From: Cyanobacteriota bacterium
GTDB lineage: Bacteria; Cyanobacteriota; Cyanobacteriia; PCC-6307; Cyanobiaceae
DNA: 64,000 nucleotides
Assembly (NCBI GenBank): GCA_046052125.1
Contig: JBJOMY010000003.1
Coordinates: forward strand, 192,001 to 256,000
Direction: 5' to 3'
Shown: positions 1 through 64,000 of the stretch, piece by piece
Position numbering within the stretch: position 1 is the first letter of the stretch
Layout of the letters: each line of letters starts with the position of its first letter
Made by a program: the position numbers and the translations under genes
The notes under the pieces: model-generated
Database searches by the model: none
Told to the model about the DNA's origin: nothing
The model's input: the letters and a program-made list of their open reading frames with translations, nothing else

Positions 1-1455
1 CTGCGCAGTGGTCTCACCCTGAAGATCGAATCGAGGAAGCGTGAGCTGTTTGAAACGATCGAGGCTTATGTGAAAGCCAATCCCGCTACGGGTGTGTTCT
101 TCGGCCAAGGATGGGATCCCACTGTGTTCACCGATGACGGTGGTCCGCATCGGCGCGATCTCGATGCGATCAATGCGGATCGGCCGATGTTTTTCTTCTC
201 AGCCGACGGCCACTCTGGCTGGGCCAACAGCAAGGCGCTGGAACTGGCTGGCATTACCGCCGCAACACCTGATCCCCCCGTTGGGGGCTATACCCGCGAT
301 GCCGACGGCACCCCGACGGGTTTGATCCGCGAGGTGCCGGCGATGTTGCCGGTGATCAATGCGCTGAATCTGTTGAAGCCTGAGATTTATGGCCCTTCGC
401 TCAAGCGCCTGCTGGATCAGTTTGCGGCGATGGGCTTCACCAGTGTGTTTGATGCGGCGATGCCCTTCGGGCAGGAGGCGATCTATACGGCGGTGGAGCA
501 GTTGGATCAGCGCGGTGAGTTGCCGGTGCGCCTACATGCCACACAAACTGTGAGTTTTGAAGGCGATGTGAAGGATGCGGTGACGCTTCTTAGCCGGTTT
601 CATCAGCAATACGCCAGCACCCACTTCCGGGTCAACACCTTGAAGATCGTTGGGGATGGTGTGATTGAAAATCGCCAGGCTGCACTGCTTGAGCCGTATC
701 TCGAGCCTGCTGGTAGCCGCGGCAGCCTGGCGATCTCTACATCATCGGCCGTGACGTTGCTCAAGCAATGCCATAAAGCCGGCTTTGATGTGCACTATCA
801 CACCATCGGTGATGCGTCGCTGCGCCAGATCCTGGATGCCCTCACCACGGCGCGTCAGCAGGGCGTGGCTCCCAAGGTGACCCTGGCCCATGTGCAACTG
901 GCTGATGATGCGGATCAGGCGCGATTGGCACGGCTCAAACCGTTGATTAGCAGCACCGGCATTTGGTGCATTCGCTTCCAGGCAACGGAGCAGGCCATTG
1001 GCAGCGATCGCTACAACAAGATGTTCCGTTTCGGACGCCTGCAGCGCGATCACGGCCTGAATGTGGCTCTCGGCAGCGATTGGCCCGCGACCTATGCCAG
1101 TGGCACGCTCGGGATCGAGCCGTTGCTGAATGTGCAGGCGGCGATTCTCCGCCAGCCCCCGCCGCCGCTGCTGGCGGCGATGAAGGATGCTCTCGGGCCT
1201 GGTGCCAGTGAGCCTCTGCCCCCGATGGAGGATGCCTTCACTCTGGATGGCGCCCTGGAGGCTTACACCCTCGCCGGTGCCCGCCAGCTGGGGATTGACG
1301 GCATTACCGGTTCGATCAAGGAGGGCAAGCGTGCCGATCTGTGCGTGTTTGATCAAGACATCACAGTGCTTCCCACGGATCGCCTTTACAGCGCCCGCTG
1401 TCTGCTCACGCTGATGGACGGCGTAGCCCGCCATGATGCACGAACCGCGGCTTAA
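1..1455 (+). CDS. Amidohydrolase family 3 (YtcJ-like) metal-dependent hydrolase, 5'-truncated by the window
   Basis: Frame is open from base 1; motifs DGHSGWANSKAL, HTIGD, AHVQ, LGSDWP, GSIKEGKRADL. Confidence 0.85.
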   Translation: MRSGLTLKIESRKRELFETIEAYVKANPATGVFFGQGWDPTVFTDDGGPHRRDLDAINADRPMFFFSADGHSGWANSKALELAGITAATPDPPVGGYTRDADGTPTGLIREVPAMLPVINALNLLKPEIYGPSLKRLLDQFAAMGFTSVFDAAMPFGQEAIYTAVEQLDQRGELPVRLHATQTVSFEGDVKDAVTLLSRFHQQYASTHFRVNTLKIVGDGVIENRQAALLEPYLEPAGSRGSLAISTSSAVTLLKQCHKAGFDVHYHTIGDASLRQILDALTTARQQGVAPKVTLAHVQLADDADQARLARLKPLISSTGIWCIRFQATEQAIGSDRYNKMFRFGRLQRDHGLNVALGSDWPATYASGTLGIEPLLNVQAAILRQPPPPLLAAMKDALGPGASEPLPPMEDAFTLDGALEAYTLAGARQLGIDGITGSIKEGKRADLCVFDQDITVLPTDRLYSARCLLTLMDGVARHDARTAA

Positions 1456-1597
1456 ATGGTTGCAGGCTGGGTATTTATACCCACTGATTTGCCCCAGCTT
1501 GTGAATCGCTTGCGTGTGGGGATGCGCACAGCCTGGGCAGCGATGTTTCGCTTTGCACGAACAGCTGTTGCGATTCACCTATGCAGGGGTTGGATGA

Positions 1598-2503
<906 letters not shown>

Positions 2504-2527
2504 GCTCTTTGGCTGAGCGCCTCTGCC

Positions 2528-3217
2528 TCAGCCCCGGTTGCGCACCGGGTTGCTGAGGCAGCCCGCGCCGCTGATCTCCACCTCCACCACATCGCCATCG
2601 CGCAGGAAGCGGGGTGGCTTGCGGCCGGCGCCCACACCTGCCGGCGTGCCCGTGAGGATCACGCTCCCGGCCAGCAGGGTGGTGCCCTGGCTGAGCTCGC
2701 TGATCAAGCGCGCCACCGAGAAGATCATCGTGCTGGTGCTCGCCTGCTGCACCACGTCGCCATTGAGGCGGGTGGTGAGCAGCAGATCCTGCAGATCGGC
2801 GATGGCGCTGATCGGTGTGGGCTCCCCGAGGGGGCAGAAGGTATCGAAGCTCTTGCCGCGGCACCACTGGCCGCCGCTGCCATGCCATTGCCACCAGCGC
2901 TGGCTCACATCGTTGGCGCAGGCCACCGCCGCGATCACCTCGTGGGCCTCGGCTTCGGGCACATCGCGTGCATCGCAGCCCAGGATCACCGCTAGCTCGC
3001 CCTCGTAATCCACGCCGATCGGAGGGTCGCGGTCGTCGGTGTGCACCACAGGCGGCAGTTCGATCGCCTCGCCAGAGCCGATCACGCTGGCCGGGTTTTT
3101 CATGAACAGGACCGGCCGCTCCGGCAGCTTCAGGGCTCCCGGCTCGGCTAATTCAGCGGCGTGATCGGCGTAGTTCTTGCCGATGCAGAGGATCGAGGGC
3201 GGCCGGGCCGGCGCCAT
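2528..3217 (-). CDS. Fumarylacetoacetate hydrolase family protein
   Basis: CIGKNYADH, DYEGELAV, NDVS, KSFDTFCPLG, ILTGTPAGVG. Confidence 0.93.
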   Translation of the reverse strand: MAPARPPSILCIGKNYADHAAELAEPGALKLPERPVLFMKNPASVIGSGEAIELPPVVHTDDRDPPIGVDYEGELAVILGCDARDVPEAEAHEVIAAVACANDVSQRWWQWHGSGGQWCRGKSFDTFCPLGEPTPISAIADLQDLLLTTRLNGDVVQQASTSTMIFSVARLISELSQGTTLLAGSVILTGTPAGVGAGRKPPRFLRDGDVVEVEISGAGCLSNPVRNRG

Positions 3218-3218
3218 C

Positions 3219-4241
<1,023 letters not shown>

Positions 4242-4763
4242 CTATCGAGTGGCCTGCGGCTTCACGCTGCTGGTGTTGGGCTGCTCAACAGTTGGAAACG
4301 GGGAGGAGGCATCCGAGGCCGCCTGCGTGGTCGCCGATTTCCAGATCACACGCATGCGGTTGGGGGCGATCCACTGGTCCTGCTCCTGGATCAGCCGCTG
4401 CTCACCGCCGGTGGTGAACAGGTTGTCGAAGCGCTGCTGGGCCTTGTTGAGCTTGGCCTGCTGGATGTTGAGCACGGCCGTGATCTCGCCGTAGCGATCG
4501 AGCCGTTCGCGGTAGGCGCTTCCCAGGCGCACCAGGCTCACCACAGCCACCAGGGCCAATCCCACCTTCAGGGTGAGGCCAATGCCGCTGCAGATCAGTT
4601 CCTGGCCAGGCGTGGAGGCACGCAGGGCAGCTGTCGCTTTGGGCGCGTCGACGCTGCTTAGCTGCTGCGCCGTGGTCCGAGCTGGGCGCGGACTGGAGCT
4701 TCTTGAGCGTTCACCCCGTGGCGCGGATCGCCGCTGCGATGGCTGGGCGGTACGGGGGCTCAA
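4242..4763 (-). CDS. Conserved cyanobacterial membrane-anchored coiled-coil hypothetical protein
   Basis: One TM segment then coiled coil ending EQDQWIAPNRMRVIW; sits between psaM and por; start uncertain. Confidence 0.7.
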   Translation of the reverse strand: MSPRTAQPSQRRSAPRGERSRSSSPRPARTTAQQLSSVDAPKATAALRASTPGQELICSGIGLTLKVGLALVAVVSLVRLGSAYRERLDRYGEITAVLNIQQAKLNKAQQRFDNLFTTGGEQRLIQEQDQWIAPNRMRVIWKSATTQAASDASSPFPTVEQPNTSSVKPQATR

Positions 4764-4823
4764 GGTGTTGAGGGGAGCGCTTGTGGCCCGCTTTTAGCAG
4801 GCCACAAGCGCACTGCCAAGAGA

Positions 4824-4925
4824 TCAGGCGCGGTAGAGGCTCGCGGCCAGACGGACGGCGAGCACGCCAGCGTGGGCAGCCACCACCAGGGCAATCAGCA
4901 CTTCGGCCTGGGTGAGGGACGTCAT
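4824..4925 (-). CDS. psaM: Photosystem I reaction centre subunit XII
   Basis: Hand-translated 33 aa MTSLTQAEVLIALVVAAHAGVLAVRLAASLYRA (below the ORF-track cut-off). Confidence 0.93.
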   Translation of the reverse strand: MTSLTQAEVLIALVVAAHAGVLAVRLAASLYRA

Positions 4926-4975
4926 GGCCTGATTCAACGCAGAAATCCCACCCATTCTTCCCCAGTTCCGCGGCC

Positions 4976-5542
4976 TTGCCAGGCCGAAGCCCCTGCCCTG
5001 TCACAGCTCGATACCCCTTTTCTGCAGCCGCTGGCTACGGTCAACGCCGATTGCCGGCTGCTCCGTTGCCCTCTGCAGAACCCGTGTTGATTCAGCAGCA
5101 GCAGGTGCTCGCCCGCAGCCTTGAGCCGCTCGCTCCGTTGTTTTCGCTCGAGCCAGAGGCGTTGCTGCAGCAGAGCGGCCAACTGGAGCTGGCCTTCGAT
5201 TGGCCGCGCGACAACGACGATCCGCGCGAGCTCTCCGAGATTCCTGAGCTGCGTCTCTGGAGCCTGCGCGCCGATGCGCTCTGCCCCTGGCTGCCGTTGT
5301 TGCTGGAGCGCAGCAATGGTCAGCTCACCCGCCATGTGGCGATGCTGATCCCCCATAGCTTCAGCCGCAGCGAGGGGATCCGCTTCGCCCCCGACAGCCT
5401 GGAGCTGTGGATGACGCACCGGCTGTTTCTGTTGGATCACTGGTCGCGCGGACACGGCCTCAACTGCCGCGGCAACCTGGAGCAGATGGCGGCGGTGCTC
5501 GGTTTCGAGCTCGATGGCAGCTTCTGGCAGGGGCTCAGCTGA
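4976..5542 (+). CDS. CRR6 family NdhI maturation factor (DUF1817)
   Basis: DPRELSEIPELRLWSLRADA, W-LP-LL pattern; true start probably TTG 5066 or GTG 5084. Confidence 0.85.
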   Translation: MPGRSPCPVTARYPFSAAAGYGQRRLPAAPLPSAEPVLIQQQQVLARSLEPLAPLFSLEPEALLQQSGQLELAFDWPRDNDDPRELSEIPELRLWSLRADALCPWLPLLLERSNGQLTRHVAMLIPHSFSRSEGIRFAPDSLELWMTHRLFLLDHWSRGHGLNCRGNLEQMAAVLGFELDGSFWQGLS

Positions 5543-6296
5543 GGGCCAGCTGCACAGCTCGCCTGCCCGCATCCAGCGCCAGCACCACACACAGCACTCG
5601 CAGCAGCCACACCAGCCGCGATTCGCTCACCGATTGCAGCCGAGACGCCGACCATTGCGCGGCCACAGCGGCCGTTGCCCCCAGCAGCAGGCCCATGCCC
5701 GGGTGGCCGCGCCCATCGCTCCAAAAGGTGAGTGACGCTGCTGCGGCAGAGGCACAGACCGCGATCGTGCTCAGCCGGATCGCCTGATACACCCGAATTC
5801 CCAGGCCCTGCACCATCAGCGGCACCATCACCAGGCCGCCGCCCACCCCCAACAGTCCGCTCGACCAGCCCGCCACCAGCCCCACGCCGGAGAGCCCCAG
5901 CAGCGGCAGTGGTGGGGCGTCAGCTTCGTTCTGGTCGCTGCGGCGGGGAGAGATCACGCCGGCCAGCACGCCGTACATGGCGGCCTGCAGGGTGAGCAGG
6001 TGCCATCCCTGTAGGACGTTGCCGGCATGGCTGAACACCAGTGACCCTGTGATCGCCCCGGCGGCGATGGCCAGCACCGCCTGCTTGGGCACCAGACCGC
6101 TGCGTAGGTGGGTCCAGCTGCCGGCCAGGGTGGTGGGCAGGATCGCCAGGGTGCTGGTGGCCAGGGCCTGATGGGGTGAGAGTCCCAGGGCCAGCAGCAG
6201 CGGCGAGAAGATCAGGCCGCCGCCGATGCCCAGCAGGCCGGAGAGCAGCCCCGCCAGGATGCCCAGGGGCAGCAGTGGCAGCAGGTCCCAAATCAT
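5535..6296 (-). CDS. Sulfite exporter TauE/SafE family membrane protein
   Basis: Two GLLG(I/V)GGG repeats, highly hydrophobic. Confidence 0.9.
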   Translation of the reverse strand: MIWDLLPLLPLGILAGLLSGLLGIGGGLIFSPLLLALGLSPHQALATSTLAILPTTLAGSWTHLRSGLVPKQAVLAIAAGAITGSLVFSHAGNVLQGWHLLTLQAAMYGVLAGVISPRRSDQNEADAPPLPLLGLSGVGLVAGWSSGLLGVGGGLVMVPLMVQGLGIRVYQAIRLSTIAVCASAAAASLTFWSDGRGHPGMGLLLGATAAVAAQWSASRLQSVSESRLVWLLRVLCVVLALDAGRRAVQLALS

Positions 6297-6338
6297 CGAG
6301 CGGCCACGGCCATCGTCTCCAGCATCCCTGACGCCCCT

Positions 6339-7073
6339 GTGAGCAGCTCACCCCCCTGGCGCTGGATTCCGCCGATCACGGCGCCGGCAGCCACCCAGAT
6401 GGCGATCGATCGCTGGATGGTGCAGCAGCAACTGGCGGGCGCCCCGCCGATCCTGCGCCTGTATCGCTGGAGTGCGCCGGCGCTGTCGTTGGGGCGGCAT
6501 CAGCAGCGCTGGCCAGACCATTGGCGCCGCTTGCAAGCAGAGGGTCGCCTCGATCTGGTGCGGCGCCCCAGCGGCGGGCGGGCGGTTCTGCATGCCGGCG
6601 AGCTCACCTATGCCCTGGCGATGCGGCCGGTCCAGCGGCAGCGCGAGGCCGTGTATCGCCATTGCTGCCTCTGGTTGCAACAGGCGTTTGCGGCCGCTGG
6701 CGAGCCGCTGGTGTTTGGCGAGGCCGCTGCCGCGGCGGCGGCGCAGCGCAGCAGCTGTTTTGCCACCGCCACGCCAGCCGATCTGATCGGCTTGGATGGC
6801 AGCAAGCGCATCGGCAGCGCTCAGCTCTGGCAGGGGCCAGCTCTGCTGCAGCACGGCAGTGTGCTGCTCGATCCACCGCTGGATCTGTGGCGGGAGCTGT
6901 TCGGGGCTGATCCCCCGGCCCTGCCGCCTTTGGCCTGGCAAGGGGATGAGCTGCATCAGCCGCTGCGGGCCGCTGCGCAGCACCACCTGTGCGGCGGGAC
7001 TTTGCTCGATCAGCCCCTCAGCGCAGCTGAGTGGGAGGCCGTGCGGGAGCTCGAGCCCCTCGGTGCCCTCTGA
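6339..7073 (+). CDS. Lipoate-protein ligase A family protein
   Basis: QMAID, LRLYRW, RRPSGGRAVLH, KRIGSAQ, LLQHGS. Confidence 0.9.
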   Translation: MSSSPPWRWIPPITAPAATQMAIDRWMVQQQLAGAPPILRLYRWSAPALSLGRHQQRWPDHWRRLQAEGRLDLVRRPSGGRAVLHAGELTYALAMRPVQRQREAVYRHCCLWLQQAFAAAGEPLVFGEAAAAAAAQRSSCFATATPADLIGLDGSKRIGSAQLWQGPALLQHGSVLLDPPLDLWRELFGADPPALPPLAWQGDELHQPLRAAAQHHLCGGTLLDQPLSAAEWEAVRELEPLGAL

Positions 7074-7079
7074 GCGCGC

Positions 7080-8306
7080 TCAGGCTTCGCCGCTGGATTC
7101 AATCGCCCGGGCCACCGGTGCCAGGCCCATGCCCAGCGGGTACACGCCTTGCTTGCGGGCCGCATCGAGGATCGCCTTGGGCAAATGCACCCCCAGCTTC
7201 TCCAGCACCCGCTCCGCCAGCTCGGGGCGCTCCAGCGTGCCGCTGGGCAGCCCGGCTGGACCGAGCACCAGCAGCCGTTGAGTGTCTGGTTGATCCAGGC
7301 GCAGCACCGCCTGCCACAGGGGGGCATCGGCGTTGATCTGCGGCAACTGATCGAGCGGTTGCAGGTGATCGCCTACCCGCTCCTCCTCCCAGCGCTGCAC
7401 GGGCAGCTGCTGCAGCGGCGCATCGGTGATGAAGCCCAGCCAGCGGCCCTGGCGGGTCACCAGCAGCCAGTCGGCCAGGCCTTCGCCATCGCTAAGGCGC
7501 AGGCGGCTGAGCTGTTTGAGGCTGGCGTCGGCCTCCAGCACCCGAAAGCGGCGCTGGGCTGCATCCTTCACCTTCAGCTGCCGCAGCACCGATTGCAGCG
7601 CCAGCAGCTGGGTTTGGTTGCGGGCGGCCCCCAGACCGAACCAGCCCAGCAGCATCAGCCACAGGCCCCCCACGCTGGCACCGCGCAGCAGCAGCACCAC
7701 GCCCAGGCCAATCGCCAGCAGCGAGAGAAAGCGGCCGGTGGCTGTGGCCACCTGGATGCCTTTGCGCTGGCTGCCGCTCCACTGCCACACCAGTGCTTTG
7801 AGGATCAGGCCACCATCGAGGGGCAGGCCCGGCAGCAGATTGAACAGGGCCAGGATCAAGTTGAGGCCGCCCAGCTCGTTCACCATCGCCCCGAGCAGTG
7901 GCGAGGCATGGGACACGCTGTGGCCGCTCGCCAGCAGCAGCGCCGCCAGCACCAGGCTCACCAGCGGTCCGGCGGCCGCCACCATCAGCGAGCCCATGGC
8001 GGTGGGGCACTCGCGCTCCACGCTCGCCACCCCACCCAGCAAAAACAGGGTGATGCTGCGCACCTGAACGCCCTGCTGGATCGCCACCAGCGAGTGCCCC
8101 AGCTCGTGCAGCAACACCGACACAAACAGCAGCAGCGCCGTGAGCAGGCCCAAGCCCCAGAGCTCAATGCCGGAGCCGCTGCTGCTGAGCTGTTGGCTGT
8201 ATTGCTGCTGGAAGGCCACGGTGGCCAGCCCCAGGATCACGAACCAGCTCGGATGGATCCGCAGGGGAATGCCGCGGATCTTCAGCAGCTGCCAGCCCTC
8301 GCCCAC
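7080..8306 (-). CDS. Site-2 protease (M50) family protein with CBS-like C-terminus
   Basis: HELGH zinc motif, FNLLPGLPLDGG. Confidence 0.93.
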   Translation of the reverse strand: MGEGWQLLKIRGIPLRIHPSWFVILGLATVAFQQQYSQQLSSSGSGIELWGLGLLTALLLFVSVLLHELGHSLVAIQQGVQVRSITLFLLGGVASVERECPTAMGSLMVAAAGPLVSLVLAALLLASGHSVSHASPLLGAMVNELGGLNLILALFNLLPGLPLDGGLILKALVWQWSGSQRKGIQVATATGRFLSLLAIGLGVVLLLRGASVGGLWLMLLGWFGLGAARNQTQLLALQSVLRQLKVKDAAQRRFRVLEADASLKQLSRLRLSDGEGLADWLLVTRQGRWLGFITDAPLQQLPVQRWEEERVGDHLQPLDQLPQINADAPLWQAVLRLDQPDTQRLLVLGPAGLPSGTLERPELAERVLEKLGVHLPKAILDAARKQGVYPLGMGLAPVARAIESSGEA

Positions 8307-8362
8307 ACGGTGATTCCCAATGGCTCGATCCTAGAAAGGCTCTGCTGCTGCGGCCGTTTGGG

Positions 8363-9031
8363 ATGTTGCTGAAGGTCTGCGGGTTGCGCCAGCCGGATCA
8401 GGCGGCAGCGGTGGCGGCTCTGGGGGCCGATGCCATCGGTGTGATCGGCGTGCAGCAGTCGCCCCGCTGGCTTGAGCCTGCACAGCGGCCGGCCCTGTTC
8501 GAGGCGATCCATCGCGCTCGCCCGGATTGCCTGGGCGTGCTGGTGGTGGCCGACCCTGCCGATGCCGAGCTGGAGCAGCTCAAGCCAGCGGCCGGCCATC
8601 AGGTGCTGCAGCTCCACGGGGGCGAAACGCCAAAGCGCTGCCAGGCGCTGCGCGCTGCTCTTGGGCCCGATCTGATCCTTTGGAAGGCGCTGCGCATCCG
8701 CGCTCAGGCGGATCTGGAGCAGGCCGAGGCCTATGCCGCCGTGGTGGATGCGCTGCTGCTGGATGCCTGGGTTCCGGATCAGCTCGGCGGCACGGGCCAT
8801 CGCATCCCGATCGAGTGGCTGGAGGGGTTTCAGCCGCGGCTGCCCTGGTGGCTGGCGGGCGGGATCACCCCCGAGCGGCTTCCCCAGGCGCTGCAGGCCC
8901 TGGCCGCAACGCCACCGGTGGGTGTGGATGCCTCCAGTGGTGTGGAGCGTGCCCCCGGCGATAAGGATCTGGCTCGGGTGGAGCAGCTCGTGGCTGCCGT
9001 GGCCGCCTTCCGCCAGGATCGCTCCAGCTGA
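8363..9031 (+). CDS. trpF: Phosphoribosylanthranilate isomerase
   Basis: KVCGL, QLHGGE, LLLDA..GGTG, WLAGG, GVDASSGVE. Confidence 0.95.
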   Translation: MLLKVCGLRQPDQAAAVAALGADAIGVIGVQQSPRWLEPAQRPALFEAIHRARPDCLGVLVVADPADAELEQLKPAAGHQVLQLHGGETPKRCQALRAALGPDLILWKALRIRAQADLEQAEAYAAVVDALLLDAWVPDQLGGTGHRIPIEWLEGFQPRLPWWLAGGITPERLPQALQALAATPPVGVDASSGVERAPGDKDLARVEQLVAAVAAFRQDRSS

Positions 9032-9037
9032 TCGCCC

Positions 9038-9544
9038 TTGATGTTTTCGATCTTCCGCGGCCTGCTGGCGGCGGCGGCCGTTTCGGCCGCGATCCCAGCC
9101 ACGCCACTGCTGGCCCAAGACCTGGTGGGCTGCCAGCTGGTGGGCGCCACCCTCCAGTGCGTGCCAGGGGTGGATGAGAGCCCCCAGCTGCAGATTCAGC
9201 AGCTGCAGCAGCAACTCTCCACCGACATTCAGCTGGAGGGGGTGGTGCAGCAGCGCATCGATGGCCTCCAGCAGCTGGTGCTCCAAGGCGAGGCCGGCGT
9301 GGGTGAAGCGCTCACGGCTGCGGCGATCGCCGATGCCCAGGCCGCTCTACCGACAGCCAACTACCACTGGTATCGGATCAAGCCCGGCCAGCGCAGCTGG
9401 GTGCTGATCGAAGGAGCCAATGGCACTACCTATGTGCCTGCGCCGGTGGACATCGGCCAGAACATCATGGTGGTGGCGGTGGTGAACCAAAACGGGCAAG
9501 TGAGGCGCGTGGCCTCACAACCCGTGGGTCCGGTTCAACCCTGA
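9038..9544 (+). CDS. Secreted hypothetical protein
   Basis: Signal peptide ending PLLA, coiled coil, C-terminal beta-rich YHWYR..GANGTTY domain. Confidence 0.75.
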   Translation: MMFSIFRGLLAAAAVSAAIPATPLLAQDLVGCQLVGATLQCVPGVDESPQLQIQQLQQQLSTDIQLEGVVQQRIDGLQQLVLQGEAGVGEALTAAAIADAQAALPTANYHWYRIKPGQRSWVLIEGANGTTYVPAPVDIGQNIMVVAVVNQNGQVRRVASQPVGPVQP

Positions 9545-9558
9545 GAAACGCGTGGAAC

Positions 9559-10281
9559 TCAGTGGAGCAGCAGGGATTCCTGTTGCTTCACCAGTTCGAA
9601 GAATTCAGCCTTGAGGCTTGGGTCGTGGCGGAAATCGCCGCGAACCACGGAATTCACCATGCTGGTTTGGGGCTCTTTCACACCGCGCCACTTCATGCAG
9701 TAGTGCTGAGCCTTCACCAGAATCGCCAGACCCTGGGGCTCACAGAGGCGCTCAATTTCATCGGCCAGGATCATCACGGCCTCTTCCTGGATGTGCGGCC
9801 GGGAGAACACCCAATCCGCCACGCGGGAGAACTTCGAGAGGCCGATCACGCGCTCACCGGGCTTGATACCGATCCAGCAATTACCAAGGATCGGCACCAG
9901 GTGGTGGGAGCAAGCTGAACGCACCGTGATGGGTCCCACGGTGTAGATCTCATCCAGCTGTTTAACGTTCGGGAAGCTGGCGATTTTGGGCTGGTGGTGA
10001 TAGCGGCCCTTGAACACCTCGTGCAGATACATGCGCGCGACGCGCTCTGCTGTTTCTTCGGTGTTGTGGTCGTTGTCGATATCGATCACGAGGCTGCGCA
10101 GCAGTTCGCGCACCTTGCCGGCCACCTCAATTTCCAGCTGCTCGAGCTCACCCTCTTGGAGATGCTCGGAAATGTTGTCGTTGGCGAGATAGGCCACGCC
10201 AGCCGCATCAAGACGATCGCGAATGCGCCGGCTCACGGGAGCCAGTTGGCCGGAAACGCTTGAAGGAAGGGTAGATGTCAT
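9559..10281 (-). CDS. folE: GTP cyclohydrolase I
   Basis: SACSHH, IGLSKF, PHIQE, HYCMKWRGV; start set at MTSTLP. Confidence 0.95.
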   Translation of the reverse strand: MTSTLPSSVSGQLAPVSRRIRDRLDAAGVAYLANDNISEHLQEGELEQLEIEVAGKVRELLRSLVIDIDNDHNTEETAERVARMYLHEVFKGRYHHQPKIASFPNVKQLDEIYTVGPITVRSACSHHLVPILGNCWIGIKPGERVIGLSKFSRVADWVFSRPHIQEEAVMILADEIERLCEPQGLAILVKAQHYCMKWRGVKEPQTSMVNSVVRGDFRHDPSLKAEFFELVKQQESLLLH

Positions 10282-10300
10282 GGATAAGTCCCCGCGGCGA

Positions 10301-11032
10301 TCAAAGAACGCCTGCGGCGGGCATGAGGGTGGCATCCTCCACGATCTGGGAGGAGGGTTGCTGGGCCAGGGACAACAGAGCCTCGGCCACGCGTTCTGGG
10401 GAGAGCATGGCACGGCGATCAAACGAACTGTGGACGGTTTCGCTGTCCCAAAGAGGTGTATTGACCGCACCCAGGGTGAGCGTGGACACCCGGATGCCGT
10501 GCTGCCGCTCCTCCTCGGCTAAACAGCGGCTGAAGGAGGCCAGGGCTGCCTTGCTGGTGCAGTAAGCGCCCCAGTCGGGGAAGGCGTTGCGGGCGGCGTG
10601 GCTGCTCACATTGATGATCTGCCCGCCGCACTCCCGTAGGCCGGGCAGCACCGCCTGGCACACCTGAAACACGCTGGTGAGATTGAGCTGCATCAGCCAC
10701 TGCCAGCGCTCAATCGGCATCTCCGCCAGGCTGCCGGTGTAGGCAGCGCCGGCGTTGTTGATCACCACGGTGGGCTGCAATCCACGCCCCAGCAGCGCCT
10801 GAAGCCCAGCGGCGACGCCGGAGGGCTCCGCCAGATCGATGGCCGCGGTTTCCACGCGCCGGCCGCTGCTCCGCAGCTCGCCGGCTAGCTGCTCGAGGGT
10901 CTCGCTGGAGCGAGCCACCAGCAGCAGATCGAAACCGGCTGCGGCGAACGCGCGTGCGGTGGCCGCACCAATGCCCCGAGAGGCACCGGTGATCAGGGCG
11001 GTGGGCTGGCCGTTGGCTGGGTTGGCGCTCAA
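10301..11032 (-). CDS. Short-chain dehydrogenase/reductase
   Basis: TGASRGIG, NNAG, YCTSK. Confidence 0.92.
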   Translation of the reverse strand: MSANPANGQPTALITGASRGIGAATARAFAAAGFDLLLVARSSETLEQLAGELRSSGRRVETAAIDLAEPSGVAAGLQALLGRGLQPTVVINNAGAAYTGSLAEMPIERWQWLMQLNLTSVFQVCQAVLPGLRECGGQIINVSSHAARNAFPDWGAYCTSKAALASFSRCLAEEERQHGIRVSTLTLGAVNTPLWDSETVHSSFDRRAMLSPERVAEALLSLAQQPSSQIVEDATLMPAAGVL

Positions 11033-11077
11033 GGGGGAAGGACCACCCGCCGGCCGTCCAGGAAACGAAAGGAAACC

Positions 11078-12067
11078 TTAAGAGCTCAGGCTGGCGTCCT
11101 GTTGGCCGGCCTCGAGGAAGCGGCCCATGCGCCGGAACTTGGCGTAGCGCTGATCGATCAGCTCGCTCTCGCTCAGGGCTTGGAGCTCACCCAGATGGCG
11201 CAGCAGCGCCGCCTTCAGGGATTCGGCTGCCTGGCGGGGTGCCCAGTGGTTGCCACCGGAGGGTTCGCTGATGATGTCGTCGATGATGCCGAGCTTCTGC
11301 AGATCCGGGGCGGTGATCTTCAGCGCTTCGGCTGCCACGGGGGCTTTGGCGGCATCGCGCCAGAGGATCGAGGCGCAAGCTTCAGGGCTGGCCACGGTGT
11401 AAACGCTGTGCTGGAACATCAGCAGGCGATCGGCCACGCCGATGCCCAGGGCACCGCCGGAGCCGCCTTCACCGATCACGGTGGCCACGATCGGCACCCG
11501 CAGCCGGAACATCTCGCGCAGGTTCACGGCGATCGCCTCACCCTGGCCCTGCTCCTCAGCGGTGAGGCCGGCGTAGGCGCCCGGGGTGTCGATGAACGAG
11601 AAGATCGGTAGCCGGAAGCGATCGGCGTGCTCCATCAGGCGCATTGCCTTGCGGTAGCCGCCGGGGGAGGCCATGCCGAAGTTGCGGGCCACGTTCTCCT
11701 TGGTGTCGCGCCCCTTCTGGTGGCCCAGCAGCACCACGCCCTGATCGCCGATGCGGCCCACGCCGCCCACCAGCGCCTGGTCATCGCTGCCGCGGCGGTC
11801 GCCGTGCATCTCGATGAACTCGTCGGTGAGCACCTGGATGTAGTCGAGGGTGCTCGGGCGCTGCGGATGCCGCGCCACCTGAATCTTCTGGGCCGGGCTG
11901 AGGTTGGAGAAGATCTCTTCGCGCCGCCGGGCCGCCAGGGTTTCCAGCTGCAGCAGCTGCTGGCTCACATCCACTTCGGAATCTTTGGCCAGTTGCCGGA
12001 TCTGCTCGATCTGCTCCTCCAGCTCCACCAGAGGTTTCTCGAAATCAAGCAAGGGGCGACGGGCCAT
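11078..12067 (-). CDS. accA: Acetyl-CoA carboxylase carboxyltransferase alpha subunit
   Basis: [41 protein letters not shown]. Confidence 0.97.
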
Positions 12068-12112
12068 GGCAGCAGGAGAGGGGCTGAGGCTGGGGCTGAT
12101 CTTCGGGGCTGA

Positions 12113-13177
12113 TCAGGCGGCGGCGAGCTCGAGGCCGCCCTGGGCGGCGCTGAGTTGGGCAGGGCTGAGACCGATGGCCTGGAAACCGTGGCGCAGCGAG
12201 GCTTCACCGATCAGTTCCATGTTGGCCAGCGAGATGTTGTTGCGCCCCCAGCTGAAGTTTGTGTGGATTCCCTCAAATTCCAGCAGCATTGCTTCGGCAA
12301 AGCAAGCGAAAAGCTGGCGCTTGGGGTTTTCCATCTCGGCCACTTCCATCATCTGCCAGCCGATGTCCTGCCAGAACTCCACGATCCCGCCCTTGAGCAC
12401 GTGCACCCCATCGCCGGCCACCTTGGCGTCGAGGTTCTTGGGGTAGCCGCCATCGATCATCAAGCAGGGCTTGCGCAGGCTGTCGTGGTCGATGCTCAGG
12501 GTCTGGGGAAGACTGGCCACCCACACCACCACATCGGCCTGGGGCAGAGCCTCTTCCAGGCTGAGGATCGTGCCGCCGCCCAGGGAGGTTTGCAGATCCT
12601 GGAGGCGCTGTTGCTGACGGGCCACCAGCAGCAGTTCGCCCACGCCGGTTTTCTGGTTCAGCCAGCGGCAGACGGCGCTGCCGATGTCGCCCGTGGCGCC
12701 CACCACGGCCACCTTGGCTCGGCTCAGATCGATGCCGAGCTGGGGGGCGTTGCGCTCCACCTGCTGGCAGATCACCCAGGCGGTGTGGGTGTTGCCGGTG
12801 GTGAACCGCTCCCACTCCAGGGTGGTGTTGCGGATCTGCTGGAACTTCGAGAGGTCGTAGTTCTCGAAAATGATCGAGGTGAAGCCCCCCAGGGCGGTCA
12901 CGTTGATGCCGTTTTTCTGCGCCATTTCCATGGCGTTCTGCACCTTGCGCGTTGCCGTTTTGAAGCGGCTCAGCATCTCCGGCACGAAGCAGGAGTCGAT
13001 GTAGGTTCCTTCGATCGTTTTACCGGTGCGGCTGGTCACCTTGAAGGTTTCCAGCAGCTGAGGCGGTGCGGAGCACCAGGCGATCATGTCGGCTTCAGCC
13101 ATCTCCTCGAGACCCAGCTCTCGGGCCTTCTCCTGGGCCTGGGCGAAGCTGCTGGAGTGACCGATCAGACCGAACAT
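12113..13177 (-). CDS. aar: Long-chain acyl-ACP reductase (alkane synthesis)
   Basis: MFGLIGH start, [37 protein letters not shown]; adjacent to ado. Confidence 0.96.
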
Positions 13178-13256
13178 GCGTGGAGTTGCTCCTGGTGACA
13201 CACCGGCCGTGATGTCACCCGATTAAAGGGCAACGCCGGTTTGGGGCTGGAGTGGA

Positions 13257-13970
13257 TCAGCCCACCAGGGCGGCAGCAGCCATGCGCGCGATTTCGCGGG
13301 TGCTGAAGCCGATTTCGGTGAGGGCTTCCTGGTAGGCGATCAGGAAGTCTTCGATCAGGTCTTCCTTATCCATGTGCAGCACGGCGGCGTCGCCGGCCAC
13401 CTGATCGAGCATGCGACGGATCAGGGGCAGGTTGTCGCGGTTGGCCTGCTCCAGCTCCTCACGGCAGCTGTCGAGGTTGGCCTTGAGCCACTCCTGGCCG
13501 TAGTTGAGGTGGGTGTATTCGTCTTTCACCACGCCCTCGGTGATCTTGCGGGCGAAGGGATCGGCAACAGGGATATAGATGTGATATGCCGAGATGGCGA
13601 AGGCTTCGATCAGCAGGGCCTGGATCAGCAGGCAGGTGGGCACCTTGCCGGCGGCCAGGGCGGTGGTGAAGTTGTTGTGCAGAGGAGCGAAGAACTCCTT
13701 GGCGAAAGGCATATCGGCCTGCACGCCGAGGTTGTTGGCACAGGCGGTGAAGCCCTTCATGTGCTTCAGCTCCATCCGGGCCAGCTTGGTGAGCTCTTCG
13801 GCCTGGTCGGGAAGCAGGGTGCCGATGGCAATGTAGTTGTCGTGCGCTTCCTGTTCGCCTTCGATCACGATCGCGTTGATGCGGCTGTAGGCGTCCTTGT
13901 AGGCCTCGGTGGTGAAGTCGGGCAGGTTGGCGGCTGCTGCGCAGAGGTCCGGGGCTTCAAGGGTCGCCAT
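13257..13970 (-). CDS. ado: Aldehyde deformylating oxygenase
   Basis: [19 protein letters not shown], di-iron ELKH and DEYTH motifs; start set at MATLEAP. Confidence 0.96.
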
Positions 13971-14071
13971 GGCTACCTGGTACACATCGCAATGGAATCG
14001 ACTGTAACCATCTGCAGCGGTTCTAGTTGGGGTTCTGAAAGCTTTTGAGCACCGACTGATGCAGCGCGCCC

Positions 14072-14875
14072 TCACCCCCTTGGCGGCCAGGTGCTGGTGA
14101 GCAGGTTCTCGAGCAGCAGCTGCCAGCCCTGCACCAGTCGCTGCTCGAGCAGCGCCCCCAGCTCGGCGTTGGCGCCGCGGCTGTCGCCCACCACGCCCGT
14201 GCTGGAGAGATCTGCGGTGAGCCAGGCGTTGGGCACGGCGCCTTCGAGGCTCCAACCCGGCGGTGGCGGCTCCGGCAGCGCACCATCCACCGGTCGCTCC
14301 TCCGCCACCAGCTCCGGCGCCAGCTGCAGCATCAGGCTGGTTTCCGCCAGGCCCGCGTGGAGCCCCTGGCTGCGTTCCGGTTCCGGCAACAGTTCGGCCA
14401 CTCCGCTGGGGCCACTCCAGAGGAAGCAGGGCAGCACGGCCATCGCTGGCCGGCTGGCCCGCAGCTGGCGAGCGGCCACCTGCAGGAGTGCGATCTGGCC
14501 GCCGTGGGCGTTGAACAGCACCAAGCGCTCGAACCCCGCGTCCGCCAGCTGGCTGCCGATGCAGGTGATCTGGCTGATCAGCAGCTCCGCCGGCAGGCTC
14601 AGCGTGCCTTTGAAGCTCTGGTGTTCCGGCGAGAAGCCCAGGCTCTGCAGCGGCAGCCGCCAGATGGGCCGTTCCGCCGGCAGCCCCGCCAGCACCTGAT
14701 CGAGCAGTCGCTCTGCAAAGAGGGCGTCGGTGCCGAGCGGCAGCTGCGGCCCGTGCTGTTCGAAGGCGCCGAAGGGCCACACCACGGTGCTGCCGCTTTG
14801 GGCCGCCGCCTGCTGCAGCTGCGGCCACGACAGCTCTTCCAAGCGACGCGTGCCGGATCCGCTGGTTGACGCCAT
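14072..14875 (-). CDS. Creatininase family protein
   Basis: [33 protein letters not shown]. Confidence 0.92.
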
Positions 14876-14935
14876 GGGCGGAGAAAGCAGAGAGGGGCCT
14901 GCCTACAGTGTGGAGCTGTGTGTTTGTGCTTGTTC

Positions 14936-16294
14936 ATGGCCGGTACCGGCAACCAGCAGCCCTCCCAGCCTTCGGCCAAGCAAGCCCAGTCGCCGCGCCC
15001 TGTTCCGCCGGCGTCCCCGCGTCCTCCGGCGGGAGCTGCGCCGGTGCGCAAGCCGCCTCAGGTGCTGCAGATCAATAAAAAGGAAGAGCAGCTGAAGCTC
15101 GAGCGTGAAGCCGCTGAAGCGCGCGCCGCCGCCGAAGCCGCCGCCCAGCGGGCCAACGAGCTCGAGAACGCCGTGCGCGCCTCCCGTGGTGAAGCGCCCG
15201 TGGCTCCCCAGCGCCCCGCTGCTCCCACCGCCCCTGCTCGTCCCGCCACGGGCGACGACGACCTGTTCGACATGAGCGGCTTTGAGGGCCTCTCGATGGC
15301 CGATCTGCTCGGACCAGATGACAAGGGCAAGCGCCGATCCGGCGGTTCGCGCATGGCGCCCCCTCAGCCCGAGCGCGCCGCTGCTGTGCCGGCCCGCACG
15401 GTGGACGACTTTGATTTCGACGCTGATGCCTTCCTCGCTGCTCTTGATGAGCAGGAGTTTGTGGGCACCACCGGCGAGGTGGCCATCGGCACGGTGGTGG
15501 GCCTCGAGAGCGATGGCGTGTATGTGGATATCGGTGGCAAGGCTCCGGGCTTCATGCCCAAGAAGGAGGCTGGCCTGGGGGTGATCACCAACCTCAAGGA
15601 GCGCTTCCCCCGCGGCACCCAGGTGGAAGTGCTCGTGACCCGCGAGCAGAACGCCGACGGCATGGTGACCGTGAGCGCCCGCGCCCTGGCCCTGCGCCAA
15701 AGCTGGGAGAAGGTGCGCCTGCTCGAGAAGGAGGGCAAGGTGCTGCAGGTGAAGGTGAACGGCTTCAACCGCGGCGGTGTGACCGCCGATGTGGAGGGCC
15801 TGCGCGGCTTCATCCCCCGCTCCCAGCTGCAGGAGGGTGAGAACCACGAAGCGTTGGTGGGCAAAACTCTCGGCGTCGCCTTCCTGGAGGTGAACCCCGA
15901 AACCCGCAAGTTGGTGCTCTCCGAGAAGAAAGCGGCCACCGCCGCCATCTTCCAGAACCTGGAGGTGGGTCAGCTGGTGGAAGGCCAGGTGGTGTCGATC
16001 AAGCCCTACGGCCTGTTCGTGGATCTCGGCGGCATCAGTGGCCTGCTGCACCAATCGGTGATCACCGGCGGCCAGATGCGCGACATGCGCGAGGTGTTCG
16101 GCCAGGGCGATCGCGTGAAGGCCCTGATCACCGAGCTCGATCCCGGCCGCGGCCGCATCGCTCTGAACACCGCCCTGCTGGAGGGTCAGCCCGGTGAGCT
16201 GCTGATCGATCGCGACAAGGTGATGGCCGAAGCCGCCGATCGGGCCAACCGTGCTCGTAGCGTGCTGCGCCAGCAGGAACAGAGCGCCGGATGA
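14936..16294 (+). CDS. rps1: 30S ribosomal protein S1 homologue (S1 RNA-binding, rps1b-type)
   Basis: Three S1 domains (YVDIGGK, LRGFIPRSQL, FVDLGGISGLLH) after a Pro/Ala-rich N-terminus. Confidence 0.9.
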   Translation: MAGTGNQQPSQPSAKQAQSPRPVPPASPRPPAGAAPVRKPPQVLQINKKEEQLKLEREAAEARAAAEAAAQRANELENAVRASRGEAPVAPQRPAAPTAPARPATGDDDLFDMSGFEGLSMADLLGPDDKGKRRSGGSRMAPPQPERAAAVPARTVDDFDFDADAFLAALDEQEFVGTTGEVAIGTVVGLESDGVYVDIGGKAPGFMPKKEAGLGVITNLKERFPRGTQVEVLVTREQNADGMVTVSARALALRQSWEKVRLLEKEGKVLQVKVNGFNRGGVTADVEGLRGFIPRSQLQEGENHEALVGKTLGVAFLEVNPETRKLVLSEKKAATAAIFQNLEVGQLVEGQVVSIKPYGLFVDLGGISGLLHQSVITGGQMRDMREVFGQGDRVKALITELDPGRGRIALNTALLEGQPGELLIDRDKVMAEAADRANRARSVLRQQEQSAG

Positions 16295-17220
16295 GTCAGG
16301 CCACCGAGGAAGCGCGTCCGAACACCGGGCGCGTGCCCTCTCCTTCCCCGGATCTCCTGCAGGCCGATTGGGAACTCGACTACTACTCCCGGCCGATCCT
16401 TGAGCCCGATGGCAAGAAGCGCTGGGAGTTGCTGATCTGCAGCACCCCGGTTCCCGGATCGGATCGTTCGGGCTTCCGCTTCCTGCTGCAGTGCCCGGCT
16501 TCCAGCGTGAATTCCCAGTGGCTACGACAGTCGCTGGAGCAAGCGATCGAACAGGCGGCGGCTGAAGGTTTTGCGGCGCCCCGCAAGCTGCGCTGCTGGC
16601 GGGCCTCGATGCGCACGATGGTGCAGCGCGCTGCCGAGGGGCTTGGCCTGGAGTTGATCCCCAGCCGCCGCTGCTACGCCCTGGTGGAGTGGCTGCAGGA
16701 GCGTCAGCTCACGGTGTATCCAGCCGAAGAGGGCTACATGGCCGGCCCGCTGGCCCCGGCTCCTCTGCCGATTCAGCCCGTGGCCGTGCCCCTGCCGGAG
16801 GCCGCCCGCGGCGATAGCTGGAGCTGGGCCTCGCTGCCGCTGGGTGCCTTGCGCGAAGCGGCCGAGTGGGACGTGAGCTTTGCCGGCCTGGTGCCGCTGG
16901 ATCAAGTCGGTTCGGATGAGGCGATGGTGAGCGGGTTGCGCTTGTTCAGCAGCACCCGCTCCCTGGCGATTGCCGGCTGGCTGGCTGGGCTTGAGCCGGT
17001 GCGCCTGGAGGTGAGTGGACAACAGCTGGTGCTGGAGGCCGGCCTGGAGGATCGTTGGCTCCTGGGCAACCTGGAGGCTGAAGAGGCCGAAGCCGCGGCC
17101 CAGGCGTTCCGAGCCGCCCGCGAGCAGGTGGCTGGTGTGCAGTTCCTGGCGGTGCAGAGCAGCGAAAACCAGAACGGTTTCGATGGCTTCTGGGTGCTGC
17201 GCGATCTCCCGGATGCCTAG
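16291..17220 (+). CDS. Tab2/Atab2 family RNA-binding protein (DUF1092)
   Basis: WELDYYSRP..KKRWELLIC, VNSQWL, C-terminal GFWVLRD. Confidence 0.9.
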   Translation: MSQATEEARPNTGRVPSPSPDLLQADWELDYYSRPILEPDGKKRWELLICSTPVPGSDRSGFRFLLQCPASSVNSQWLRQSLEQAIEQAAAEGFAAPRKLRCWRASMRTMVQRAAEGLGLELIPSRRCYALVEWLQERQLTVYPAEEGYMAGPLAPAPLPIQPVAVPLPEAARGDSWSWASLPLGALREAAEWDVSFAGLVPLDQVGSDEAMVSGLRLFSSTRSLAIAGWLAGLEPVRLEVSGQQLVLEAGLEDRWLLGNLEAEEAEAAAQAFRAAREQVAGVQFLAVQSSENQNGFDGFWVLRDLPDA

Positions 17221-17231
17221 GCCGCTTCGCC

Positions 17232-18047
17232 ATGGCTGAAGCCGTTGATCCCCCGTTCGATCGGCAGGATGCCCAGTTCAACTTGCTGGAGGGGTGGACC
17301 TGGGTGGGCTGCTACGGCGGTTACTACCTCCAGGCCGATCTGCTCGAGCGGTTTGAGCACGGCTTCTTCACCCGCCAGTGGCAGGGGCGAGTTCCGGAGG
17401 TGCTGGCGGGCTATGTGAGTGGTGGCGTGAGCGTGCACCGCCCGAAGCAGGTGCACAGCGCCCTGGTGCTGCCAGCCAGTGCCGCCAGCGCTGAGCCTTG
17501 GCCGGAGGCCGATGGGTTGGTGAGTGATGCCGGCGGCCAGAGCCTGTGGGTGTGCGGCGCTGATTGCACGCCGGTGCTGATCGCCGATCCCGCGAGCGGC
17601 CGGGTGGCGGCTTGCCATGCGGGCTGGCGCGGCGTGGCGGGGGGGATCTTGCTGGAGGCGATCCAGCAATTGGAAGCCGCTGGCTGCCGACGGCAGGAGC
17701 TGCTGGTGGCCCTAGGCCCTGCCGTGAGCGGTGCCAACTACCAAGTGGAGCGCAGCGTGGCCGAGCAGCTGGCCGCTTCCCTGCCGGAGCAAGCCGATCA
17801 GGCCGCCGCTTGGCGTGAGCTGGAGGCCTGCGGGGCGCTGAGCCCCGATCCCGAACCCGGCCGCTGCCGCCTCGACATTCGCGCCGCCACCCGCCGGCAG
17901 CTGGAGCTCGCCGGGGTGCCGGCAGAGCAGATCACCGTGTGCCCGCTCTGCACCGTGAACGAAGAGCTGCTGTTCCATTCCTGGCGGCGCGATCAGGTGA
18001 AAGCCGTGCAGTGGAGCGGCATCGTTTCGCAACAGTTGCCGGAGTAG
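17232..18047 (+). CDS. pgeF: YfiH/PgeF family purine nucleoside phosphorylase (peptidoglycan editing factor)
   Basis: QVH, ADG, ADCTPVL, HAGWRG, LGPA, CT..FHSWRRD. Confidence 0.92.
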   Translation: MAEAVDPPFDRQDAQFNLLEGWTWVGCYGGYYLQADLLERFEHGFFTRQWQGRVPEVLAGYVSGGVSVHRPKQVHSALVLPASAASAEPWPEADGLVSDAGGQSLWVCGADCTPVLIADPASGRVAACHAGWRGVAGGILLEAIQQLEAAGCRRQELLVALGPAVSGANYQVERSVAEQLAASLPEQADQAAAWRELEACGALSPDPEPGRCRLDIRAATRRQLELAGVPAEQITVCPLCTVNEELLFHSWRRDQVKAVQWSGIVSQQLPE

Positions 18048-18053
18048 GAACGC

Positions 18054-19790
18054 TCAAGCAAGCTCGATGCCCAGATCCAGGCTCAGCTGGCCTGGGCTCG
18101 GTTCCCGCCGGCGTGCGCTGCGGGCTCGGGGTTGTTGGTTGGCTTGTTTGGAAGCGCTGCCGCCGCGGTTGTTGTTGCTGCCGCTGAACCAGCTCATCAG
18201 GGCGCGCCAGCCCCCCGGATCGAGCCGCTCCAGATCCACGGCGCTGGGCTGCAGTTCGGCTGGTGAGCGGCTGGCCCACACATTCGCCCAGGCCACATCC
18301 GCCTGGGCGATGCGCTGGTAGCCGAAGGGGTGCAGATGGCTCGGCAAGCGCGCCATCACGGCTTTCACATCACCGATCTGGAGCCGTTGCTGCTCCAGCA
18401 ACTCCAACCGCCTCTTGCGAGCGCTTTCGTAATCGAGCACCGGTGCCGGGTAGTCGGCCATGGCCGGCGGTGCCCCCAGCTGGTCGTTGGTGAGGCCCCG
18501 CAGCTCCGGTAGCCAGCGCCGAATGAACAACCCCTGCGGATCGCAGCGATCCACCGCCACCTGGCCGGGGTGGTAGATCCGTGTCCAGGCCTTGGATCCG
18601 TGGTAAGTCACGCCGGCCTGCATCGCCCATTGGTAGTGATCGATCGGGCAGTCGCCATCGATCAGGTGGCGCATGTAGTGCAGCGCTCCGAAGCGCCAGT
18701 CGATGCCGCAGAGGTTGCTCAGAAAGCTGGCGTAGATCGCTCGGCTGCGGAAGTTGAGCTCCAGCCAGCCGCCTTCCGCCTGAAGGCAGCGGGCCGCCGC
18801 ATCCACGATCGGGAACCCGGTGCGCCCCGCGCTCCAGGCGGCATAGAGCTCCTCCTGTTCGTCGCTGAGGCTGGCGGCGTTGCCGTTGGGATCATCAAAG
18901 CTGTTCCACAGGGCGCTGAGTTCGAGCTGCGGCAGGTAGCGGAAGCGCTGATGGATGGCACAGCCCCAGCGCAGACGGCTGGCCAGCTGCAGCGCGCTGC
19001 GGCTGCGCGGTTCGCGGCCACGGCCTTGGCCGGCCTGGGGCAGGAGCCATGCCAGCCGTTGCAGGCACTGGCGCGGGCTGATCACCCCGAATTTCAAATA
19101 GGGGCTCAGTCCGGTGGTGACGCGGGCTGAGGGATAACTGAGCTCCCAGTAGTAGGTGCGTGAAGCGGCTCCTTCGCAGAACTGCTCGAGGCGTTCGAGG
19201 GCCGCGGCGCTGCCCCCTGGTGGGATCGGTTTGCTGTCGGCTTGAAGGCCGAGATCCTCCAGGCTGGGCACCGGCAGATCCGGCAGGGCGCTGGAGGCTG
19301 GCGGCACCACGACGCGATCGGGGGCCGGCAGGGCGGGGCTGGCCATGGTCTGATGCCACTGGCGGCTCCAGGCGCTGTAGGTCAGCAGCTCACCGGTGGC
19401 CCCGGCCGGTTCCACCCAGCGCAGGGGAACGCCGGCCGCGGCCAAGGCCTTGCTCACCCGGGCATCGCGCACCCGGCCCACTAGCCGCTCACTGTCGGTG
19501 TGGGCGATCACGCTATCGGCGCCGCTGGCGCGCACCAGCTTCAGTAACTCCTGGGCCGGTTCGCCGTAGCGAATCAGCAGGCGACCACCCCGCTGGCGGA
19601 GGTCGCGATCCAGCGCTTTGAGGCTCGCGAGCATGAAGGCCACCCGCGCCACGGCTGTTTCCGGGTGAAACAGCAGATCGCGATCCAACACAAACACCGG
19701 CAGCACAGCTCCACGCCGGCTGGCTTCGCTGAGGGCCGCGTGGTCGGCGAGGCGTAGATCGCGCCTGAACCAAACCACCGTGCACGCCAT
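18054..19790 (-). CDS. Cryptochrome/DNA photolyase family flavoprotein
   Basis: VWFRRDLRLADH, TTGLSPYLKFG, GRTGFPIVDA, IDWRFG, FIRRWLPEL. Confidence 0.92.
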   Translation of the reverse strand: MACTVVWFRRDLRLADHAALSEASRRGAVLPVFVLDRDLLFHPETAVARVAFMLASLKALDRDLRQRGGRLLIRYGEPAQELLKLVRASGADSVIAHTDSERLVGRVRDARVSKALAAAGVPLRWVEPAGATGELLTYSAWSRQWHQTMASPALPAPDRVVVPPASSALPDLPVPSLEDLGLQADSKPIPPGGSAAALERLEQFCEGAASRTYYWELSYPSARVTTGLSPYLKFGVISPRQCLQRLAWLLPQAGQGRGREPRSRSALQLASRLRWGCAIHQRFRYLPQLELSALWNSFDDPNGNAASLSDEQEELYAAWSAGRTGFPIVDAAARCLQAEGGWLELNFRSRAIYASFLSNLCGIDWRFGALHYMRHLIDGDCPIDHYQWAMQAGVTYHGSKAWTRIYHPGQVAVDRCDPQGLFIRRWLPELRGLTNDQLGAPPAMADYPAPVLDYESARKRRLELLEQQRLQIGDVKAVMARLPSHLHPFGYQRIAQADVAWANVWASRSPAELQPSAVDLERLDPGGWRALMSWFSGSNNNRGGSASKQANQQPRARSARRREPSPGQLSLDLGIELA

Positions 19791-19884
19791 GGTGCTGTTC
19801 TGCGTTGGTCAGATGGGCGTTCAGTCTCGTTGCTTCGCTTCCGTTACGGTGCGATAATGCGTTTGTTGCATAACTGACAAACAG

Positions 19885-20250
19885 ATGCTCACAGGAGCAG
19901 ACCTACTCACCAAGGTCAAAGAGCTTGGTGATGCCAGCAAGTCCGACATCGTTCGTGCTTGCGGCTATGTGTCCACGAAGAAGGACGGCTCTGAGCGTCT
20001 CAACTTCACCGCGTTCTACGAAGCTCTTCTCAACGCCAAAGGCGTGGAGTTTGGTGGTGCCACCGGCAAGGTGGGTAAAGGCGGCCGCAAACTCAGCTTC
20101 ACCACCAAGGTGCAGTTCAACGGCAACTTGATGGTGGGCAAGGCCTACACCGCTCTGCTCGACCTCAAACCCGGCGACGAGTTTGAAATCAAGCTGGGTC
20201 GCAAGCAGATTCGTTTGGCACCGCTGGGTGCTGCTGACGAAGAAGAGTGA
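19885..20250 (+). CDS. cyAbrB (AbrB-like) transcriptional regulator
   Basis: LTGADLL.KVKEL, ACGY, FYEALL.AKG, NGNLMVGKAYT..L..GDEF.IKLG. Confidence 0.92.
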   Translation: MLTGADLLTKVKELGDASKSDIVRACGYVSTKKDGSERLNFTAFYEALLNAKGVEFGGATGKVGKGGRKLSFTTKVQFNGNLMVGKAYTALLDLKPGDEFEIKLGRKQIRLAPLGAADEEE

Positions 20251-21871
20251 GCGCAACGGCTTCCGCGACGCGGATGCCATCAATCGCTGCCGAGAGGATG
20301 CCGCCCGCGAAGCCGGCTCCCTCTCCGGCCGGGTAGAGCCCGGGGGTATTCACACTCTCCAGCCGTTCATCCCGTGGTAGCCGCAGGGGTGAGGAGGTGC
20401 GTGTTTCCACGCCGGTGAGCATGGCGTCGTCCATGGCATAGCCCTGGATCTTGCTGTTGAACTGCGGCAGCGCTTCTTTCAGGGCTTCGATGGCGTAGTC
20501 CGGAAGGGCAGAACTGAGGTCGGTGAGGGTCACGCCCGGTGCATAGGAAGGGGTGACGCTGCCGGTGCTACTGCTGCTACGGCCCGCCAGAAAATCTCCA
20601 AGGCGTTGGCCTGGTGCGGCGAAGCTTTCGCCCCCCAGCTGATACGCGCGGCTCTCCCAATGGCGTTGAAAGGCCACCCCTGCCAGCGGATCGCCTGGGT
20701 AGGCGCCAAAGGGCTCCACATCGCTGGGTTCGATATTCACCACGATGCCGCTGTTGGCGTTGCGCTCATTGCGTGAGTGCTGGCTCATGCCGTTGGTCAC
20801 CACCCGCCCTGGTTCTGAGGTGGCCCCCACCACCAGCCCGCCCGGGCACATGCAGAAGCTGTAGACGCAGCGGCCATTGCTGGCGTGATGCACCAGCTTG
20901 TATTCGGCGGCCCCCAGCTGGGGATGGCCGGCGCAGCTGCCCCAGCGGGCGGCATCGATCAGCGGTTGCGGGTGCTCGATCCGGAACCCCACCGAGAAGG
21001 GTTTGCGCTCCATCGCCACCCCCTGCTCCTGGAGCATTGCGAAGCTGTCGCGGGCGCTGTGCCCCACCGCCATCACCACTTGCTGCGCGGCGATGAAGCT
21101 GCCATCGGCCAGGGTCACGCCCCGCACGCTGTGATCGCTGGGATTGAGCTCAAGGCGATCCACCCGGCTCTGGAAGCGGATCTCGCCCCCCAGCGCTCGG
21201 ATCTGGGCCCGCAGACCCCGCACCACCGTGGCCAGCTTGAAGGTGCCGATGTGAGGGCGATGCAACACCAGGATTTCGGCGTTGGCGCCGGCGGCCACCA
21301 GCTCCTCCAGCACCTTGCGGCCCAGGTGGCGCGGATCGCGCACCTGGCTGTAGAGCTTGCCGTCGGAGAAGGTGCCGGCTCCGCCTTCGCCGAACTGGGC
21401 GTTGGATTCGGGGTTGAACGGTTGCTTGCCCTGCCAGAAGCCGAAGGTGTCGGCGCTGCGCTCCTTCACGGCTTTGCCCCGCTCCAGCAGCAGTGGCCGT
21501 AGCCCCATCTGCGCCAGCAGCAGGGCGCAGAAATAGCCGCAGGGCCCGGCTCCCACCACCACGGGCCGCGGCAGTTGCGCGTTGGCGGGGGCCTGCGCCA
21601 CCAGTTGGTAGGTGGTGTCGGGGGCTGGTTGGAGATGGGGATCCTTGGCGAAGCGTTTCAGCAGCCGGCTCTCCAGGCCAGGCTCCACACCGAACTCCAG
21701 GCTGTAGGCCAGCTGGATGTTGCTTTTGCGCCGGGCATCCACGCTGCGCTTCACCACCCTGGGGGGCTCTTGCAGCTGCTCGGGCTGCAGCTTCAGGCGG
21801 CGGCAGAGGGCTTCGCTGAGGGCCTCGGGCTCGTGGTCGAGGGGCAGCTTCAGTTCATTGAGCCGCAGCAT
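20189..21871 (-). CDS. NAD(P)/FAD-dependent oxidoreductase
   Basis: VVGAGPCG, QFGEGGAGTFSDGKL, SFCMCPGG, GVETRTSSP, GEGAG; start set at MLRLNE. Confidence 0.92.
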   Translation of the reverse strand: MLRLNELKLPLDHEPEALSEALCRRLKLQPEQLQEPPRVVKRSVDARRKSNIQLAYSLEFGVEPGLESRLLKRFAKDPHLQPAPDTTYQLVAQAPANAQLPRPVVVGAGPCGYFCALLLAQMGLRPLLLERGKAVKERSADTFGFWQGKQPFNPESNAQFGEGGAGTFSDGKLYSQVRDPRHLGRKVLEELVAAGANAEILVLHRPHIGTFKLATVVRGLRAQIRALGGEIRFQSRVDRLELNPSDHSVRGVTLADGSFIAAQQVVMAVGHSARDSFAMLQEQGVAMERKPFSVGFRIEHPQPLIDAARWGSCAGHPQLGAAEYKLVHHASNGRCVYSFCMCPGGLVVGATSEPGRVVTNGMSQHSRNERNANSGIVVNIEPSDVEPFGAYPGDPLAGVAFQRHWESRAYQLGGESFAAPGQRLGDFLAGRSSSSTGSVTPSYAPGVTLTDLSSALPDYAIEALKEALPQFNSKIQGYAMDDAMLTGVETRTSSPLRLPRDERLESVNTPGLYPAGEGAGFAGGILSAAIDGIRVAEAVALTLLRQQHPAVPNESACDPA

Positions 21872-21953
21872 CCGCTGATCCCCTGGCCACTCCTGCATTC
21901 CAGCACCCGCGCTGCAGCGCTCCTTAGGGTCGGATCCCTTGCTTGGGCCAGCG

Positions 21954-22682
21954 ATGCACGCCACCTATTTCGGGGCCAATGGCTGGCTGCTCGAGTTCGG
22001 CAGCCTGCGGGTGCTGGTGGATCCCTGGCTCAGTGGTGCGCTGCGCTTTCCGCCGGGGGCCTGGTTTTTTGAGGGGCAGCTGCCCGAGAGCCAGCCGGTG
22101 CCGTCCGATCTGGATCTGCTGCTGCTCACCCAGGGGTTGGATGACCATGCCCACCCCGACACCTTGAAGCTGCTGCCGCCGGCGTTGCCGGTGGTGGGTT
22201 CGCCCACCGCCGCCGCCAAGGCCCGCCAGCTGGGCTTCCAAACGGTGACGGCTCTCGCACCTGGCGAACACGTTCAGCACGGCGAGCTATCGATCACCGC
22301 CACGGCGGGGGCGCCGGTGCCCCAGGTGGAGAACGGCTACCTGCTGCAGCATCCCGCCGGCTCCCTCTACCTCGAACCCCATGGCTACCTGCCGGCTGAT
22401 CTGCCCGCGCAGCCGCTGGATGCGGTGATCACGCCGGTGGTGGATCTGGGCTTGCCGGTGGCGGGGGCCTTCGTGCGGGGGCAAACCGTGTTGCCCCAGT
22501 TGCTGGAGCGCTTCAGCCCGCGCACGGTGCTGGCCAGCACCGCTGGAGGCGACGTGCAGTTCAGCGGCCTGCTCACGCGCCTGCTCTGGATGAAGGGCAG
22601 TTGCGCCGAAGCGGCTGAAGCGATGCCGGCGGGCAGTCGCTTGATCGATCCGCAAGTGGGTCTGCGCTACAGCCTGGGCTGA
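21954..22682 (+). CDS. MBL-fold metallo-hydrolase
   Basis: ANGWLL, LVDPWL, TQGLDDHAH, ENGY, YLEPHG. Confidence 0.88.
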   Translation: MHATYFGANGWLLEFGSLRVLVDPWLSGALRFPPGAWFFEGQLPESQPVPSDLDLLLLTQGLDDHAHPDTLKLLPPALPVVGSPTAAAKARQLGFQTVTALAPGEHVQHGELSITATAGAPVPQVENGYLLQHPAGSLYLEPHGYLPADLPAQPLDAVITPVVDLGLPVAGAFVRGQTVLPQLLERFSPRTVLASTAGGDVQFSGLLTRLLWMKGSCAEAAEAMPAGSRLIDPQVGLRYSLG

Positions 22683-22759
22683 GGCTGCTGCCGCAGAGCT
22701 GCTGCATCGGCCAGGTTGGCCCTGAGTGCTCCATACGGTTGCCGGTAGTTCTATAGCCC

Positions 22760-23671
22760 GTGCGTTCCTCCGCCTCACCAACCCCACTGATCTCCGATCT
22801 CCACGCTGCGGTTGCCGATCTGCGCAGTACGTCGAGCGGCCCGGCCATCCGGCGCCTGCTGCTGTTGCTCAGCCTGTTGGCCCTTGGCGGTGTTGTGTTT
22901 TGGAGCGTGGAGTGGCTGCCCCTGAGGGTGGCTGCCGCCGTGCTGGTAGCCCTGGCGGAAACGCTGCTGTTGATCGCAACCCATGAGGCCTGCCATGGCA
23001 CCTTGCTGGGGCGACGGCGGCTGGAGCTGGTGCTGGCGGCATTGATCAGTTGGCCGATGGCCTGGCCGCTCTGCACCTACCGGCTGTTGCATGGCCTCCA
23101 TCACCGCTGGAACGGCTCTGATCTGCGTGATCCGGAACGTGTGCACCGCCAACAGGGCGGCCAGTGGCGCTGGCTGTTGCTGGCGGGTGGGGCGGGTTTG
23201 ATCCTGCGCACCGTGCAGGAAGCGCTGGTGTTGCAAGCCCAGCATCCCGGGCTGCGCCGGGCTCTGCTCGCCGATGCTCTCGGCGTTGTGGTGGTGCAGG
23301 GCCTGTTGCTCACGCTGGCGCTGCAGCACGGCCAACTCTTGGCCTACGCACTCTGCTGGCTGCTCGTAGAGCGCCTGGCGGGTGCGCTGCTGCAGCTGCG
23401 GGGTGCCATTGAGCACTGGCAGCTGTGGCGGCCTCAGAGCCATCCCTTGCTCACCCAGCTCTACAGCTCCCGCACGGTTGACGTTCCCGCCTGGGTTAAC
23501 GAGTTTCTGGGTGGCTTACCCCATCACAGCGTGCATCACGCTTTTCCGGCGCTCACTACGGCAGCGCTCCCTACGGCCACCGAACGCGTGGAGAGGGTGT
23601 TGCGGGCCCATGGCTACTCGCCGCTGCCGCGTTGCCAGGGTTACGGCCAGGCGCTCAAGCTGCTGGCCTGA
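22760..23671 (+). CDS. Membrane fatty acid desaturase family protein
   Basis: Three His boxes HEACH, HGLHH, HHSVHH plus TM segments. Confidence 0.88.
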   Translation: MRSSASPTPLISDLHAAVADLRSTSSGPAIRRLLLLLSLLALGGVVFWSVEWLPLRVAAAVLVALAETLLLIATHEACHGTLLGRRRLELVLAALISWPMAWPLCTYRLLHGLHHRWNGSDLRDPERVHRQQGGQWRWLLLAGGAGLILRTVQEALVLQAQHPGLRRALLADALGVVVVQGLLLTLALQHGQLLAYALCWLLVERLAGALLQLRGAIEHWQLWRPQSHPLLTQLYSSRTVDVPAWVNEFLGGLPHHSVHHAFPALTTAALPTATERVERVLRAHGYSPLPRCQGYGQALKLLA

Positions 23672-23847
23672 AGATCCGGGTGGACAGCTGCCGCCTGCTG
23701 GAGCTTCTCCAGTAGCGGTGCCATCCACGGTTTCCAGATCTCTGCGGCAGCGCCATGGCTGCACGGTTTGTACAGGCTGCGGGCCCGGATTGTGTTGAGG
23801 AACAGCAGCAGCTCCTGCTGCGTGAGTTCCACCGAAATAGAGCGCAT
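23641..23847 (-). CDS. Small hypothetical protein
   Basis: ATG-started 68-aa ORF filling the gap downstream of psbA; no recognised motif. Confidence 0.35.
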   Translation of the reverse strand: MRSISVELTQQELLLFLNTIRARSLYKPCSHGAAAEIWKPWMAPLLEKLQQAAAVHPDLQASSLSAWP

Positions 23848-23930
23848 GCCAGAGCCTCCCAAACGGGGATCAGCAACCTCTAGGGGAGGCTCTGGAGCGC
23901 GGCTGTGGCGTGCCGCGCTTCTGCAGCAGA

Positions 23931-24983
23931 TCAGCCGTTGGCCTGCGTCCGGCTGGCTAGATCCAGGGGGAACTGATGGGCATTGCGCTCGTGGATTGCC
24001 TCAATGCCGAGGTTGGCGCGGGTGAGCACATCGGCCCAGGTGGGAATCACGCGGCCCTGGTGATCGAGCACGGAGTGATTGAAGTTGAAGCCATTGAGAT
24101 TGAAGGCAAAGCTGCACACCGCCAGCGCTGAACACCAGATGCCCAGCACGGGCCAGGCCGCCAGCAACCAGTGGATGCTGCGGCTGTTGTCGCTGCTGGC
24201 ATAGGGCATGATCACGCGCCCCAGATAGGCATGCGCCGCCACCAGGTTGTAGGTGGGTTCGCGCTGGCCAAACAGGTAGCCACGGTTGATCGACTCGTCT
24301 TCGGTGGTTTCACGAATCACCGTGCTGGTCACCAGCGAGCCATGCAGCGCCGCCAGCAGTGCGCCCCCGAAGCTGCCGGCCACGGCCAGCATGTGCAGTG
24401 GGTGCATCAGCACGTTGTGCTCGGCCTGCAGCACCAGCATGAAATTGAAGGTGCCGCTGATGCCGAGGGGCATGCCATCGGAGAAGGAGCCCTGCCCCAG
24501 CGGATACACCAGCAGCACCGCCATGGCGGCGGCCCAGGGGGCTGAAAAGGCCACGGCGATCCAGGGGCGCATGCCCAACCGATAGGAGAGCTCCCATTGC
24601 CGGCCCATCCAGGCGGTGATGCCGATCAGGAAGTGGAACACCACCAGTTGATAAGGCCCGCCGTTGTAGAGCCACTCCTCAACACTGGCCGCTTCCCAGA
24701 TGGGATAAAAGTGCAGGCCGATCGCGTTAGAGCTCGGCACCACGGCAGCGCTGATCAGGTTGTTTCCCCCGAGCAGTGAACCGCTCACCGGCTCACGGAT
24801 GCCATCGAGATCCACCGGCGGTGCCGCTACGAACGCCATCAAGAACACGCAGCTGGCGGTGAGCAGGGTGGGGATCATCAGCACCCCGAACCAGCCGATG
24901 TAGAGGCGGTTGTTGGTATCGGTGATCCATGCGCTAAAGCGCCGCCAGGGATTCACCCAGGCAGCTAATCGTGTTGTTGTCAT
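23931..24983 (-). CDS. psbA: Photosystem II D1 protein, divergent low-oxygen (D1'/group 3-like) variant
   Basis: [40 protein letters not shown]; carries G80A, F158L, F186L. Confidence 0.95.
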
Positions 24984-25253
24984 TGTTCTGTCAGTGATCA
25001 CACGCCATTGCCCTTGAGCTCTGAGTCGGCTTGAGGCGTGTGGTGAATGGTGGAGGCGAGACGCGGATGCCAGATATGGCTGTTGGTTGTCTCAGCGGGT
25101 GCGTGCTCGCCCGGATCAACCCTGATCGCTCATTCAGCTCGCTGAGCCCGTGGGATCAGCTCCGCGTTGGAAGCGCCACGGATCTGCGGCAGGTCATGCC
25201 TCGCTGCGGTGGCTGGCCCTGATTAAACCGGGAGCACCTTCCCCCCAGGCCCC

Positions 25254-25460
25254 ATGTTCCTGCGAACCCGCGCCGATGGCTCGATCGTGGAGGTGTTGAG
25301 CTTGCCGCAGCTGTTTGATCCCTTCGCCAGCAGCGTGCAGGGTCGGTTGCATGCCGGTGAGGAGCTGCAGGAGCAGGAGGCTTTGGTTAAAGCCGACTTG
25401 ATCTTTCCTTCCGGTGAGTCGTTGCCCCGCTGCTGGCTGGATCCGCACTACCAGCAGTGA
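25254..25460 (+). CDS. Small conserved protein (GEELQ..FPSGE.LP.CW family)
   Basis: 68 aa ORF with a motif pattern I recall from a small cyanobacterial family of unknown function. Confidence 0.8.
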   Translation: MFLRTRADGSIVEVLSLPQLFDPFASSVQGRLHAGEELQEQEALVKADLIFPSGESLPRCWLDPHYQQ

Positions 25461-26091
25461 TCAGGGCGAGCACTTCGCCATCGCTCACCGGCTCAAAGCG
25501 CTCATACCAAGCCCCCACCGCCCAGAGGTTGTCCACCTCCGCCAGTGCGATCAGTGCATCGAGCTCCGGTCGCAGTCGGGCTGCCACCTGGCGATCGATC
25601 ACCGGCACCGCCAGCACCAGCCGGCTGGGGTTGGCTTGCCGCAGCGATTGCAAGGCGGCCCGCACCGTGAGCCCCGTGGCCACGCCGTCATCCACCACCA
25701 ACAGGGCGCGATGGCGCAGTGACGCCAACTCCGGGTCGCCGTAGAGGCGCCGTCGTCGCTCGAGCTCGCGGCTCTGCTCGGCCACGATCCGCTCGCGCAG
25801 GGCAGCATTGAGCCCATGGGCGTTGGCCGTGGTGTCGTCCCAGATCAGCACTCCGCCCGGTGCGATCGCTCCCAGGGCCAGCTCTGGTGCCAGTGGGTGC
25901 GCCAGTTTGCGCACGGCCCAGCTCGCCAGCGGCAGCTCAAGGGCGCGCGCCACTTCGGCGGCTACCACAATGCCCCCGCGCGGTAGCCCCAGCACCAGCG
26001 CATCGGGGCTCTTCCGCCATGAGGTCAGTCGTTCGGCGAGGGCGCGGCCGGCTTGGTTGCGGTCACGCCACAGCGCGGTTCCTCGAGCCAT
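25387..26091 (-). CDS. Phosphoribosyltransferase family protein (Rv0571c N-terminal type)
   Basis: RDR..AG..LA, LGLPRGG, VRKL, LVVDDGVATG PRPP motif, AVG.WY..F. Confidence 0.9.
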   Translation of the reverse strand: MARGTALWRDRNQAGRALAERLTSWRKSPDALVLGLPRGGIVVAAEVARALELPLASWAVRKLAHPLAPELALGAIAPGGVLIWDDTTANAHGLNAALRERIVAEQSRELERRRRLYGDPELASLRHRALLVVDDGVATGLTVRAALQSLRQANPSRLVLAVPVIDRQVAARLRPELDALIALAEVDNLWAVGAWYERFEPVSDGEVLALITAGSADPASSGATTHRKERSSRL

Positions 26092-28834
26092 GGCGATGGG
26101 TCCTCCAGAGGGTGCGGAGCTGATCGGCAAGCAGTGGTGCCGGAATGCACAGCAGCAACCACCACCACAACTGTGATGGGATCGGCGCCATCTGGAAGGT
26201 GCGGGCCAGGGGCGGCCAGCCCTGCAGCAGGGCGAAGGCCAGTAGCTCCGTGGCGATGCCGAGCAGCAGCAGGGCGTTGGGGCGTTGCTGGATTCGCCCG
26301 CGGCAGGCCAGGGCCGTGCCCACCTGGGCCGCAACGATTGAGCCCAGGGCCACGGCAGAGGCCTGCTGCTGAACAGCGATCACGGCCGCGGAGGCGTGGT
26401 GGTGCAGCAGATCTGCCGCCAGAGACCGGAGACCCACCAGGTTCACCCCCTCGCGCCACCAGGTGAGCCCGTAGCCGCTCATGGCGAGGACCCCCTCGAT
26501 CAGGCCAAAGAACAGATAGGCCTCCTGGAGCAGCGCGCGATCCAGCAGTGGTTGGTCGCGATGGCGCGGTGGCCGGTTCATCACCTCCGGCTGGGCTGGC
26601 TCGGCCCCCAGGCCCAGGGCCGGCAGCAGATCGGTGCCCAGATCGATCGCCAGGATCTGCAGCACGGTGAGGGCTGCCGGGATTCCCAGCAGCAGCATGG
26701 TGAGGAACGGCGCCACCTCCGCCACGTTCGAGGCGAGGATGTAGAGGATGAAGCGGCGGATGTTGTCGTACACGCCGCGGCCGTGCCGCACCGCCGAGAC
26801 GATCGTGGCGAAGTTGTCGTCCACCAGCACGATGTCGGCTGCTTCGCGGGCCACATCCGTGCCGCTTTTGCCCATGGCGATGCCTACATCAGCGGCCCTC
26901 AGCGCCGGGGCGTCGTTCACGCCATCGCCGGTCACGGCCACCACTTCGCCGAGTGCCCGGTAGGCGTGCACCAGCCGCAGCTTCTGCTCCGGTGCCATGC
27001 GGGCAAACACCAAGCGGGAGCGGTATTTCAGGAGCTGGCGCAGCTGAGCATCACTGAGCCGCTGCAGGTCGCTGCCGTTGATCACCCGCACGGGGTCGTG
27101 GTCGGCATGGGCCGGCGCCTCCAACAGTCCGATCTGCCGCGCGATCGCCTCAGCAGTGAGGCCGTAGTCGCCGGTCACCATCGTGACCTTGATGCCGGCG
27201 CGGTGGCAGGCAGCGATCGCTTTGCTCACGCCGGGCCGCGGCGGATCCACCAGGCCCACCAGGCCCAGCAACACCAGCTGCTGCTCCTCCAACTCCTGCC
27301 GCTGCCCGGGCCTGCAGGCGATCGCCAGCACCCGATACCCCTGGCGGGCCATCACATCGTTGGCCTCACTCACCAGCTGCCGCTCAGCCGGCCCCAGCGG
27401 CACCACCGTGCCGGCGCGCCACCAGTGGCTGCAGCGCTCCAGCAGCTCCAGCGGCGCACCCTTGCTGCCCACCATCCAGCTGCAGGGTTCTGGCCAGCGG
27501 TGATCGCCTTGCCAGTGCAGCAGCACGCTCATCAACCGCCGCTCGGAATCGAAGGGCAGCTCCTGCAGCCGGGGCAGTCGCTTGCGCTCCTGGTCCAGCT
27601 CCAGGCCGGCGCGCTGAGCGCCCTGGAGCAGCGCCGTTTCTGTGGGATCGCCAACCTCAAGGGAGGCGTTGCAGCACAGGGCAGCGATCAACAGCAGCAG
27701 CTGTTGATCGTCTCCCCAGATGCTCTGCAGCGTCATGGCGTTGGCCGTGAGCGTGCCGGTTTTGTCGGTGCAGATCACACTCACACAGCCGAGCGTTTCC
27801 ACCGCCGAAAGCCGCCGCACCAGAGCCCGCTCCCGGGCCATCCTCTTCACCGCCAGCGCCAGCGCCAGGGTGACGGTGGGGAGCAGACCCTCCGGCACAT
27901 TGGCCACGATGATGCCGATCGAGAACACCAGGCTCTCGAGCGGCTTCACGCCGACTAGCAGCACGCCGCCGAGGAAGGCCAGCGCTCCCATGCCAACGGC
28001 GATGCCGGTGATGGTGCGCACGATCCGCCCCACCTGCACCTCCAAGGTGCTGGCACCGCGTTCAACGCCGGCACTGAGATGCGCCACCTGGGCGAACTCC
28101 GTGTCGGATCCAGTGGCGTACACCAGCGCCTGCGCCCGGCCGGCCACCACGGTGGTGCCGGCTGGTAGCAAGTTGGCTGTGTCCGATGGATTGCCCCGCG
28201 GCGGCTGGCTGGTGGCCGTGCGTGCCACCGGCAACGCCTCCCCGGTGAGCACGGCGGCATTGAGCGACAGCTCCACCGCCTCGATCACCCGGCAGTCGGC
28301 CGGCACTTGATCGCCCGCCTCCAGCTCCAGTAAATCCCCCGGCACCAGGGTTTCCACCGGTAGGAGCTGCAGGGAGCCATCGCGCCAGACCCGCACCTGC
28401 CGAGGCAACACGTTGGTGAGGGCCGCGAGGGTGCGTTCGGCCTGAAAGTCCTGCCAGAAGCTGAATACTGCATTGATCAGCACCACGCTCCAGATCGCCC
28501 AGCCGAGTTCGGGTGTGCCGGCGAGAAAGGCCATCGTTCCCGCCACCCACAGCAGCAGAGCCATGAAGTGGGTGAGCTGATCGCTGAAGCGCAGAAGGAG
28601 GGGCCGTCGCCGCTGCGGCGGGAGCTGATTGGCTCCGAATCGCTCCAGCCGGATCGCGGCCTGGGCACTGCTCAAGCCTTGGGCGCTGCTTTCAAGGGCA
28701 CGAAGGGCTGTTGCTTGGTCGAGGCTGCAGATCGGCGGCGAAGCAGTGAGTGGCACAACACCGGTTCCTGGCTGTGGTTGCTGACTAGCGCCTTTGCGGA
28801 GGCCTGTCGCGTCTTCATCGTGAATGGGCTGCAA
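26063..28834 (-). CDS. Cation-transporting P-type ATPase (P2, CtpF-like)
   Basis: TGEA, VANVPEGL, DKTGTLT, KGAP, TGDGVNDAPAL; start uncertain. Confidence 0.95.
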   Translation of the reverse strand: MQPIHDEDATGLRKGASQQPQPGTGVVPLTASPPICSLDQATALRALESSAQGLSSAQAAIRLERFGANQLPPQRRRPLLLRFSDQLTHFMALLLWVAGTMAFLAGTPELGWAIWSVVLINAVFSFWQDFQAERTLAALTNVLPRQVRVWRDGSLQLLPVETLVPGDLLELEAGDQVPADCRVIEAVELSLNAAVLTGEALPVARTATSQPPRGNPSDTANLLPAGTTVVAGRAQALVYATGSDTEFAQVAHLSAGVERGASTLEVQVGRIVRTITGIAVGMGALAFLGGVLLVGVKPLESLVFSIGIIVANVPEGLLPTVTLALALAVKRMARERALVRRLSAVETLGCVSVICTDKTGTLTANAMTLQSIWGDDQQLLLLIAALCCNASLEVGDPTETALLQGAQRAGLELDQERKRLPRLQELPFDSERRLMSVLLHWQGDHRWPEPCSWMVGSKGAPLELLERCSHWWRAGTVVPLGPAERQLVSEANDVMARQGYRVLAIACRPGQRQELEEQQLVLLGLVGLVDPPRPGVSKAIAACHRAGIKVTMVTGDYGLTAEAIARQIGLLEAPAHADHDPVRVINGSDLQRLSDAQLRQLLKYRSRLVFARMAPEQKLRLVHAYRALGEVVAVTGDGVNDAPALRAADVGIAMGKSGTDVAREAADIVLVDDNFATIVSAVRHGRGVYDNIRRFILYILASNVAEVAPFLTMLLLGIPAALTVLQILAIDLGTDLLPALGLGAEPAQPEVMNRPPRHRDQPLLDRALLQEAYLFFGLIEGVLAMSGYGLTWWREGVNLVGLRSLAADLLHHHASAAVIAVQQQASAVALGSIVAAQVGTALACRGRIQQRPNALLLLGIATELLAFALLQGWPPLARTFQMAPIPSQLWWWLLLCIPAPLLADQLRTLWRTHRHGSRNRAVA

Positions 28835-28966
28835 TCAGAGCCGCAAGCGCTGTTGATCCTTGCGGGGTTCTAGAACGCAAGCGTTGGATCCCTAAGACAC
28901 GCACAGGGTTGGCTCAGTGCCTTGGCGTTGCTGCAACTGAAAAGAACGCACTGGGGCAACGGGCGC

Positions 28967-30064
28967 ATGCAGCGCTACGGCCTGGTTGCCGCCATGGTGT
29001 TGGTGGGTGGCGTATTGGTGCGCTTGGTGCACGGTGTTGTTGCTCCGGCGCAAGTGGATGACGCGCGCCTGGTCGTGCCATCCAGCCCCTTGGTGCCGGC
29101 TACGGAGCTTGTGGTAGCCCAGGAGCATGGCCGCCTGGGTCATCTCTATGTGCGTGAAGGGGCTGCAGTCGCTCCCGGACAGGCCCTGTTTTCGTTGAAG
29201 CGCGATCTCGAGATCGAACAGGATCTGGTGGATCGAGGGTTGGCGCGCGACATCACAGAAGTGAATGCTCAGATTCGCGAGTCGCGCCGGGCTCTTGATT
29301 CCTTGGCTGAGCGTTTGGTGCTCACTCGACCTGTGGCGAATCCGCAGTTTGAGCAGCAGATCGCCCTCGCTAGGCAGCGTTTGGATCGGCGCATCACGCT
29401 CTGGCTATCCGGTGGCCTGAGTCGCGATTTTGTGGATGAAGGTGAGGAGCGTCTGCTGCGTTTGAAGCGCGATGCCGCTCAGTGGCGGGAGGATCGCCAG
29501 AAGTTGGTGAGCTTGCAGCAGCTCATTCGGCAGCAGAACGCCCGCTTGGACGGGTTGTTGCAGCAGCAGACACAACTGCGCAGCAGCGATCTGCAACGGC
29601 GCGCCGAGGCGCGCGTGCATCCACCACTTCAATTCAACGAGCAGAGTCATCTCGCTTACGCCACTTATCGCGCTCCTGCTCGCGGCACGGTGCTGCGGCT
29701 GCTGAAGCAGCCCGGCGAGGCTGTGAAACCTCGCGAAGCGGTAGCGATTGTGCAGAAGGATCTGCCGCCTCCGGTGGTGGAGGCCAGGGTTCCGTGGTCG
29801 GGTCAGTGGTTCTTGATGCCTGATCAGGAAGCAAGAGTGGAGATCCCCTCGCTCCGCCAGCGCTACGACGCCCAAGCCGTTGCCGTTGATCATGGTGGAG
29901 ATGGTTGGCAGCGCGTGCGGCTGGCGTTGAAAGGGGTTCCAGCCACCGAGATGAGGCGTTTGCTGGCCTTGCCTGGAGAGCCGGTGCGCTTGACCATTCC
30001 CCAGGAGCATCTACTGGTGCGCTGGTTGCGTACACGGGAGCTGAAGGCCTGGGCCTCACCGTGA
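28967..30064 (+). CDS. HlyD/membrane-fusion-protein family periplasmic adaptor
   Basis: N-terminal TM, split lipoyl-like halves (V.EG..V..GQ.LF; APA.G.V...K.PGE.V) flanking a long coiled coil. Confidence 0.8.
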   Translation: MQRYGLVAAMVLVGGVLVRLVHGVVAPAQVDDARLVVPSSPLVPATELVVAQEHGRLGHLYVREGAAVAPGQALFSLKRDLEIEQDLVDRGLARDITEVNAQIRESRRALDSLAERLVLTRPVANPQFEQQIALARQRLDRRITLWLSGGLSRDFVDEGEERLLRLKRDAAQWREDRQKLVSLQQLIRQQNARLDGLLQQQTQLRSSDLQRRAEARVHPPLQFNEQSHLAYATYRAPARGTVLRLLKQPGEAVKPREAVAIVQKDLPPPVVEARVPWSGQWFLMPDQEARVEIPSLRQRYDAQAVAVDHGGDGWQRVRLALKGVPATEMRRLLALPGEPVRLTIPQEHLLVRWLRTRELKAWASP

Positions 30065-30726
30065 TGCTTGCCCTGGCGTTCGTGGTGATTCCCCATCTGC
30101 TCTGGGCCCAGCGGCTGGTTGCTGATCTGCGACCGGAACACAACAGCTATGGGCGCAATCCCTCTCTGGTGGTGTGGCGTGGTGTGGATGGAGCGCCGAT
30201 CAGCCGCAACCGCAGTGATTGCTCCAGCTTCATCACCGCGTTATGGAGCCGTGCCTACGGCTATGGCTCAGATCAGATGCGCCAGTGGCTTGGGGTTGCG
30301 GCACCGCGAGCACGCGACTATCACGACGCCATCGTGAAGGGCAATCGGTTTCAACGGATTGAGCGGATTGTCGATCTGCAGTCAGGTGATCTCCTGGCCA
30401 CGCGCTATCAGCGCAGCCGCTCTGATGCCACCGGGCACGTGATGTTGGCGGCGTCGCGGCCGACGGCTGTGGGTGTTTGTTCTGGGGTTTTGTGCGTGTT
30501 TCGGCTGCAGGTGATTGATTCATCCCGCAGCGGTCATGGACCACTCGATACCCGGCAAGGCAAGGCCGGCGTTGGCGAGGGTGTGATTCGGCTGCAGACC
30601 ACTCGAGATGGTCGTTTGCAGGGGTACCGCTGGAGTGAACGAGGCAGCTCCCGCTGGCGCTTGGCACCAGAGGAATCGCTGGTGGTGGGGCGGTTTATTG
30701 GGCCAGTGTCCAGAGCTGGTGGGTGA
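30064..30726 (+). CDS. Exported NlpC/P60-like (papain-fold) cysteine hydrolase
   Basis: Signal-like N-terminus, SDCSSF catalytic Cys, LQSGDLL, TGHVM His; TGATG coupling to the upstream gene. Confidence 0.65.
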   Translation: MLALAFVVIPHLLWAQRLVADLRPEHNSYGRNPSLVVWRGVDGAPISRNRSDCSSFITALWSRAYGYGSDQMRQWLGVAAPRARDYHDAIVKGNRFQRIERIVDLQSGDLLATRYQRSRSDATGHVMLAASRPTAVGVCSGVLCVFRLQVIDSSRSGHGPLDTRQGKAGVGEGVIRLQTTRDGRLQGYRWSERGSSRWRLAPEESLVVGRFIGPVSRAGG

Positions 30727-31687
30727 TGAACAGTGCGCCCATGGCAGAGCTGATCATCACCAGCATCCAGGGGAGGACCTGTTTTCGCCCGTACAGCACC
30801 ACATCGTTGGCGTAGGAGAGGATCGCGATCACCACGAGGATGTGGTTGCCCTGAAAGGGCAATGCGTCCATCCCGAGCTGAATGAACAGCACCTCCACGC
30901 TCCACACAAAGGCAATGCTCAGGAGCAGCGCCACCACATAGCGATTGAGCCCCACGATCAGGCTGCGCGCACTGATGGCGTGAACCAGTTGCTCCACGCT
31001 CAGGCATCCCACCACAAACATGGCGGCACTGAGGGGTTCCAACAGCAGGGCGGCGGCCATTGGGGCAACCACGTAACCACCCGGGCGCTGGTGGGTGCGC
31101 TTGTAGATCGCCATGCCCACCAGGAGTGCGATGAGGAACTGAATCGACTTGGCATGCAGCTGAATGCTGCTCACATGCCTGTAGTACTGGTTGAGTTCGT
31201 TGAAGTCGATTCGAAAGAGAGCGCTGCCGATCACCACAATGGTGAGGGTGAAGAGCAGGGTGCCTGTGGTCACCACCAGCATTCCCTTGCTCACCGGCCG
31301 CCAGCTTTGGCGATGCAGGTTGAAGGCGATCACAGCTGGTAAGAGGCTGCCAGTGATGCCATCGAGGCTTCCCGCAATCACGCCGAGCTGAAGGGCAGCG
31401 AGGGCCAGGGGGGGGCTGATGAGTAAGGACAGCACGCCAAGGATGTACATCGGCCGCCGCCGTTGATGCTGGAGCCGCTCAAACCAACGCTGATAGATCC
31501 ACTGGATCAGGTAGGCCATTGCAATCACGGCCAGGCACCAGAGCGGTGAGACCAGAAATAGGTTGGTGAGGATCCCGGGAACAATGATTCCGCCGGGGGT
31601 GATGCCATTGCGCTGCTGCCAGAACAAGGCCAGCAGGCTCCCGATCGCCAGGCTGAAACGCTGAATCTCCGGTGTGATCAGCTCCAT
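30695..31687 (-). CDS. pgsC: Poly-gamma-glutamate synthase subunit PgsC/CapC, tandem-duplicated
   Basis: GITPGGIIVPG and RR..Y..G CapC motifs; second copy RPGGYVVAP..LIVGLNRY; directly downstream of pgsB. Confidence 0.85.
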   Translation of the reverse strand: MELITPEIQRFSLAIGSLLALFWQQRNGITPGGIIVPGILTNLFLVSPLWCLAVIAMAYLIQWIYQRWFERLQHQRRRPMYILGVLSLLISPPLALAALQLGVIAGSLDGITGSLLPAVIAFNLHRQSWRPVSKGMLVVTTGTLLFTLTIVVIGSALFRIDFNELNQYYRHVSSIQLHAKSIQFLIALLVGMAIYKRTHQRPGGYVVAPMAAALLLEPLSAAMFVVGCLSVEQLVHAISARSLIVGLNRYVVALLLSIAFVWSVEVLFIQLGMDALPFQGNHILVVIAILSYANDVVLYGRKQVLPWMLVMISSAMGALFITHQLWTLAQ

Positions 31688-32874
31688 GCCAGTTGTTGGT
31701 TGATGGCATCCATCAAGCGGCTGGCTTGGGGGGTATGGATGTTCACAGCGCCAATCAGCACGGCTGAGCTCTCTCGATCGATCACGCCGCTGATGGTGTT
31801 GAGCAGGGTTGCTCCGCTGGCGTCCCTGAATCGGCTTCCGTTACCGCAATGAATCAGCCGGCAGGGCTTGCGCGTTGCAATCTCGCTCACTTCTTTTTCG
31901 TAGTCACCAAAGGTGAACACGGTGCTGAAGTTCAGTTGCAGTGCGAGTTCGGTGAACAGATGAACGCGGCTTTGCCGGTCGTGGCGATTGTTGAGAATCA
32001 CCATTCTCTGGGCCTCTGGATGCATGGTGAAGATCCGCTCGCACAGGCTCACGAAGCTTTCGCGATCATTCACGGCGAACAGATTGGCCCAGTGAATCGT
32101 TTTTCTCTGGTGGGTCAGCGTGCCGAGCCTTAATGCCCCTGGATCCGGTTGTGCCGCCTGCATGGCGGCCAGGGCACGCTGCCTTGAGAGGCCGATCTGA
32201 TCGGCCACTGCGTAGCCGATCGCCACGTTGTCTTCGATGGCGAAATGGTTGAACGCTTTTAAGCTCTCCGGGGCAATGGTGCTGCCATTTACCACGATCA
32301 ACTGCGTGCCGTGTTGTTCTGCTTGCTGCTGCAGGATGGCCTGCAATGTTGGGTTCTGCTCGGCCGTGATCAGGATCCCATGATTGGGGATCGCTCGCGC
32401 TAAAGAGCGGGCGATCTCTTCAAGGGTTTCACCGAGGTAGTCGGTGTGGTCGAGCCGGATATTGGTGATCACGCCAATGCTCGACTGCATCACCTTCTGC
32501 TCCAGCCATTCCCCATAGGCCGGATTGACGGCCATGCATTCCACGACCGCTGCTTCGGCGCCGTTGTCACTGAACTGCCGGAGGATGCCCACCTGCTCGT
32601 TCACGTTGGGCATCCCTTTGCGTTGGACGCTCTGTTCGGTCCCATCAGGCAAAAGGATCCGAGCAGCACTGCCTGTTGTTTTGGCAAAGGTTCGATACCC
32701 CTGCTCTCGAAAGATGGCGGCGAGATAGCGCGTTGTTGTTGACTTGCCCCGGATTCCATTGACATGAACGCGCCAGCGAATCGACGAGCGGGCCATCTCA
32801 AACCGGCGATAGCGATCCAGGGTTTGATGGAGGAAAGCTGTAACAAGCAGCAGATACAGCAAATAGCCCGTCAA
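31678..32874 (-). CDS. pgsB: Poly-gamma-glutamate synthase PgsB/CapB
   Basis: VHVNGIRGKSTTTR, AKTTGS, NVNEQ, VECMAV, TNIRLDH, PDPGAL, FAVND, NNRHDR. Confidence 0.95.
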   Translation of the reverse strand: MTGYLLYLLLVTAFLHQTLDRYRRFEMARSSIRWRVHVNGIRGKSTTTRYLAAIFREQGYRTFAKTTGSAARILLPDGTEQSVQRKGMPNVNEQVGILRQFSDNGAEAAVVECMAVNPAYGEWLEQKVMQSSIGVITNIRLDHTDYLGETLEEIARSLARAIPNHGILITAEQNPTLQAILQQQAEQHGTQLIVVNGSTIAPESLKAFNHFAIEDNVAIGYAVADQIGLSRQRALAAMQAAQPDPGALRLGTLTHQRKTIHWANLFAVNDRESFVSLCERIFTMHPEAQRMVILNNRHDRQSRVHLFTELALQLNFSTVFTFGDYEKEVSEIATRKPCRLIHCGNGSRFRDASGATLLNTISGVIDRESSAVLIGAVNIHTPQASRLMDAINQQLAWS

Positions 32875-33052
32875 CGCGACGATGGTCGGATGTGATGGGT
32901 ATTGTTGATTTCCAGTGCGGCCTAAATGTTGTTGTCATGGTGATTTGCCGGCTGATCGCTGTGGATCTGCTGCGGGTTCCAGTGGATCCGTTGTTTGGCT
33001 GCCCCTGTTCTTGTCGAGCCCTTTAAGGCTGAGCTGACTTGACGGCTGATGG

Positions 33053-35110
33053 GTGTTGCGCTGCCTGGTTGCGGTTCTGGTGGTCACGCTGCCTTTAACA
33101 GCCTGTGGCGTTCGGCGTGGCGTGGTCAGTGGCCGCGTGCTTGATCTCAATGGCAAGCCGATTGCAGCCGTTGAGATTCGCCACGGCCAGACCCGCGCCT
33201 GGAGTGGCTCAGATGGGCGCTTTCGCTTTGAGTCGCTCGCCCAGCCGGGGTGGATTGAGGCCTCTCGTGCCGGCTATGCCTCCGCCCTGCGTCCTGTGCA
33301 GCCGGGGCTTCCCACGCTGGTCCGTTTGAGCCCGGCAGACAGCGACACCGTGGTGCTCCATGCCGTTGGCGATGTGATGGCCGGTCGTCGCTTTTTCACC
33401 GGTGATCCGGCCACGCAGCACGCACCTCAGCTGCTGCCGGGCGGTGGCGTTGAGGCGCACCAGCGATTGCTGCAGGCGGTGCAGCCGTTGCTGGCTCGCG
33501 CCGATCTCAGCTTGGTGAATCTTGAAAGTCCGCTGCTTCCTGATCCCGTAGCGGAGCGAGCGGGGATTCGCGCAGCGACGTTTCATTCCACCAAGGACTA
33601 TGTGTTCGCCAGCTCGATGGCGCTCCCGGAGGCGTTGCGACGTGTGGGTGTGGACCTGGTGGGTCTGGCCAATAACCACGTTTATGACGCCTTCTCTGAT
33701 GGCTTGCGCTCCACCCTTGAAACCCTCCATTTGGCAGGGTTCCGGCCTGGTGAGGGGATGTTCGGGGCGGGCTCAACGGCTGATCAGGCCTGGCATCCAG
33801 CGCGGTGGCCCGCCAAAGGGCAGACGATCTCTGTTCTGGGATGCACCACCATTCATGGCAGTCAGCATCCGATCAGCTACATCGCGTCGGATGAGCAACA
33901 GAAGGCTGGAGCCGCCCTCTGCGAGGCCCATCGGCTCACGGCAGCCGTTCGGGCCGCCCAACGGTTGGGTCCGGTGGTGGTGGTTCTCCACGGAGGCAAT
34001 GAATACCAGAGCGATCCCACTCCGCCGATTGAGCAGATGGTGGAGGTGGCGCGACGCGCAGGCGCCAGGCTGGTGCTCAATCACCACTCCCATGTGCTGG
34101 GTGGACTGCGCTGGGATGGCCGCAGCCTGGTGGCCCTGGGTCTGGGCAATCTTCTGTTTGATCAGACGCTCTGGAGCACCTTTCCCTCTCAGCTGCTCGA
34201 GGTGCAGTTGCGCCGGGGTGTCGTGCAGCGGGTGATCGTCTACCCACTGCTGCTGCATCGCTACCGCCCCTATCCCGCTGCTGGAGCTCTGGCTGACTGG
34301 ATCCTGCGGGGGATCGCTGCCAAGAGCTCTGCCCCCTGGGTGATTCAAGGGGGTGTGATGGAGCTGGATCTCTCAGGGAATGCTGATCGGCTAAAGCGTT
34401 GGCTGCCGGTGTCTGCCGGGACGGCCACATCCCGGCTTTGGCCCTTGCCCGCCAACGCCACGGTGTGTGGCTGGCGAGGGGGGGCTCCGCTGGAGCAGGG
34501 CCGTTCGTTGCTGGGGGTCGGCGACTTAGAAGATCAACTGGTGGGTGCGAGTCCTGGCACAGGTGCGCTCTGGGCTCTGTTTCACAACGACCAGCGCTTG
34601 GAGCGCGGTGCTGCACGAACCGGTGCGTATGGGGTGCGATTGAGGCGTTCGTCGTTGCATCGTCAACCGGTGCTGCTCAGGCCCCTGCATCGCATTGCCG
34701 TGCAACCGGGTGAGCGCCTCACGTTTTTGGCATGGATGCGGGGGGGGCAGGGGAGCCGCCCGCGGCTTCAGATCAGCTGGTACGGCGCCTGGCGGGGGCC
34801 ATCGGTGGCGCGGGTGACGCGTTTGATCACCCTGCCATCGTCGAACCGTTGGCAGCCGGTTCGCCTCGATCTGCAGGTTCCAGACCATGCCGTGGCGGTG
34901 AGCCCTGCCATTGCGCTTGATCCACCTGGCTTGGGACAGCAGTGGCTGGATCTCGATGATCTGGATCTCATTCGCTGGCAGCAGCCCGGTGCGATGCAGG
35001 CTCAGCCGGTGGATTGGCTGCGCAGTCGTGGTGCTGGGAGCGTGTGCTTGAGCCGGGCGCACTGGCGGGGTGAGACTCCGCAGCCGCTGGCGCTGCGGCC
35101 TTGGCCCTGA
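33053..35110 (+). CDS. capA: CapA/PgsA family lipoprotein with N-terminal beta-sandwich and C-terminal CBM-like domain
   Basis: Lipobox LTAC; GRVLD..G.PI; VGDVMAGR, VNLESP, LANNHVYD, LHGGNEY, NHHSHVL, LGNLLFDQ. Confidence 0.88.
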   Translation: MLRCLVAVLVVTLPLTACGVRRGVVSGRVLDLNGKPIAAVEIRHGQTRAWSGSDGRFRFESLAQPGWIEASRAGYASALRPVQPGLPTLVRLSPADSDTVVLHAVGDVMAGRRFFTGDPATQHAPQLLPGGGVEAHQRLLQAVQPLLARADLSLVNLESPLLPDPVAERAGIRAATFHSTKDYVFASSMALPEALRRVGVDLVGLANNHVYDAFSDGLRSTLETLHLAGFRPGEGMFGAGSTADQAWHPARWPAKGQTISVLGCTTIHGSQHPISYIASDEQQKAGAALCEAHRLTAAVRAAQRLGPVVVVLHGGNEYQSDPTPPIEQMVEVARRAGARLVLNHHSHVLGGLRWDGRSLVALGLGNLLFDQTLWSTFPSQLLEVQLRRGVVQRVIVYPLLLHRYRPYPAAGALADWILRGIAAKSSAPWVIQGGVMELDLSGNADRLKRWLPVSAGTATSRLWPLPANATVCGWRGGAPLEQGRSLLGVGDLEDQLVGASPGTGALWALFHNDQRLERGAARTGAYGVRLRRSSLHRQPVLLRPLHRIAVQPGERLTFLAWMRGGQGSRPRLQISWYGAWRGPSVARVTRLITLPSSNRWQPVRLDLQVPDHAVAVSPAIALDPPGLGQQWLDLDDLDLIRWQQPGAMQAQPVDWLRSRGAGSVCLSRAHWRGETPQPLALRPWP

Positions 35111-35399
35111 GGGCCTGCTCACGCAACCGTTGTTTTGCCGCCTCCAGCACCTGGCGCTGCAGCGGATCCAGCTTGCGGCCGGCCCGGTTGATGTAGAGGC
35201 AGAGCATCGCCATCGCACTGGCGTAGGCGCTGCGCTTGCGGCTGCTGCTGCGCTGGGCTGAGCGCAGCAGTGAGGCGGCGATCTGCTCGGGATCACTCCA
35301 GGTGAACACGCCGGCATCGAGATCGAGCGCCGGCGGGCGCAGGGCCACTTGGGCCGACCAACGCCGGGGAGTCGATCCGGGTTTGCGTGCGCCCCTCAT
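34968..35399 (-). CDS. DUF3175 family protein
   Basis: WSAQV..ALDL..GVFT..DP..IA.SL..SA..S..RK, SAM.ML..YINRAG; 3' end overlaps capA. Confidence 0.8.
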   Translation of the reverse strand: MRGARKPGSTPRRWSAQVALRPPALDLDAGVFTWSDPEQIAASLLRSAQRSSSRKRSAYASAMAMLCLYINRAGRKLDPLQRQVLEAAKQRLREQALRAKAAAPAAAESHPASAPGSSTRSQHHDCAANPPAEPASHRAAASE

Positions 35400-35544
35400 G
35401 TGATCAAGCTGCTGGCGCCGCTCAGCTTTGGGGTGGCATGCAGCGGCCTTACGGCGCTGCAGCGTTGAAGTCACCTCAGATGTACGGCGGCGGACCACCA
35501 GAGGTTGTGATTGCCGATTGGGTATGGCGAGTCTTTGTGGTGCC

Positions 35545-36744
35545 ATGCCCGTTCCCGCCAGTCTGGCCGCGATCGTCCAGGCCGCTGATGTGCAATTCAA
35601 TGGCGAGCGGCCCTGGGATCTGCAGGTGCACAATCCGCGCCTCTATGGGGCGCTGCTGCGCCACGGCTCCCTGGCACTGGGCAATGGCTATGTACGCGGT
35701 GATTGGGATTGCCAACAGCTGGATGAGTTGATCTGCCGGCTGCTGCGCAGCGATGGCAATCGGCCGCTCACGCTGCGTTCGCGTCTGGTGGATCTGGGCC
35801 GAATCCTGCGGGATCAGCTCACCAACCCCCAGGGATTGCATCGCGCCTTTCTGGTGGGGCGGCGTCACTACGACATCGATCCACGCGTGTATGCCGCGAT
35901 GCTGGATCCGCAGATGGTGTACAGCTGCGGCTACTGGCGCCACGCAGGCAGCCTCAGCGAAGCGCAGGATCACAAGCTGCGGTTGATCTGCGAAAAGCTG
36001 CAGCTGCGCCCCGGCATGCGCCTGCTGGATGTGGGCTGCGGCTGGGGCTCTCTGGCCGCCTATGCATGCCGTCACTACGGCGTGGAGGTGGTGGGGATCA
36101 CCGTGTCTGCGCAGCAGGCCAGCTGGATCGGTGAGCATCTGGCGCATCTGCCCATTCGGGTGGAAGTGTGCGACTACCGCCAGTTGCCGGCGCGGGATCC
36201 CGGCTACTTCGATCGCATCGCCTCGGTGGGCATGTTTGAGCATGTGGGCCGCCGCAATGACGGCACCTTCTTCCGCACGTTGCAGCGCTTGTTGCATCCT
36301 GATGGTCTGGTGTTGCTGCACACGATCGGGACGGCCCGCAGCACGCCTCGCACCGATCCCTGGATTGATCGCTACATCTTTCCGGGAGGGCGATTGCCCT
36401 CGGCCTGTCAGCTCTCTCGCGGGCTGGAAGCGCAGTTTCTGATTGAAGACTGGGAAAACTTCGGCCCTGACTACGACCGCACCTTGCTGGCCTGGTGGCA
36501 GAACTTTGAAGAGGCTTGGCCGGCCCTGGAGCACGACAGCCGGCCTGAGTTTTTCCGCTTCTGGCGCTATTACCTGCTCAGCTGTGCGGGCTTTTTTCGC
36601 TCCCGCCAGGGGCAGCTCTGGCAGGTGGTGTTGAGCCGGCCGGAGCGCTCTGCCTCCTATCAATCCTGGCGGCCGGCGCGTGTGGATCAGCCCACATTGG
36701 CGCTGCATGACGAAGCGATCCAAGGGCAACCTTGCTCAATGTGA
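35545..36744 (+). CDS. cfa: Cyclopropane-fatty-acyl-phospholipid synthase
   Basis: HYDI, MVYSCGYW, LDVGCGWG, SVGMFEHVG, WIDRYIFPGG, YYLLSCAG. Confidence 0.93.
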   Translation: MPVPASLAAIVQAADVQFNGERPWDLQVHNPRLYGALLRHGSLALGNGYVRGDWDCQQLDELICRLLRSDGNRPLTLRSRLVDLGRILRDQLTNPQGLHRAFLVGRRHYDIDPRVYAAMLDPQMVYSCGYWRHAGSLSEAQDHKLRLICEKLQLRPGMRLLDVGCGWGSLAAYACRHYGVEVVGITVSAQQASWIGEHLAHLPIRVEVCDYRQLPARDPGYFDRIASVGMFEHVGRRNDGTFFRTLQRLLHPDGLVLLHTIGTARSTPRTDPWIDRYIFPGGRLPSACQLSRGLEAQFLIEDWENFGPDYDRTLLAWWQNFEEAWPALEHDSRPEFFRFWRYYLLSCAGFFRSRQGQLWQVVLSRPERSASYQSWRPARVDQPTLALHDEAIQGQPCSM

Positions 36745-36796
36745 GTGCGGATTCTGGGAATCACCGGAGGATTGAGCGCCATCACGTTCCGCGTCC

Positions 36797-37636
36797 ATGA
36801 GTGATGCCTTTGGCGACTATCTGCGCAACATTGGCCGGATTCCGTTGTTAACAGCTCAGGAGGAAGTGCATCTCGGCACGATCGTGAAAGATTGGATGGA
36901 AAGCGATGCGCCATCCCCTGCCCTGCAACGCCGAGGTCGCCGTGCCCTGCAACGCATCGTGACGGCCAATTTGCGCCTGGTGGTGACTGTGGCCCTGCGC
37001 TACATCCGCCGGCTCAAGCATCTCGCCCATGACCCGATGGATCTCGTGCAGGCCGGCAACCTGGGCCTGCTGCGCGCCGCAGAGAAGTACGACCCCACTC
37101 GCGGCTACAAGTTTTCCACCTACGGCTACTGGTGGATTCGCCAATCGATCAATCGCTACCTGCAGGAGCACAGCGGCAGCATTCGCATCCCTGTCAACCT
37201 GGTGAGCCTTGCTAATCGGGCGGATTCGCTTCAGAGCCTGCGCAGTCAGCCCTTGAGTGTGGATCAGCTGGCTGATGCCCTGGGCGAGTCGCCGGAGCGA
37301 TTGTTGTATGCCATGGCGATTCAGCATCGCAGCAGCACCGTGTCGCTCGATCAGCAACTCTCCGGCAGTGATGGCGACATGACCCTGCTCGATACCGTGA
37401 CCGACGATCATCAGCCGATCATTCACGATGATTACCGCTGGATGCACAGCCAGCTCCAGCACCTCTCAACGCCGGAGCTGATGGTGATCCAATTGCGCTA
37501 CGGCGAAGATAAGCACCGCTCTTTCGCAGAGGTGGCTCGCTTGGTGGGCCGCAGCAAGGATCAGGTGCAGCGTTTAGAGCGTCACGCTCTCACCAAGTTG
37601 CGCAGGCATCTTGCACCTGCGCTCTATCCGCAGTGA
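36797..37636 (+). CDS. RpoD-family (group 2-like) sigma-70 factor
   Basis: Region 1.2 YLRNIGRIPLLT, ANLRLVV, KYDPTRGYKFSTY..WWIRQ, C-terminal HTH. Confidence 0.93.
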   Translation: MSDAFGDYLRNIGRIPLLTAQEEVHLGTIVKDWMESDAPSPALQRRGRRALQRIVTANLRLVVTVALRYIRRLKHLAHDPMDLVQAGNLGLLRAAEKYDPTRGYKFSTYGYWWIRQSINRYLQEHSGSIRIPVNLVSLANRADSLQSLRSQPLSVDQLADALGESPERLLYAMAIQHRSSTVSLDQQLSGSDGDMTLLDTVTDDHQPIIHDDYRWMHSQLQHLSTPELMVIQLRYGEDKHRSFAEVARLVGRSKDQVQRLERHALTKLRRHLAPALYPQ

Positions 37637-37695
37637 GGGCATAGCGCTGGAGATCGTGCCCCGGAGATTAAAGCGGTCTCCGGGGTGATCCAGCA

Positions 37696-37977
37696 TCAGA
37701 AATTTCTCGTTTTCATCCGTGCTGCGGCATGGGCCGGCGGCTGTAGCCCGTTTCCGTGACCGTTGCCATGGCCGTTCCCGTGGCCGTTGCTGCCGGGCTG
37801 TTGAATCAGGCTGCGTTGCTGATCGCGCAGGGCGTCCTCTAGGAGAAAGGCACACAGATTGGAGACGGAACGTCCCTCCTCTTCCGAGCGTGTGAGCAGC
37901 GCCTCGTGCACGTGGTAGCTGAGGGTGATGGAGATGCGTTTGGGCTGGCGCTGAAGCACGCGAAAACGCTCGTTCAT
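37696..37977 (-). CDS. Ribbon-helix-helix (CopG/RHH_5-like) regulator
   Basis: RISITL beta strand, EGRSVSNLCAFLLE; NGHG-repeat tail. Confidence 0.8.
   Translation of the reverse strand: MNERFRVLQRQPKRISITLSYHVHEALLTRSEEEGRSVSNLCAFLLEDALRDQQRSLIQQPGSNGHGNGHGNGHGNGLQPPAHAAARMKTRNF
37748..37790 (-). repeat. Degenerate 12-bp tandem repeat encoding (NGHG)x3
   Basis: ccgtttccgtga-ccgttgccatgg-ccgttcccgtgg-ccgttg. Confidence 0.7.
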
Positions 37978-38131
37978 CTCAAAACTCCGCAGTTGAATGT
38001 GGAACAGATGCCGAGAGACTTCAGCTTTGCTGTATCTCTCAGCAACTTGAGAATACGAGCCTTAAAAGGCAGCGAAGTGCGCCGTTGTGATGATGAGGCA
38101 CTGTGGTTCTGCTGCAGCTTGCAGAACTCCT

Positions 38132-38806
38132 CTACAAATCGTCTGTACCCATGAATCTTCTCTGCCTGAACTGCTCGGTGAACCAGCTGTAGCTCTGCTC
38201 GGCCACGGCATCGAGGCTGCCGGGTTCGGTGAATAGATGGCTGGCCTGGGGTACCACCACCAGTTCGTTGCGCACCTGCAGTTGGCCAGCCGCCCAGGCA
38301 TTGAGTTCCAGCACGTCGAGGTCGTGGCCGCCCACGATCAGCAGCACGGGGCAGCGCACCTCTGCCAGCCGTTGAAACACCAGATCGGGACGGCCTCCGC
38401 GGGACACCACCGTCTGCACCCGCTGCGGTCGCTCCGCTGCTGCCACCAAGGCCAAGGCGGCTCCCGTGCTGGCGCCGAACAGTCCGAGGTTGAGGTGTTG
38501 AAGCGCCGGCTGGCGACCCGTCCAGTCGATCACGCTCAGCAACCGTTGTTGCAGAGGCGGCAGGGAGGCCAGGGTGCGCTGGTTGGTGCTGTTGTGATTG
38601 GTCTCCAGATCAAAGAGGAGCGTGGCGAGGCCACCGCGTTGCAGATGATCGGCCACATGCAGATTGCGGGGGCTGAAGCGATTGCTGCCCGATCCGTGGC
38701 AGAACACCACCAGGCCTGAGGCACCGGCCGGCAGGGTGAGCTCGGCGTTGAGGTTGCCACCTGGGGCGGGAATGCCGAGATGCGTTGGGCTGGTGGCGGG
38801 GGCCAT
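38132..38806 (-). CDS. Dienelactone-hydrolase-like alpha/beta hydrolase (Rv0571c C-terminal type)
   Basis: HGSGS.RFSPRN, FGASTG, VSRGGRPDL, LIVGG.D, ASHLF.EPG. Confidence 0.9.
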   Translation of the reverse strand: MAPATSPTHLGIPAPGGNLNAELTLPAGASGLVVFCHGSGSNRFSPRNLHVADHLQRGGLATLLFDLETNHNSTNQRTLASLPPLQQRLLSVIDWTGRQPALQHLNLGLFGASTGAALALVAAAERPQRVQTVVSRGGRPDLVFQRLAEVRCPVLLIVGGHDLDVLELNAWAAGQLQVRNELVVVPQASHLFTEPGSLDAVAEQSYSWFTEQFRQRRFMGTDDL

Positions 38807-38950
38807 GCGGGCAAGACCACGGACTCTCTCCATCAGAGAAAGCTCTGGCAGCTGCCCTTGGCGGGCGCGGCAGGTTTGCCGCGGATCAGCGCAGCGGATC
38901 TCCCAGCGGCTTCATTGTCTTCAGCATCCGCTTCCTTTGATCCTCGCGGA

Positions 38951-39193
38951 ATGGATCGCTGGCGGATTCAATTGCTACCTCCACCGGGCATGCAGCGGGC
39001 ACGGCCGCGCTGGCTTTGCCCTGATGGTGGCTTCAGCCTTGATCAGCGCAGGGCCTGGGTGGTGATGGAGCCGCGCTGGGCAGGAGCACGCATTCAGTGC
39101 TGGCTGGAGCTCAAGGGGCGCGGCCCTGGCTATCTGCAACGCATGCGATTGGTGCACAGCTGCAGCATTGCAGCTGCAGAACCAGCGTTGTAG
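38951..39193 (+). CDS. Small hypothetical protein
   Basis: ATG-started 80-aa ORF upstream of the cyAbrB paralogue; no motif. Confidence 0.3.
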   Translation: MDRWRIQLLPPPGMQRARPRWLCPDGGFSLDQRRAWVVMEPRWAGARIQCWLELKGRGPGYLQRMRLVHSCSIAAAEPAL

Positions 39194-39245
39194 GAACGCC
39201 AGGCAATTGGCTGCCCTTAGATCATGGCCGCTGCTCGCTCACGCC

Positions 39246-39635
39246 ATGCTTCAAGGTGATCCATTGCTTTCCAAACTCCAGCAGTTGCGAGGGTTGAATC
39301 GCTCTGAGCTCGTGCGGGCCTGCGGTTATGTGAGCCATGCCGAGGATGGCCGTGAGCGTTTGCATTTCACCGATTTTTATGAAGCGATCCTGGAGGCCAA
39401 GGGTGTGCATCTTCCTGGCCAGGGTGGCCGGGCTCTGGCACGCCGCAGTGCCCAGGGGCGGCAGCTGAGCTTTAACACCCATGTGCATTTCAACGGCAAC
39501 TTGATGGTGGGTCGCGCCTACACCGAGAAGTTGCATCTTCAGCCTGGCGATCAGTTTCGGATTCATCTCAATGGCGGCGAAATCCGCTTGATTCCCCTCA
39601 ATGGCAAAGGGGAGGCCATGAGAGAGGAGGAGTGA
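39246..39635 (+). CDS. Second cyAbrB-like transcriptional regulator
   Basis: Aligns with 19885..20250 (ACGYVS, FYEAIL.AKG, FNGNLMVG.AYT). Confidence 0.9.
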   Translation: MLQGDPLLSKLQQLRGLNRSELVRACGYVSHAEDGRERLHFTDFYEAILEAKGVHLPGQGGRALARRSAQGRQLSFNTHVHFNGNLMVGRAYTEKLHLQPGDQFRIHLNGGEIRLIPLNGKGEAMREEE

Positions 39636-39682
39636 TCACCCTCCTGATCGTTGATCTCGTTCCCTTCTGACGCTGTGCTGCG

Positions 39683-40678
39683 ATGACCCCCTATCCCGAC
39701 TATCCAACCCCCGCTGATGAGGAGCAGCGGCTGCGGGCGCTGCGGCGCTTCGCTGTTCTGGATACCCCTTCCGATCCCCACTTCGATCGGATCGTGGCCT
39801 TGGCGTCTGAGGTGCTGGGGGTGCCGATCGCCTTGGTGTCGCTAGTGGATCAGGATCGCCAGTGGTTTTTGGCGCGGCATGGTTTGGAGGTGCAGGAGAC
39901 ACCGCGCACCATGGCCTTCTGTGCCCATGCCATTGCCCAGCACGATCTGTTTGAAGTGCCCGATGCGCTCGACGACGAGCGCTTCAACACCAACCCTTTG
40001 GTGCTCAACCCCCCCAAGGTGCGCTTCTACGCCGGCGTGCCGCTGCAATCCGAGCAGGGTCACAACTTGGGCACGCTCTGCGTGATCGATTGCAAACCGC
40101 GGGTGCTCGATCCCCATCAGCGGGTGATGTTGCAGCTGATGGCCGATCTGGTGATGCGGGAGCTGGAGCTGCGGCAGCGCAGCATGCAATGCCCGGTGAC
40201 TGGTCTTTACAACCGCAGTGTGTTTTTTCGCTTTGGCGAATTGGAGTTTGAGCACGCCCGCGACGAGAGCCTGCCGTTGGCGCTGTTCAATTTCGACATC
40301 GATGACTTTCGCCAGATCAACATGCGCTGGGGGCATCAGGCGGGGGATCAGGTGTTGCTCGATCTTTGCGCTGTTGCCCAGCAGCAACTCAGCCCGGATG
40401 ATCTATTCGGCCGCATCGGGGATGAGGAGTTTTCAATCCTGCTGGTGAATGCCTCCATCTCAAGGGCGAACCAGCTGGCTGAAGAGATCCGGCTGGCCAT
40501 TGCCGGTATGCGGGGCATTTTTGATCACTCCGATTACCACCCCAACATCAGCGGCGGGATCACGGCCCTGGCGGATAGTGATCAGAGTTTTGCGGATCTC
40601 TTTTACCGCGCCGATCAAGCGCTGTACCTGGCCAAAGGCAATGGCCGCAATCAGATTGCTTCACTGCAGGTGGAATGA
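39683..40678 (+). CDS. GAF-GGDEF domain protein (active-site motif GDEEF)
   Basis: GAF: EE.RL.AL..LDT, FCAHAI, RFYAGVPL; GGDEF: TGLYNR, DIDDF..IN..GH.AGD, RIGDEEF, ADQALY.AK..GRN. Confidence 0.92.
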   Translation: MTPYPDYPTPADEEQRLRALRRFAVLDTPSDPHFDRIVALASEVLGVPIALVSLVDQDRQWFLARHGLEVQETPRTMAFCAHAIAQHDLFEVPDALDDERFNTNPLVLNPPKVRFYAGVPLQSEQGHNLGTLCVIDCKPRVLDPHQRVMLQLMADLVMRELELRQRSMQCPVTGLYNRSVFFRFGELEFEHARDESLPLALFNFDIDDFRQINMRWGHQAGDQVLLDLCAVAQQQLSPDDLFGRIGDEEFSILLVNASISRANQLAEEIRLAIAGMRGIFDHSDYHPNISGGITALADSDQSFADLFYRADQALYLAKGNGRNQIASLQVE

Positions 40679-40727
40679 GCCGCCTGCCGATCAGCAGGCG
40701 GCTGATGCGCTCAAGCCGCCGGCTCCC

Positions 40728-41162
40728 TCAATCCACGGGCACCGTCAGGGCTTTGGCCTCTTCGGCGCCGGCCTTCTTGGCGATACTCACCGTGAGCTCA
40801 CCGTTTTCACAGTGGGCATGCACGGTGTTGAGGTCGGCATCGCTCGGCAGTGAGAAGCTGCGGCTGAAGCTGCCATAGGAGCGTTCCACGCGGTGGAAGT
40901 GCGGATGCGTTTCCTCGCTTTCGCGCTTGCGCTCACCCTGAATGGTGAGCATGTCTTCGGCGATCGAAACGGACACATCCTCTTTGTTCATGCCGGGGAT
41001 ATCGGCTTTGAACAGATAGGTGCCGTCGCTTTCGCAGATATCCACACGGGGTCCCCATTCGCCTACGGGCATGGTGCTGCCAAAGCGCAATGTGGGCCAA
41101 TTGAAGGCGCGATCCACCATCGCTTCGATGTCAGTGAGGGGTTCCCACTTGATCAGACTCAT
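40728..41162 (-). CDS. Hsp20/alpha-crystallin small heat-shock protein
   Basis: P.VDI.E, ADIPG..KED, ERSYGSFSRSFSLP, NGEL. Confidence 0.95.
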   Translation of the reverse strand: MSLIKWEPLTDIEAMVDRAFNWPTLRFGSTMPVGEWGPRVDICESDGTYLFKADIPGMNKEDVSVSIAEDMLTIQGERKRESEETHPHFHRVERSYGSFSRSFSLPSDADLNTVHAHCENGELTVSIAKKAGAEEAKALTVPVD

Positions 41163-41243
41163 CGGATTGCCTCTTGGGAGATTGCTGGCTTTTTCAGGCT
41201 ATGGAGTGCTCTTGTTGCCTTGTTTCGATGCACACCATCTGGC

Positions 41244-41552
41244 TCAGATCAGCGGCGCTGCCCGCAGCCGACTTCTGCGGGCGTTCTCTTCGAGATTGCA
41301 GGGTTGGTAGTCGCCGCAGATCTGGTTGCGGCCGGTGTACGGCCACAGAGCCATCGGCACCTGCATGTCGCTCAGGCCATCACCACCGGGGTAGGGCGAG
41401 AAGTGCTGCGCCGCCTCGCTGATCTCGACGCGCTCGAGCGTGAACAGATTCGGAGCGTGGCGGGTGCACGGAGCGATCGCGCCCAGGGAGGTCATTTCCA
41501 TCCCATGGGATTGGTCCCAGTAGGAGCAGGTTTGGCAGTGCTGCGTATTCAT
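41244..41552 (-). CDS. Small four-cysteine protein (HiPIP-like spacing)
   Basis: HCQTCSYW...CTRHAP...WPYT....CGDY. Confidence 0.65.
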   Translation of the reverse strand: MNTQHCQTCSYWDQSHGMEMTSLGAIAPCTRHAPNLFTLERVEISEAAQHFSPYPGGDGLSDMQVPMALWPYTGRNQICGDYQPCNLEENARRSRLRAAPLI

Positions 41553-41633
41553 GGCGTGTGCGGGCAGACACCACCAGCCAAGGGGCCCCAGATGTGCGTT
41601 GCGTTGCCGCCTGCAGAACTGCAGCAGCTCAGC

Positions 41634-42359
41634 TCAATCGAGACAAATCCATTCCTGCGCGGCCAACAGATCGTTGCTGCTGAAGGTTTGGCTATCGGCC
41701 TGGCTGAAGCTCTTGATCAACCGCTGGGCGATCTGCTGCAGGGGCCCGTGGCTCACCACCGCCAGTTTCTGGGGGCGATGGCGATAGTCGCGGATCAGGG
41801 CCAGGTGCTGGCGCAGGGCACCCAGGGCCAGCCAGCCATCGAACTGCCGCAGATCCAGCAGCACCCTGGGCCGCTCCACCTGGCTGAACACGTTGGCGAG
41901 GTCGTCGTCGATGCGGGCGTACACCTCCTGATCGAGCATGCCGATCAGGGAGATGGTGATCACCTCGCCCTGACGCTCCAGGTGCACCGTGCCCAGCGCT
42001 TCACTTAGCCAACGGCGTGCAGCGTCTTGCTCACTGAGTGAGAAGATCTGCACTGGATAGGGCAACAGCAGCGCCAGAGCCCGGCAGGCGCGTTTCACCC
42101 AGGCGATGTCGGTCACCACGGCCAGCCGCTCGAATCCATCCCAATGGCGCAGCCCGAGATTGGCGTCATCCCAGGCCGCCTCGAGGCTCAGGCCCTGAAA
42201 ATCCGGCTCGATCACCACCAGCGCTTTGATCCGTTCGAATTCCTGCAGGGCGGCTTCCACCTTGGGAATCACCAGCCGCTGCATCTCCTCGCCGCTGATC
42301 TGACCGCTGCAGCTGAAACCGAAGCTGCCGTCCGGGAGATGTTCGATCAGCTGGATCAT
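41634..42359 (-). CDS. Tandem SpoIIAA-like (STAS/SEC14) domain protein
   Basis: Two repeats of G.I/L..., F.G(L/W)...A, (R/K)LAVV, F......A..W. Confidence 0.85.
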   Translation of the reverse strand: MIQLIEHLPDGSFGFSCSGQISGEEMQRLVIPKVEAALQEFERIKALVVIEPDFQGLSLEAAWDDANLGLRHWDGFERLAVVTDIAWVKRACRALALLLPYPVQIFSLSEQDAARRWLSEALGTVHLERQGEVITISLIGMLDQEVYARIDDDLANVFSQVERPRVLLDLRQFDGWLALGALRQHLALIRDYRHRPQKLAVVSHGPLQQIAQRLIKSFSQADSQTFSSNDLLAAQEWICLD

Positions 42360-42444
42360 CGCTGTGCGCAGAAAGGTCGGCCGAAACCTATGGATGGCGC
42401 CCTGCAGCGTTTTGGGCTTGCGGCCCGATTGCCGCAGGCGTGCC

Positions 42445-43554
42445 TCACCCCGGCATCAGGCACCAACCGCCGTCCTGGCGCTGGCAGCGCCAGCCGCTGG
42501 GGCAGAGATCGAGGCCCATCTGCCGCTCGAGCAGTTGGCGATCCGCCGCCGATGGCTCCCTCAGCTGGAAGCCCCGCAGCTGAAACGGTTGCAGCCTCAG
42601 GCTCAGCAGCTGGCCGCTCTGCCGCTGCAGCTCCAGGCCGTAGAGGCAGATCAGATCGCATCGCCAGGGGGGATGCGGCGGCAGGCCTTCGTAGTCGTTG
42701 ATTAGATCACCGCAGCCGTAGAGGATCAGCCGGCCCTGATGGATCTCCAGGGGCAAGGCGTGGTGGGAGGAATGGCCATACACCACATCAACGCCCGCCA
42801 GCTCGATCAGTTGGCGCGCCAGCCAGCGGTGCTGCTCTGGCACCACCGGCACCCAGTTGGCACCCCAGTGCAGCGACACCACCACGCGATCACCCACCTG
42901 GCGTTGGCGGTTGATGCAGCGGCAGAGCCATTTCACGGTGCCGCTGTTGATGGTGCTCAGCAGCGCCACACCGGGATGGTTCGGTTGGGCGGCCCAGGCT
43001 GGGGGCACGCCACTGCTGGTGAAGGCCCAGGCGAAGAGCAGGAGCTGCCGGCCATCGGCAAGGGCTAAGCGGGCGGGTTGCTTGGCCTGGTGGGGGTTGA
43101 GCCCGGCGCCGCAGCTGGCGATGCCGGCCTGGTGTAGGGCCCGGAGCGTGTCGGCCAGGCCGTTGAAGCCCCAGTCGAGGCAGTGATTGTTGGCGAGGCT
43201 GCAGGCATCGATGCCGGCCGCCCGCAGGCTGGCGATGTTGGCGGGGTGCATGCGGAAGTGCACGCCTTTGCCGGGCCACGGCTGGCCGCCGCTGGTGATC
43301 GCGGTTTCCAAGTTCACGACCCGCAGCTCGGGGTCAAAGCGCTGGATCCAGCTCAGGCTGTCGCCCCAGACGCGCTCCGGGCTGAAGGGTGTGGCGATCG
43401 GCCCGATTCGCTGTTCCGCCAGAGCCACGTAGTGACGTGCATCGCGGGCGACGGTTTCGTGCAGGGCTGGATCGCAGTGCTGGGGCATCAGTTGGTCGAT
43501 GCCGCGCCCGAGCATCAGATCGCCCCCCAGCAGGAGCTTCAGGGCTGCGGGCAT
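42445..43554 (-). CDS. CapA family protein (Rv0574c-like metallophosphoesterase fold)
   Basis: GGDLMLGRGIDQ, VNLETAIT, RMHP.N, LANNH.LDWG, SLHWG.NW, GHSSHH, YGCGDLINDYEG. Confidence 0.92.
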   Translation of the reverse strand: MPAALKLLLGGDLMLGRGIDQLMPQHCDPALHETVARDARHYVALAEQRIGPIATPFSPERVWGDSLSWIQRFDPELRVVNLETAITSGGQPWPGKGVHFRMHPANIASLRAAGIDACSLANNHCLDWGFNGLADTLRALHQAGIASCGAGLNPHQAKQPARLALADGRQLLLFAWAFTSSGVPPAWAAQPNHPGVALLSTINSGTVKWLCRCINRQRQVGDRVVVSLHWGANWVPVVPEQHRWLARQLIELAGVDVVYGHSSHHALPLEIHQGRLILYGCGDLINDYEGLPPHPPWRCDLICLYGLELQRQSGQLLSLRLQPFQLRGFQLREPSAADRQLLERQMGLDLCPSGWRCQRQDGGWCLMPG

Positions 43555-43715
43555 TGCCGCTCAGCTCGAATCGCTTCTCTCGGCTTAGGTGTGGCGGTGC
43601 ATCGCGATCGGCGGGCTCCGCGTTTGTGCGGCATTGGTGTGGGGGAAGCGCCGCCCTGGCCCGTGGCGGCGCTGAAACCGCGCACCCTGGCCGCAGTGCT
43701 TGCAGCGGTTTGCGG

Positions 43716-44210
43716 ATGGGGTGCAACAACGGAACCTTTCATCTCGAATCGCCGGCCTTCCGTGATGGCGAGCTGATTCCGGTGATCCATACCGGTGAAG
43801 GCCTCAACCTCTCGCCGCCGCTGCGCTGGAGCGGTGCCCCGGCGGCCACGCGCAGCTACGCGCTGCTGCTGGAAGACCCGGATTCACCGGCCGGCAGCTG
43901 GGTGCATTGGCTGCTGTTCAACATTCCTGCTGCGCTGCGGGCCTTGCCGGCCGGGCTTGAGCGCGCGCCCGAATTGCCCAACGGCGCCCGCCACGGCAGT
44001 TGCTGGGGGGTGGGGCGATTCGAGCGGATCGGCTATCAGGGGCCGTTGCCCCCTGCTGGCAGCGCCCATCGCTACGTGTTTGAGCTGGTGGCTTTGGATG
44101 CGGCCCTGGATCTGCCGCCTGGCTGCACGGTGTTTGATCTGCGAGCGGCGATCCGCGCCCATGCCCTAGCACGGGCTGAGCTCACCGGGCTGTACGCCAG
44201 TGGCGACTAG
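43716..44210 (+). CDS. YbhB/YbcL (PEBP / Raf kinase inhibitor-like) protein
   Basis: SPAF.DG..IP, SPPL.W, DPD.P..WVHW, Y.GP.PP..HRY.F. Confidence 0.92.
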   Translation: MGCNNGTFHLESPAFRDGELIPVIHTGEGLNLSPPLRWSGAPAATRSYALLLEDPDSPAGSWVHWLLFNIPAALRALPAGLERAPELPNGARHGSCWGVGRFERIGYQGPLPPAGSAHRYVFELVALDAALDLPPGCTVFDLRAAIRAHALARAELTGLYASGD

Positions 44211-44344
44211 GCAACCCGCCCCGTGAGTGTTAAAAAATCGACGCGGCAAACTGCTGCAAACTGCTGCACTCCTCTTCTTGCTTCTGTCATCCCCGGCGGG
44301 CGCTGTTCTGCTTGCAGCCCCCGTTCCTCCCGATTTGATCCCGC

Positions 44345-44563
44345 GTGACTGCTCGCAAACAGCTTTCGATGGTGTTGCCGGCTGAGCTGATTGAGGCGAT
44401 CAAGCAGCGCGCCACGGCTCAGGGGCTGAGCATCACCGCTTACATGTCGGCGCTGGTGCGCGCGGATTTGGGTCAGCCTGCATCGCCTGATCTGCATCAG
44501 CTGGCACAGCAGCTCGATGAGCTCCAGGCCCGTGTGGACGAGCTGGAGCGGTTGTGTCGCTGA
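44345..44563 (+). CDS. Ribbon-helix-helix regulator with coiled-coil tail
   Basis: QLSMVLP, RA..QGLSITAY, leucine-zipper C-terminus. Confidence 0.75.
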   Translation: MTARKQLSMVLPAELIEAIKQRATAQGLSITAYMSALVRADLGQPASPDLHQLAQQLDELQARVDELERLCR

Positions 44564-44647
44564 GACCTTGAGGAAGCTCTTGATCGCTGTAGATCTGTTG
44601 TAGAACTGCGGCGCGCCGTTTTTGGGTTGGTGGCTGACTTCTCGACG

Positions 44648-44803
44648 ATGCGGGTAAGCCGTAGCAGCCGGATCAGCGTGAACCTCACCCCAGAAGAGCT
44701 GGCTCAGTTCCAAGCCGTTGCTGATGCTGAGGGGCGCAGTGTGAGCAACCTTTGCCATCAGCTGATCCAGGCCTTTCTGGCGCAGCGCAACAGCTCCGAT
44801 TGA
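44648..44803 (+). CDS. Ribbon-helix-helix (RHH_5-like) regulator, 51 aa
   Basis: Hand-translated MRVSRSSRISVNLTPEELAQFQAVADAEGRSVSNLCHQLIQAFLAQRNSSD. Confidence 0.78.
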   Translation: MRVSRSSRISVNLTPEELAQFQAVADAEGRSVSNLCHQLIQAFLAQRNSSD

Positions 44804-44874
44804 GCTGCGGTTGTGCGTGGCAGGCCCTGGCAGGCCCGCAGCCTGCTTTGGCTTAGGTGTCCGTGGAGCCAACC

Positions 44875-45027
44875 ATGCAGCTGTTACATCACTGGGGCTT
44901 TACAGAGCAGGCCGAACGCTGGAATGGCCGGCTGGCCATGCTGGGTTTTGTGATTGGTTTGATCACTGAATTGCTTACGGGCCAGAGCGTGATCGCCCAG
45001 TTGCGGATGCTTTCGCCCTGGCATTGA
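44875..45027 (+). CDS. hli: High-light-inducible protein (Hlip/Scp)
   Basis: Hand-translated 50 aa containing WGFTEQAERWNGRLAMLGF..ELLTGQ. Confidence 0.93.
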   Translation: MQLLHHWGFTEQAERWNGRLAMLGFVIGLITELLTGQSVIAQLRMLSPWH

Positions 45028-45113
45028 GCAGAACTGCAGCAGCACAGCTTCAGGTTGTGTTGTTGCTTCCTTGAACGTTTCAGGCTGGTGTTGCCGTATG
45101 AGCGCGGAAGCGT

Positions 45114-45335
45114 GTGATGGACAACGCCAACTGGGAAATCGGTGTATCGGCAGACAGCTTGGATGAGCTGCTCAGTGGTGAGCAGGCAGGGATGAATCTC
45201 TGGTTTCTGGCTGGCTATGTGAAAGGGATCACCGATGGCCAGGCCCTGCAGGTGGGTGATCGACACCTCGTGCTGGAACCCGATGGCGACAACGGTTGGC
45301 GCCTGCGCTGTGGCGCGGTGGAGCCTGATCGCTGA
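45114..45335 (+). CDS. Hypothetical protein
   Basis: 73-aa ORF coupled by TGATG to the next ORF. Confidence 0.5.
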   Translation: MMDNANWEIGVSADSLDELLSGEQAGMNLWFLAGYVKGITDGQALQVGDRHLVLEPDGDNGWRLRCGAVEPDR

Positions 45336-45523
45336 TGAGCACGCTTCCGATCACCACCGCTTGCTACCGCAGCCGCATCGCTGCGTTGCAGAAGGAACTG
45401 CAGCTAATCCTTGATCAACTGCCGCAGGACCCGTGCAGCGCCTCCGATCTGCAAGTGCTGGAGGCGCGGGTACAGCCGATTTACGCCGCCATCTGGGCGA
45501 TGCACGCGGAGATCAGGGTTTGA
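45335..45523 (+). CDS. Hypothetical helical protein
   Basis: 62-aa ORF whose start overlaps the previous stop. Confidence 0.5.
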   Translation: MSTLPITTACYRSRIAALQKELQLILDQLPQDPCSASDLQVLEARVQPIYAAIWAMHAEIRV

Positions 45524-45542
45524 AGGGCCTAGGCCTTTGCCC

Positions 45543-45737
45543 TCACTGGATCTGGGGCCGTTGTAGTGGGGTGTGTGTGCTGCTTGTGCGGCGTTCCAGC
45601 GAGCTTTCGAGCAGGTAGGCCGCCAGGTTGCTGATCGAGCGACCTTCGCGGCCGCTGCGTTCCACCAGGGCCTCGAGGGTGGAATGGGCCACGGTGATCG
45701 TGAGGCGCTGGCTGGAGCGGAAGCTGCTGGAGATCAT
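45543..45737 (-). CDS. Ribbon-helix-helix (RHH_5-like) regulator
   Basis: RLTITV strand, EGRSISNLAAYLLE; paralogous to 37696..37977. Confidence 0.8.
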   Translation of the reverse strand: MISSSFRSSQRLTITVAHSTLEALVERSGREGRSISNLAAYLLESSLERRTSSTHTPLQRPQIQ

Positions 45738-45748
45738 CGGTGGATCCG

Positions 45749-45768
45749 TAAGGATTGCTTAAGGATTG
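45749..45768. promoter_or_regulatory. Direct repeat TAAGGATTG x2 with 11-bp period, candidate operator
   Basis: TAAGGATTGctTAAGGATTG just upstream of the 45737 RHH start. Confidence 0.3.
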
Positions 45769-45895
45769 GGGCTTGGCTTCGCTGTTGCCCAGTCCCTTCT
45801 TTTGGGACCCTTGAATTGGGGGGGGGTGAACTGAGTGGCTCTATTTTTGGTTCGCTTCGTTTTATTCAATATCTGCATGTACGCGGCTGAATGTT

Positions 45896-45916
45896 GATCT
45901 ACTAGCTTTGTAGATC
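45896..45916. promoter_or_regulatory. Inverted repeat GATCTAC-N7-GTAGATC, candidate operator
   Basis: Perfect 7-bp arms in an AT-rich divergent intergenic region just before the response regulator. Confidence 0.35.
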
Positions 45917-45933
45917 GTTTCTGTTTTGTTGAT

Positions 45934-46551
45934 TTGAGTGTTGTTGTGCTCGATGACCACCGGATGGTGGGGCAGTCCATCGCTGGTGTGTTGTCAGAGC
46001 TGGCTGGCCTGGTGGTTCTTGGCGTCTGCGCTTCGGTGGCAGAGGCCTGTGCCTTGATCCGCCAGTCACCGCCGCAGTTGCTGGTGTTGGATGTGGAGTT
46101 AGGGGCTGAGAACTATCGCGATGCAGCAGATCTGCATCTGCAGCTCAGTCCCCGCGGCGTATTGCTGTTTGTCACCGCCCTCGCGAGCCAGTTCACCCCA
46201 CCAGGAGATCTGGCTGAACGCACCATTGCCGTGGTGGACAAGGCCGAGCCCTTCGATGAGCTGCTGGTGGTGTTGAAGCGCTGGTGGCTGAACAGCCAGC
46301 AGCAGAGCGCCTTGCCGGGATGTTTGCAGCAGCTGCAGGCCATCCAGCTCCTCGCACCCCGCGAGCAGCGGTTGCTGCAGGAGCTCGGCTGCGGATTGCT
46401 CAACAAGGAGATCGCCGCGCGCCTGCAGCTCAGCGTTGCCACGGTGGAGACCTACCGCAAGGGTGTGGCCGCCAAGCTCGGCGTGAGCGGTCACGAGCTG
46501 GTGCGCCTGGCGGTGCTGGCCCGCGCCTTCAGCTGGATCGAGGTGTGCTGA
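45934..46551 (+). CDS. NarL/FixJ-family response regulator (REC + LuxR HTH)
   Basis: LDDH, LVLDV phospho-Asp, VT, DK; L.PRE..L...G..NKEIA..L..S..TV.TYR. Confidence 0.92.
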   Translation: MSVVVLDDHRMVGQSIAGVLSELAGLVVLGVCASVAEACALIRQSPPQLLVLDVELGAENYRDAADLHLQLSPRGVLLFVTALASQFTPPGDLAERTIAVVDKAEPFDELLVVLKRWWLNSQQQSALPGCLQQLQAIQLLAPREQRLLQELGCGLLNKEIAARLQLSVATVETYRKGVAAKLGVSGHELVRLAVLARAFSWIEVC

Positions 46552-46593
46552 TCGGCCGCCTCAAGCGCCAAACCATGACCGTCAGCAAGGTCT

Positions 46594-46848
46594 TCACCAC
46601 ATCGGGCAACTCCAGCTGCCGCTGTGCATGGGTCCGCTCCCTGGAGCGCCTCGCCCACAGCGCTCCAGATCAGTCATGGTGCTGGCTTGGTTGATGCAAC
46701 GCAGCCGCTGCTCGATCAGTGCGCGCTGCTGTTGGCTCATCTGCAACATCTGCTGGCGCCGTTGCTGCAGGTCTGAAGGTTGCGCCTGGCCTGGGGCTGC
46801 TGCGCTGAGAGGCGCCATAGCGAGCAAGGTGGCAAGGAGAGCGCGCAT
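46594..46848 (-). CDS. Small secreted hypothetical protein
   Basis: Signal peptide (..AQA), Gln-rich helix, C-x11-C. Confidence 0.6.
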   Translation of the reverse strand: MRALLATLLAMAPLSAAAPGQAQPSDLQQRRQQMLQMSQQQRALIEQRLRCINQASTMTDLERCGRGAPGSGPMHSGSWSCPMW

Positions 46849-47348
46849 GGATCGAGGTGTGTGGGGCTATCCATGGCCTACGGCTGTCGGGCGGCTTCAG
46901 CGCACCGCGAGCAGTTGTCGCGTCAGATCGACTGCATCTCGGCGGCTATGGCCGATGGCTACAGCACCGAAGAACCGGCTTTGCTGCCTGGCTCTGCCAG
47001 AGCTGCCGGGCTGCCTACAAGCTGAAGGCTGAGCCGTTCAGCCAGGGTCATCTCTGCTTCGGAGACTGCGTAGCAGGCCAGGACCGCTCCAGGTCTCAGC
47101 GTTTGGTGGTGAGGCCACGGGCTGAATGGTCGTTGAGGCTGATGCAGTGCAATCGGTCTTGATACCAGCTTGCTGGCGCAGCTGGCAGCAAATGAAGAAC
47201 AGCATCCAGGCACACATCGCTGATGGGCACGGCCGTGGCCATGAACACGCGACGCTCTGGATGCTGTAGGTGGCGCAGTGCGATCAGATGGCGTTCAGGC
47301 CAACATTCCACGCCAGGGATACTGGTCAGCGGACACGGCTGAGCGAAC

Positions 47349-48059
47349 TCAGATCAAAATGAACTGGTCGGCTGTGATCAGCGGCGCACCCTCAAAGATG
47401 GCGAAGAGTCCACCCTTGTCACCAAAGCCTTTGTCCTCAGCGTTGGCGTTGAAATACAGCCGGTGGGCTGACTCATCATAGATGATGTCTGCATCGGTTT
47501 TCGATGCGCGCCTAAGTTGCTTGCCAGACGAAACACTTTTGAACTCGAGATCGTCAATTCCCTTGAACACGCGGCGAGACAGCTCCAGTTTGTCGCCATT
47601 GGATCCATTGAATCCCATGATTCGATCCACACGCCGGATACCCTTCTTCCGGAAGTAATCCGGAGAATCGAAGCGCAGGTGCAATCCATTACGTTGCAAG
47701 CTTGTGTTTCCTGGGCTTCCGGACAGCGTGCCACCTGGATTTGCCGCAGTTGCTGGGATGCTGCCGCTGTTGCTTGTACTCATATTGTAGTTATGAGTAA
47801 TTGAATTATACTCCTGTGTGGTTGAGCTTAATTGGTAGTTGTAGATGATGGTGTTGGTTGAATAGTCGATTGTTGAGAGAACAGCAACCTGGTTGCCATT
47901 TGATGTATTTGTGTAGCCATTTCCTGTGATCGGGTCCACGGGAGCGGCCGCACTGGTGTCTGCTGGCAGGAGCGGGCCAGCAACTGCAGTTGAAGTTGGT
48001 TCGGCTGGGGTTACTGGTTGTTCTGTGTTGTCAGTGGCTTCTGGAAAGGACTCGCTCAT
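47349..48059 (-). CDS. Probable type I secretion cargo protein
   Basis: Low-complexity T/S/N-rich N-terminal half; C-terminal DKLEL..F, IIYD...LYFN.N....FG..GG.FA...G.P....QF resembling cyanobacterial RTX-type C-termini; follows HlyD. Confidence 0.65.
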   Translation of the reverse strand: MSESFPEATDNTEQPVTPAEPTSTAVAGPLLPADTSAAAPVDPITGNGYTNTSNGNQVAVLSTIDYSTNTIIYNYQLSSTTQEYNSITHNYNMSTSNSGSIPATAANPGGTLSGSPGNTSLQRNGLHLRFDSPDYFRKKGIRRVDRIMGFNGSNGDKLELSRRVFKGIDDLEFKSVSSGKQLRRASKTDADIIYDESAHRLYFNANAEDKGFGDKGGLFAIFEGAPLITADQFILI

Positions 48060-48167
48060 GCCGTGAGTGGTTGCGTGAATGACCTTCAAAAGCTATTGAT
48101 CCTCCTGTTGTCTGATGGCTAGAAACTGCATCAGGTGATGGGCGAAGTTGCCGCACTCTTGTTCAAG

Positions 48168-49439
48168 TCAAGCGCCGCTGAGTAGGCGTAGCTTGGTGAA
48201 GAGAAAGCCGAGAACAGTTGTCTGGCGAGTGATGATCTCTGCCTGCACATCCATGCCATGCCTTAAAGAGCAAGTGCGGTTTGCAGATCGCAGCTCTGTT
48301 GTTGAAGGTTTGAGTGAGATCTGGAAAAGTCCTGCTCCGGTAGGCTGGCTCGATTGACCCTGAGCTGCATCGTTTTGTAGGGTGTCGGCAGAGATATTGA
48401 CCACTTTCGCTTTGAGAACACCGTAGTCTGGATAGGGGCATCCAGTGATGCGTAGGTAAGCGTCCTGGCTTGATCTGATGTTGCCGATGTCTCGGCTGGG
48501 GATGCGCACTTGAATCATTTGGGCGGCATCCTTTGGTGCAATCTTGGCAAGAATCTCACCTGCTCTGATCACCTGCTGAGCGTGGCGCATGCCGCTCACC
48601 AACACAGTACCGGCTGTGGGCGCTTTGATCGTGCTATTGATTAGTGCTCTGTTCACCTCCGCGAGTCGCGCGCGCGTGGATTCTAGTAATTTATTTAACT
48701 CTCGATTCTGGTTGGATGTCTTTCCGCGGTCTTGCCTCATTCCTGCGAGCTGAGCGGTTCCCCGCGCACGCTGTTCTTGCATGGCCTGGCGTGCTTTCGC
48801 CAACTCATTCGATGCCAGTTGATACTGTGCCTTCTTCTCATCCACAACACTGGCTGAAACAGCACCAGTGGTGAGCAGGCTTTGATAACGCTGCAGCTCT
48901 GTCTGCCTGAAGTGCAGGGTGGCACTGGCGTTATCAACGTCTCGAGAAGCGGATACGAGTTGGGCGCGGAGGAGTTCTGATGTCGCTGCACTCTGCTGTA
49001 TCAAATCGTTGGCCTGACCGATGCTGCTCTGTTGCTGTGCGATCGATTCATGCAATTCACTTTCTAATTTCTTCTTTTCATTTTCGAGTTGTCGCCGATC
49101 CAGTGCTGCCAGGGCTTGCCCCTTCCTTACCTCTTGATTCTCTTTAATCCATACGGCTGCCAAGCTCCCATCCAGTTGACTTTGGACAACCGTGTTCTCA
49201 CCGTAGGGCCGAACAACCCCAGCAGCACGAACGGTTTCGCGCCATGGCCAGATCGCTAGGCCAATCAGTCCGGCAGTTGCTGTGATGAGCGCATTGCGTC
49301 CTAACGAGTGACTCCAGCGTCCCAGTGATGGTAAAAAGTCGTCTGTGGCGACCAGCATGATCGCCATATCCTGATCAGCGCGTGCTTCAGGTGCGCTGGG
49401 TTTGTTTGATTGTTGTTGAAGATCGAGATTGCTCATCAT
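48168..49439 (-). CDS. HlyD family type I secretion membrane fusion protein
   Basis: TM, VRAAGVVRP, V...ENQ.V.KGQ, IKAP.AG, PYPDYG.L, GM.V.AEI. Confidence 0.93.
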   Translation of the reverse strand: MMSNLDLQQQSNKPSAPEARADQDMAIMLVATDDFLPSLGRWSHSLGRNALITATAGLIGLAIWPWRETVRAAGVVRPYGENTVVQSQLDGSLAAVWIKENQEVRKGQALAALDRRQLENEKKKLESELHESIAQQQSSIGQANDLIQQSAATSELLRAQLVSASRDVDNASATLHFRQTELQRYQSLLTTGAVSASVVDEKKAQYQLASNELAKARQAMQEQRARGTAQLAGMRQDRGKTSNQNRELNKLLESTRARLAEVNRALINSTIKAPTAGTVLVSGMRHAQQVIRAGEILAKIAPKDAAQMIQVRIPSRDIGNIRSSQDAYLRITGCPYPDYGVLKAKVVNISADTLQNDAAQGQSSQPTGAGLFQISLKPSTTELRSANRTCSLRHGMDVQAEIITRQTTVLGFLFTKLRLLSGA

Positions 49440-51667
49440 CAGCTTGCCGATAAGTAAGGGGAAACAAGTAGGCTTTCTTGTAGAGCACTTGGTTGGTCTT
49501 GCTGTTTCACCTTCCCTTGATCGATATAGATGATCCAATCAGCACGAAGGATGACGGAGGGTCTGTGGCTCACCATGATGGTTGTTTTCCCTTTTCGATG
49601 TGTGAGCAGCTGATTCATCAGGCGCTGTTCAAGCACTGGATCCAGTGCGGAGGTTGATTCGTCTAGGATCACCACAGGTGGGTCGTTGATCAAAGCCCGA
49701 GCCAGGGCTAATCGTTGCCGTTGCCCTCCTGAAAGATTGGCTCCAAACTCGCCAAGAACTGTTCCATAGCCATCGGGTAGCTCTCGGATAAAATCATCAG
49801 CCAATGCAAGCCTGCACGCTTCTACAATCTCTGGAAAGCTAATGGCAGGATGGCTAAATACGAAATTCTCGTAGATGCTCCGATTGAAAAAGTGTGAGTC
49901 TTGAGGCACCAAGACAACTTGCCTTCGCAGGCATTCGAGGCTGAGGTCTCTTGAGCTGAAGGAACCGTAGTGAATGGTTCCTTGTTCCGGTGGATAGAAG
50001 CCAGCGATCAGCTTGCTGATGCTGCTTTTGCCACAACCCGACTGACCGATCAGAGCTGTTGTTAAACCACCTGGGATCTCGACACTGAATCCTTCGAGTA
50101 GTGCGCGACGGCCAGGGTAATGCCAGGTGATGTTCTCACATCTGATCGCAGCCTGAGGGCTAATCTGTGCGTAATGACGATTCTTGCTTAGTGCATCTTC
50201 CGGTTCTCTCTCCATCACCTCTGATAACCGCCGTAGGACAACGCCAGCTGTAATGGCTTCCTGGGAGATGGCGCTCAGTCCCGTCAGGAAGGCTAAAACG
50301 TTAGCCCCCATCCCGTTGAAGGCAAGAAGTTGCCCGATGCTCAGGTCATTGTTGATGACAAAGCTACTGCCATACCAAAGCAAGGCAATTGAGCCAAGAC
50401 CTCCTAGTAATCCAGTGGCTGTACTTTCGTTGAGGCGGAGTTGTGTGCCTGCCCAGCTGAGCCGTGCCAACCTGCCAAAGTTTCGCTGGTACTCCTGCCA
50501 GGCTTGTGGTGTTGCCTCTGTTGTTTTGAGTACCGTCGCTGCTCGAAACACTTCCACCAGATAACCCTGGTTGTCTGCTGCCCCGACCAGTAGTTGCTTT
50601 GTCTTCGTCTGAATAAGTGGTAAAAAGCAGAGATTGCATACCACTACAGCTGTGTAGCACGCGACCGCGGCGATAGCCAAAGGTGCTGAGTAGGCGATCA
50701 TCCAGACCAAAGAAATTGCTGCGATGCATAGCTGGCTCGGTAGGCCGGTAACGACGGCGGTCAACAGCTCGTTGATCTTCTGAATGTCACTGATACGACT
50801 AACAACTTCACCGCTTCGATGGCTTTCAAAGTAGTTGATTGGTAGGCGAAATAAGCGTTGGCCATAATGCAGAATCATCTGCAGCTGCAGTTTCTGGCCA
50901 AAGTGCCCCACCATCTGTCCCTGCACCCAGCCCAGTCCATGGCGGAGTGCAGTGAGCAGCATGATTCCAATGCTCAGCGCCGCGAGCATATGAGTATCTC
51001 CTCTGACCAGCACATCGTCGGTCAGGATCTGCATGAGTACAGGCATGCCTAGGGCGAGGCTGCCGATCACAACATTGAGCAGTAAGGCCTGAGTTAATAG
51101 GCCTTTAAAGGGCTTCACGAACTGGGTGAAGATCCAGATCCCTGGCGTGCCTTTGTCTTCCTCATTCTGAGTAAATCTGGCGGGATCTGGTTCCAGTAAT
51201 AGAAGCACCCCATTCTGCCAATGGTGGAGGAACTCGCGATCACTGAGTTCACGAAGTCCAACTGCAGGGTCAGCTACAACAAGCAGCTGATTCTGATTGC
51301 GGCCATGTAAGACGACCCAGTGGTTGCCGTTCCAATGGCAAATGACAGGGAGTGGTACTTCGTTAATCGATTCAAGTATCGATTCGTCAGCCTTTGCTGC
51401 ACGAGCTATGAGCCCCAGCTGCTCAGCTCCCCGTTTCAGTCCAAGGAGCGTGGTGCCGTTGGCCATAGTGCCGACGGCTTCTCGCACGTTGCCAATGCTC
51501 ACGGCACGACCGTGTTGCGCGCAGATCGTTGCAATGCAGGCTGCTCCGCAGTCCTCTTCGCTGAATTGTCGAACGCAGGCAAATTGCCGTTGCTGATGCG
51601 TCAGGAATTGGCGAAGGCCGTTATGCAAGGTCTTGATTCTGTCCTTGCTGAACATCTGAAGGGGCAT
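49439..51667 (-). CDS. C39 peptidase-containing ABC transporter (PCAT, PteB/SunT-type)
   Basis: Q..EEDCGAAC Cys, HWVV His, DPA; Walker A GQSGCGKS, LSGGQRQR, ILDESTS; start may be 51694 or 51655. Confidence 0.95.
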   Translation of the reverse strand: MPLQMFSKDRIKTLHNGLRQFLTHQQRQFACVRQFSEEDCGAACIATICAQHGRAVSIGNVREAVGTMANGTTLLGLKRGAEQLGLIARAAKADESILESINEVPLPVICHWNGNHWVVLHGRNQNQLLVVADPAVGLRELSDREFLHHWQNGVLLLLEPDPARFTQNEEDKGTPGIWIFTQFVKPFKGLLTQALLLNVVIGSLALGMPVLMQILTDDVLVRGDTHMLAALSIGIMLLTALRHGLGWVQGQMVGHFGQKLQLQMILHYGQRLFRLPINYFESHRSGEVVSRISDIQKINELLTAVVTGLPSQLCIAAISLVWMIAYSAPLAIAAVACYTAVVVCNLCFLPLIQTKTKQLLVGAADNQGYLVEVFRAATVLKTTEATPQAWQEYQRNFGRLARLSWAGTQLRLNESTATGLLGGLGSIALLWYGSSFVINNDLSIGQLLAFNGMGANVLAFLTGLSAISQEAITAGVVLRRLSEVMEREPEDALSKNRHYAQISPQAAIRCENITWHYPGRRALLEGFSVEIPGGLTTALIGQSGCGKSSISKLIAGFYPPEQGTIHYGSFSSRDLSLECLRRQVVLVPQDSHFFNRSIYENFVFSHPAISFPEIVEACRLALADDFIRELPDGYGTVLGEFGANLSGGQRQRLALARALINDPPVVILDESTSALDPVLEQRLMNQLLTHRKGKTTIMVSHRPSVILRADWIIYIDQGKVKQQDQPSALQESLLVSPYLSAS

Positions 51668-51713
51668 GGGCTCTGCCGAAGTGCTCTTGCGCAAAGGCCA
51701 ACAGTGGCCATTG

Positions 51714-51742
51714 AGAAAGGAGGTCTCATAGGTGAGACCTCC
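51714..51742 (-). terminator. Stem-loop between peptide gene 2 and the PCAT gene
   Basis: GGAGGTCTCA-tagg-TGAGACCTCC perfect 10-bp stem followed by TTTCTC on the minus strand. Confidence 0.55.
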
Positions 51743-51768
51743 ACTTAGTAGCTCAGGATTTCAGTGCT

Positions 51769-51981
51769 TCATCCCAGCCAGTTCTTGCCAGCAAGCAGAT
51801 CCATGAGTGTTGTGTTAATGGAGCCTGTGTTGCCTTGACCCACCATGGCGGTGCCTTCTAGCAGGCCTACAGCCGTTCCGACGTTGACCGGTGTGATGAC
51901 TCCCAGGTTGATGCTGGGGAGCACAAGAGCGTATCCACCACCGCTGATGGCTTCGCACTGATGATCGTTCAGGAATTGCAT
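51769..51981 (-). CDS. Double-glycine leader secreted peptide 2 (70 aa)
   Basis: MQFLNDHQCEAISGG leader, then a Gly/Val/Asn-rich core; adjacent to the PCAT. Confidence 0.82.
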   Translation of the reverse strand: MQFLNDHQCEAISGGGYALVLPSINLGVITPVNVGTAVGLLEGTAMVGQGNTGSINTTLMDLLAGKNWLG

Positions 51982-52001
51982 TGTTTTGTTGGAAAATGCT
52001 G

Positions 52002-52026
52002 AAAAAAGGGACCGACAAGCGGTCCC
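52002..52026 (-). terminator. Rho-independent terminator after peptide gene 1
   Basis: Minus strand GGGACCG-cttgt-CGGTCCC-TTTTTT, 8 nt after the stop codon. Confidence 0.75.
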
Positions 52027-52033
52027 GATCTGA

Positions 52034-52258
52034 TCAGAACAGGCTGACGATGACGTTGTAGATGTCAGCGTTGTTGCCCTGGATGGTGCTGGCGAGGGCA
52101 CCGCTGTTGCTCAGGCCGAGCAGGGTGTTGGAGGTGCCGCCAACGGCCCAAGCAGAACCGATATTGCTTTGGCCGATGGCGTTGTAGTTGGCGCCAAAGT
52201 ACACGCCGCCAGTCACCACTTCGCTTTGTGCGTCGGTGAGGAGTTCCAGTTTGGTCAT
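52034..52258 (-). CDS. Double-glycine leader secreted peptide 1 (74 aa)
   Basis: MTKLELLTDAQSEVVTGG leader (L-T-D-x-Q-x-E-x-V-x-GG), Cys-free Asn/Gly/Ser-rich core. Confidence 0.85.
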   Translation of the reverse strand: MTKLELLTDAQSEVVTGGVYFGANYNAIGQSNIGSAWAVGGTSNTLLGLSNSGALASTIQGNNADIYNVIVSLF

Positions 52259-52458
52259 TGTGTGTTTGTTCGATGAACATGGGCTAGGCCCAACTTGGTT
52301 TTATCCGACTGGATCGGCATGGATGATCTTTCTGCGCTTCTGCATCGCCGTGCTGGAGCGATCCGCCTCTTGGCTCGCTTTTGCACCTAATTCGGTTCGC
52401 TTCGTTCACGGCGAATCATCACTGCCTTTCAAGACTGATGCGTGTGAATTGATCGCCA

Positions 52459-52881
52459 ATGGATCCTGGTGCCCTGCGCTTGGGAGCTCTTTGGGCTGCC
52501 TGGCTTTTTGTGATGCTGTTCCATGTGGAGCTTGGCTTAATGCCGCTCTTTCATGGCTTTTCTGTGGAAATCAAGAGCCAGGTCAGTGTCACTCGCTTGC
52601 CGCGTATCTTCTTCGCAATGCTGGTGTATTTCCTAATCCCTGTTCTTGCAATGCTTCTGGCTTTTCATGCGGTTTCAGGCCCTATCGCCTGGAGTGGTGC
52701 ATCTGGCTGGAGAGCGGCTCAGTTCTGGCTAAGCGCCATGTATAGCGGCACAAACGTTGCTCATCTGATCGCTGATATCAAAATTCCCGATGCACGGATG
52801 GATCAGGTTGTGTTGATGCTGGTCCTGACCCTGATTGGTTTGCTCCTGAATTGGCAAGCCTGGCTCTGGTGGCAAGGGTGA
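52459..52881 (+). CDS. Four-TM hypothetical membrane protein
   Basis: Four hydrophobic segments; GTGA overlap with the ZIP gene. Confidence 0.75.
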   Translation: MDPGALRLGALWAAWLFVMLFHVELGLMPLFHGFSVEIKSQVSVTRLPRIFFAMLVYFLIPVLAMLLAFHAVSGPIAWSGASGWRAAQFWLSAMYSGTNVAHLIADIKIPDARMDQVVLMLVLTLIGLLLNWQAWLWWQG

Positions 52882-53633
52882 CGACTTTCTCTGTCATCGT
52901 GTTGGGTTCGCTACTGATGAGTGTGATTGCGCTTGTTGGTGCCATCACCATCGTTCTGCCACCCCGACGCCTTCAGCAACTCCTGATTCCGCTGGTATCG
53001 CTTGCCGCTGGTTCACTGATGGGTGGTGCTCTATTTCACATGATCCCCGAGAGTTATGGGGCCATGGATGCGCGTGTCGCAGGATTTTGGGTGGGTGCTG
53101 GATTTACGTCCTTTTTGGGGTTGGAGATCGTTTTGCATTGGCATCATTCTCATCGCAATCGTCAACACGGCCTTGGCACCCTGCTCAGGCTCGATCGCGA
53201 GCCTTTGGCCTTGTTGATCTTGATCGGTGATGCTCTCCACAATTTTATCTGTGGTATTGGCATTGCTGGCACCTATCTGATTGATCCTGCTTCGGGAGTT
53301 GCAGCTTGGCTGGCTGCGGCAGCCCACGAGATCCCTCAGGAGCTCGGTGACTTCGGGGTGTTGTTACACAGCGGCTGGTCGCGTCGCCGTGCATTGGCTT
53401 GGAATTTCATTTCGGCCCTTAGCTTCCCGCTGGGAGCTTTGCTGGCTTGGCGTTTTCAGGCCGTTTTGCCCTTGGCCCCCTTGGTGCTCTTGGCAGCAGG
53501 AAACTTTCTCTACATCGCGGCTTCCGATCTGGTTCCCGAAATCAAGGCTCAGGATTCCTTGTTGCAGGCCTTGACCAGCTTTTCCTGGTTTGCCGGCGGC
53601 CTGCTGGTGCTTTGGTTGCTTGCTTCAGTCTGA
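52878..53633 (+). CDS. ZIP family metal transporter
   Basis: AAG.L.G..LFHMIPE, His loop HWHHSH, GDALHNF, HEIPQELGDF, FLYIAASDL.PE. Confidence 0.93.
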   Translation: MTTFSVIVLGSLLMSVIALVGAITIVLPPRRLQQLLIPLVSLAAGSLMGGALFHMIPESYGAMDARVAGFWVGAGFTSFLGLEIVLHWHHSHRNRQHGLGTLLRLDREPLALLILIGDALHNFICGIGIAGTYLIDPASGVAAWLAAAAHEIPQELGDFGVLLHSGWSRRRALAWNFISALSFPLGALLAWRFQAVLPLAPLVLLAAGNFLYIAASDLVPEIKAQDSLLQALTSFSWFAGGLLVLWLLASV

Positions 53634-54383
53634 ATGCTGTCCGGCTTCTGTGATTTCCTTCCCCGCACTCTGAATCCTGTGCCGGTGCGGTTGATTGCCG
53701 AAATGCTTGCGGGCAATGGCTAATAGCTCAGCATCCGTGCAGGCAGTGTCATCCACGTGTCCTAGTTCCACACGCTGCACTATTGAAGGGTGGTGTTGTT
53801 CCAAGTGCTTCCGCAGCAGCTGGCGCAGATCGCTTTCTCCATGTCCATGCCCCAGCAGCAGCACCCGATCTGCCTCTAACACCGCTTGACTGAGTTGGTT
53901 CAGATAGGTGGAGTCCAGCGGTGCTCGCTGTCCGGCGACATCTCGGTCATGGCGATGACTCAGGCGCTGATGGCTACTCCAAAGGCCGTGGGGTACGAGC
54001 GAGGTGCTTTCCAGCTCATCGCCAGTCAGCCACCACAGCTTTGCGCCTCGGTGATCCAGGTGGATGACGAGCCGTTTGGATTGATCACCTCGTTCAGATC
54101 GTGGTTCTTCCGTTGGGTGCTGGGGGGTGATGCCGGCTTGTTGTAGAAATCTCCGCAACCGCAGCACTCCTTCTTCGTCGACATAGGCATGCTGCATACC
54201 CGATGCGGCGTGCAACACCACCGAATTGCCGGTGTTGAGTTCCAGCTTCAAGCGATGATCGGATAGGTGCTCCACGGATGCACCCAGTTGCAGCAGCAGT
54301 GCTTCCACATCTGCCATACGCAGCCCGTGCTGCAGGGGATGGCTGAAGAGCGCCTGCAGCGTGTGGGCATGCTGGTGTTTCAT
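53625..54383 (-). CDS. HicA-like N-terminal domain fused to an eRF1/baeRF-like domain
   Basis: N: H..TL.ALF.HP....L...DVEALL..LGA...VLRLRRFL..AGI.P; C: V.HLDH..AK, V..AD.VLL.G.G, L..HHP, TD.ELLA.AR..F. Confidence 0.75.
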   Translation of the reverse strand: MKHQHAHTLQALFSHPLQHGLRMADVEALLLQLGASVEHLSDHRLKLELNTGNSVVLHAASGMQHAYVDEEGVLRLRRFLQQAGITPQHPTEEPRSERGDQSKRLVIHLDHRGAKLWWLTGDELESTSLVPHGLWSSHQRLSHRHDRDVAGQRAPLDSTYLNQLSQAVLEADRVLLLGHGHGESDLRQLLRKHLEQHHPSIVQRVELGHVDDTACTDAELLAIARKHFGNQPHRHRIQSAGKEITEAGQHSD

Positions 54384-54454
54384 CACGTTGGTGGTGATCA
54401 CTTAAGGCAACGCTATGGAACCCAGACCGACCTGGCGTTGTTCTGCAGCTGGCT

Positions 54455-55489
54455 TCAACAGATGCGCGGCAGCTGTTCACCTCGCTGTAGCTCCAGCGGC
54501 CTGAGGACACCCAATCCGTTGCGCAGACTCACTGGATGCCGCCGATTAACCCCTGTCATCCGAGCTGATGCCGCTTGCACAACTCCGATCCTGTCGGCAT
54601 CGCGTTGGTGACGTCGCAGCACCGATAGAGCGCGTTCCGCATCAGCCTGGGGGCACATCACCAGCATGCGACCTTCATTCGCCATCGCCAGCGGATCCAG
54701 GCCCAGCAGATCGCAGGCGCTCCGTACAGGTTTGCTGAACGGAATCGAGGTTTCGTCGAGTTCCACCGTGCACTGTGCTCCCCTTGCGATTTCGTCAATG
54801 GCGCTGGCCAACCCGCCGCGCGTGAGATCCCTGAGGCAGTGCAGCGCTATCCCTTCAGCGAGTAAGTCCTGCACCGTGCTGTGCAGTGGTGCCAGGTCGC
54901 TCTCAAGCGCGCAGCGAAATCCCAGCTCCTGCCGTGCCATCAGGATCGCTACGCCGTGTCGTCCGAGATCGCCACTCACCAGCACCGCATCGCCTGGCTG
55001 TAGAGCCGATGGATGGATGGTTTGCCCGTGCTCCACCACCCCAATGGCGCTGGTGTTGATGAAGAGCCCATCGCCCTTGCCCCGCTCCACCACCTTGGTA
55101 TCGCCCGTGATCACCTTCACACCGCACTGATCAGCCGCCGCTCGGATCGAATCCACCACCCGCTGCAACGTGGCGATTGGCAAGCCTTCCTCCACGATTA
55201 GTCCCAGGCTCATTGCAGCGGCTTTGGCACCCGCCATGGCTAGATCGTTCACGCTTCCAAAGACAGCCAGGCGGCCGATGTCGCCTCCCGGGAAGAACAA
55301 CGGTCTCACCACGTAGGAGTCGGTGGTGAAGGCCAACTGCTGCCCAGGGCTTGCGAACACCGCGGCATCGTGCAGTACGCCATCCGCTGGTCCGAAGGCC
55401 GGCAGCAAGAGCTCCTGAATCAGCTGCTGGCTCAACCGCCCACCTCCACCGTGAGCCAGTTGGATCGTGGCATTGTTAGCTCCCATCAT
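54455..55489 (-). CDS. hypE: Hydrogenase maturation protein HypE
   Basis: LAHGGGG, TTDSYVV.PLFFPGGDIG, GDTKVV, RDLTRGG, ANEG, C-terminal PRIC. Confidence 0.97.
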   Translation of the reverse strand: MMGANNATIQLAHGGGGRLSQQLIQELLLPAFGPADGVLHDAAVFASPGQQLAFTTDSYVVRPLFFPGGDIGRLAVFGSVNDLAMAGAKAAAMSLGLIVEEGLPIATLQRVVDSIRAAADQCGVKVITGDTKVVERGKGDGLFINTSAIGVVEHGQTIHPSALQPGDAVLVSGDLGRHGVAILMARQELGFRCALESDLAPLHSTVQDLLAEGIALHCLRDLTRGGLASAIDEIARGAQCTVELDETSIPFSKPVRSACDLLGLDPLAMANEGRMLVMCPQADAERALSVLRRHQRDADRIGVVQAASARMTGVNRRHPVSLRNGLGVLRPLELQRGEQLPRIC

Positions 55490-56563
55490 TCAGCGTTGGT
55501 AGCGGTAGTAGGCCGCGCAGGCTCCTTCGCTCGACACCATCGGCGCCCCCATGGGTGCATCGGGTGTGCAGCGGGTACCAAAGCTTGGGCAATCACTGGG
55601 CCGGAGCAGGCCCTGCAACACCAGACCACTCGGGCATGTTTCTGGCGTTGCGGCAGTGCTGCTGGCGCTCGTTCCTTGTGCTCGGTGTACCGCCAACCGA
55701 TCGAATGGCGCCCTCAGCTGATAACCGCCGGCTCGAATCAGGCCTAGCCCCCTCCAGCGCGTGTCCACAGGTTCAAACACCTCCCCCAACAGCCGCTGGG
55801 CGCCTGGATTGCCGCCGCTTCTCACCGCGTTGACGTAGGCGTTCTCCAGTTGATGTCGGCCACTCTCGAGTTGCCGAACACAGCGCAGGATTCCCTGCAG
55901 CAACTCCTCCGCTGTGAAGCCGGTGATCACCACCGGCCGCTGATGCTTCTGCACCAGGGTCTTGAGTTCAGCGTCTCCCAGCACCGTGCACACGTGGCCG
56001 GCCGCTAACACCCCTTCCACGGCGCAGGCGGGATCGCTCAACAGCTGATCCAACACTGGGGCGACTCGCACATGGGCCACCAGCAGCTGCAGGTTGGACA
56101 ACCCTGCTGTTAAGGCCTGCTGTGCCAGAAGGGCTGTGGCTGGTGCGGTGGTTTCAAAGCCAACGGCGAAGAACACCACATGGCGGCCGGGATGTTGCCG
56201 GGCCAGGGTCAGCACATCCAACGGCGCGTAGACGATCCGCACATCTGCACCGACGGCGCGCAGGCTCAGCAGATCGCTGCCGGTGCTGCCAGGTACCCGC
56301 AGCATGTCGCCATAGGTGCACAGGATCACCCGTGGATCTTGCGCCAGAGCCAGGGCCTGGTCGATGCGCTCAAGAGCTGTGACGCACACCGGGCAGCCGG
56401 GGCCGTGGATCAGGGTGATCGCTTCAGGAAGGAGCTGATCGATGCCATGGCGCAACAGGGCGTGGGTTTGGCCGCCGCACACCTCCATCAGCGTCCAGGG
56501 CCGGCTGCACTCGGCATGGATCTGCTGGAGCAGCTCGCTGGCGGTGGTGTTCGCGCTGCTCAT
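55490..56563 (-). CDS. hypD: Hydrogenase maturation protein HypD
   Basis: MEVCGGQT, HGPGCPVC, GFETT, GHV, MVSSEGACAAYY. Confidence 0.97.
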   Translation of the reverse strand: MSSANTTASELLQQIHAECSRPWTLMEVCGGQTHALLRHGIDQLLPEAITLIHGPGCPVCVTALERIDQALALAQDPRVILCTYGDMLRVPGSTGSDLLSLRAVGADVRIVYAPLDVLTLARQHPGRHVVFFAVGFETTAPATALLAQQALTAGLSNLQLLVAHVRVAPVLDQLLSDPACAVEGVLAAGHVCTVLGDAELKTLVQKHQRPVVITGFTAEELLQGILRCVRQLESGRHQLENAYVNAVRSGGNPGAQRLLGEVFEPVDTRWRGLGLIRAGGYQLRAPFDRLAVHRAQGTSASSTAATPETCPSGLVLQGLLRPSDCPSFGTRCTPDAPMGAPMVSSEGACAAYYRYQR

Positions 56564-57579
56564 GTCTCGGACAGCCAGGGCGTGCTGTAGCTGCTTAACG
56601 CCCTCAGGTACTGCGCGCGCTCAAAGGCTTCGGGGTTCGGGCAGCGCTGCTGGCTGAGGCTGCCCCGCAGGGTTTCCAACTCGTGAACGTCGTGCTCGAG
56701 CAGCCACTGCATCAGCTCAGCGTGCATGCGCTCCAGCTGTCCGGGCCCATGGCGCAGCAGGGCACTCACCACTTGCGTCACCTGGGCACCCACCATCAGC
56801 ATGCGCACCACATCGGCGCCTGTGCTGATGCCGGTGCTGGCGGCGAGCTCCAGATCCACCCGGCCGTGCAGCAATCCGATCCAGCGCAGTGGTAGCCGTT
56901 GTTCTCCGGCATGGCTGAGCTCCAGATGGCTGTCGGTCTCAAGGGTGTCGATGTTCACCTCCGGTTGCAGGAATCGGTTGAACAGCACCAGGGCTCCGGC
57001 ACCAGCCAGCTGCAGCTGGCGAGCCATGGATGCCAGGGCCGTGTACCAGGGGCTGAGTTTCACGGCCACAGGCAGGCGGGTTGCGCTGCACACCTGGCGA
57101 ACGATCGCGATCTGTTCGGCTTCCAGCTCGGCACTGCTGCGGTTGGTGTCGCTGGGCACGCTGTAGAGATTGAGTTCGATCGCTGCTGCTCCCGCCTGCT
57201 CGATGGCGACGGCCGCGGATTGCCAGTGAGCGGGATGGTTGCCATTGAGGCTGGCGATCACCGGAATCGATAGAGCCTTGCTGGCCCTTTGGACCTCTTC
57301 GAGGTAGCCATCGAGGCCCAGATGGTGTGGTGTATTGGCCGGGACGTAGCTGATGGCTTCCGCGTAGCTCTCGCTGCCGTGCTGTTGGTGGTGAAGCCAC
57401 TCCTGCCAGTCGCGCTCGATCTGCTCCAGAAACAGCGAGTGCAACACGACCGCTCCGGCTCCTTCTCGCTCCAGTTGCACCAGGCGCTCCAGATCGGTGC
57501 TGAGTGGAGCAGCCGCACCCACCACCAGCGGTGAAGGCAACTCCAGACCCAGATAGCGCGTGGCCAGGGAGATGGTCAT
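56560..57579 (-). CDS. Dihydroorotate dehydrogenase-like FMN protein
   Basis: T.YLGL.L.SP, SLF.EQI, IASLNG, IELN, VKLSP, LVLFNRF.QP, LRWIG.L; start MTISLA overlaps the nifJ stop. Confidence 0.9.
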   Translation of the reverse strand: MTISLATRYLGLELPSPLVVGAAAPLSTDLERLVQLEREGAGAVVLHSLFLEQIERDWQEWLHHQQHGSESYAEAISYVPANTPHHLGLDGYLEEVQRASKALSIPVIASLNGNHPAHWQSAAVAIEQAGAAAIELNLYSVPSDTNRSSAELEAEQIAIVRQVCSATRLPVAVKLSPWYTALASMARQLQLAGAGALVLFNRFLQPEVNIDTLETDSHLELSHAGEQRLPLRWIGLLHGRVDLELAASTGISTGADVVRMLMVGAQVTQVVSALLRHGPGQLERMHAELMQWLLEHDVHELETLRGSLSQQRCPNPEAFERAQYLRALSSYSTPWLSET

Positions 57580-60500
57580 GGGGCAGGCTCGCCGGCTTGA
57601 GCCAGGCGTTGGTAGAGATCCCAGCGCTGCTTGAGCTCCTGCTCCGCTTGGCGCGTGAGCATGCGCGCTTGCTCTGGATCGCTGTAGCGCAGCATCCGAA
57701 AACGGTTTTCGCTGGCCATCGCTTCGGCCAGGGGCACGCTGGGGCTGCGGGAGTCGATGCTCAGGGGCGGCAATCCAGCTGCGGCGCGGCGTGGGTCGTG
57801 GCGATAGAGCAACCAGCGGCCGGCATCCACTGCCTGCTTCTGCTGCGCCATGCCCTTGGCCATGTCGATGCCGTGGGCGATGCAATGGGAGTAGGCCAGG
57901 ATCAGCGAGGGGCCGGGGTACGACTCCGCTTCCAAGAAGGCTCGCAGCGTGTGCTCGTCGCGGGCGCCCATGGCCACGCTGGCCACATACACGTGGCCGT
58001 AGGTCATCGCCATCAAGCCGAGGTCCTTCTTGCCGGTGGTTTTGCCGCCGCTGGCGAACTTGGCAACTGCGCCCTTCGGCGTGGCCTTCGACATCTGTCC
58101 GCCGGTGTTGGAGTACACCTCCGTGTCGAGCACCAGCACATTCATGTCGTGGGTGCTGGCGAAGAGGTGATCGAGACCACCGAAGCCGATGTCGTAAGCC
58201 CAGCCATCGCCGCCCACGATCCACACACTGCGCTTCACCAGATCGTCGGCCAGATCCAGGAGTTCGCGTGCCAAGGGCGCATTGGGGTCAGGAGCGTCGC
58301 TTTGTTCCGTCAGAGCCTGCAGCGCCAGCTTCAGGGCGGTGACCCGTTCGCGTTGCTCATGGATGCCTGCTTCATCGATCTGCTCCGCCTCCAGTAGGCC
58401 TGTGATCAAAGTGCTCGGTAGCTGGCCTGCCAGGGCGCGCAGCAGCCGTTCGGCGCGGCGGCGGCGCTGATCGAAGGCCACTCGGAACCCCAACCCGAAT
58501 TCGGCGTTGTCTTCAAACAGCGAATTGCTCCAGGCGGGGCCGCGCCCCTCGCCATTGCTGCTCCAGGGAGTGGTGGGAAGGTTGCCGCCGTAGATCGACG
58601 AGCAGCCGGTGGCGTTGGCGATCACCATGCGATCGCCGAACAGCTGGCTGGCGAGCTTGAGGTAAGGCGTTTCGCCGCAGCCGGCGCAGGCGCCTGGGAA
58701 TTCGAACAGGGGCTGCTGCAGCTGTTGTTGGTTGATGTGCTGCAGGTTGAGGCTGCGGCGATCCAGCTCCGGCAAACCCAGGAAATAGGCCCAGTGCTCG
58801 CGGCTCTGCTCACGCAGGGGCCGCTGCGGTGCCATGTTCAGCGCCTTGCGCCGGGGCTCGCTGCGATCGCGGGCTGGGCAGACCTCCACACAGAGGTTGC
58901 AGCCGGTGCAGTCTTCCGCTGACACCTGGATCGTGAAGCTTTGGCCTCTCCAGTGGTGGTCGCGGGCCGGCGCCGTGCGGAAGCCAGGGGGTGCGGTTGC
59001 CAGCTGCTCTGGCTCAGCAACCTTGGCCCGGATCACGGCATGGGGACACACCATCACGCACTTGCCGCACTGCACGCAGAGATCGGGCTCCCACACCGGT
59101 ACCTGCTCGGCGATGTTGCGCTTCTCCCAGCGACTGGTTCCTGTGCTGAAGCTGCCATCACAGGGGATGGCGCTCACGGGGAGCTGATCGCCGCGGCGCT
59201 GCAGTTGGGGGAGCAGTAAGTCCTGCAACTCAGCGGGGGCGGCCGCCAGGCCAGCGGGGATGGGCAGCTCGCTCAGAGGTGCTTCCGCCATGAGCGGAGC
59301 GGCGTCGGCGGGGACTGTCAGTTCCTGCAGGCCACTGCGGGCTGCCTCCATGGCTGCGAGGTTCGCCGCCACCACCTGATCCCCCTTGCGCCCATAGCTC
59401 GTTTGGATCGCCGAGCGCATCGCCAGTAGCGCCTGCTCCAGCGGCATCAGGTCTGCCACGGCGAAAAAGGCCACCTGCATCACCGTGTTGATGCGTCCTC
59501 CCAGGCCGTGCTCGCGGGCGATCGAGGCGGCATCCACCACAAACACCCGCAGCCGCTTGCGCTGGATCAGCTGCTGCACTCGCTCTGGCAGCTGCGACCA
59601 ACACTGGTCCGCTGGCCAGGGTGCGTTGAGCAGCAGCGTTCCGCCTGGGGCAGCCAGCTCCAGGAGGTCGAATTGCTGGAGAAAGTCCCAGTGGTGACAG
59701 GCCAGGAGCTGGGCCTGCTGGATCAGGTGGCTGGCTTCAATCGGCCGCGGGCTAAACCGCAGGTGCGACACCGTGACCGAGCCGGCCTTCTTGGAGTCGT
59801 ACACGAAGTAGCCCTGGCCGTGGAGACCCGTGGCGTCGCCAACGATCTTGAGGGTGTGCTTGTTGGCACCCACCGTGCCGTCGGAACCCAGACCCACAAA
59901 CACCGCCCGCAGTGTGTCGGCCGTTTCGATCGCAAAGCCAGCGTCCACCGGCAGCGACAGTTGGGTGACGTCGTCGTGGATCCCCACCGTGAAGTGCCGG
60001 CGTGGCTGATCGGCGGCGAGGTTGTCGAACACCGCCTTCACCATCGCCGGTGTGAACTCCTTCGAGGCGATCCCGTAGCGGCCGCCCACCACCAGGGGCA
60101 TATCGGCCGTGGGCCAGTGTTCGCAGACGGCCGCCAGGACGTCGAGGTAGAGCGGTTCACCCTGGCTGCCCGGTTCCTTGCAGCGATCCAGCACGGCGAT
60201 CCGCCGGGTGCTCCGCGGCAGGGCCGCCACCAGGGCGTCCCCGGCCAAGGGGCGGAACAGCCGCACCTTCAGCACTCCCACCCGCTCGCCGGCTGCGAGT
60301 AGCGCCTCAGCTGTGGAGCAGGCGGTGCTGCAACCGCTCCCCATCAGCACGATCACCCGCTCAGCTTCAGGGTGCCCCTGGTAGTCGAACAGGTGATAAC
60401 GGCGACCGGTGAGTGCCGCGAACTGATCCATCGCCGCCTGCACATGGGCAGGCAGTGCGTTGTGGAAGGGGTTCACAGCTTCCCGGGCTTGGAAGGCCAC

Positions 60501-61172
60501 ATCCGGGTTCTGGCTGGTGCCCCGCAGCGCTGGATGATCGGGTGAAAGGCCCCGGGCCCGGTGGGCTGCCACCAGGGTCTCCGGCACCAGAGCCATCAGC
60601 ACCGCATCGCTGATCAGCTCCACCCGCTGGATTTCGTGGGAGGTGCGGAAGCCATCAAAGCTGTGCAGCAGCGGAAGCCGCCCCGCCAGGCTGGCGGCTG
60701 TGGCGATGGCGGCGAAGTCGCCGCACTCCTGCACCGACGCTGCGAACAGCATCCCCCAGCCGGTGCTGCGGGCCGCCATCACATCGCTGTGGTCGCCGAA
60801 GATCGAGAGGGCTGAGGTGGCCAGCGCCCGTGAGGCCACATGGATCACCGCGGCGGTGAGCTCTCCAGCAATCTTGTAGAGGTTGGGCAGCATCAACAGC
60901 AAGCCCTGCGATGCGGTGAAGGTGGTGGTGATGGCTCCGGCCTGAAGGGCGCCGTGCACCATGCCGGCGGCACCGCCCTCGCTCTGCATTTCCACCACCT
61001 GGGGCACCTGGCCCCAGAGATTGGGGCGCCCTTCACTGGCCCAGGCATCCGCCCATTCTCCCATCGGCGAGGCGGGGGTGATCGGGTAGATCGCCATCAC
61101 TTCGTTGAGCCGGTAGGCGACCCGCGCGGCCGCTTCGTTGCCATCGAGCCAGGCCAGCTCGCTGGTGCTCAT
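57576..61172 (-). CDS. nifJ: Pyruvate:ferredoxin/flavodoxin oxidoreductase
   Basis: DGNEAAA, YPITP, EMQSEGGA, two CxxCxxC ferredoxin motifs, GACAGCGE, GGDGWAYDIG; start MSTSEL overlaps the hypC stop. Confidence 0.97.
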   Translation of the reverse strand: MSTSELAWLDGNEAAARVAYRLNEVMAIYPITPASPMGEWADAWASEGRPNLWGQVPQVVEMQSEGGAAGMVHGALQAGAITTTFTASQGLLLMLPNLYKIAGELTAAVIHVASRALATSALSIFGDHSDVMAARSTGWGMLFAASVQECGDFAAIATAASLAGRLPLLHSFDGFRTSHEIQRVELISDAVLMALVPETLVAAHRARGLSPDHPALRGTSQNPDVAFQAREAVNPFHNALPAHVQAAMDQFAALTGRRYHLFDYQGHPEAERVIVLMGSGCSTACSTAEALLAAGERVGVLKVRLFRPLAGDALVAALPRSTRRIAVLDRCKEPGSQGEPLYLDVLAAVCEHWPTADMPLVVGGRYGIASKEFTPAMVKAVFDNLAADQPRRHFTVGIHDDVTQLSLPVDAGFAIETADTLRAVFVGLGSDGTVGANKHTLKIVGDATGLHGQGYFVYDSKKAGSVTVSHLRFSPRPIEASHLIQQAQLLACHHWDFLQQFDLLELAAPGGTLLLNAPWPADQCWSQLPERVQQLIQRKRLRVFVVDAASIAREHGLGGRINTVMQVAFFAVADLMPLEQALLAMRSAIQTSYGRKGDQVVAANLAAMEAARSGLQELTVPADAAPLMAEAPLSELPIPAGLAAAPAELQDLLLPQLQRRGDQLPVSAIPCDGSFSTGTSRWEKRNIAEQVPVWEPDLCVQCGKCVMVCPHAVIRAKVAEPEQLATAPPGFRTAPARDHHWRGQSFTIQVSAEDCTGCNLCVEVCPARDRSEPRRKALNMAPQRPLREQSREHWAYFLGLPELDRRSLNLQHINQQQLQQPLFEFPGACAGCGETPYLKLASQLFGDRMVIANATGCSSIYGGNLPTTPWSSNGEGRGPAWSNSLFEDNAEFGLGFRVAFDQRRRRAERLLRALAGQLPSTLITGLLEAEQIDEAGIHEQRERVTALKLALQALTEQSDAPDPNAPLARELLDLADDLVKRSVWIVGGDGWAYDIGFGGLDHLFASTHDMNVLVLDTEVYSNTGGQMSKATPKGAVAKFASGGKTTGKKDLGLMAMTYGHVYVASVAMGARDEHTLRAFLEAESYPGPSLILAYSHCIAHGIDMAKGMAQQKQAVDAGRWLLYRHDPRRAAAGLPPLSIDSRSPSVPLAEAMASENRFRMLRYSDPEQARMLTRQAEQELKQRWDLYQRLAQAGEPAP

Positions 61173-61360
61173 GGCTCCGGCTCCAGCACCGTGAGCGCCA
61201 CGCCCACATGCACCAGCAGCTGATCTCCCACCTGTGCCTCCGGCACGCAGGCCAGGCTCACCTGGCGCAGCACGCCGCCGAAGCACACCTCGCCCATGCG
61301 CCAGAGCGGATCGGCATGGTCGCTGATGCTCACCAGCTCACCGGCGACGGCCAGGCACAT
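61169..61360 (-). CDS. hypC: Hydrogenase maturation chaperone HypC
   Basis: MCLAV.G, VGD..LVHVG.A. Confidence 0.93.
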   Translation of the reverse strand: MCLAVAGELVSISDHADPLWRMGEVCFGGVLRQVSLACVPEAQVGDQLLVHVGVALTVLEPEP

Positions 61361-61379
61361 GGCGTGCAGCCTGCGGGGA

Positions 61380-63704
61380 TCACTGATTTATAGGCATGGT
61401 TTCAGCGGCGAGCAGCTGACCGATCGGCAGGGCGGCGTCGTTGCAGGGAAGTTGCTGCGGCCAGAGGGCCTGGCAGCCCTGCTGGCGCAGAGCCTGGATG
61501 CTGAGCTCCAGCAGCAGGGCGTTTTGAAAGCAACCACCCGCCAGCAAGAGGCGTTCAGCGCTTTGTGCGCTCGCCAGCGCCGCGATGGCATTGGCCAGGG
61601 CCTGGTGGAATCCAAGGGCGATCGACTCGGCAGGAATCTCAGCGGCCAGGGACTGAAGCAGTTGCTCCAGTAGCGGTTGCCAGTTCCATTGCCAGAGATG
61701 GCTTGGCCTGTGTTCCAGGGGGAGCTGCAGCTGGCAGGCGGGTGTCTGGTGCTCCAGGGCCTGCAGGGCTAGCGCTTCCAGGGCCATGGCGGCCTGGGCT
61801 TCGTAGCTGCAGCGCTGCACCACGTTGAGCAGGGCCGCGACGGCATCAAACAACCGGCCAACACTGGAGCAGAGCGGGCTGTTGAGCCCCTGCGCAACGC
61901 TCTGCTCCAGCACGGTGAGCTCCTCACTGCTGAAGGCCTGGCGCCAAGCCAAGCCGGGTAGCCCGCCGATGCGCTCGCGCCACTGAGCGCCAAAGGCTTC
62001 CAGCAACAGTCCAAGAGCGGCACGGCGCGGTTCCCGTTGGGCTCGTTCCCCGCCCGGTAGCGCCCATGGCCGCAACCGAGCGATGCGCTGGTAGCCGTTG
62101 GGATTGATCAGCAACGCTTCTCCGCCCCAGAGGCTGCCGTCGTCTCCCTGGCCGGAGCCATCCCAGGCCACACCGAGTGCCGTTGCGCTGAGCTGATGCT
62201 CGGCCATCACCGCCAGCAAGTGCGCATGGTGGTGCTGCACGGTCTGCAGCGGCAGATCGCTGCTGCCTGCCCACTCAGCGCCCCACTGGCTTGAGCTGTA
62301 GCCGCTGTGCTGGTCGCAGAGCAGACGGTTCACGTTCAACCCCTGGCGCCTCAGCCATTGCTGGCAGGTGTGCTGGTGGTGCAGGGCTCCGGCATGACTG
62401 CTCAGGTCGCCCAGGTCTGGGCTCAGCAGCCGGTGACTGGAGGTTTGCAGCGCCAGGCTTCCCTTGATCTGGGCTCCGAGAGCCAGGGCGCCGCAGGTGT
62501 CATGGCTGGCGCTGGGCAGGGCCAGTGGCGCCAGACCGCGACCCAGGCGTAGCACCAGCGGGCCGCCTCCAGCCCAGCGCAGCACGCTGTCGTCGATGCG
62601 GTTGGTGATCGCCAGGCTGTGGCCGAGCACGTGATCGGCCAGCGCTTCCAGCTGCTCCGCATCGGCCGTTGCATCACGGCAGATCGGCTCACCCGAGCGG
62701 TTGGCGCTGGTGGCCACCAGCACGCCGCCGCAGCGTTCTAGCAATAGTTGCTGCAGGCCGCTGCTGGGGCGCATCACGCCTAGCCATGGCGATGAGCCCG
62801 CCACGGCACTGGAGATCGCAGGATCGTCTGGGCTGCGGCGGCGCACCAACACGATCGGCGCCGCTCTTGAGTGCCATAGAGCCCGCTCTTCGTTGCTGAT
62901 CAGGCAGTGATGCTCGAGCCAATGGGCATCGGCCAACAACGCCAGTGGTTTGTGCGGCCGGCCCTTGCGTTGCCGCAACCGCAGGTTGGCTGCATCGTTG
63001 GCCGGATCCACCAGGAGTTGGAAGCCGCCCACACCCTTCAGGGCAACGATCGCTCCGGCCCGCAGAGCCGCGGCTGCTGCATCGAGGCCTTCCGCAACTG
63101 ACGTGGGTGATCCGTTCCAGAGCAGCTGCGGTCCGCAGGAAGGGCAGCTGATCGTTTGGGCGTGAAAACGCCGATCGCTGGGGTTGCTGTATTCCGCTTG
63201 GCAGGTTGGGCAGAGCGGCAGCGCCTTGAAGCTGGTGTGCTCCCGCTCGAATGGCACCTGCTCCACCACGCTGTAGCGGGGGCCGCAATCGGTGCAGCTG
63301 ATGAAGGGGTAGCCGTTCCGCCGGCTTTGAGGATCGGTGAGTTCGCTCAGGCAGGCGTCGCAGATCGCCAGATCAGGGCTCACCAGCGCAGTGCTGTTGG
63401 TATCCCGTTGCGGGGGCAGGATCTGCAGGCCGCCGCCGCTACCGCGGGCCTGGCTCCAGCTCAAGGCGTGTTCATCAATCCGCGCCTGCGTCGGTGGTTG
63501 GCTGAGAAGCTGCGCGGTGAAGGCTTCCAGCGCCGAGCGGCTGCCCTCCAACTCGAGGTGAACGCCGCTGCTGCTATTGGCCACGGTGCCGCTCACGCCA
63601 TGCACCGCGGCCAGGCGCACCACGTGGGGGCGCAGGCCCACCCCCTGCACCAGCCCCTGCAGGTGCAGGCTGAGGTGCTGCGGATGCTCAGCCGGTTTGG
63701 CCAT
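61380..63704 (-). CDS. hypF: Carbamoyltransferase HypF
   Basis: [10 protein letters not shown], zinc-finger CxxC pairs, RRFHAQ, KGVGGF, QHHHAH, DG.G.G.DG, PCND. Confidence 0.96.
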
Positions 63705-64000
63705 CGAGCCAGTCGATCAGTGCATCCATCCCGCTGCCGGTGCGGGCCGATAGCTCAAACAGCTCCGCCTGCGGAGCGATGGCACGCAGATTGGCGATCG
63801 CCCCCCGGCGATCGAAGACCACCGCCTCGGCGATGTCGGTTTTGTTGATCACCACGGCATCGGCGCTTTTGAACAGGGCCGGGTATTTGAGCGGTTTGTC
63901 TTCCCCTTCCGTGACCGACAGCACGGCGATGCGCCGCGCTTCTCCCAGATCGAAGGCGGCCGGGCACACCAGATTGCCCACGTTTTCAATCACCAGCAGG
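63688..64000 (-). CDS. hypB: Hydrogenase nickel incorporation GTPase HypB (3' part only)
   Basis: [33 protein letters not shown]. Confidence 0.95.

Follow-up and report, generated by a model that had tools for sequence, protein, structure and literature searches.

The 64,000-nt stretch of DNA analyzed here (the window) enters a 51-kb gene block (window ~22,683 to ~73,650, delimited by comparison with empty-site genomes) that, with a probability of roughly 60%, is a clade-specific, vertically inherited, deletion- and rearrangement-prone unit rather than a mobile one, and would prepare the cell for periods of darkness or low oxygen. The host is a Vulcanococcus-type freshwater picocyanobacterium and the insertion site a recombination hotspot.

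Boundaries and gene content

Against empty-site genomes, the left breakpoint fell at 22682, the end of the final core gene, and the right one at window ~72.5–73.7 kb. Upstream lie genes for a FAD-dependent protein (20189–21964, minus strand) and a Lactamase_B_3 protein (21939–22682, plus strand; both by Pfam), the latter being the last conserved DNA ahead of the island. This left core flank (20189–22682) was found by blastn in 44 of 44 congeners and directly adjoins Tic22 in seven empty-site genomes, which places the block between the Lactamase_B_3 gene and Tic22/ilvB/hemH; as conserved flanks adjoin in genomes without the island, the region represents a true indel. A sequence-only reading of the window had proposed an accessory region of at least 41 kb beginning at 22760, to be checked by alignment with relatives. 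That alignment located the boundaries and revealed presence and absence among congeners: the proposed start matches the left breakpoint, and a variable indel with conserved flanks was confirmed, at a size of 51 kb, but 'accessory' in the sense of recently acquired did not hold, the block being collinear throughout the clade and co-diverging with its flanks.

Pfam and NCBIfam scans together with own-genome searches bore out the gene list of that reading. The first island gene encodes an FA_desaturase-family membrane enzyme (22760–23671, plus; PF00487, E 1e-24), followed by a divergent, D1'-like psbA (23931–24983, minus; TIGR01151, 632 bits). Three small ORFs (68, 102 and 56 aa; 25254–25986, plus) had no Pfam match; the first two are kept in relatives, and homologues adjoin hypE in the congener G049 and in other genera. 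Next is a P2-type cation-transporting P-type ATPase (26063–28834, minus; Pfam E1-E2_ATPase, Cation_ATPase_N/C), which NCBIfam IIA/IIC families match with scores under their cut-offs. Beyond a poly-gamma-glutamate (pgs) cassette lie cfa (35428–36744, plus; NCBIfam), a short sigma-70 factor (36797–37636, plus) and, convergent to it, a CopG/RHH_5 protein (37696–37977, minus; both by Pfam). A stress and regulator block (38132–46551) then comprises an alpha/beta hydrolase, a cyAbrB paralogue (39168–39635), a GAF-GGDEF protein (39683–40678), Hsp20 (40728–41162), a 102-aa ORF, a double SpoIIAA-like protein (41634–42359), a second PGA_cap protein (42445–43554), PEBP/YbhB and two unknown ORFs, a second RHH_5 protein (45543–45737) and a NarL-type regulator (45934–46551), with cyAbrB, GAF-GGDEF, Hsp20, PGA_cap, RHH_5 and NarL assigned by Pfam. 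Two of the four RHH proteins expected were thus recovered, the other two being undetectable in domain scans.

After an export block, a densely packed minus-strand run extends from 53625 to 64000 and onward past the window end. It starts with an unknown 258-aa ORF and continues with hypE and hypD (54455–56563; NCBIfam), a DHOD-like gene (56560–57540), nifJ/PFOR (57576–61172; TIGR02176, 1647 bits), hypC (61169–61360; own-genome searches), hypF (61380–63704; NCBIfam) and hypB (63688 onward; Pfam). Stop and start codons overlap at hypC/nifJ and DHOD-like/hypD within the hypC-to-hypE stretch. On the same strand follow hypA, a hoxW-like ORF, hoxH, hoxY, hoxU, hoxF, hoxE and ppsA (L001:390–8473, ~window 64.4–72.5 kb). 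The hox structural genes, anticipated past base 64000, were indeed found there (hoxEFUYH at L001:1191–5994, ~window 65.2–70.0 kb), completing the set of hypABCDEF, hoxEFUYH and nifJ.

The hyp-nifJ-hox module itself is already known. In Synechococcus WH 5701, the available text of Barz et al. 2010 (PMC2974642) likewise describes hoxEFUYH, hypABCDEF and nifJ as clustered, with nifJ within the hyp cluster close to hox, and also infers fermentative electron disposal as H2. The island cluster differs from it by the addition of ppsA and the DHOD-like gene and by ~30 kb of extra linked DNA (D1'-like psbA, ATPase, cfa, sigma/RHH, cyAbrB, Hsp20 and exporter), a wider linkage of which that available text makes no mention.

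Descent and loss within the genus

Core genes on either side of the block lie next to each other in 11 congeners (G023, 238 bp apart by blastn, G043, G049, G024, G047, G022 and G004; in G019, G018, G055 and G015 the FAD gene adjoins Tic22). Eight others carry ppsA alone between the flanks (G014, G050, G005, G053, G010, G041, G016, G059), and G006 holds 9.3 kb of other DNA at the same hotspot. By contrast, the whole block is collinear on a single contig in G008, G042, G021 and, by blastn only, G007, and is spread over several collinear contigs in G017, G011 and G054.

Such sharp presence and absence would suit a mobile island gained recently by horizontal transfer, either as an integrative element or as a phage-like insertion, as would the occurrence of the same block elsewhere on the chromosome in G043 and G049, a cyclic permutation of gene order in G056 and G004, where the ATPase adjoins ppsA, and the low GC of the export block. 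We nevertheless consider this origin highly improbable. No tRNA gene occurs in the window or the next 20 kb, the junctions share no repeat of ≥11 bp, and no island-specific integrase or transposase was seen among ~55 scanned ORFs; the sole integrase-family ORF lies 5 kb outside the island and is found at empty sites too, in line with the earlier remark that no integrase or tRNA boundary was visible. Island and flank GC are 62% and 66%, respectively.

Phylogeny also argues against recent transfer. A tree of four flank proteins from 32 genomes, all four encoded next to the island, places every genome with the island or a scar in one clade of 11 genomes (SH-aLRT 100). The island is present in 9 of these 11, on a classification that scores G057 as 'full' although blastn did not find its middle part. 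A tree of 10 island proteins from eight genomes recovered the same clade (100/100) with the same inner grouping, and divergence between clade members is similar for island and flank (nifJ 84–86%, ppsA 88–91%, FAD gene 83–93%). Two genomes nested within the island clade have lost ~43–49 kb of the block and retain scars: in G020, psbA residues 120–352 are joined to hoxF residues 1–183, and G048 keeps a 47-residue psbA tail and a 44-residue ppsA head. Both also keep the FA_desaturase gene (22760–23671). Given their nested position and these scars, absence in G020 and G048 is secondary. The lack of tRNA, integrase and repeats, the single clade, the scars and the co-divergence with the flanks together point to an old, vertical, deletion-prone block that is not mobile.

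Marine picocyanobacteria (Prochlorococcus, Synechococcus) carry flexible or hypervariable genomic islands; like the present block, these are large indels bordered by conserved core genes, with cargo that varies at a single hotspot and with ecological niche genes. Here, however, no tRNA flanks the island, the cargo is shared collinearly by the whole clade and co-diverges instead of being strain-specific, scars reveal loss by deletion, and other lineages hold the cargo at a second hotspot.

Vertical inheritance might also mean that the 'island' is plain core genome of the clade, ordinary synteny with hox/hyp/nifJ near-core for the genus. The 9 of 11 clade genomes bearing the block, hyp-nifJ matches in at least 32 of 44 congeners and the presence of hox and hyp in the majority of freshwater subcluster 5.2 strains, according to the available text of PMC9361551, are compatible with this. 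We regard it as improbable in view of the large deletions in two clade members, five congeners with no match to window 40001–60000 (including the 100%-complete G023 and G024), a location that differs between clades, and content that varies within the clade.

Conserved order and flexible cargo

Most of the order cfa-sigma-RHH … NarL … hypE … hyp-hox-ppsA recurs at another chromosomal site in the basal complete genomes G043 and G049, between genes adjacent in G000 (C1:544884/545261), despite 45–79% protein identity. In G019, contig C3 keeps the order between hypE and cfa, and the stress and regulator block (38132–46551) is collinear in G008, G042, G021, G017, G019, G043 and G049. The most widely conserved core is cfa, sigma-70 and RHH_5 (35428–37977), the trio or the sigma-RHH pair recurring throughout the genus and in other genera. 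Among 16 sigma-orthologue neighborhoods from 10 other genera, six contain at least four island families and two contain hyp or hox genes; six other genera have subsets of island genes beside the sigma orthologue (nifJ-hypDE in G083, hox-hyp in G129).

An alternative is that unrelated flexible genes piled up by chance at a recombination hotspot, their juxtaposition having no functional meaning. The site is empty, holds ppsA only or holds other DNA depending on lineage, and the pgs cassette, the export block and an extra ATPase each vary on their own; as cassette and extra ATPase come and go among genomes, part of the block does behave like flexible cargo unrelated to the rest. In G050 (C22 vs. 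C1) and G014 (C4 vs. C6), the stress block and the hyp-hox block are on separate contigs, so that their linkage is not universal, and a k-mer comparison of 25 island intergenic regions revealed no shared promoter motif. Against this, the island genes are each single- or few-copy in a genome of ~2.6 Mb, which puts their repeated co-occurrence within 20 kb far from chance, albeit with related genomes as non-independent samples. Chance assembly of the whole is therefore possible but on balance doubtful, and the same order at a second site and the subsets in six other genera support a putative functional coupling of stress, regulator and fermentation genes.

The aggregation and matrix genes of the sequence-only reading are present, yet form the weaker half and the least conserved part of the block. 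At this locus, 'PGA' denotes poly-gamma-glutamate. The cassette (28922–35110) comprises an HlyD-like adaptor (28922–30064, plus), a long PgsC-like protein (30695–31687, minus), PgsB (31678–32874, minus; TIGR04012, 319 bits, cut-off 223) and a CapA/PGA_cap protein with an N-terminal CarboxypepD_reg domain (33053–35110, plus; all but PgsB by Pfam). Protein searches found it in only 2 of 29 congeners (G007, G021), and it is gone as a single block in G008 (140-bp gap), G042, G017 and G002. As in Bacillus-type PgsBCA/CapBCA, a PgsB above the NCBIfam equivalog cut-off adjoins CapC-domain and PGA_cap proteins, whereas PgsC is a long form (330 aa), CapA is extended at both termini, the cassette includes an HlyD-like adaptor and the host is a cyanobacterium; neither PgsE nor CapD was seen among the scanned island ORFs. 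All 10 orthologues examined have a degenerate GGDEF catalytic motif (here GDEEF).

The export block (47349–53633, mixed strands) is low in GC (52–55%; 52.5% vs. 62–66%) and encodes an unknown ORF, an HlyD adaptor (48168–49538, minus; Pfam), a C39-peptidase ABC exporter (49439–51694, minus; Pfam), two GG-leader peptides (51772–51981 and 52034–52258, minus), a membrane ORF (52459–52881, plus) and a ZIP transporter (52851–53633, plus). Contigs from RNA libraries of three studies, metatranscriptomes without an oxygen contrast, span 51.2–52.15 kb, making the C39-ABC/GG-peptide stretch the part of the island most visible in such libraries. Biofilm formation in Synechococcus elongatus PCC 7942 is made possible by small GG-motif proteins that leave the cell through a C39-peptidase ABC transporter (EbfG/PteB; available text of PMC4997328). 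The island resembles this system in its arrangement of exporter, adaptor and neighboring small double-glycine-leader proteins; a biofilm role would hold by analogy, and the peptides could equally be bacteriocins. Production of gamma-PGA and secreted GG peptides would be an optional add-on outside the conserved core.

Putative role in dark or low-oxygen periods

Like the low-oxygen-induced D1' (group 3 D1), the island psbA is a separate, divergent copy, ~75% identical to the standard copy in its N-terminal part and 66% in an aligned C-terminal fragment. It retains YZ and every Mn-cluster ligand and has A80, L158 and S286 in place of G80, F158 and T286. The first two we take to be signature residues of group 3 D1'. 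Unlike group 3 D1', it has Ser rather than Ala at position 286 (Ala in one of five orthologues) and additional QB-pocket changes (F265S and N266D here; F265S/T among orthologues).

In Cyanobium BSA11S, the available text of PMC13588713 reports hox and hyp to be slightly up in dark anoxia, oxygen to account for only 3% of expression variance, and hypBA to lie in another gene context.

The backbone would be an old neighborhood, older than the clade and at another chromosomal site in basal relatives, consisting of cfa, the short sigma-70 factor with its convergent RHH, hydrolase, cyAbrB, degenerate GAF-GGDEF, Hsp20, RHH and NarL-type regulator, followed by hypE-hypD, DHOD-like, nifJ, hypC, hypF, hypB, hypA, hoxW-like, hoxHYUFE and ppsA. 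Within the clade it is linked to the D1'-like psbA, P-type ATPase, desaturase and C39-ABC/GG-peptide exporter, and in three genomes to the poly-gamma-glutamate cassette as well. A low-oxygen role for the non-hydrogenase genes, and co-regulation, we infer from gene content and linkage: PFOR would oxidize pyruvate, with electrons leaving as H2 via the Hox hydrogenase after its maturation by the complete Hyp set, and PpsA would recycle pyruvate; D1' would replace standard D1, and membranes, proteins and ion balance would be safeguarded by Cfa, Hsp20 and the ATPase. Transcription of the block, which would prepare the cell for periods of darkness or low oxygen, is probably controlled by its own sigma, RHH, cyAbrB and NarL proteins.

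Gene content of the block

The window corresponds to C3:192001–256000 of the source genome (G000; 2.64 Mb in 10 contigs, 64–66% GC). Several metagenome studies of freshwater, estuaries and other aquatic habitats contain DNA nearly identical to it. Positions 1–22,682 of the window hold ordinary picocyanobacterial core genes, namely chlL, a por-like SDR, crr6, accA, the alkane pair, S1, Tab2, a photolyase, and the genes for an FAD-dependent and a Lactamase_B_3 protein. To the right of these, Pfam and NCBIfam searches recovered every functional class named by the sequence-only reading in its place: FA_desaturase, a divergent psbA, a P2-type ATPase, a poly-gamma-glutamate set, cfa, a 279-aa sigma-70 factor, cyAbrB, a GAF-GGDEF protein, Hsp20, a NarL-type regulator, HlyD with a C39-ABC exporter, and hypE, hypD, nifJ, hypF and hypB. 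Two of the four RHH proteins that had been claimed were detectable by Pfam, as RHH_5, and the other two were not; when 22 ORFs that were small or without a family were rescanned with Pfam under relaxed settings, no further RHH and no other families emerged. The cyAbrB protein carries the C-terminal AbrB-like domain PF14250 (E 7e-22; Pfam) and has about 10 paralogues in the genome, which are 42–54% identical to it.

The hox structural genes, suspected to lie beyond base 64000, were indeed found in the DNA that follows the window (L001). Positions 390–8473 of L001 encode hypA, a hoxW-like ORF, hoxH, hoxY, hoxU, hoxF, hoxE and ppsA, and are followed by Tic22, ilvB, an M23 peptidase, hemH, an integrase-family ORF, cobO, pyrH and frr, all core. 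Each subunit of a full set of hoxE, F, U, Y and H and hypA, B, C, D, E and F was matched (Pfam/NCBIfam), including hypC at 61169–61360 (PF01455 in the genome itself), which overlaps the true start of nifJ at 61172. NifJ is full-length (TIGR02176, 1646.7 bits vs. a cut-off of 911), and is separated from hypD by a DHOD-like gene. The 156-aa ORF between hoxH and hypA displays the pattern GN…GDDG…D, which we take to mark HoxW-type C-terminal endopeptidases; PF01750 (HoxW) had no match in the genome and was equally silent on the S. elongatus control, which was not informative for cyanobacteria.

The D1 protein encoded in the block retains YZ, D170, E189, H332, E333, D342 and A344, as do four of four orthologues. 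The island copy has A80, L158 and S286; among the island-type D1 sequences, A80 occurs in 5/5, L158 in 4/5 and, at position 286, S in 4/5 or A in 1/5, where the standard D1 copy of the genome has G80, F158 and T286; the QB pocket is altered as well (F265S/T, N266D). G80A, F158L and T286A presumably constitute the signature of D1′, the microaerobic D1 isoform. A literature search for these signature residues yielded no paper giving them, and a PDB sequence search with the island D1 scored all D1 chains alike, with no separation of D1′ from D1. Fragments of standard psbA occupy two contig ends (C3 end, 353889–354560; C1 start, 6–335), where this multi-copy gene probably caused the assembly break.

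A large indel between Lactamase_B_3 and Tic22

We compared window positions 20,001–80,000, as three 20-kb blastn queries, with the genomes of the genus's 44 other species, followed by tblastn gene maps of individual loci. The flanks, the FAD-dependent and Lactamase_B_3 genes on the left and Tic22, ilvB and hemH on the right, were adjacent in 11 congeners, and enclosed ppsA alone in 8; the block was collinear in at least 7. At the empty sites, Lactamase_B_3 is directly followed by Tic22 (G023, G043, G049, G024, G047, G022, G004), or the FAD gene by Tic22 after ~1 kb (G019, G018, G055, G015). Only ppsA separates the flanks in G014, G050, G005, G053, G010, G041, G016 and G059, and G006 contains ppsA plus 9.3 kb of unrelated DNA. 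The block runs from flank to flank on one contig in G008, G042, G007 and G021 (G007 by blastn only) and is spread over several collinear contigs in G017, G011 and G054, the last being the closest relative (82–90% DNA identity). Parts of it were present in G002 and G051, and G057 possesses the desaturase end and the hyp-hox-ppsA end, the middle part not being found. The indel accordingly spans from ~22,683 to 72.5–73.7 kb, or ~51 kb.

One of the cyAbrB paralogues, a core gene at 19885–20250 (+), between the photolyase and FAD genes, is kept at every empty site. Between ppsA and Tic22, a 393-aa ORF (L001:8466–9647 (−), ~72.5–73.6 kb in window coordinates) matches Peripla_BP_6 weakly (E 2e-5) and overlaps the 5′ portion of the long Tic22 ORF call; it occurs wherever ppsA or the island is present and is absent from the seven basal empty-site genomes.

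Regarding mobility, the sequence-only reading had seen neither a tRNA boundary nor an integrase, and both statements held: there are 0 tRNA genes in the window and 0 in the next 20 kb, and no integrase is among the island ORFs. The sole Phage_integrase-family ORF (E 1e-6) lies 5 kb to the right of the block and is conserved at empty sites too. A search for junction repeats of at least 11 bp found none at the block borders; the arrangement of an integrative mobile element, with an integrase or recombinase at one end and a tRNA or att repeats at the borders, was thus not found. GC content is 62% over the whole island vs. 66% in the left flank, with a clear deviation only at 47.3–53.6 kb (52–55%).

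Two genomes from which most of the block is missing carry deletion scars. In G020, psbA residues 120–352 abut hoxF residues 1–183, followed by hoxE, ppsA and Tic22, and in G048 the desaturase precedes a psbA tail of 47 residues and a ppsA head of 44 residues. In a maximum-likelihood tree built from the proteins of four genes neighbouring the island (FAD protein, IlvB, photolyase and HemH; 32 genomes), every island-bearing genome and both scar genomes fell into a single clade of 11 members (SH-aLRT 100), with G048 sister to the island-bearing G042 and G020 nested as well. A tree of ten island proteins from 8 genomes returned this clade (100/100), again with the inner grouping G042+(G021,G017), and left G043 and G049 outside; the two trees place G000 slightly differently with respect to G057 and G008. 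Within the clade, island proteins (nifJ 84–86%, ppsA 88–91%, sigma 91–94%) span the same range of identity as flank proteins (FAD protein 83–93%, IlvB 93–95%). Clade support, matching divergence and nested scars together argue that the block was present in the ancestor of the clade, was inherited vertically and was lost at least twice by large deletions. The proposed accessory island of at least 41 kb therefore stands as a large indel at a hotspot, the flanks being adjacent in congeners, but not as a recent or mobile acquisition, being clade-wide, with no tRNA, junction repeat or integrase found.

The neighbouring hemH (L009:17543–18721, equivalent to G000:C3:269543–270721 and ~77.5–78.7 kb in window coordinates) is single-copy in G000 and shares 99% and 98% DNA identity with extra, non-syntenic copies in G021 (C11:78123–79301) and G011 (C130:4209–5387), whereas the surrounding DNA is only ~80–85% identical to these genomes. 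Second copies (83–87%) also exist in G010, G023, G049 and G024. The near-identity could reflect recent allele exchange or cross-contamination of metagenome-assembled genomes.

Conserved linkage at other sites and in other genera

In the complete genomes of the basal congeners G043 and G049, whose Lactamase_B_3/Tic22 site is empty, the same block order is encountered ~600 kb away, at a site whose bordering genes are direct neighbours in G000 (C1:544884 and C1:545261). It reads ppsA-hoxEFUYH-hoxW-like-hypA-hypB-hypF-(nifJ-DHOD-like in G049)-hypD-hypE … NarL-RHH … Hsp20-GGDEF-(hydrolase)-RHH-sigma-cfa, the reverse of the order in G000. The block predates its current site. Contig C3 of G019 is collinear from hypE to cfa and continues with HlyD-C39ABC, whereas G050 and G014 carry the stress block and the hyp-hox block on separate contigs.

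Among 201 genomes of the family that are at least 90% complete, 67 contain a match to the island sigma factor (E ≤ 1e-70); they represent 14 of 36 genera. Inspection of 16 sigma neighbourhoods (±10 kb) from 10 other genera revealed at least four island gene families in 6, two of which also hold hyp, hox or nifJ. The gene orders were nifJ-hypD-hypE-ATPase-GGDEF-Hsp20-cfa-sigma-RHH-hydrolase-cyAbrB in G083, HlyD-C39ABC-unknown-RHH-sigma-cfa-Hsp20-GGDEF-hydrolase in G188, and hypF-hypB-hypA-hoxW-like-hoxHYUFE-RHH-sigma in G129, while G202, G063 and G203 share the exporter, RHH and Hsp20, and G203 cfa too. Most island genes are single-copy in the 2.6-Mb genome, with paralogues for the sigma, cyAbrB, ABC and ATPase families; since most genes are single-copy, the recurrent linkage is not attributable to chance, although the related genomes are non-independent samples.

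Sigma/RHH, cfa, Hsp20, the degenerate GGDEF protein and the exporter are thus linked to hyp-hox-nifJ-ppsA across sites and genera, and this conserved linkage is the most interesting result. It lends real, though indirect, support to a common role in the dark or at low oxygen. A pattern derived from the sigma alignment matched universal sigma-70 motifs, and among the matches listed were only paralogues of at most 40% identity. A k-mer search for a motif shared by 25 island intergenic regions gave no 9-mers or 10-mers, and GC-rich 8-mers were at most four-fold enriched.

On G056:C4 and G004:C33, small ORFs and the island-type ATPase directly adjoin ppsA, so that the order there is a cyclic permutation of that in G000 (ATPase … cfa … hox-ppsA). 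Contig CALRQW020000001.1 (L003), titled ‘MAG: Asaia bogorensis’, contains a complete picocyanobacterial island collinear with a Vulcanococcus record (L004); its title looks like a mislabel.

Variable parts and biological meaning

The pgs cassette (HlyD-like/pgsC/pgsB/PGA_cap; 28,653–35,134) is missing as one block from G008, where 140 bp are left, and, by blastn, from G042, G017 and G002. Its products comprise a PgsB amide ligase (TIGR04012, 319.5 bits vs. a cut-off of 222.7), a PgsC-like protein of 330 aa (CapC domain 76 bits, GA 27; TIGR04011 39.8 bits, below the cut-off of 96) and a PGA_cap protein of 685 aa (150 bits). The closest named pgsB records are metagenome-assembled genomes titled Vulcanococcus sp., and pairs of pgsB with long pgsC recur, at 50% and 36–43% identity, in such loci titled Leptolyngbyaceae, Halothece and Okeania. 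We flag this as a putative cyanobacterial poly-gamma-glutamate cassette; among the papers listed by a literature search, none dealt with a gamma-PGA system of cyanobacteria. The ATPase content varies likewise: an extra P-type ATPase gene (~2.2–2.6 kb) separates unknown ORFs from the second RHH gene in G008, G042, G021 and G017; G000 is without it (window 45267–45542), its product is 39% identical to the island ATPase, and G049 has a 32% relative at that position.

The GGDEF protein has the signature GDEEF in G000 and no RxxD I-site, departing from the GG(D/E)EF of diguanylate cyclases, and the signature is non-canonical (GDEEF, VDEEL, GDNEF, YDEEF, YDESF) in each of the 10 orthologue rows examined. 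Catalysis requires both glycines. With a non-canonical signature in every row, an active cyclase driving matrix production appears doubtful. The matrix half of the earlier proposal (gamma-PGA, c-di-GMP) is the least conserved part (a protein search detected pgsB in 2 of 24 congeners and in 0 of 5 others, which were 65–84% complete) and is partly contradicted by the degenerate GGDEF.

The exporter combines Peptidase_C39, ABC_membrane and ABC_tran in one protein, with an HlyD adaptor alongside. Just upstream of it, two tandem genes (51772–52258 (−)) encode peptides of 70–74 aa with double-glycine leaders and cores rich in Gly, Asn, Ser and Ala, which had no family match in a relaxed Pfam scan. 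GC content of the export block is 52.5% in G000, 53% in G021 and 57–59% in G008, G042 and G017, but 63–67.5% in G019 and G050, and its order relative to ZIP varies between genomes. The resemblance of peptides and exporter to the EbfG/PteB biofilm system of S. elongatus (PMC4997328) is confined to their architecture, and they might just as well form a bacteriocin system. Three RNA libraries, each from a different study, supplied contigs over 51.2–52.15 kb, Hsp20 and parts of nifJ, with the deepest contigs of these independent libraries on the GG-peptide stretch; they show presence in RNA libraries, and neither uncovered stretches nor depth differences bear on regulation.

Clustering of hyp, hox and nifJ is already published: PMC2974642 describes, for Synechococcus WH 5701, a nifJ gene inside the hyp cluster with hox close by, together with a fermentative reading. 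Most freshwater and brackish strains of subcluster 5.2 possess hox and hyp, and the corresponding paper defers island prediction to future work (PMC9361551). For Cyanobium BSA11S in dark anoxia, PMC13588713 reports hox and hyp upregulation by log2 0.1–0.55 and expression dominated by light, not oxygen, and its supplement places the hypBA genes in a different context.

A more speculative reading, to which we assign a probability of roughly one in four, is that the short alternative sigma factor and the convergent RHH gene may anchor a family-wide dark/low-oxygen regulon of freshwater Cyanobiaceae. This regulon would travel as a 25–50 kb unit without mobility genes, its cargo being hyp-hox-nifJ-ppsA, cfa, Hsp20, the degenerate GAF-GGDEF sensor, cyAbrB and the GG-peptide exporter (plus, in one clade, D1′ and the P-type ATPase), and would have been relocated between chromosomal hotspots and shed whole by lineages leaving low-oxygen niches.

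Picocyanobacteria of fresh and brackish waters survive in layers that are dark and anoxic, and the enabling genes are only partly known. The present analysis shows that in this lineage the genes for hydrogenase and PFOR are not isolated: they form a fixed part of a larger block that is stable over evolutionary time and that also encodes a special D1, proteins protecting membranes and other proteins, and regulators of its own. The block is hence a candidate regulon, with the sigma/RHH pair and the cyAbrB paralogue as candidate master regulators. As whole-block deletions occur naturally in sister species, genomes of the G020 and G048 type represent natural knock-outs for the cost and the requirements of dark-anoxic survival.

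What the first reader, a model, noticed from the sequence alone, without database searches (positions are those of the whole stretch)
28967..35110. Five-gene poly-gamma-glutamate (PGA) capsule/matrix locus with Gram-negative-style accessory genes in a picocyanobacterium
Seen: pgsB (CapB motifs) and pgsC on the minus strand, a divergent lipoprotein CapA, and a convergent coupled pair made of an HlyD-like adaptor and an NlpC/P60-like protein. Known: PgsBCA/CapBCA make PGA in Bacillus, where the NlpC/P60 enzyme PgdS is the PGA hydrolase. Cyanobacterial exopolymers are described mainly as polysaccharides. Inference: this may be a complete synthase-dependent PGA synthesis, periplasmic transit and trimming system adapted to a diderm envelope. 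I know of no characterised example in picocyanobacteria.
Basis: partly seen in the sequence, partly recalled or inferred. Interest (0 to 1): 0.8.

Follow-up and report, generated by a model that had tools for sequence, protein, structure and literature searches.

The report
Polyglutamate synthase island with export adaptor
A few freshwater picocyanobacteria carry a five-gene island that looks built to make a glutamate polymer (as Bacillus does), pass it through a two-membrane envelope and cut it, although no one has yet shown the polymer itself.

Summary
They are PgsB (over NCBI's equivalog cut-off), a PgsC that is a fused tandem duplicate (330 aa, two CapC modules), and a three-domain secreted CapA with a lipobox. 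The other two are a TM-anchored periplasmic adaptor (predicted fold like EmrA/MacA) and a 220-aa protein with an NlpC/P60 fold and invariant Cys/His.

The proposed co-conservation test came out positive. In 301 genomes of the family, PgsB, the P60-like gene and the adaptor occur in the same 14 genomes, with none discordant. The five genes stay linked in at least four flank contexts and two gene orders. Two congeners have an empty site.

The adaptor family is tiny: 37 hits in 1.84 billion representatives. Its next relatives are PilZ-adaptor fusions that sit behind pgsB-pgsC2 in more distant loci. The P60-like family is broader and occurs without pgsB in other phyla.

My best reading is a synthase-dependent polyglutamate system that uses an adaptor, probably docking an unlinked TolC, plus a cognate cysteine amidase. 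This parallels the cyanobacterial cellulose XcsA-XcsB-TolC model. Polymer identity, export route and enzyme activity are all inferred. I rate it a new variant of a known kind, interest 0.65.

The parts
28922..30064 (+). Periplasmic adaptor (membrane fusion protein), 380 aa. It has one N-terminal TM helix, a long alpha-hairpin, and lipoyl and beta-barrel domains. This is the short form, lacking the cytoplasmic N-domain that relatives carry. An alternative start is the ATG at 28967.
   Evidence: ORF. HlyD_3 scores 24.5 bits against a cut-off of 22.2. A hydrophobic segment spans residues 22-40. The AF2 model has pLDDT 89.6 with helices 96-135, 143-162 and 168-232. Foldseek finds EmrA, MacA, MexA and AcrA at E 4.6e-15 to 1e-9, with 73 hits at E <= 0.001. 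The profile match starts at position 148-151 of 564 here, against 7-30 in 9 other genomes.
30064..30726 (+). NlpC/P60-fold cysteine amidase candidate, 220 aa, translationally coupled to the adaptor through a TGATG overlap. Only about 9 residues precede the folded domain in this genome.
30695..31687 (-). PgsC/CapC membrane protein as a fused tandem duplicate ('PgsC2'), 330 aa. Its 3' end overlaps the P60-like gene's 3' end by 32 nt, convergently.
   Evidence: Pfam CapC scores 76.4 bits in 2 stretches. The C-half alone scores 38.5 bits against a cut-off of 27. The PGG(I/Y)xV(A)P motif occurs in both halves and is invariant in 18 sequences. About 8-9 hydrophobic segments are predicted. All 99 homologues found carry PF14102, most of them 326-341 aa long.
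31678..32874 (-). PgsB/CapB ATP-dependent amide ligase (Mur-ligase/FolC superfamily), 398 aa. It overlaps the pgsC2 start by 10 nt.
   Evidence: TIGR04012 scores 319.5 bits against a cut-off of 222.7, covering profile positions 6-373 of 380. Mur_ligase_M scores 49.8 bits. The P-loop GIRGKST is in the translation. The nearest solved relative is only FolC, at E 2.7e-6.
32875..33052 (.). 178-bp divergent intergenic region between pgsB and capA, presumably holding both promoters. It contains two copies of an 18-nt near-repeat.
   Evidence: Coordinates. Repeat D4 lies at 32939 and 33033. No sigma-70 consensus match was found and no Rfam match.
33053..35110 (+). CapA/PgsA-type secreted (lipo)protein, 685 aa. 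It has a signal peptide with a lipobox, a CarboxypepD_reg-like domain (residues 25-85), a PGA_cap domain (102-371) and an unassigned C-terminal region of about 310 aa.
   Evidence: PGA_cap scores 150.2 bits. CarboxypepD_reg scores 28.9 bits, below its cut-off of 32.3. The C-terminal 314 aa have no Pfam hit. An Atlas lead to CBM_4_9 at 0.81 is a lead only. A canonical lipobox is present in 6 of 10 orthologues examined.

Best explanation
This is a self-contained five-gene accessory island of about 6.2 kb for a synthase-dependent, glutamate-based polyamide, adapted to a two-membrane envelope. The polymer is most likely poly-gamma-glutamate.

PgsB sits at the cytoplasmic face and joins glutamate units using ATP. 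A fused double PgsC forms the inner-membrane partner and conduit. CapA, secreted and in this genome probably lipid-anchored, completes the synthase on the periplasmic side.

A dedicated TM-anchored adaptor with a long alpha-hairpin takes the place that BcsB or XcsB/BgsB hold in glucan synthases. It probably couples the synthase to one of the unlinked TolC-type channels so the chain can cross the periplasm and the outer membrane.

The translationally coupled NlpC/P60-fold cysteine enzyme most likely cuts gamma-glutamyl amide bonds to release or size the chain. This is the role PgdS has in Bacillus subtilis and endoglucanases have in cellulose systems.

Shown here: family membership of PgsB, PgsC and CapA; the tandem duplication of PgsC; the folds of the adaptor and the P60-like protein; strict co-occurrence and linkage.

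Inferred: the polymer, the TolC route and the hydrolase activity.
For: Co-occurrence. PgsB, the P60-like profile and the adaptor profile at E <= 1e-40 each hit 14 of 301 family genomes. These are the same 14 handles, in 5 of 64 genera.

Linkage:
- 8 of 52 loci found with the P60-like profile carry all five genes in one order, with at least 4 different flanks.
- Genus g32 has capA>adaptor>P60 on one strand, divergent from pgsB>pgsC2.
- Identities of the five proteins fall in parallel from locus to locus.

Empty site. The P-type ATPase and CMAS genes are adjacent in G027 (129 bp apart) and G008 (373 bp apart).

Adaptor specificity:
- Only 37 proteins at E <= 0.001 were found among 1.84 billion representatives.
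- The next paralogue in this genome scores 70 bits against 320.
- In metagenome loci found with PgsC2, 16 of the 18 with enough sequence carry the adaptor, including distant same-strand pgsB>pgsC2>...>adaptor loci.
- 8 of 28 adaptor relatives carry PilZ.

Other points. No ABC, RND or MFS partner lies beside this adaptor, whereas the window's other HlyD gene sits next to its C39-ABC exporter. Four OEP/TolC genes lie elsewhere in the genome.

Precedent. Synthase plus HlyD-like adaptor plus TolC is proposed for cyanobacterial cellulose, with an endoglucanase gene in the operon (PMC12430437, passages). TolC is genetically required for BgsBA glucan (PMC13438883, abstract and passages). PgdS is an endo-type gamma-glutamyl amidase thought to release PGA (PMC3815933, passages).

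Expression. Contigs from 4 metatranscriptome runs, at 95% identity or more, cover parts of all five genes at low depth.
Against: - No polymer has been shown, and nothing here fixes PgsB's substrate or product length.
- The locus encodes no outer-membrane component, PgsE or CapD. A GGT gene lies on another contig, as in many bacteria.
- The P60-like protein has no Pfam hit of its own and Foldseek gave no match at E <= 0.001.
- Its family occurs without pgsB. 43 of 52 loci showed no pgsB, pgsC, capA or adaptor by tblastn, 21 of them with full 10-kb flanks. 0 of 5 such genomes have PgsB anywhere. Its ancestral substrate may therefore be peptidoglycan.
- In this genome it lacks a clear signal peptide.
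- Distant pgsB-pgsC2 loci have the adaptor but no P60-like gene.
- One locus (L092) has capA-pgsB-pgsC2 and no adaptor within 9 kb.
- PgsC2 is below NCBIfam's PgsC equivalog cut-off, at 39.8 against 96.45.
- The RNA-library contigs are short and shallow and could stem from DNA carry-over.
Confidence: 0.66

Rival explanations
1. The product is retained rather than exported. A gamma-glutamyl polymer would be kept in the periplasm or fixed to peptidoglycan, for example as a cation buffer or a hydrated layer. The P60-like enzyme would then act as a transpeptidase or anchoring enzyme, or would open the wall locally. That is the role CapD plays in Bacillus anthracis. The adaptor would only scaffold the synthase.
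For: The locus has no outer-membrane gene. NlpC/P60 enzymes work through an acyl-enzyme on Cys, and the nearest structural matches are peptidoglycan gamma-D-Glu-diamino-acid endopeptidases. The family is widespread without pgsB. CapD anchors PGA to peptidoglycan in B. anthracis (PMC3815933, passages).
Against: The adaptor model has the long hairpin typical of TolC-docking adaptors such as EmrA and MacA. Its relatives with PilZ resemble co-polymerases of secreted polymers. Distant loci keep the adaptor but not the P60-like gene.
Confidence: 0.17
2. The product is not poly-gamma-glutamate. The PgsB-type ligase would build another amide-linked product, such as a mixed amino-acid polymer or short glutamyl chains on another acceptor. 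The accessory genes would handle that product.
For: PgsC2 is divergent: it falls below the equivalog cut-off and is duplicated. CapA carries two extra domains. A Methylococcaceae locus pairs a CapA-like and a P60-like gene with a quite different 1386-aa Mur-ligase-like protein and no CapC. This shows that these parts combine with other ligases.
Against: PgsB passes NCBI's equivalog cut-off by about 97 bits over nearly the full profile. The PgsB-PgsC-CapA triad is the defining set of known PGA producers (PMC3815933, passages).
Confidence: 0.1
3. The island is silent or decaying cargo. It would be intact in sequence but not used, and on its way to being lost.
For: The distribution is patchy: 14 of 301 family genomes and 1 broken fragment among 400 other genomes of the phylum. 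One locus has transposase-like ORFs where the adaptor and P60-like genes should be. No promoter consensus was found.
Against: All five frames are open here and in the 11 related loci read in full. The proteins diverge down to 30-58% identity while keeping their motifs, which indicates purifying selection. RNA-library contigs cover all five genes.
Confidence: 0.05
4. The neighbourhood is chance. The adaptor and P60-like pair would be an unrelated envelope module that merely sits next to pgsBC-capA.
For: They form a separate transcription unit, convergent on pgsC2. P60-like relatives stand alone elsewhere.
Against: There are no discordant genomes among 301 for three separate searches. Linkage is kept after a rearrangement. 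Adaptor relatives sit in operon with pgsB-pgsC2 in distant loci.
Confidence: 0.02

Closest known systems
PgsBCA(E)/CapBCA(E) poly-gamma-glutamate synthetase of Bacillus subtilis and B. anthracis, and the Fusobacterium nucleatum pgs operon
   Same: PgsB is above the equivalog cut-off, a CapC-family membrane partner is present, and there is a PGA_cap protein outside the membrane. pgsB and pgsC are adjacent and overlapping.
   Different: PgsC is a fused tandem duplicate of 330 aa, against profile lengths of 119 and 132. CapA is a signal-peptide or lipobox protein with an added CarboxypepD_reg-like domain and a C-terminal region of about 310 aa. No pgsE or capD is in the locus. capA is divergent rather than in the operon. 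An adaptor gene is part of the set. F. nucleatum is listed as the only Gram-negative producer, and its operon lacks pgdS (PMC3815933, passages).
PgdS, the NlpC/P60-type endo-gamma-glutamyl amidase encoded beside pgsBCAE in B. subtilis
   Same: Both have an NlpC/P60 fold with a Cys-His pair, and both genes are linked to the synthase genes. The expected chemistry, cleavage of a gamma-glutamyl amide, is the same (PMC3815933, passages).
   Different: The window protein gives no PF00877 hit. It is a single domain of 220 aa with about 90 extra residues and its own invariant IDSSRSGHG motif. It belongs to a separate family found in Planctomycetota, Acidobacteriota, Burkholderiales and other groups without pgsB. 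I did not compare it directly with a PgdS sequence.
Synthase-adaptor-TolC 'tripartite' exopolysaccharide systems: cyanobacterial cellulose XcsA-XcsB-TolC with endoglucanase XcsC, and rhizobial BgsA-BgsB-TolC
   Same: An inner-membrane polymer synthase gene is linked to a HlyD-like adaptor gene with no transporter. A polymer-cutting enzyme gene lies in the same cluster. TolC is encoded elsewhere.
   Different: The cargo would be a polyamide made by an ATP-dependent ligase, not a glucan made by a glycosyltransferase. The adaptor belongs to a family of its own. No experiment exists for this system.
Alg44-type PilZ-adaptor co-polymerase of alginate synthesis (named from memory, not from a call)
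   Same: 8 of 28 relatives of the adaptor have PilZ, a TM segment and an MFP domain in one chain. One of them lies behind pgsB-pgsC2 in L090.
   Different: The window's adaptor is the short form without any cytoplasmic domain. The long picocyanobacterial forms gave no PilZ hit at E <= 0.01.

Membership tests
PgsB/CapB (TIGR04012) | Whole-protein score above the curated equivalog cut-off | tested here: met
   319.5 bits against 222.7, covering profile positions 6-373 of 380.
PgsB/CapB (TIGR04012) | Mur-ligase middle domain with an ATP-binding P-loop | tested here: met
   PF08245 scores 49.8 bits. GIRGKST is present in the translation.
PgsB/CapB (TIGR04012) | ATP-dependent polymerisation of glutamate through gamma-amide bonds | not testable with these tools
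   This needs an enzyme assay or polymer analysis.
PgsC/CapC (PF14102, TIGR04011) | Match to the CapC profile above the cut-off | tested here: met
   Pfam gives 76.4 bits against 27 for the whole protein. The C-terminal half alone gives 38.5 bits.
PgsC/CapC (PF14102, TIGR04011) | NCBIfam equivalog cut-off for PgsC | tested here: not met
   39.8 bits against a cut-off of 96.45.
PgsC/CapC (PF14102, TIGR04011) | A single CapC module per chain (profiles of 119 and 132 positions) | tested here: not met
   The protein is 330 aa with two modules. All 99 homologues found have PF14102 and most are 326-341 aa long.
PgsA/CapA (PF09587 PGA_cap) | PGA_cap domain above the cut-off, with the protein placed outside the cytoplasmic membrane | tested here: met
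   150.2 bits against 27. An N-terminal hydrophobic segment and lipobox are present.
NlpC/P60 (PF00877), PgdS-like | Sequence match to the NlpC/P60 profile | tested here: not met
   There is no Pfam or NCBIfam hit at E <= 0.01. 9 of 111 homologues carry a precomputed PF00877 hit. A profile search against PDB sequences found nothing relevant.
NlpC/P60 (PF00877), PgdS-like | Papain-like NlpC/P60 fold | tested here: met
NlpC/P60 (PF00877), PgdS-like | Conserved catalytic Cys and His | tested here: met
   C53 and H125 are invariant in 30 sequences. The third polar residue was not assigned.
NlpC/P60 (PF00877), PgdS-like | Hydrolysis of PGA | not testable with these tools
   This needs an assay.
Periplasmic adaptor / membrane fusion protein (HlyD, EmrA, MacA type) | Adaptor fold: alpha-hairpin, lipoyl and beta-barrel domains, with an N-terminal membrane anchor | tested here: met
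   HlyD_3 scores 24.5 bits against 22.2. The model has pLDDT 89.6. Foldseek matches EmrA at E 4.6e-15, with 73 hits at E <= 0.001. A TM segment spans residues 22-40.
Periplasmic adaptor / membrane fusion protein (HlyD, EmrA, MacA type) | Adjacent ABC, RND or MFS inner-membrane transporter | tested here: not met
   None lies in the locus. By contrast, the other HlyD gene in the window sits beside a C39-ABC exporter.
Periplasmic adaptor / membrane fusion protein (HlyD, EmrA, MacA type) | Docking to a TolC-type outer-membrane factor | not testable with these tools
   Four OEP genes exist elsewhere in the genome.
Synthase-adaptor-TolC polymer secretion (XcsAB-TolC, BgsAB-TolC) | Synthase and adaptor genes conserved together without a transporter | tested here: met
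Synthase-adaptor-TolC polymer secretion (XcsAB-TolC, BgsAB-TolC) | Genetic requirement for the adaptor and for TolC | not testable with these tools
   This needs mutants.
PilZ-adaptor co-polymerase (Alg44-like) | Cytoplasmic PilZ domain on the adaptor | tested here: not met
   The window's adaptor has no PilZ. PilZ is present in 8 of 28 relatives.

The most novel reading that the evidence does not exclude
A polyamide would be a new class of cargo for adaptor-TolC secretion. A PgsB-PgsC2-CapA synthase would be plugged directly into a dedicated adaptor, and in the distant cyanobacterial relatives that adaptor would be gated by c-di-GMP through PilZ. This would make some freshwater picocyanobacteria the first phototrophs known to secrete poly-gamma-glutamate, with a new NlpC/P60 family as the cognate PGA-cutting enzyme. 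The fused double PgsC would also reveal that PgsC works as a (pseudo)dimer in all PGA synthases.
Probability: 0.4. Interest if true: 0.8.

Novelty: new variant of a known kind. Interest (0 to 1): 0.65.

Why it matters
PGA is known from Bacillus and a few other organisms. In the review passages I read, only one Gram-negative producer is listed, and how the chain would cross a second membrane is not addressed (PMC3815933).

Here the gene content itself proposes an answer: a dedicated adaptor that always travels with the synthase. That makes the question directly testable with knockouts or a five-gene transfer.

For lake ecology, an anionic, nitrogen-rich exopolymer in a patchy subset of picocyanobacteria could bear on several things: microcolony formation, metal binding, defence against grazers and phages, and release of dissolved organic nitrogen.

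For enzymology, no PgsB, PgsC or CapA structure is solved. A natural PgsC-PgsC fusion constrains the stoichiometry of the complex. A light-driven PGA producer would also interest biotechnology.

Tried and rejected
- Complex prediction of the adaptor with the P60-like protein was not available. No statement on binding can be made.
- A profile of the P60-like family against PDB sequences gave only a chance hit to cytochrome c at E 2.1.
- BLAST of the two halves of PgsC2 against each other was not significant, at E 0.16-0.49. The duplication rests on the Pfam hits to each half and on the repeated motif instead.
- No flanking direct or inverted repeats that would mark a mobile element were found. 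All were short and imperfect.
- No Rfam match was found in 28000-37000 and no sigma-70 consensus promoter.
- No conserved neighbourhood was found around the P60-like relatives of other phyla.
- The Atlas search for CapA's C-terminal region gave a CBM_4_9 lead at 0.81. For the 347-aa ORF of the distant loci it gave a Gamma_PGA_hydro lead at 0.81, at rank 7. Both scores are in the range that shuffled proteins reach, and Pfam found nothing for that ORF. I treat both as leads only.
- Parts of the locus without RNA-contig cover say nothing.
- The neighbouring P-type ATPase, CMAS methyltransferase and sigma factor are not conserved with the island in other contexts, so I dropped them as parts.
- Earlier notes of this scan held nothing for this place.

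Full report
**1. What is there**

Between a P-type cation ATPase gene (26063-28834, -) and a CMAS-type methyltransferase gene (about 35506-36744, +) lie five ORFs. They are an adaptor (28922-30064, +), a 220-aa protein (30064-30726, +), a CapC-family protein (30695-31687, -), PgsB (31678-32874, -) and CapA (33053-35110, +).

- The adaptor's stop and the next ATG overlap as TGATG.
- pgsB overlaps pgsC by 10 nt.
- The two transcription units converge and overlap by 32 nt.
- capA is divergent from pgsB across 178 bp.
- G+C is 60-61% over 30-34 kb, against 64-69% in the 2-kb bins on either side.

**2. The three synthase genes**

PgsB passes NCBI's equivalog model TIGR04012, scoring 319.5 bits against a cut-off of 222.7. 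It has the Mur-ligase domain and a P-loop.

The CapC-family protein is 330 aa, about twice the length of the family profiles (119 and 132 positions). Pfam reports two stretches. The C-terminal half alone scores 38.5 bits, above the cut-off of 27. A PGG(I/Y)xV(A)P motif is invariant in both halves in 18 sequences. It is therefore a fused tandem duplicate, which I call PgsC2. It falls below NCBIfam's PgsC equivalog cut-off (39.8 against 96.45). A direct BLAST of one half against the other is not significant.

All 99 homologues returned carry the CapC domain, and most are 326-341 aa long. The few that bear names are cyanobacterial: Synechococcus, Cyanobacteriota and Microcoleaceae MAGs, already auto-annotated as PgsC/CapC.

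CapA has the following parts:
- an N-terminal hydrophobic segment with a lipobox (LTAC);
- a CarboxypepD_reg-like stretch, at 28.9 bits and below its cut-off;
- a PGA_cap domain at 150.2 bits;
- about 310 further residues with no family.

A canonical lipobox is present in 6 of 10 orthologues examined. Two have a near-lipobox and two have a plain signal-like segment. No relative of PgsB (beyond FolC), PgsC or CapA has a solved structure.

**3. The two accessory genes**

*The adaptor.* It barely passes HlyD_3 (24.5 against 22.2). Its model (pLDDT 89.6) shows a TM helix, a hairpin with arms of up to about 65 residues, and beta domains. Foldseek matches EmrA, MacA, MexA, AcrA and ZneB at E 4.6e-15 to 1e-9, with 73 hits at E <= 0.001.

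In 30 relatives Cys53 and His125 are invariant, as is much of an IDSSRSGHGPxDTR block that ordinary P60 domains are not known for. In this genome only about 9 residues precede the fold. Relatives in L009 and L010 have signal-like leaders of about 20-25 residues, and those in L011-L013 have shorter hydrophobic ones. Export of this copy is therefore uncertain.

**4. Are the five genes a unit?**

In 301 genomes of the family (own included), three searches each hit 14 genomes: TIGR04012, the P60-like profile A1, and the adaptor profile A2 at E <= 1e-40. The 14 handles are identical, and they fall in 5 of 64 genera. Related genomes are not independent, so I give no statistic.

Within the genus, 3 of 37 genomes searched have PgsB. 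Among 400 other genomes of the phylum, only one broken fragment was found.

Of 52 genome loci found with the P60-like profile, 8 carry all five genes in the window's order. All 8 are picocyanobacterial by their titles or by context, though some record titles are plainly mislabelled bins. They have at least four different sets of flanking genes.

In genus g32 the order is different: capA>adaptor>P60-like on one strand, divergent from pgsB>pgsC2. The set nevertheless stays together. Identities to the window's proteins fall in step across loci, for example:

| Locus | Adaptor | P60-like | PgsC2 | PgsB | CapA |
|---|---|---|---|---|---|
| L007 | 81% | 77% | 81% | 74% | 77% |
| L011 | 35% | 45% | 48% | 55% | 46% |

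.

In two complete congeners without the genes, the ATPase and CMAS genes are neighbours, 129 and 373 bp apart. The block is therefore a clean insertion or deletion. I found no terminal repeats.

**5. How specific are the accessory genes?**

*The adaptor family is very small.* An exhaustive search of 1.84 billion representatives gave 37 proteins at E <= 0.001 and 10 at E <= 1e-30. The next-best adaptor paralogue in this genome scores 70 bits against 320. Of 28 aligned relatives, 8 carry an N-terminal PilZ domain.

A metagenome scan with the PgsC2 alignment returned 24 loci.
- Six end too early to tell.
- Of the other 18, 16 have the adaptor, 15 by profile and 1 as a fragment at a contig end.
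- The two without it are L081, where transposase-like ORFs follow pgsC2, and L092, which has capA>pgsB>pgsC2 and unrelated genes for 9 kb.

Seven distant loci (PgsC2 at 38-47% identity) have pgsB>pgsC2, mostly followed by a 347-aa lipoprotein-like ORF. An adaptor of about 590-610 aa on the same strand comes last. In L090 this adaptor matches PilZ at 22.3 bits, against a cut-off of 22.5. None of these loci has a P60-like gene.

The adaptor-synthase link is therefore older and wider than the P60 link. The window's adaptor is a short form: its profile match begins at position 148-151 of 564 in 5 of the 14 genomes, against 7-30 in the other 9.

*The P60-like family is wider.* 43 of the 52 loci gave no tblastn hit to PgsB, PgsC2, CapA or the adaptor. 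These come from Planctomycetota, Acidobacteriota, Burkholderiales, Methylococcaceae and others, and 21 of them have full 10-kb flanks. They share no conserved neighbourhood. 0 of 5 such genomes have PgsB anywhere.

One Methylococcaceae locus pairs the P60-like gene with a CapA of the same three-part build and a 1386-aa Mur-ligase-like protein.

**6. Mechanism**

The parts fit a synthase-dependent secretion system. The same logic has been proposed for cyanobacterial cellulose: synthase XcsA, HlyD-like XcsB, unlinked TolC, and an endoglucanase gene in the operon of some species (review PMC12430437, passages). The primary paper by Maeda et al. 2018 I saw only as a citation. The logic is also supported genetically for rhizobial mixed-linkage glucan, where BgsA and BgsB need TolC (PMC13438883, abstract and passages).

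Here the ligase PgsB with PgsC2 and CapA would stand for the synthase, and the adaptor for XcsB/BgsB. The P60-like enzyme would stand for the cutting enzyme. In B. subtilis that role belongs to PgdS, an endo-type gamma-glutamyl amidase thought to release PGA. In the same review's passages the F. nucleatum operon lacks such a gene (PMC3815933).

The genome has four TolC-type genes elsewhere. For contrast, the window's other HlyD gene (48168-49538) sits next to its C39-ABC exporter, while this adaptor has no transporter beside it.

The steps from 'PgsB family' to 'PGA', from 'adaptor fold' to 'TolC route', and from 'P60 fold' to 'PGA hydrolase' are inferences.

**7. Expression**

Short contigs (151-464 nt) at 95% identity or more, from four metatranscriptome runs of four studies, lie on parts of all five genes at depth 2-8. 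This is weak evidence. Contigs show no strand or level, and DNA can be present in such libraries.

**8. Novelty**

Four full-text searches found no description of a cyanobacterial PGA system or of an adaptor in a PGA locus. A 2017 review with a section on phylogenetic relationships does not contain the words cyanobacter*, Gram-negative or Fusobacterium. The library lacks most subscription journals, so this is not proof of absence. Gene-level auto-annotation does exist.

I rate this a new variant of a known kind. The core is a known synthase. The new elements are a fused double PgsC, a dedicated adaptor family (with PilZ in relatives) and a new NlpC/P60 family.

**9. Verdict**

My confidence that the five genes form one functional polymer system is about 0.66. 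Confidence is lower, about 0.4-0.5 each, for the TolC route and for PGA hydrolysis by the P60-like enzyme. Interest is 0.65.

Noticed in passing
L018:2863-10919: A Methylococcaceae MAG contig holds a P60-like gene (237 aa) next to a CapA-like protein of the same three-part build (860 aa). Beside them is a 1386-aa protein whose C-terminal half resembles a Mur ligase or PgsB (25% identity) and whose N-terminal half has no family. No CapC gene is present. This may be a different amide-polymer module that uses the same accessory parts.
   Followed up: partly
L089:8725-13913; L090:8725-13919 (also L087, L094, L095, L097, L098): Distant loci have pgsB>pgsC2>347-aa lipoprotein-like ORF>adaptor of 595-610 aa on one strand. 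In L090 the adaptor has a borderline PilZ hit (22.3 bits against a cut-off of 22.5). The 347-aa ORF has no Pfam hit. Its only lead is a weak Atlas match (0.81, rank 7) to the phage-type PGA hydrolase family PF05908.
   Followed up: partly
window 34968-35633 (-): A DUF3175 gene (101 bits) lies between capA and the CMAS methyltransferase gene, and its 3' part overlaps the end of capA. It was not found at this site in the two congeners that share the island (G007, G021).
   Followed up: partly
window 48168-51694 (-): A C39-peptidase ABC exporter (751 aa) sits with its own HlyD adaptor (456 aa) in a low-G+C stretch (52-55% over 48-54 kb). It looks like a leader-peptide (bacteriocin-type) export pair on a second island.
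   Followed up: partly
window 32939-32956 and 33033-33050: Two copies of an 18-nt near-repeat (83% alike) lie 94 nt apart in the pgsB/capA divergent intergenic region. It could be an operator, or it could be chance.
   Followed up: no
L074 (G628:C142:8689-8988): A cyanobacterium of another family holds a PgsB fragment (profile positions 19-118) with four in-frame stops, which looks like a remnant of a lost locus.
   Followed up: no
L081:4719-5569: Transposase-like ORFs follow pgsC2 where the P60-like and adaptor genes lie in related loci. This looks like an island being broken up.
   Followed up: partly
L008, L012 (record titles): Two contigs that carry the picocyanobacterial five-gene block bear the titles Asaia bogorensis and Chitinophaga pinensis. 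Their gene content and flanks match the cyanobacterial loci (L008 is the G007 contig of the same genus), so the titles look like mislabelled bins.
   Followed up: no

Follow-up and report, generated by a model that had tools for sequence, protein, structure and literature searches.

A double-glycine peptide family of Cyanobiaceae and its export cassette: possible matrix-type surface peptides unrelated to EbfG

In a freshwater picocyanobacterium we find two small genes for double-glycine-leader precursors, pepA and pepB, followed by a C39-type PCAT exporter, a HlyD-type adaptor and a fifth gene, p246, and the cores of the two precursors belong, on profile comparison, to a previously undescribed peptide family which is seen only in Cyanobiaceae. 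By analogy with the EbfG peptides of Synechococcus elongatus, we favor a reading in which these peptides may serve as matrix-type, self-assembling surface material, and we place its probability at roughly 0.45. Cyanobacteria commonly carry double-glycine peptide clusters, which as a rule are classed as 'bacteriocins'; in the literature examined here, EbfG and its exporter PteB are the sole unmodified example to have been studied, and that example proved to be a biofilm matrix system. The present cassette carries a second peptide family, unrelated to EbfG, on a homologous exporter, and this family is both confined to Cyanobiaceae and strongly conserved. If these peptides do self-assemble, they would give molecular access to the aggregation and microcolony formation of freshwater picocyanobacteria, as well as a minimal one-repeat model of functional amyloid; if instead they are toxic, they would be the first allelopathic peptides of microcin type from picocyanobacteria.

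The cassette, its exporter and p246

The window, a stretch of 64,000 nucleotides (GCA_046052125.1, JBJOMY010000003.1:192001-256000), comes from a freshwater picocyanobacterium, a member of the Cyanobiaceae, whose closest named relative is a Vulcanococcus MAG. The five genes lie on the minus strand in the order pepA, pepB, PCAT, HlyD and p246, are translationally coupled or closely spaced, and have a GC content of 0.528 versus 0.645. This is the layout that an earlier sequence-only reading had drawn, from two double-glycine-leader genes through a C39 PCAT and HlyD to a further gene, and each member lies where that reading had put it. Both the genomic position of the cassette and its flanks (ClpB, RCC1/DUF4114 giants, FeoB, a transposase, hypE/ZIP) vary from locus to locus, and pepA, pepB, PCAT, HlyD and p246 are a mobile accessory unit whose genes move together. 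In gene content the cassette is a 'group III' cluster sensu Wang, Fewer and Sivonen 2011, following the cluster definition found in a passage of PMC3140520: the predicted transporter bears C39, ABC_membrane and ABC_tran and no other domain family, the HlyD and double-glycine precursor genes stand beside it, and no LanM, SurA or S8 peptidase was found among the neighbours scanned.

The exporter is a PCAT of the short type (49439..51694, minus strand; likely ATG 51667, 742 aa) in which Pfam recognizes Peptidase_C39 (residues 39-170, E 8.5e-34), ABC_membrane (203-460, 2.8e-30) and ABC_tran (533-682, 4.1e-28). Aligned end to end with PCAT1 (4ry2; E 1.5e-107), it retains the DCGAAC Cys, His and Asp motifs, and as judged from this alignment it is complete, with the C39 catalytic motif set intact. 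It is also the sole C39 match in the genome. The HlyD-type periplasmic adaptor (48168..49439, minus strand; mechanical ORF to 49538) matches Pfam HlyD_3 (8.8e-14) and Biotin_lipoyl_2, along with NCBIfam type_I_hlyD (6.3e-42, under the curated cut-off), and its likely ATG at 49439 overlaps the stop codon of the PCAT gene (TGATG).

The fifth gene, p246 (47349..48059, minus strand), encodes 236 aa from ATG 48059 within a 246-aa ORF (47349-48089) that the sequence-only reading had taken for a secreted cargo; the ORF is indeed present, but it has no double-glycine leader and its structural leads are weak. The protein comprises a Pro/Thr-rich N-terminus, a middle rich in N, S, T and Y, and a conserved C-terminal portion of ~100 aa. 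Homologues at 43-59% identity stand directly after HlyD in loci L021, L022, L024, L026 and L043, and none was found in the cassette loci of other genera. No Pfam or NCBIfam family is matched, and the neighbours in the Atlas are the C-termini of RTX / Peptidase_M10_C / HemolysinCabind proteins (TM 0.51-0.56, score 0.88-0.90), which we treat as weak leads. The C-terminal 103 aa have no paralogue in the genome, searches found no longer relatives of the protein, and the four RTX-type ORFs of the genome, compared at their C-terminal ends, gave no significant match, only a short I-x-DF-x4-GD-x-L look-alike. An hhalign comparison of p246 with the peptide family showed no relationship (probability 0.07%), and the AF2 model, built from 5 sequences, is unusable (pLDDT 33.6). 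A role for p246 as a co-secreted partner of the peptides is speculative.

PepA, PepB and the twin-QxN family

The gene pepA (52034..52258, minus strand) encodes a 74-aa precursor composed of an 18-aa double-glycine leader, MTKLELLTDAQSEVVTGG, and a 56-aa core of the A-type, which carries a twin QxN module. Its B-type paralogue pepB (51769..51981, minus strand) encodes a 70-aa precursor from ATG 51981, with the leader MQFLNDHQCEAISGG and a core of 54/55 aa; the mechanical ORF begins at a GTG upstream of this ATG, and pepB homologues are 67-72 aa in length. Neither core contains Cys, each has a net charge of -1, and Asp, Glu and Lys are almost lacking, in agreement with the Cys-free, low-charge character that had been claimed for them. 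Predicted masses of the unmodified cores are 5667 Da for PepA and 5483 or 5426 Da for PepB (5.4-5.7 kDa), with GRAVY values of 0.40-0.67.

Taken singly, pepA and pepB are not significantly similar by BLASTP (E 0.052). When 12 A-type cores were aligned against 12 B-type cores with hhalign, on the other hand, a probability of 90.5% was obtained (E 1.4e-6, 38 columns), and the alignment pairs exactly the two shared motifs that the sequence-only reading had paired; these motifs are real, and by this profile comparison the two double-glycine precursors are paralogues. Homologues of pepA fall in six clusters (70-92% identity), as do those of pepB (71-99%). Between pepA and its orthologue in L021 the differences at the three codon positions number 4/3/26; of the changed codons 23 are synonymous and 8 non-synonymous, and the last 38 residues of PepA are identical to those of the orthologue across 23 synonymous codon changes; the codon pattern is that of strong purifying selection on pepA.

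A profile of the family retrieves 39 representatives at E<=1e-3 among 1.84 billion proteins, all of them 60-118 aa long and all holding a single stretch of the module, such that no tandem-repeat version was found among the 39. The family is present in 41 of 401 Cyanobiaceae genomes, representing 6 of 64 genera, at 1-6 copies per genome. A class-level scan gave raw matches at E<=0.1 in 33 of 400 other genomes, the best of which (9.7e-4) lies inside a 358-aa frame. A pattern-scan hit in Chitinophagaceae (L006) was rejected as a false positive, being an unrelated 148-aa protein that shares QGNNADIY.

Across 37 cores from 15 loci, which range from 40 to 81 aa around a conserved 40-residue module, the module consists of two strands joined by a Gly-rich loop. 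N14, Q42 and N44 are invariant in the 37 cores and Q12 is kept in 34; each QxN has small neighbours (G/A), and the strand on the C-terminal side is hydrophobic. The invariant residues are Gln, Asn, Gly and Ala, and none is Cys, aromatic or charged. Net charge varies, many members being cationic (+3 to +7). With the family alignment, AF2 predicts for the core a beta-hairpin (strands E3-21 and E37-55, no helix) at pLDDT 64.1 and pTM 0.31, a low-confidence hairpin given that the other four models reach pLDDT 37.6-55.3; an oligomer prediction of 4 pepA cores with the same alignment, run without controls, scored 0.01, a value that weighs on neither side. None of the 37 cores matches Pfam at E<=0.1 (in a copy without PF28158), the single match in a scan at E<=10 being to VgrG3 at 0.11; none matches a PDB sequence, and a literature search, which included the term 'tandem bacteriocin', found no description of this family.

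Neighbouring genes, immunity and modification

Several of the features above would also suit a toxin, and the peptides may instead be class IIa microcin-like, possibly two-peptide, bacteriocins that act on the membranes of competing picocyanobacteria, with protection afforded by tm140 (described below), by the exporter or by an unrecognised gene. We regard this as possible, if doubtful. Passages of PMC10233263 give as hallmarks of class IIa microcins a double-glycine leader, a PCAT with an adaptor, a size of 5-10 kDa, high hydrophobicity and a neutral or anionic charge, and class II microcins are widespread according to a portion of PMC12219008. Microcins of the MccV type (CvaC, Cvi, CvaB, CvaA) have the same leader, the same PCAT plus membrane-fusion protein, and the same size, hydrophobicity and charge as we find here, where the C39 motifs are kept and the core mass, GRAVY and charge of PepA and PepB fit the class IIa description. 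The patchy occurrence of the cassette, its low GC and its variable position are further points in favor, as are the many cationic relatives, and the nearest named Atlas clusters by language-model features are 'Bacteriocin' and CTB (scores 0.82-0.84, leads only). The CTB family bacteriocin (NF038167; the Atlas names PF28158, of Pfam 38.1, as the CTB family), with a feature score of 0.82, likewise consists of small, tandem-encoded cyanobacterial peptides. However, NF038167 is not matched by pepA or pepB at E<=10, and only 1 of 19 peptides matches it, at 13.3 bits versus a cut-off of 32 with the leader included. The window peptides differ from class IIa microcins further in matching no curated family and in having a cyanobacterium as host. 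The extreme conservation of the PepA core and the invariant Gln, Asn, Gly and Ala of the family also argue against a microcin, and passages of PMC4997328 report that, of the unmodified group III systems in cyanobacteria, the only one to have been characterised does not act against bacteria.

The leader, the exporter, the size and hydrophobicity, and the patchy, island-like distribution are features that suit these peptides equally well as microcins and as matrix material.

Class IIa microcins have a small membrane immunity gene adjacent to them, whereas no credible one was found inside the present cassette, in keeping with the earlier remark that no obvious immunity gene is to be seen; across 15 loci we found no conserved small membrane ORF inside the five-gene unit. 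A hydrophobic ORF of 56-65 aa in the gap between pepB and PCAT of L023, L025 and L027, all of another genus, was rejected as a gene, as it lacks third-position bias: the differences by codon position are 15/12/11, 17/13/9 and 8/10/4, non-synonymous changes far exceed synonymous ones, and the pepA control does show the bias. The remaining 'conserved' hydrophobic ORFs are alternative frames of PCAT, HlyD or the peptide genes. What does adjoin the cassette is tm140 (52459..52881, plus strand), a 140-aa membrane protein gene divergent from pepA and 200 bp upstream of it, which overlaps the start of a ZIP transporter gene. Its product has three hydrophobic segments and belongs to no Pfam family, and the gene shares the low GC of the cassette. 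It is found beside the cassette in 5 of the 6 loci of the genus, and 3 peptide-less genomes contain homologues (53-55% identity), as would be expected of orphan immunity genes. Against such a role, tm140 overlaps the ZIP start, may stand at either end of the cassette, is missing from L022, and in peptide-less genomes is located between YkuD and MIF genes. It is the sole conceivable immunity candidate, and is probably a gene of the backbone.

The sequence-only reading had also noted the lack of a modification enzyme, and this is true inside the cassette; just outside, a frameshifted and truncated ATP-grasp remnant (pre-ATP-grasp / PGM1-like; 46962..47353, minus strand) abuts p246. It matches a 466-aa protein of L005 over residues 12-96 (62% identity) and 109-155 (66%). 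That the peptides are RiPP precursors, modified by this neighbouring ATP-grasp or by a paralogue before export, is to our minds very improbable. In L021 an intact ATP-grasp gene, in which Pfam recognizes the domains pre-ATP-grasp and PGM1_C, starts only 12 nt after p246, and a paralogue of 39% identity exists elsewhere in the genome under study (contig 1), so modification by a distant enzyme is conceivable. On the other hand, the gene is intact in L021 and in L024, where ZIP-tm140 stands between it and the cassette, but the window has only a decayed remnant and L026 only fragments, and L043 lacks it altogether; the cassette itself is whole in each of these loci. In other genera the gene does not lie close to the cassette, and the cores, which are free of Cys and hold hardly any Asp, Glu or Lys, have little to offer for ester or amide cross-links. 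The ATP-grasp gene is probably backbone and not part of the cassette, and since the flanks differ between loci and this neighbour is inconstant, no modification enzyme travels with the cassette.

Comparison with known systems and proposed function

The system most similar in organization is ebfG/pteB of Synechococcus elongatus (Parnasa 2016, Frenkel 2023), in which tandem genes with GG/GA leaders are likewise followed by a short-type C39 PCAT and then by a HlyD-type gene, and which is likewise of group III in the scheme of Wang 2011. The PCAT of the window shares 54% identity over 703 aa with the one directly after the ebfG genes (ebfG4) in L078, and the HlyD proteins are 28.5% identical. As with EbfG, an N-terminal GG/GA motif is accompanied by an adjoining PteB-like PCAT, and both sets of cores are Cys-free, unmodified (by prediction, in the window) and rich in small and polar residues. 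The likeness to EbfG1-4 that the sequence-only reading had wished to see examined extends to the exporter and not to the cores, which are unrelated: comparing the family with the EbfG1-4 cores, hhalign gives a probability of 0.35% (E 0.17) and hmmsearch at most 3.8 bits (<=3.8). The EbfG cores are without the twin QxN module and have instead the hotspot A-Phi-N-I-(G/S), of which pepA has only a look-alike, QSNIGS; LAFNIG and AQNIG occur in none of the 39 family profile matches, and no p246 homologue was detected by tblastn at the EbfG locus (L076/L078). Passages of PMC9981879 describe amyloid formation by EbfG1-3 in the C-DAG assay and fibrils of EbfG2. Biofilm and amyloid roles are demonstrated for EbfG and only proposed for the window peptides.

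Functional amyloids such as curli (CsgA/CsgB), Fap and the chaplins are built from strand-turn-strand units with conserved Gln/Asn and Gly/Ala, encoded as several paralogous subunits and served by a dedicated export route; curli subunits have five repeats, and are exported by Sec plus CsgG. The window peptides resemble these in their predicted strand-turn-strand arrangement with conserved Gln/Asn and Gly/Ala, in their paralogous copies and in having an exporter of their own, but they contain one module each and would leave through a PCAT after cleavage of a leader. Curlin_rpt, or any amyloid-related Pfam family, was matched by 0 of the 37 cores at E<=10.

A different extracellular role, involving neither fibres nor killing, must also be weighed, for example that of a signal or regulator, a hydrophobin-like coat, or an anti-grazer or anti-phage factor. 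Pheromones, too, leave the cell by way of double-glycine leaders and PCATs (structures of ComA are among the PDB matches), peptide transcripts are plentiful among environmental RNA contigs, and 800 bp downstream there is a response regulator of the LuxR type, which L021 and L043 also have. However, at 40-81 aa and with a conserved module of 40 residues the cores are long to be pheromones, the response regulator is backbone and does not accompany the cassette in other genera, and an ORF and domain scan of the cassette revealed no cognate histidine kinase. We consider a role of this kind unlikely.

For the matrix reading we propose the following course of events. The two peptide genes would be transcribed in excess over the transporter, and the C39 domain would cleave the precursors after GG, upon which PCAT and HlyD, together with an unlinked outer-membrane channel, would export the unmodified cores of about 5.5 kDa. 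Outside the cell, hairpin or arch units of the paralogues, of which a genome has 2-6, may stack through Gln/Asn ladders, and the stacked units may build up a surface or matrix material through which cells aggregate or adhere, a role that would resemble that of EbfG1-3 exported by PteB, without homology. In its most specific form, which we put forward tentatively, the twin-QxN peptides would be a new class of single-repeat functional amyloid subunits, each 40-80-residue core forming one beta-arch, with the paralogues co-polymerising by way of Gln/Asn ladders into surface fibres that drive the formation of microcolonies or aggregates in freshwater picocyanobacteria; export would be by the PCAT and not by a route of the curli or Fap type, and the system would share its exporter scaffold with EbfG but have a separate origin.

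The peptide genes are each followed by a predicted hairpin. Directly after pepA (52008..52026, minus strand), a terminator scan finds 7 pairs, 6 of them GC, and a T6 run (fold -15.9 kcal/mol, z -2.8), an arrangement which appears terminator- or attenuator-like. The hairpin 3' of pepB, before PCAT (51719..51742, minus strand), was missed by the terminator scan because its T-run is short; it has a stem of 9-10 bp and folds at -20.9 kcal/mol (z -3.7), with 0 of 200 shuffles as stable. The stretch of the window at 52316-52512 is without RNA-contig cover and is uninformative. In four runs from four studies, metatranscriptome contig depth, which is only a weak measure, was 120-680 for pepA, 38-160 for pepB and 2.5-7 for PCAT/HlyD, and the peptides appear abundant in lake and river metatranscriptomes.

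The cassette and its exporter

The genome (2.64 Mb in 10 contigs, 99.96% complete) carries five minus-strand genes spanning 47349-52258 of the window, and ORF and domain searches recover the anatomy that the sequence-only reading had described: two double-glycine-leader peptide genes, pepA (52034-52258, 74 aa) and pepB (51769-51981, 70 aa counted from the ATG), a C39 peptidase ABC transporter or PCAT (49439-51694; Peptidase_C39 8.5e-34, ABC_membrane 2.8e-30, ABC_tran 4.1e-28), an HlyD adaptor (48168-49538; HlyD_3 8.8e-14) and a further gene, p246 (47349-48089), an ORF without a Pfam or NCBIfam family. The probable start of HlyD is an ATG at 49439, overlapping the PCAT stop as TGATG. Both this anatomy and the logic of export are secure. 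Of the named relatives of this locus, a Vulcanococcus MAG is the nearest. PCAT residues 26-723 align to PCAT1 (4ry2) at E 1.5e-107, and the protein, which is the sole C39 match in the genome, keeps in that alignment the DCGAAC cysteine plus His and Asp motifs, residues that we take to be the catalytic triad. Excerpts of a review mention such a triad (PMC10233263).

The GC content of the cassette is 52.8%, against 64.5% for the remainder of the window. Stable hairpins lie 3' of pepA (-15.9 kcal/mol, z -2.8, with a T6 run) and of pepB (-20.9 kcal/mol, z -3.7), and the contig depths in four metatranscriptome runs, each from a different study (120-680 for pepA, 38-160 for pepB and 2.5-7 for PCAT/HlyD) are consistent with hairpins after the peptide genes. 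As contig depth is a poor measure, we count the excess as a weak hint that the peptide transcripts stand at high levels.

The p246 product is without a double-glycine leader. Its N-terminus is acidic and rich in Pro/Thr, its middle is rich in N/S/T/Y, and ~100 residues at the C-terminal end are conserved. In the Atlas it falls close to cyanobacterial RTX / Peptidase_M10_C proteins, at their C-termini (TM 0.51-0.56; scores by features 0.88-0.90), a relation for which direct sequence tests gave no support.

The peptide cores and their family

Both cores are free of Cys and have a net charge of -1, in agreement with the few charges noted earlier. BLASTP finds no significant similarity when the two peptides are compared by themselves (E 0.052). 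With 12 cores of each type, A against B, hhalign reaches a probability of 90.5% (E 1.4e-6, 38 columns), pairing NYNAIGQSNIGSAW with NLGVITPVNVGTAV and ASTIQGNNADIY with AMVGQGNTGSIN. Judged by sequence across relatives, the similarity is real, and the proposal of two motifs common to both cores stands with it. Between pepA and its orthologue at locus L021, 23 codons differ synonymously and 8 non-synonymously, the final 38 residues are unchanged, and the differences fall at codon positions 4/3/26, a clear third-position bias; by the codon comparison, purifying selection on the core is very strong.

Few close homologues exist: six clusters for pepA, at 70-92% identity, and six for pepB, at 71-99%. 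The sources listed for these clusters (ENA, JGI and Logan; P0007 shows none) do not include NCBI. The cassette occurs in freshwater, river and estuary metagenomes from 14 studies. For distant relatives, a family-wide genome scan was followed by retrieval of 17 loci, in which a homologous PCAT-HlyD pair (61-85% and 39-70% identical to that of the window, respectively) has 2-4 double-glycine peptide genes directly upstream. A leader regular expression found peptides in 14 of the 16 retrieved stretches holding a PCAT ORF; at L032 the family profile matches just upstream of the PCAT, and at L029 no family peptide was found within 4 kb.

One module of ~40 residues is common to the 37 aligned cores. 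It starts as h-h-x-Q-x-N-h-G-x-A-h-A, passes into a Gly-rich loop and ends as A-x-x-x-Q-x-N-x-(S/A)-x-h-h-N-h-h, with N14, Q42 and N44 invariant and Q12 present in 34/37. AF2 with the family alignment predicts, at low confidence (pLDDT 64.1, pTM 0.31), two long strands, E3-21 and E37-55, with the Gly-rich loop between them. Of 1.84 billion proteins searched with the family profile, only 39 representatives reach E<=1e-3, each of 60-118 aa with a single module and a common leader style. Within Cyanobiaceae, 41 of 401 genomes, from 6 of the 64 genera, carry the family at 1-6 copies each; these include 13 of the 29 other members of the window's genus. Across 361 genomes from other families of the class, the best profile match (E 9.7e-4) lies inside a 358-aa frame. 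None of the 37 cores matches a Pfam family (one chance match at 0.11), and a PDB sequence search returned no match to the cores. What is new is the peptide family with its module; the kind of system is already known.

Two separate frames make up the pepA orthologue at L022 (2927-3175, plus strand; G355:C86), where the profile aligns with residues 1-46 and 48-74; this is an assembly error or else a pseudogene with a frameshift, and neither pepB nor the exporter is disrupted there. Just upstream of the L024 cassette, on the opposite strand (9218-9487, minus), is a divergent double-glycine-leader peptide of another type, with leader MIYLLADADAQLICGG and a Gly/Asn/Ser-rich core. In another genus, giant RCC1-repeat proteins of 1000-1197 aa whose C-terminal domain is DUF4114 (L028 10840-14343, minus; L030 1070-4072, L031 3542-6934 and L037 3517-7110, all plus) are encoded directly upstream of 3-4 family peptides, adjacent to ClpB, and may be secreted partners.

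Inheritance, immunity and function

In each of the genus's five other loci (L021, L022, L024, L026 and L043) the gene after HlyD is a p246 homologue (43-59% identity), and no locus of another genus has one. Relative to the backbone order hypE - p258 - ZIP - tm140 - ATP-grasp - p84, the window and L021 have the five-gene block between tm140 and ATP-grasp, L024, L026 and L043 have it between p258 and ZIP, and L022 has it beside ClpB; in other genera the cassette adjoins ClpB and a giant RCC1/DUF4114 protein, or FeoB, or a transposase. From these varied flanks we infer that the five genes travel together, without any modification enzyme. Modification by remotely encoded enzymes, which would make the peptides RiPPs, ranks last and is highly improbable.

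A microcin-like bacteriocin ranks second, as a possible but rather doubtful alternative. The NCBIfam model 'CTB family bacteriocin' leaves the window peptides unmatched, and of 19 peptides scanned a single one matches, its 13.3 bits falling short of the cut-off of 32. The reported lack of an obvious immunity gene was borne out, in that, among the hydrophobic ORFs (40-220 aa) around the cassette at 15 loci, none inside it is a conserved candidate. An intergenic ORF at three loci of another genus was rejected in this role, being without third-position bias, unlike pepA. The sole candidate left is tm140 (52459-52881), a 140-aa membrane protein divergent from pepA, whose link to the cassette as an immunity protein is conceivable: in 5 of the genus's 6 loci it adjoins the cassette, and its GC is similarly low, but it overlaps the start of the ZIP gene, lies at one end of the cassette or the other, and is matched by homologues (53-55% identity) in three peptide-less genomes, in one of which the homologue is placed between YkuD and MIF genes.

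Excerpts of published work describe EbfG1-4 as GG/GA-leader proteins required for Synechococcus elongatus biofilms and PteB as their PCAT (PMC4997328), and report C-DAG amyloid signals from EbfG1-3, fibrils from EbfG2 and a hotspot motif, A-Phi-N-I-(G/S) (PMC9981879). The published ebfG2 primer led to the ebfG locus in genome G430, which contains the two primers as well as the two hotspot strings. The exporters are homologous (PCAT 54% identity over 703 aa, HlyD 28.5%), and both clusters belong to group III in Wang 2011, whereas the EbfG cores show no homology to the twin-QxN cores of the window's family (hhalign 0.35%; hmmsearch <=3.8 bits). As such, the parallel drawn earlier with EbfG/PteB holds for machinery and layout and fails for cargo sequence.

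We rank first, at a probability of roughly 45%, the reading that the peptides self-associate in a structural or matrix role, given a predicted hairpin in which Gly/Ala residues flank the invariant twin pairs of Gln/Asn, the one module common to all paralogues, the strength of purifying selection on the core, and a cassette that travels without an immunity gene. Other extracellular roles rank third and are unlikely.

Neighbouring genes

L021 and L024 have the ATP-grasp neighbour (pre-ATP-grasp / PGM1_C domains) in intact form, L026 has fragments of it and L043 lacks it; in the window (46962-47353, minus) it is a frameshifted, truncated remnant covering residues 12-96 and 109-155 of 466, and a 39%-identical paralogue is at G000:C1:523882-525237. 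The ZIP-tm140 pair (52459-53633, plus) and the cassette are in swapped order relative to L024, L026 and L043, and since both are low in GC (0.53-0.56), the low-GC island may exceed the cassette. The island is flanked by hypE, hypD and hypF (hydrogenase maturation) and a pyruvate:ferredoxin oxidoreductase of 1236 aa (54455-63704, minus). Small CopG-like ribbon-helix-helix (RHH_5) ORFs (44345-44563 and 44627-44803, plus; 45543-45737, minus) cluster between a PEBP gene and a LuxR-type response regulator, and a comparable ORF is close to the L032 cassette. A GAF-GGDEF diguanylate cyclase gene (39683-40678, plus) and a PGA_cap gene (42445-43554, minus), of the poly-gamma-glutamate capsule synthesis type, are located 5-8 kb downstream from the cassette, and genes of these two types bear on surface or aggregation behaviour.
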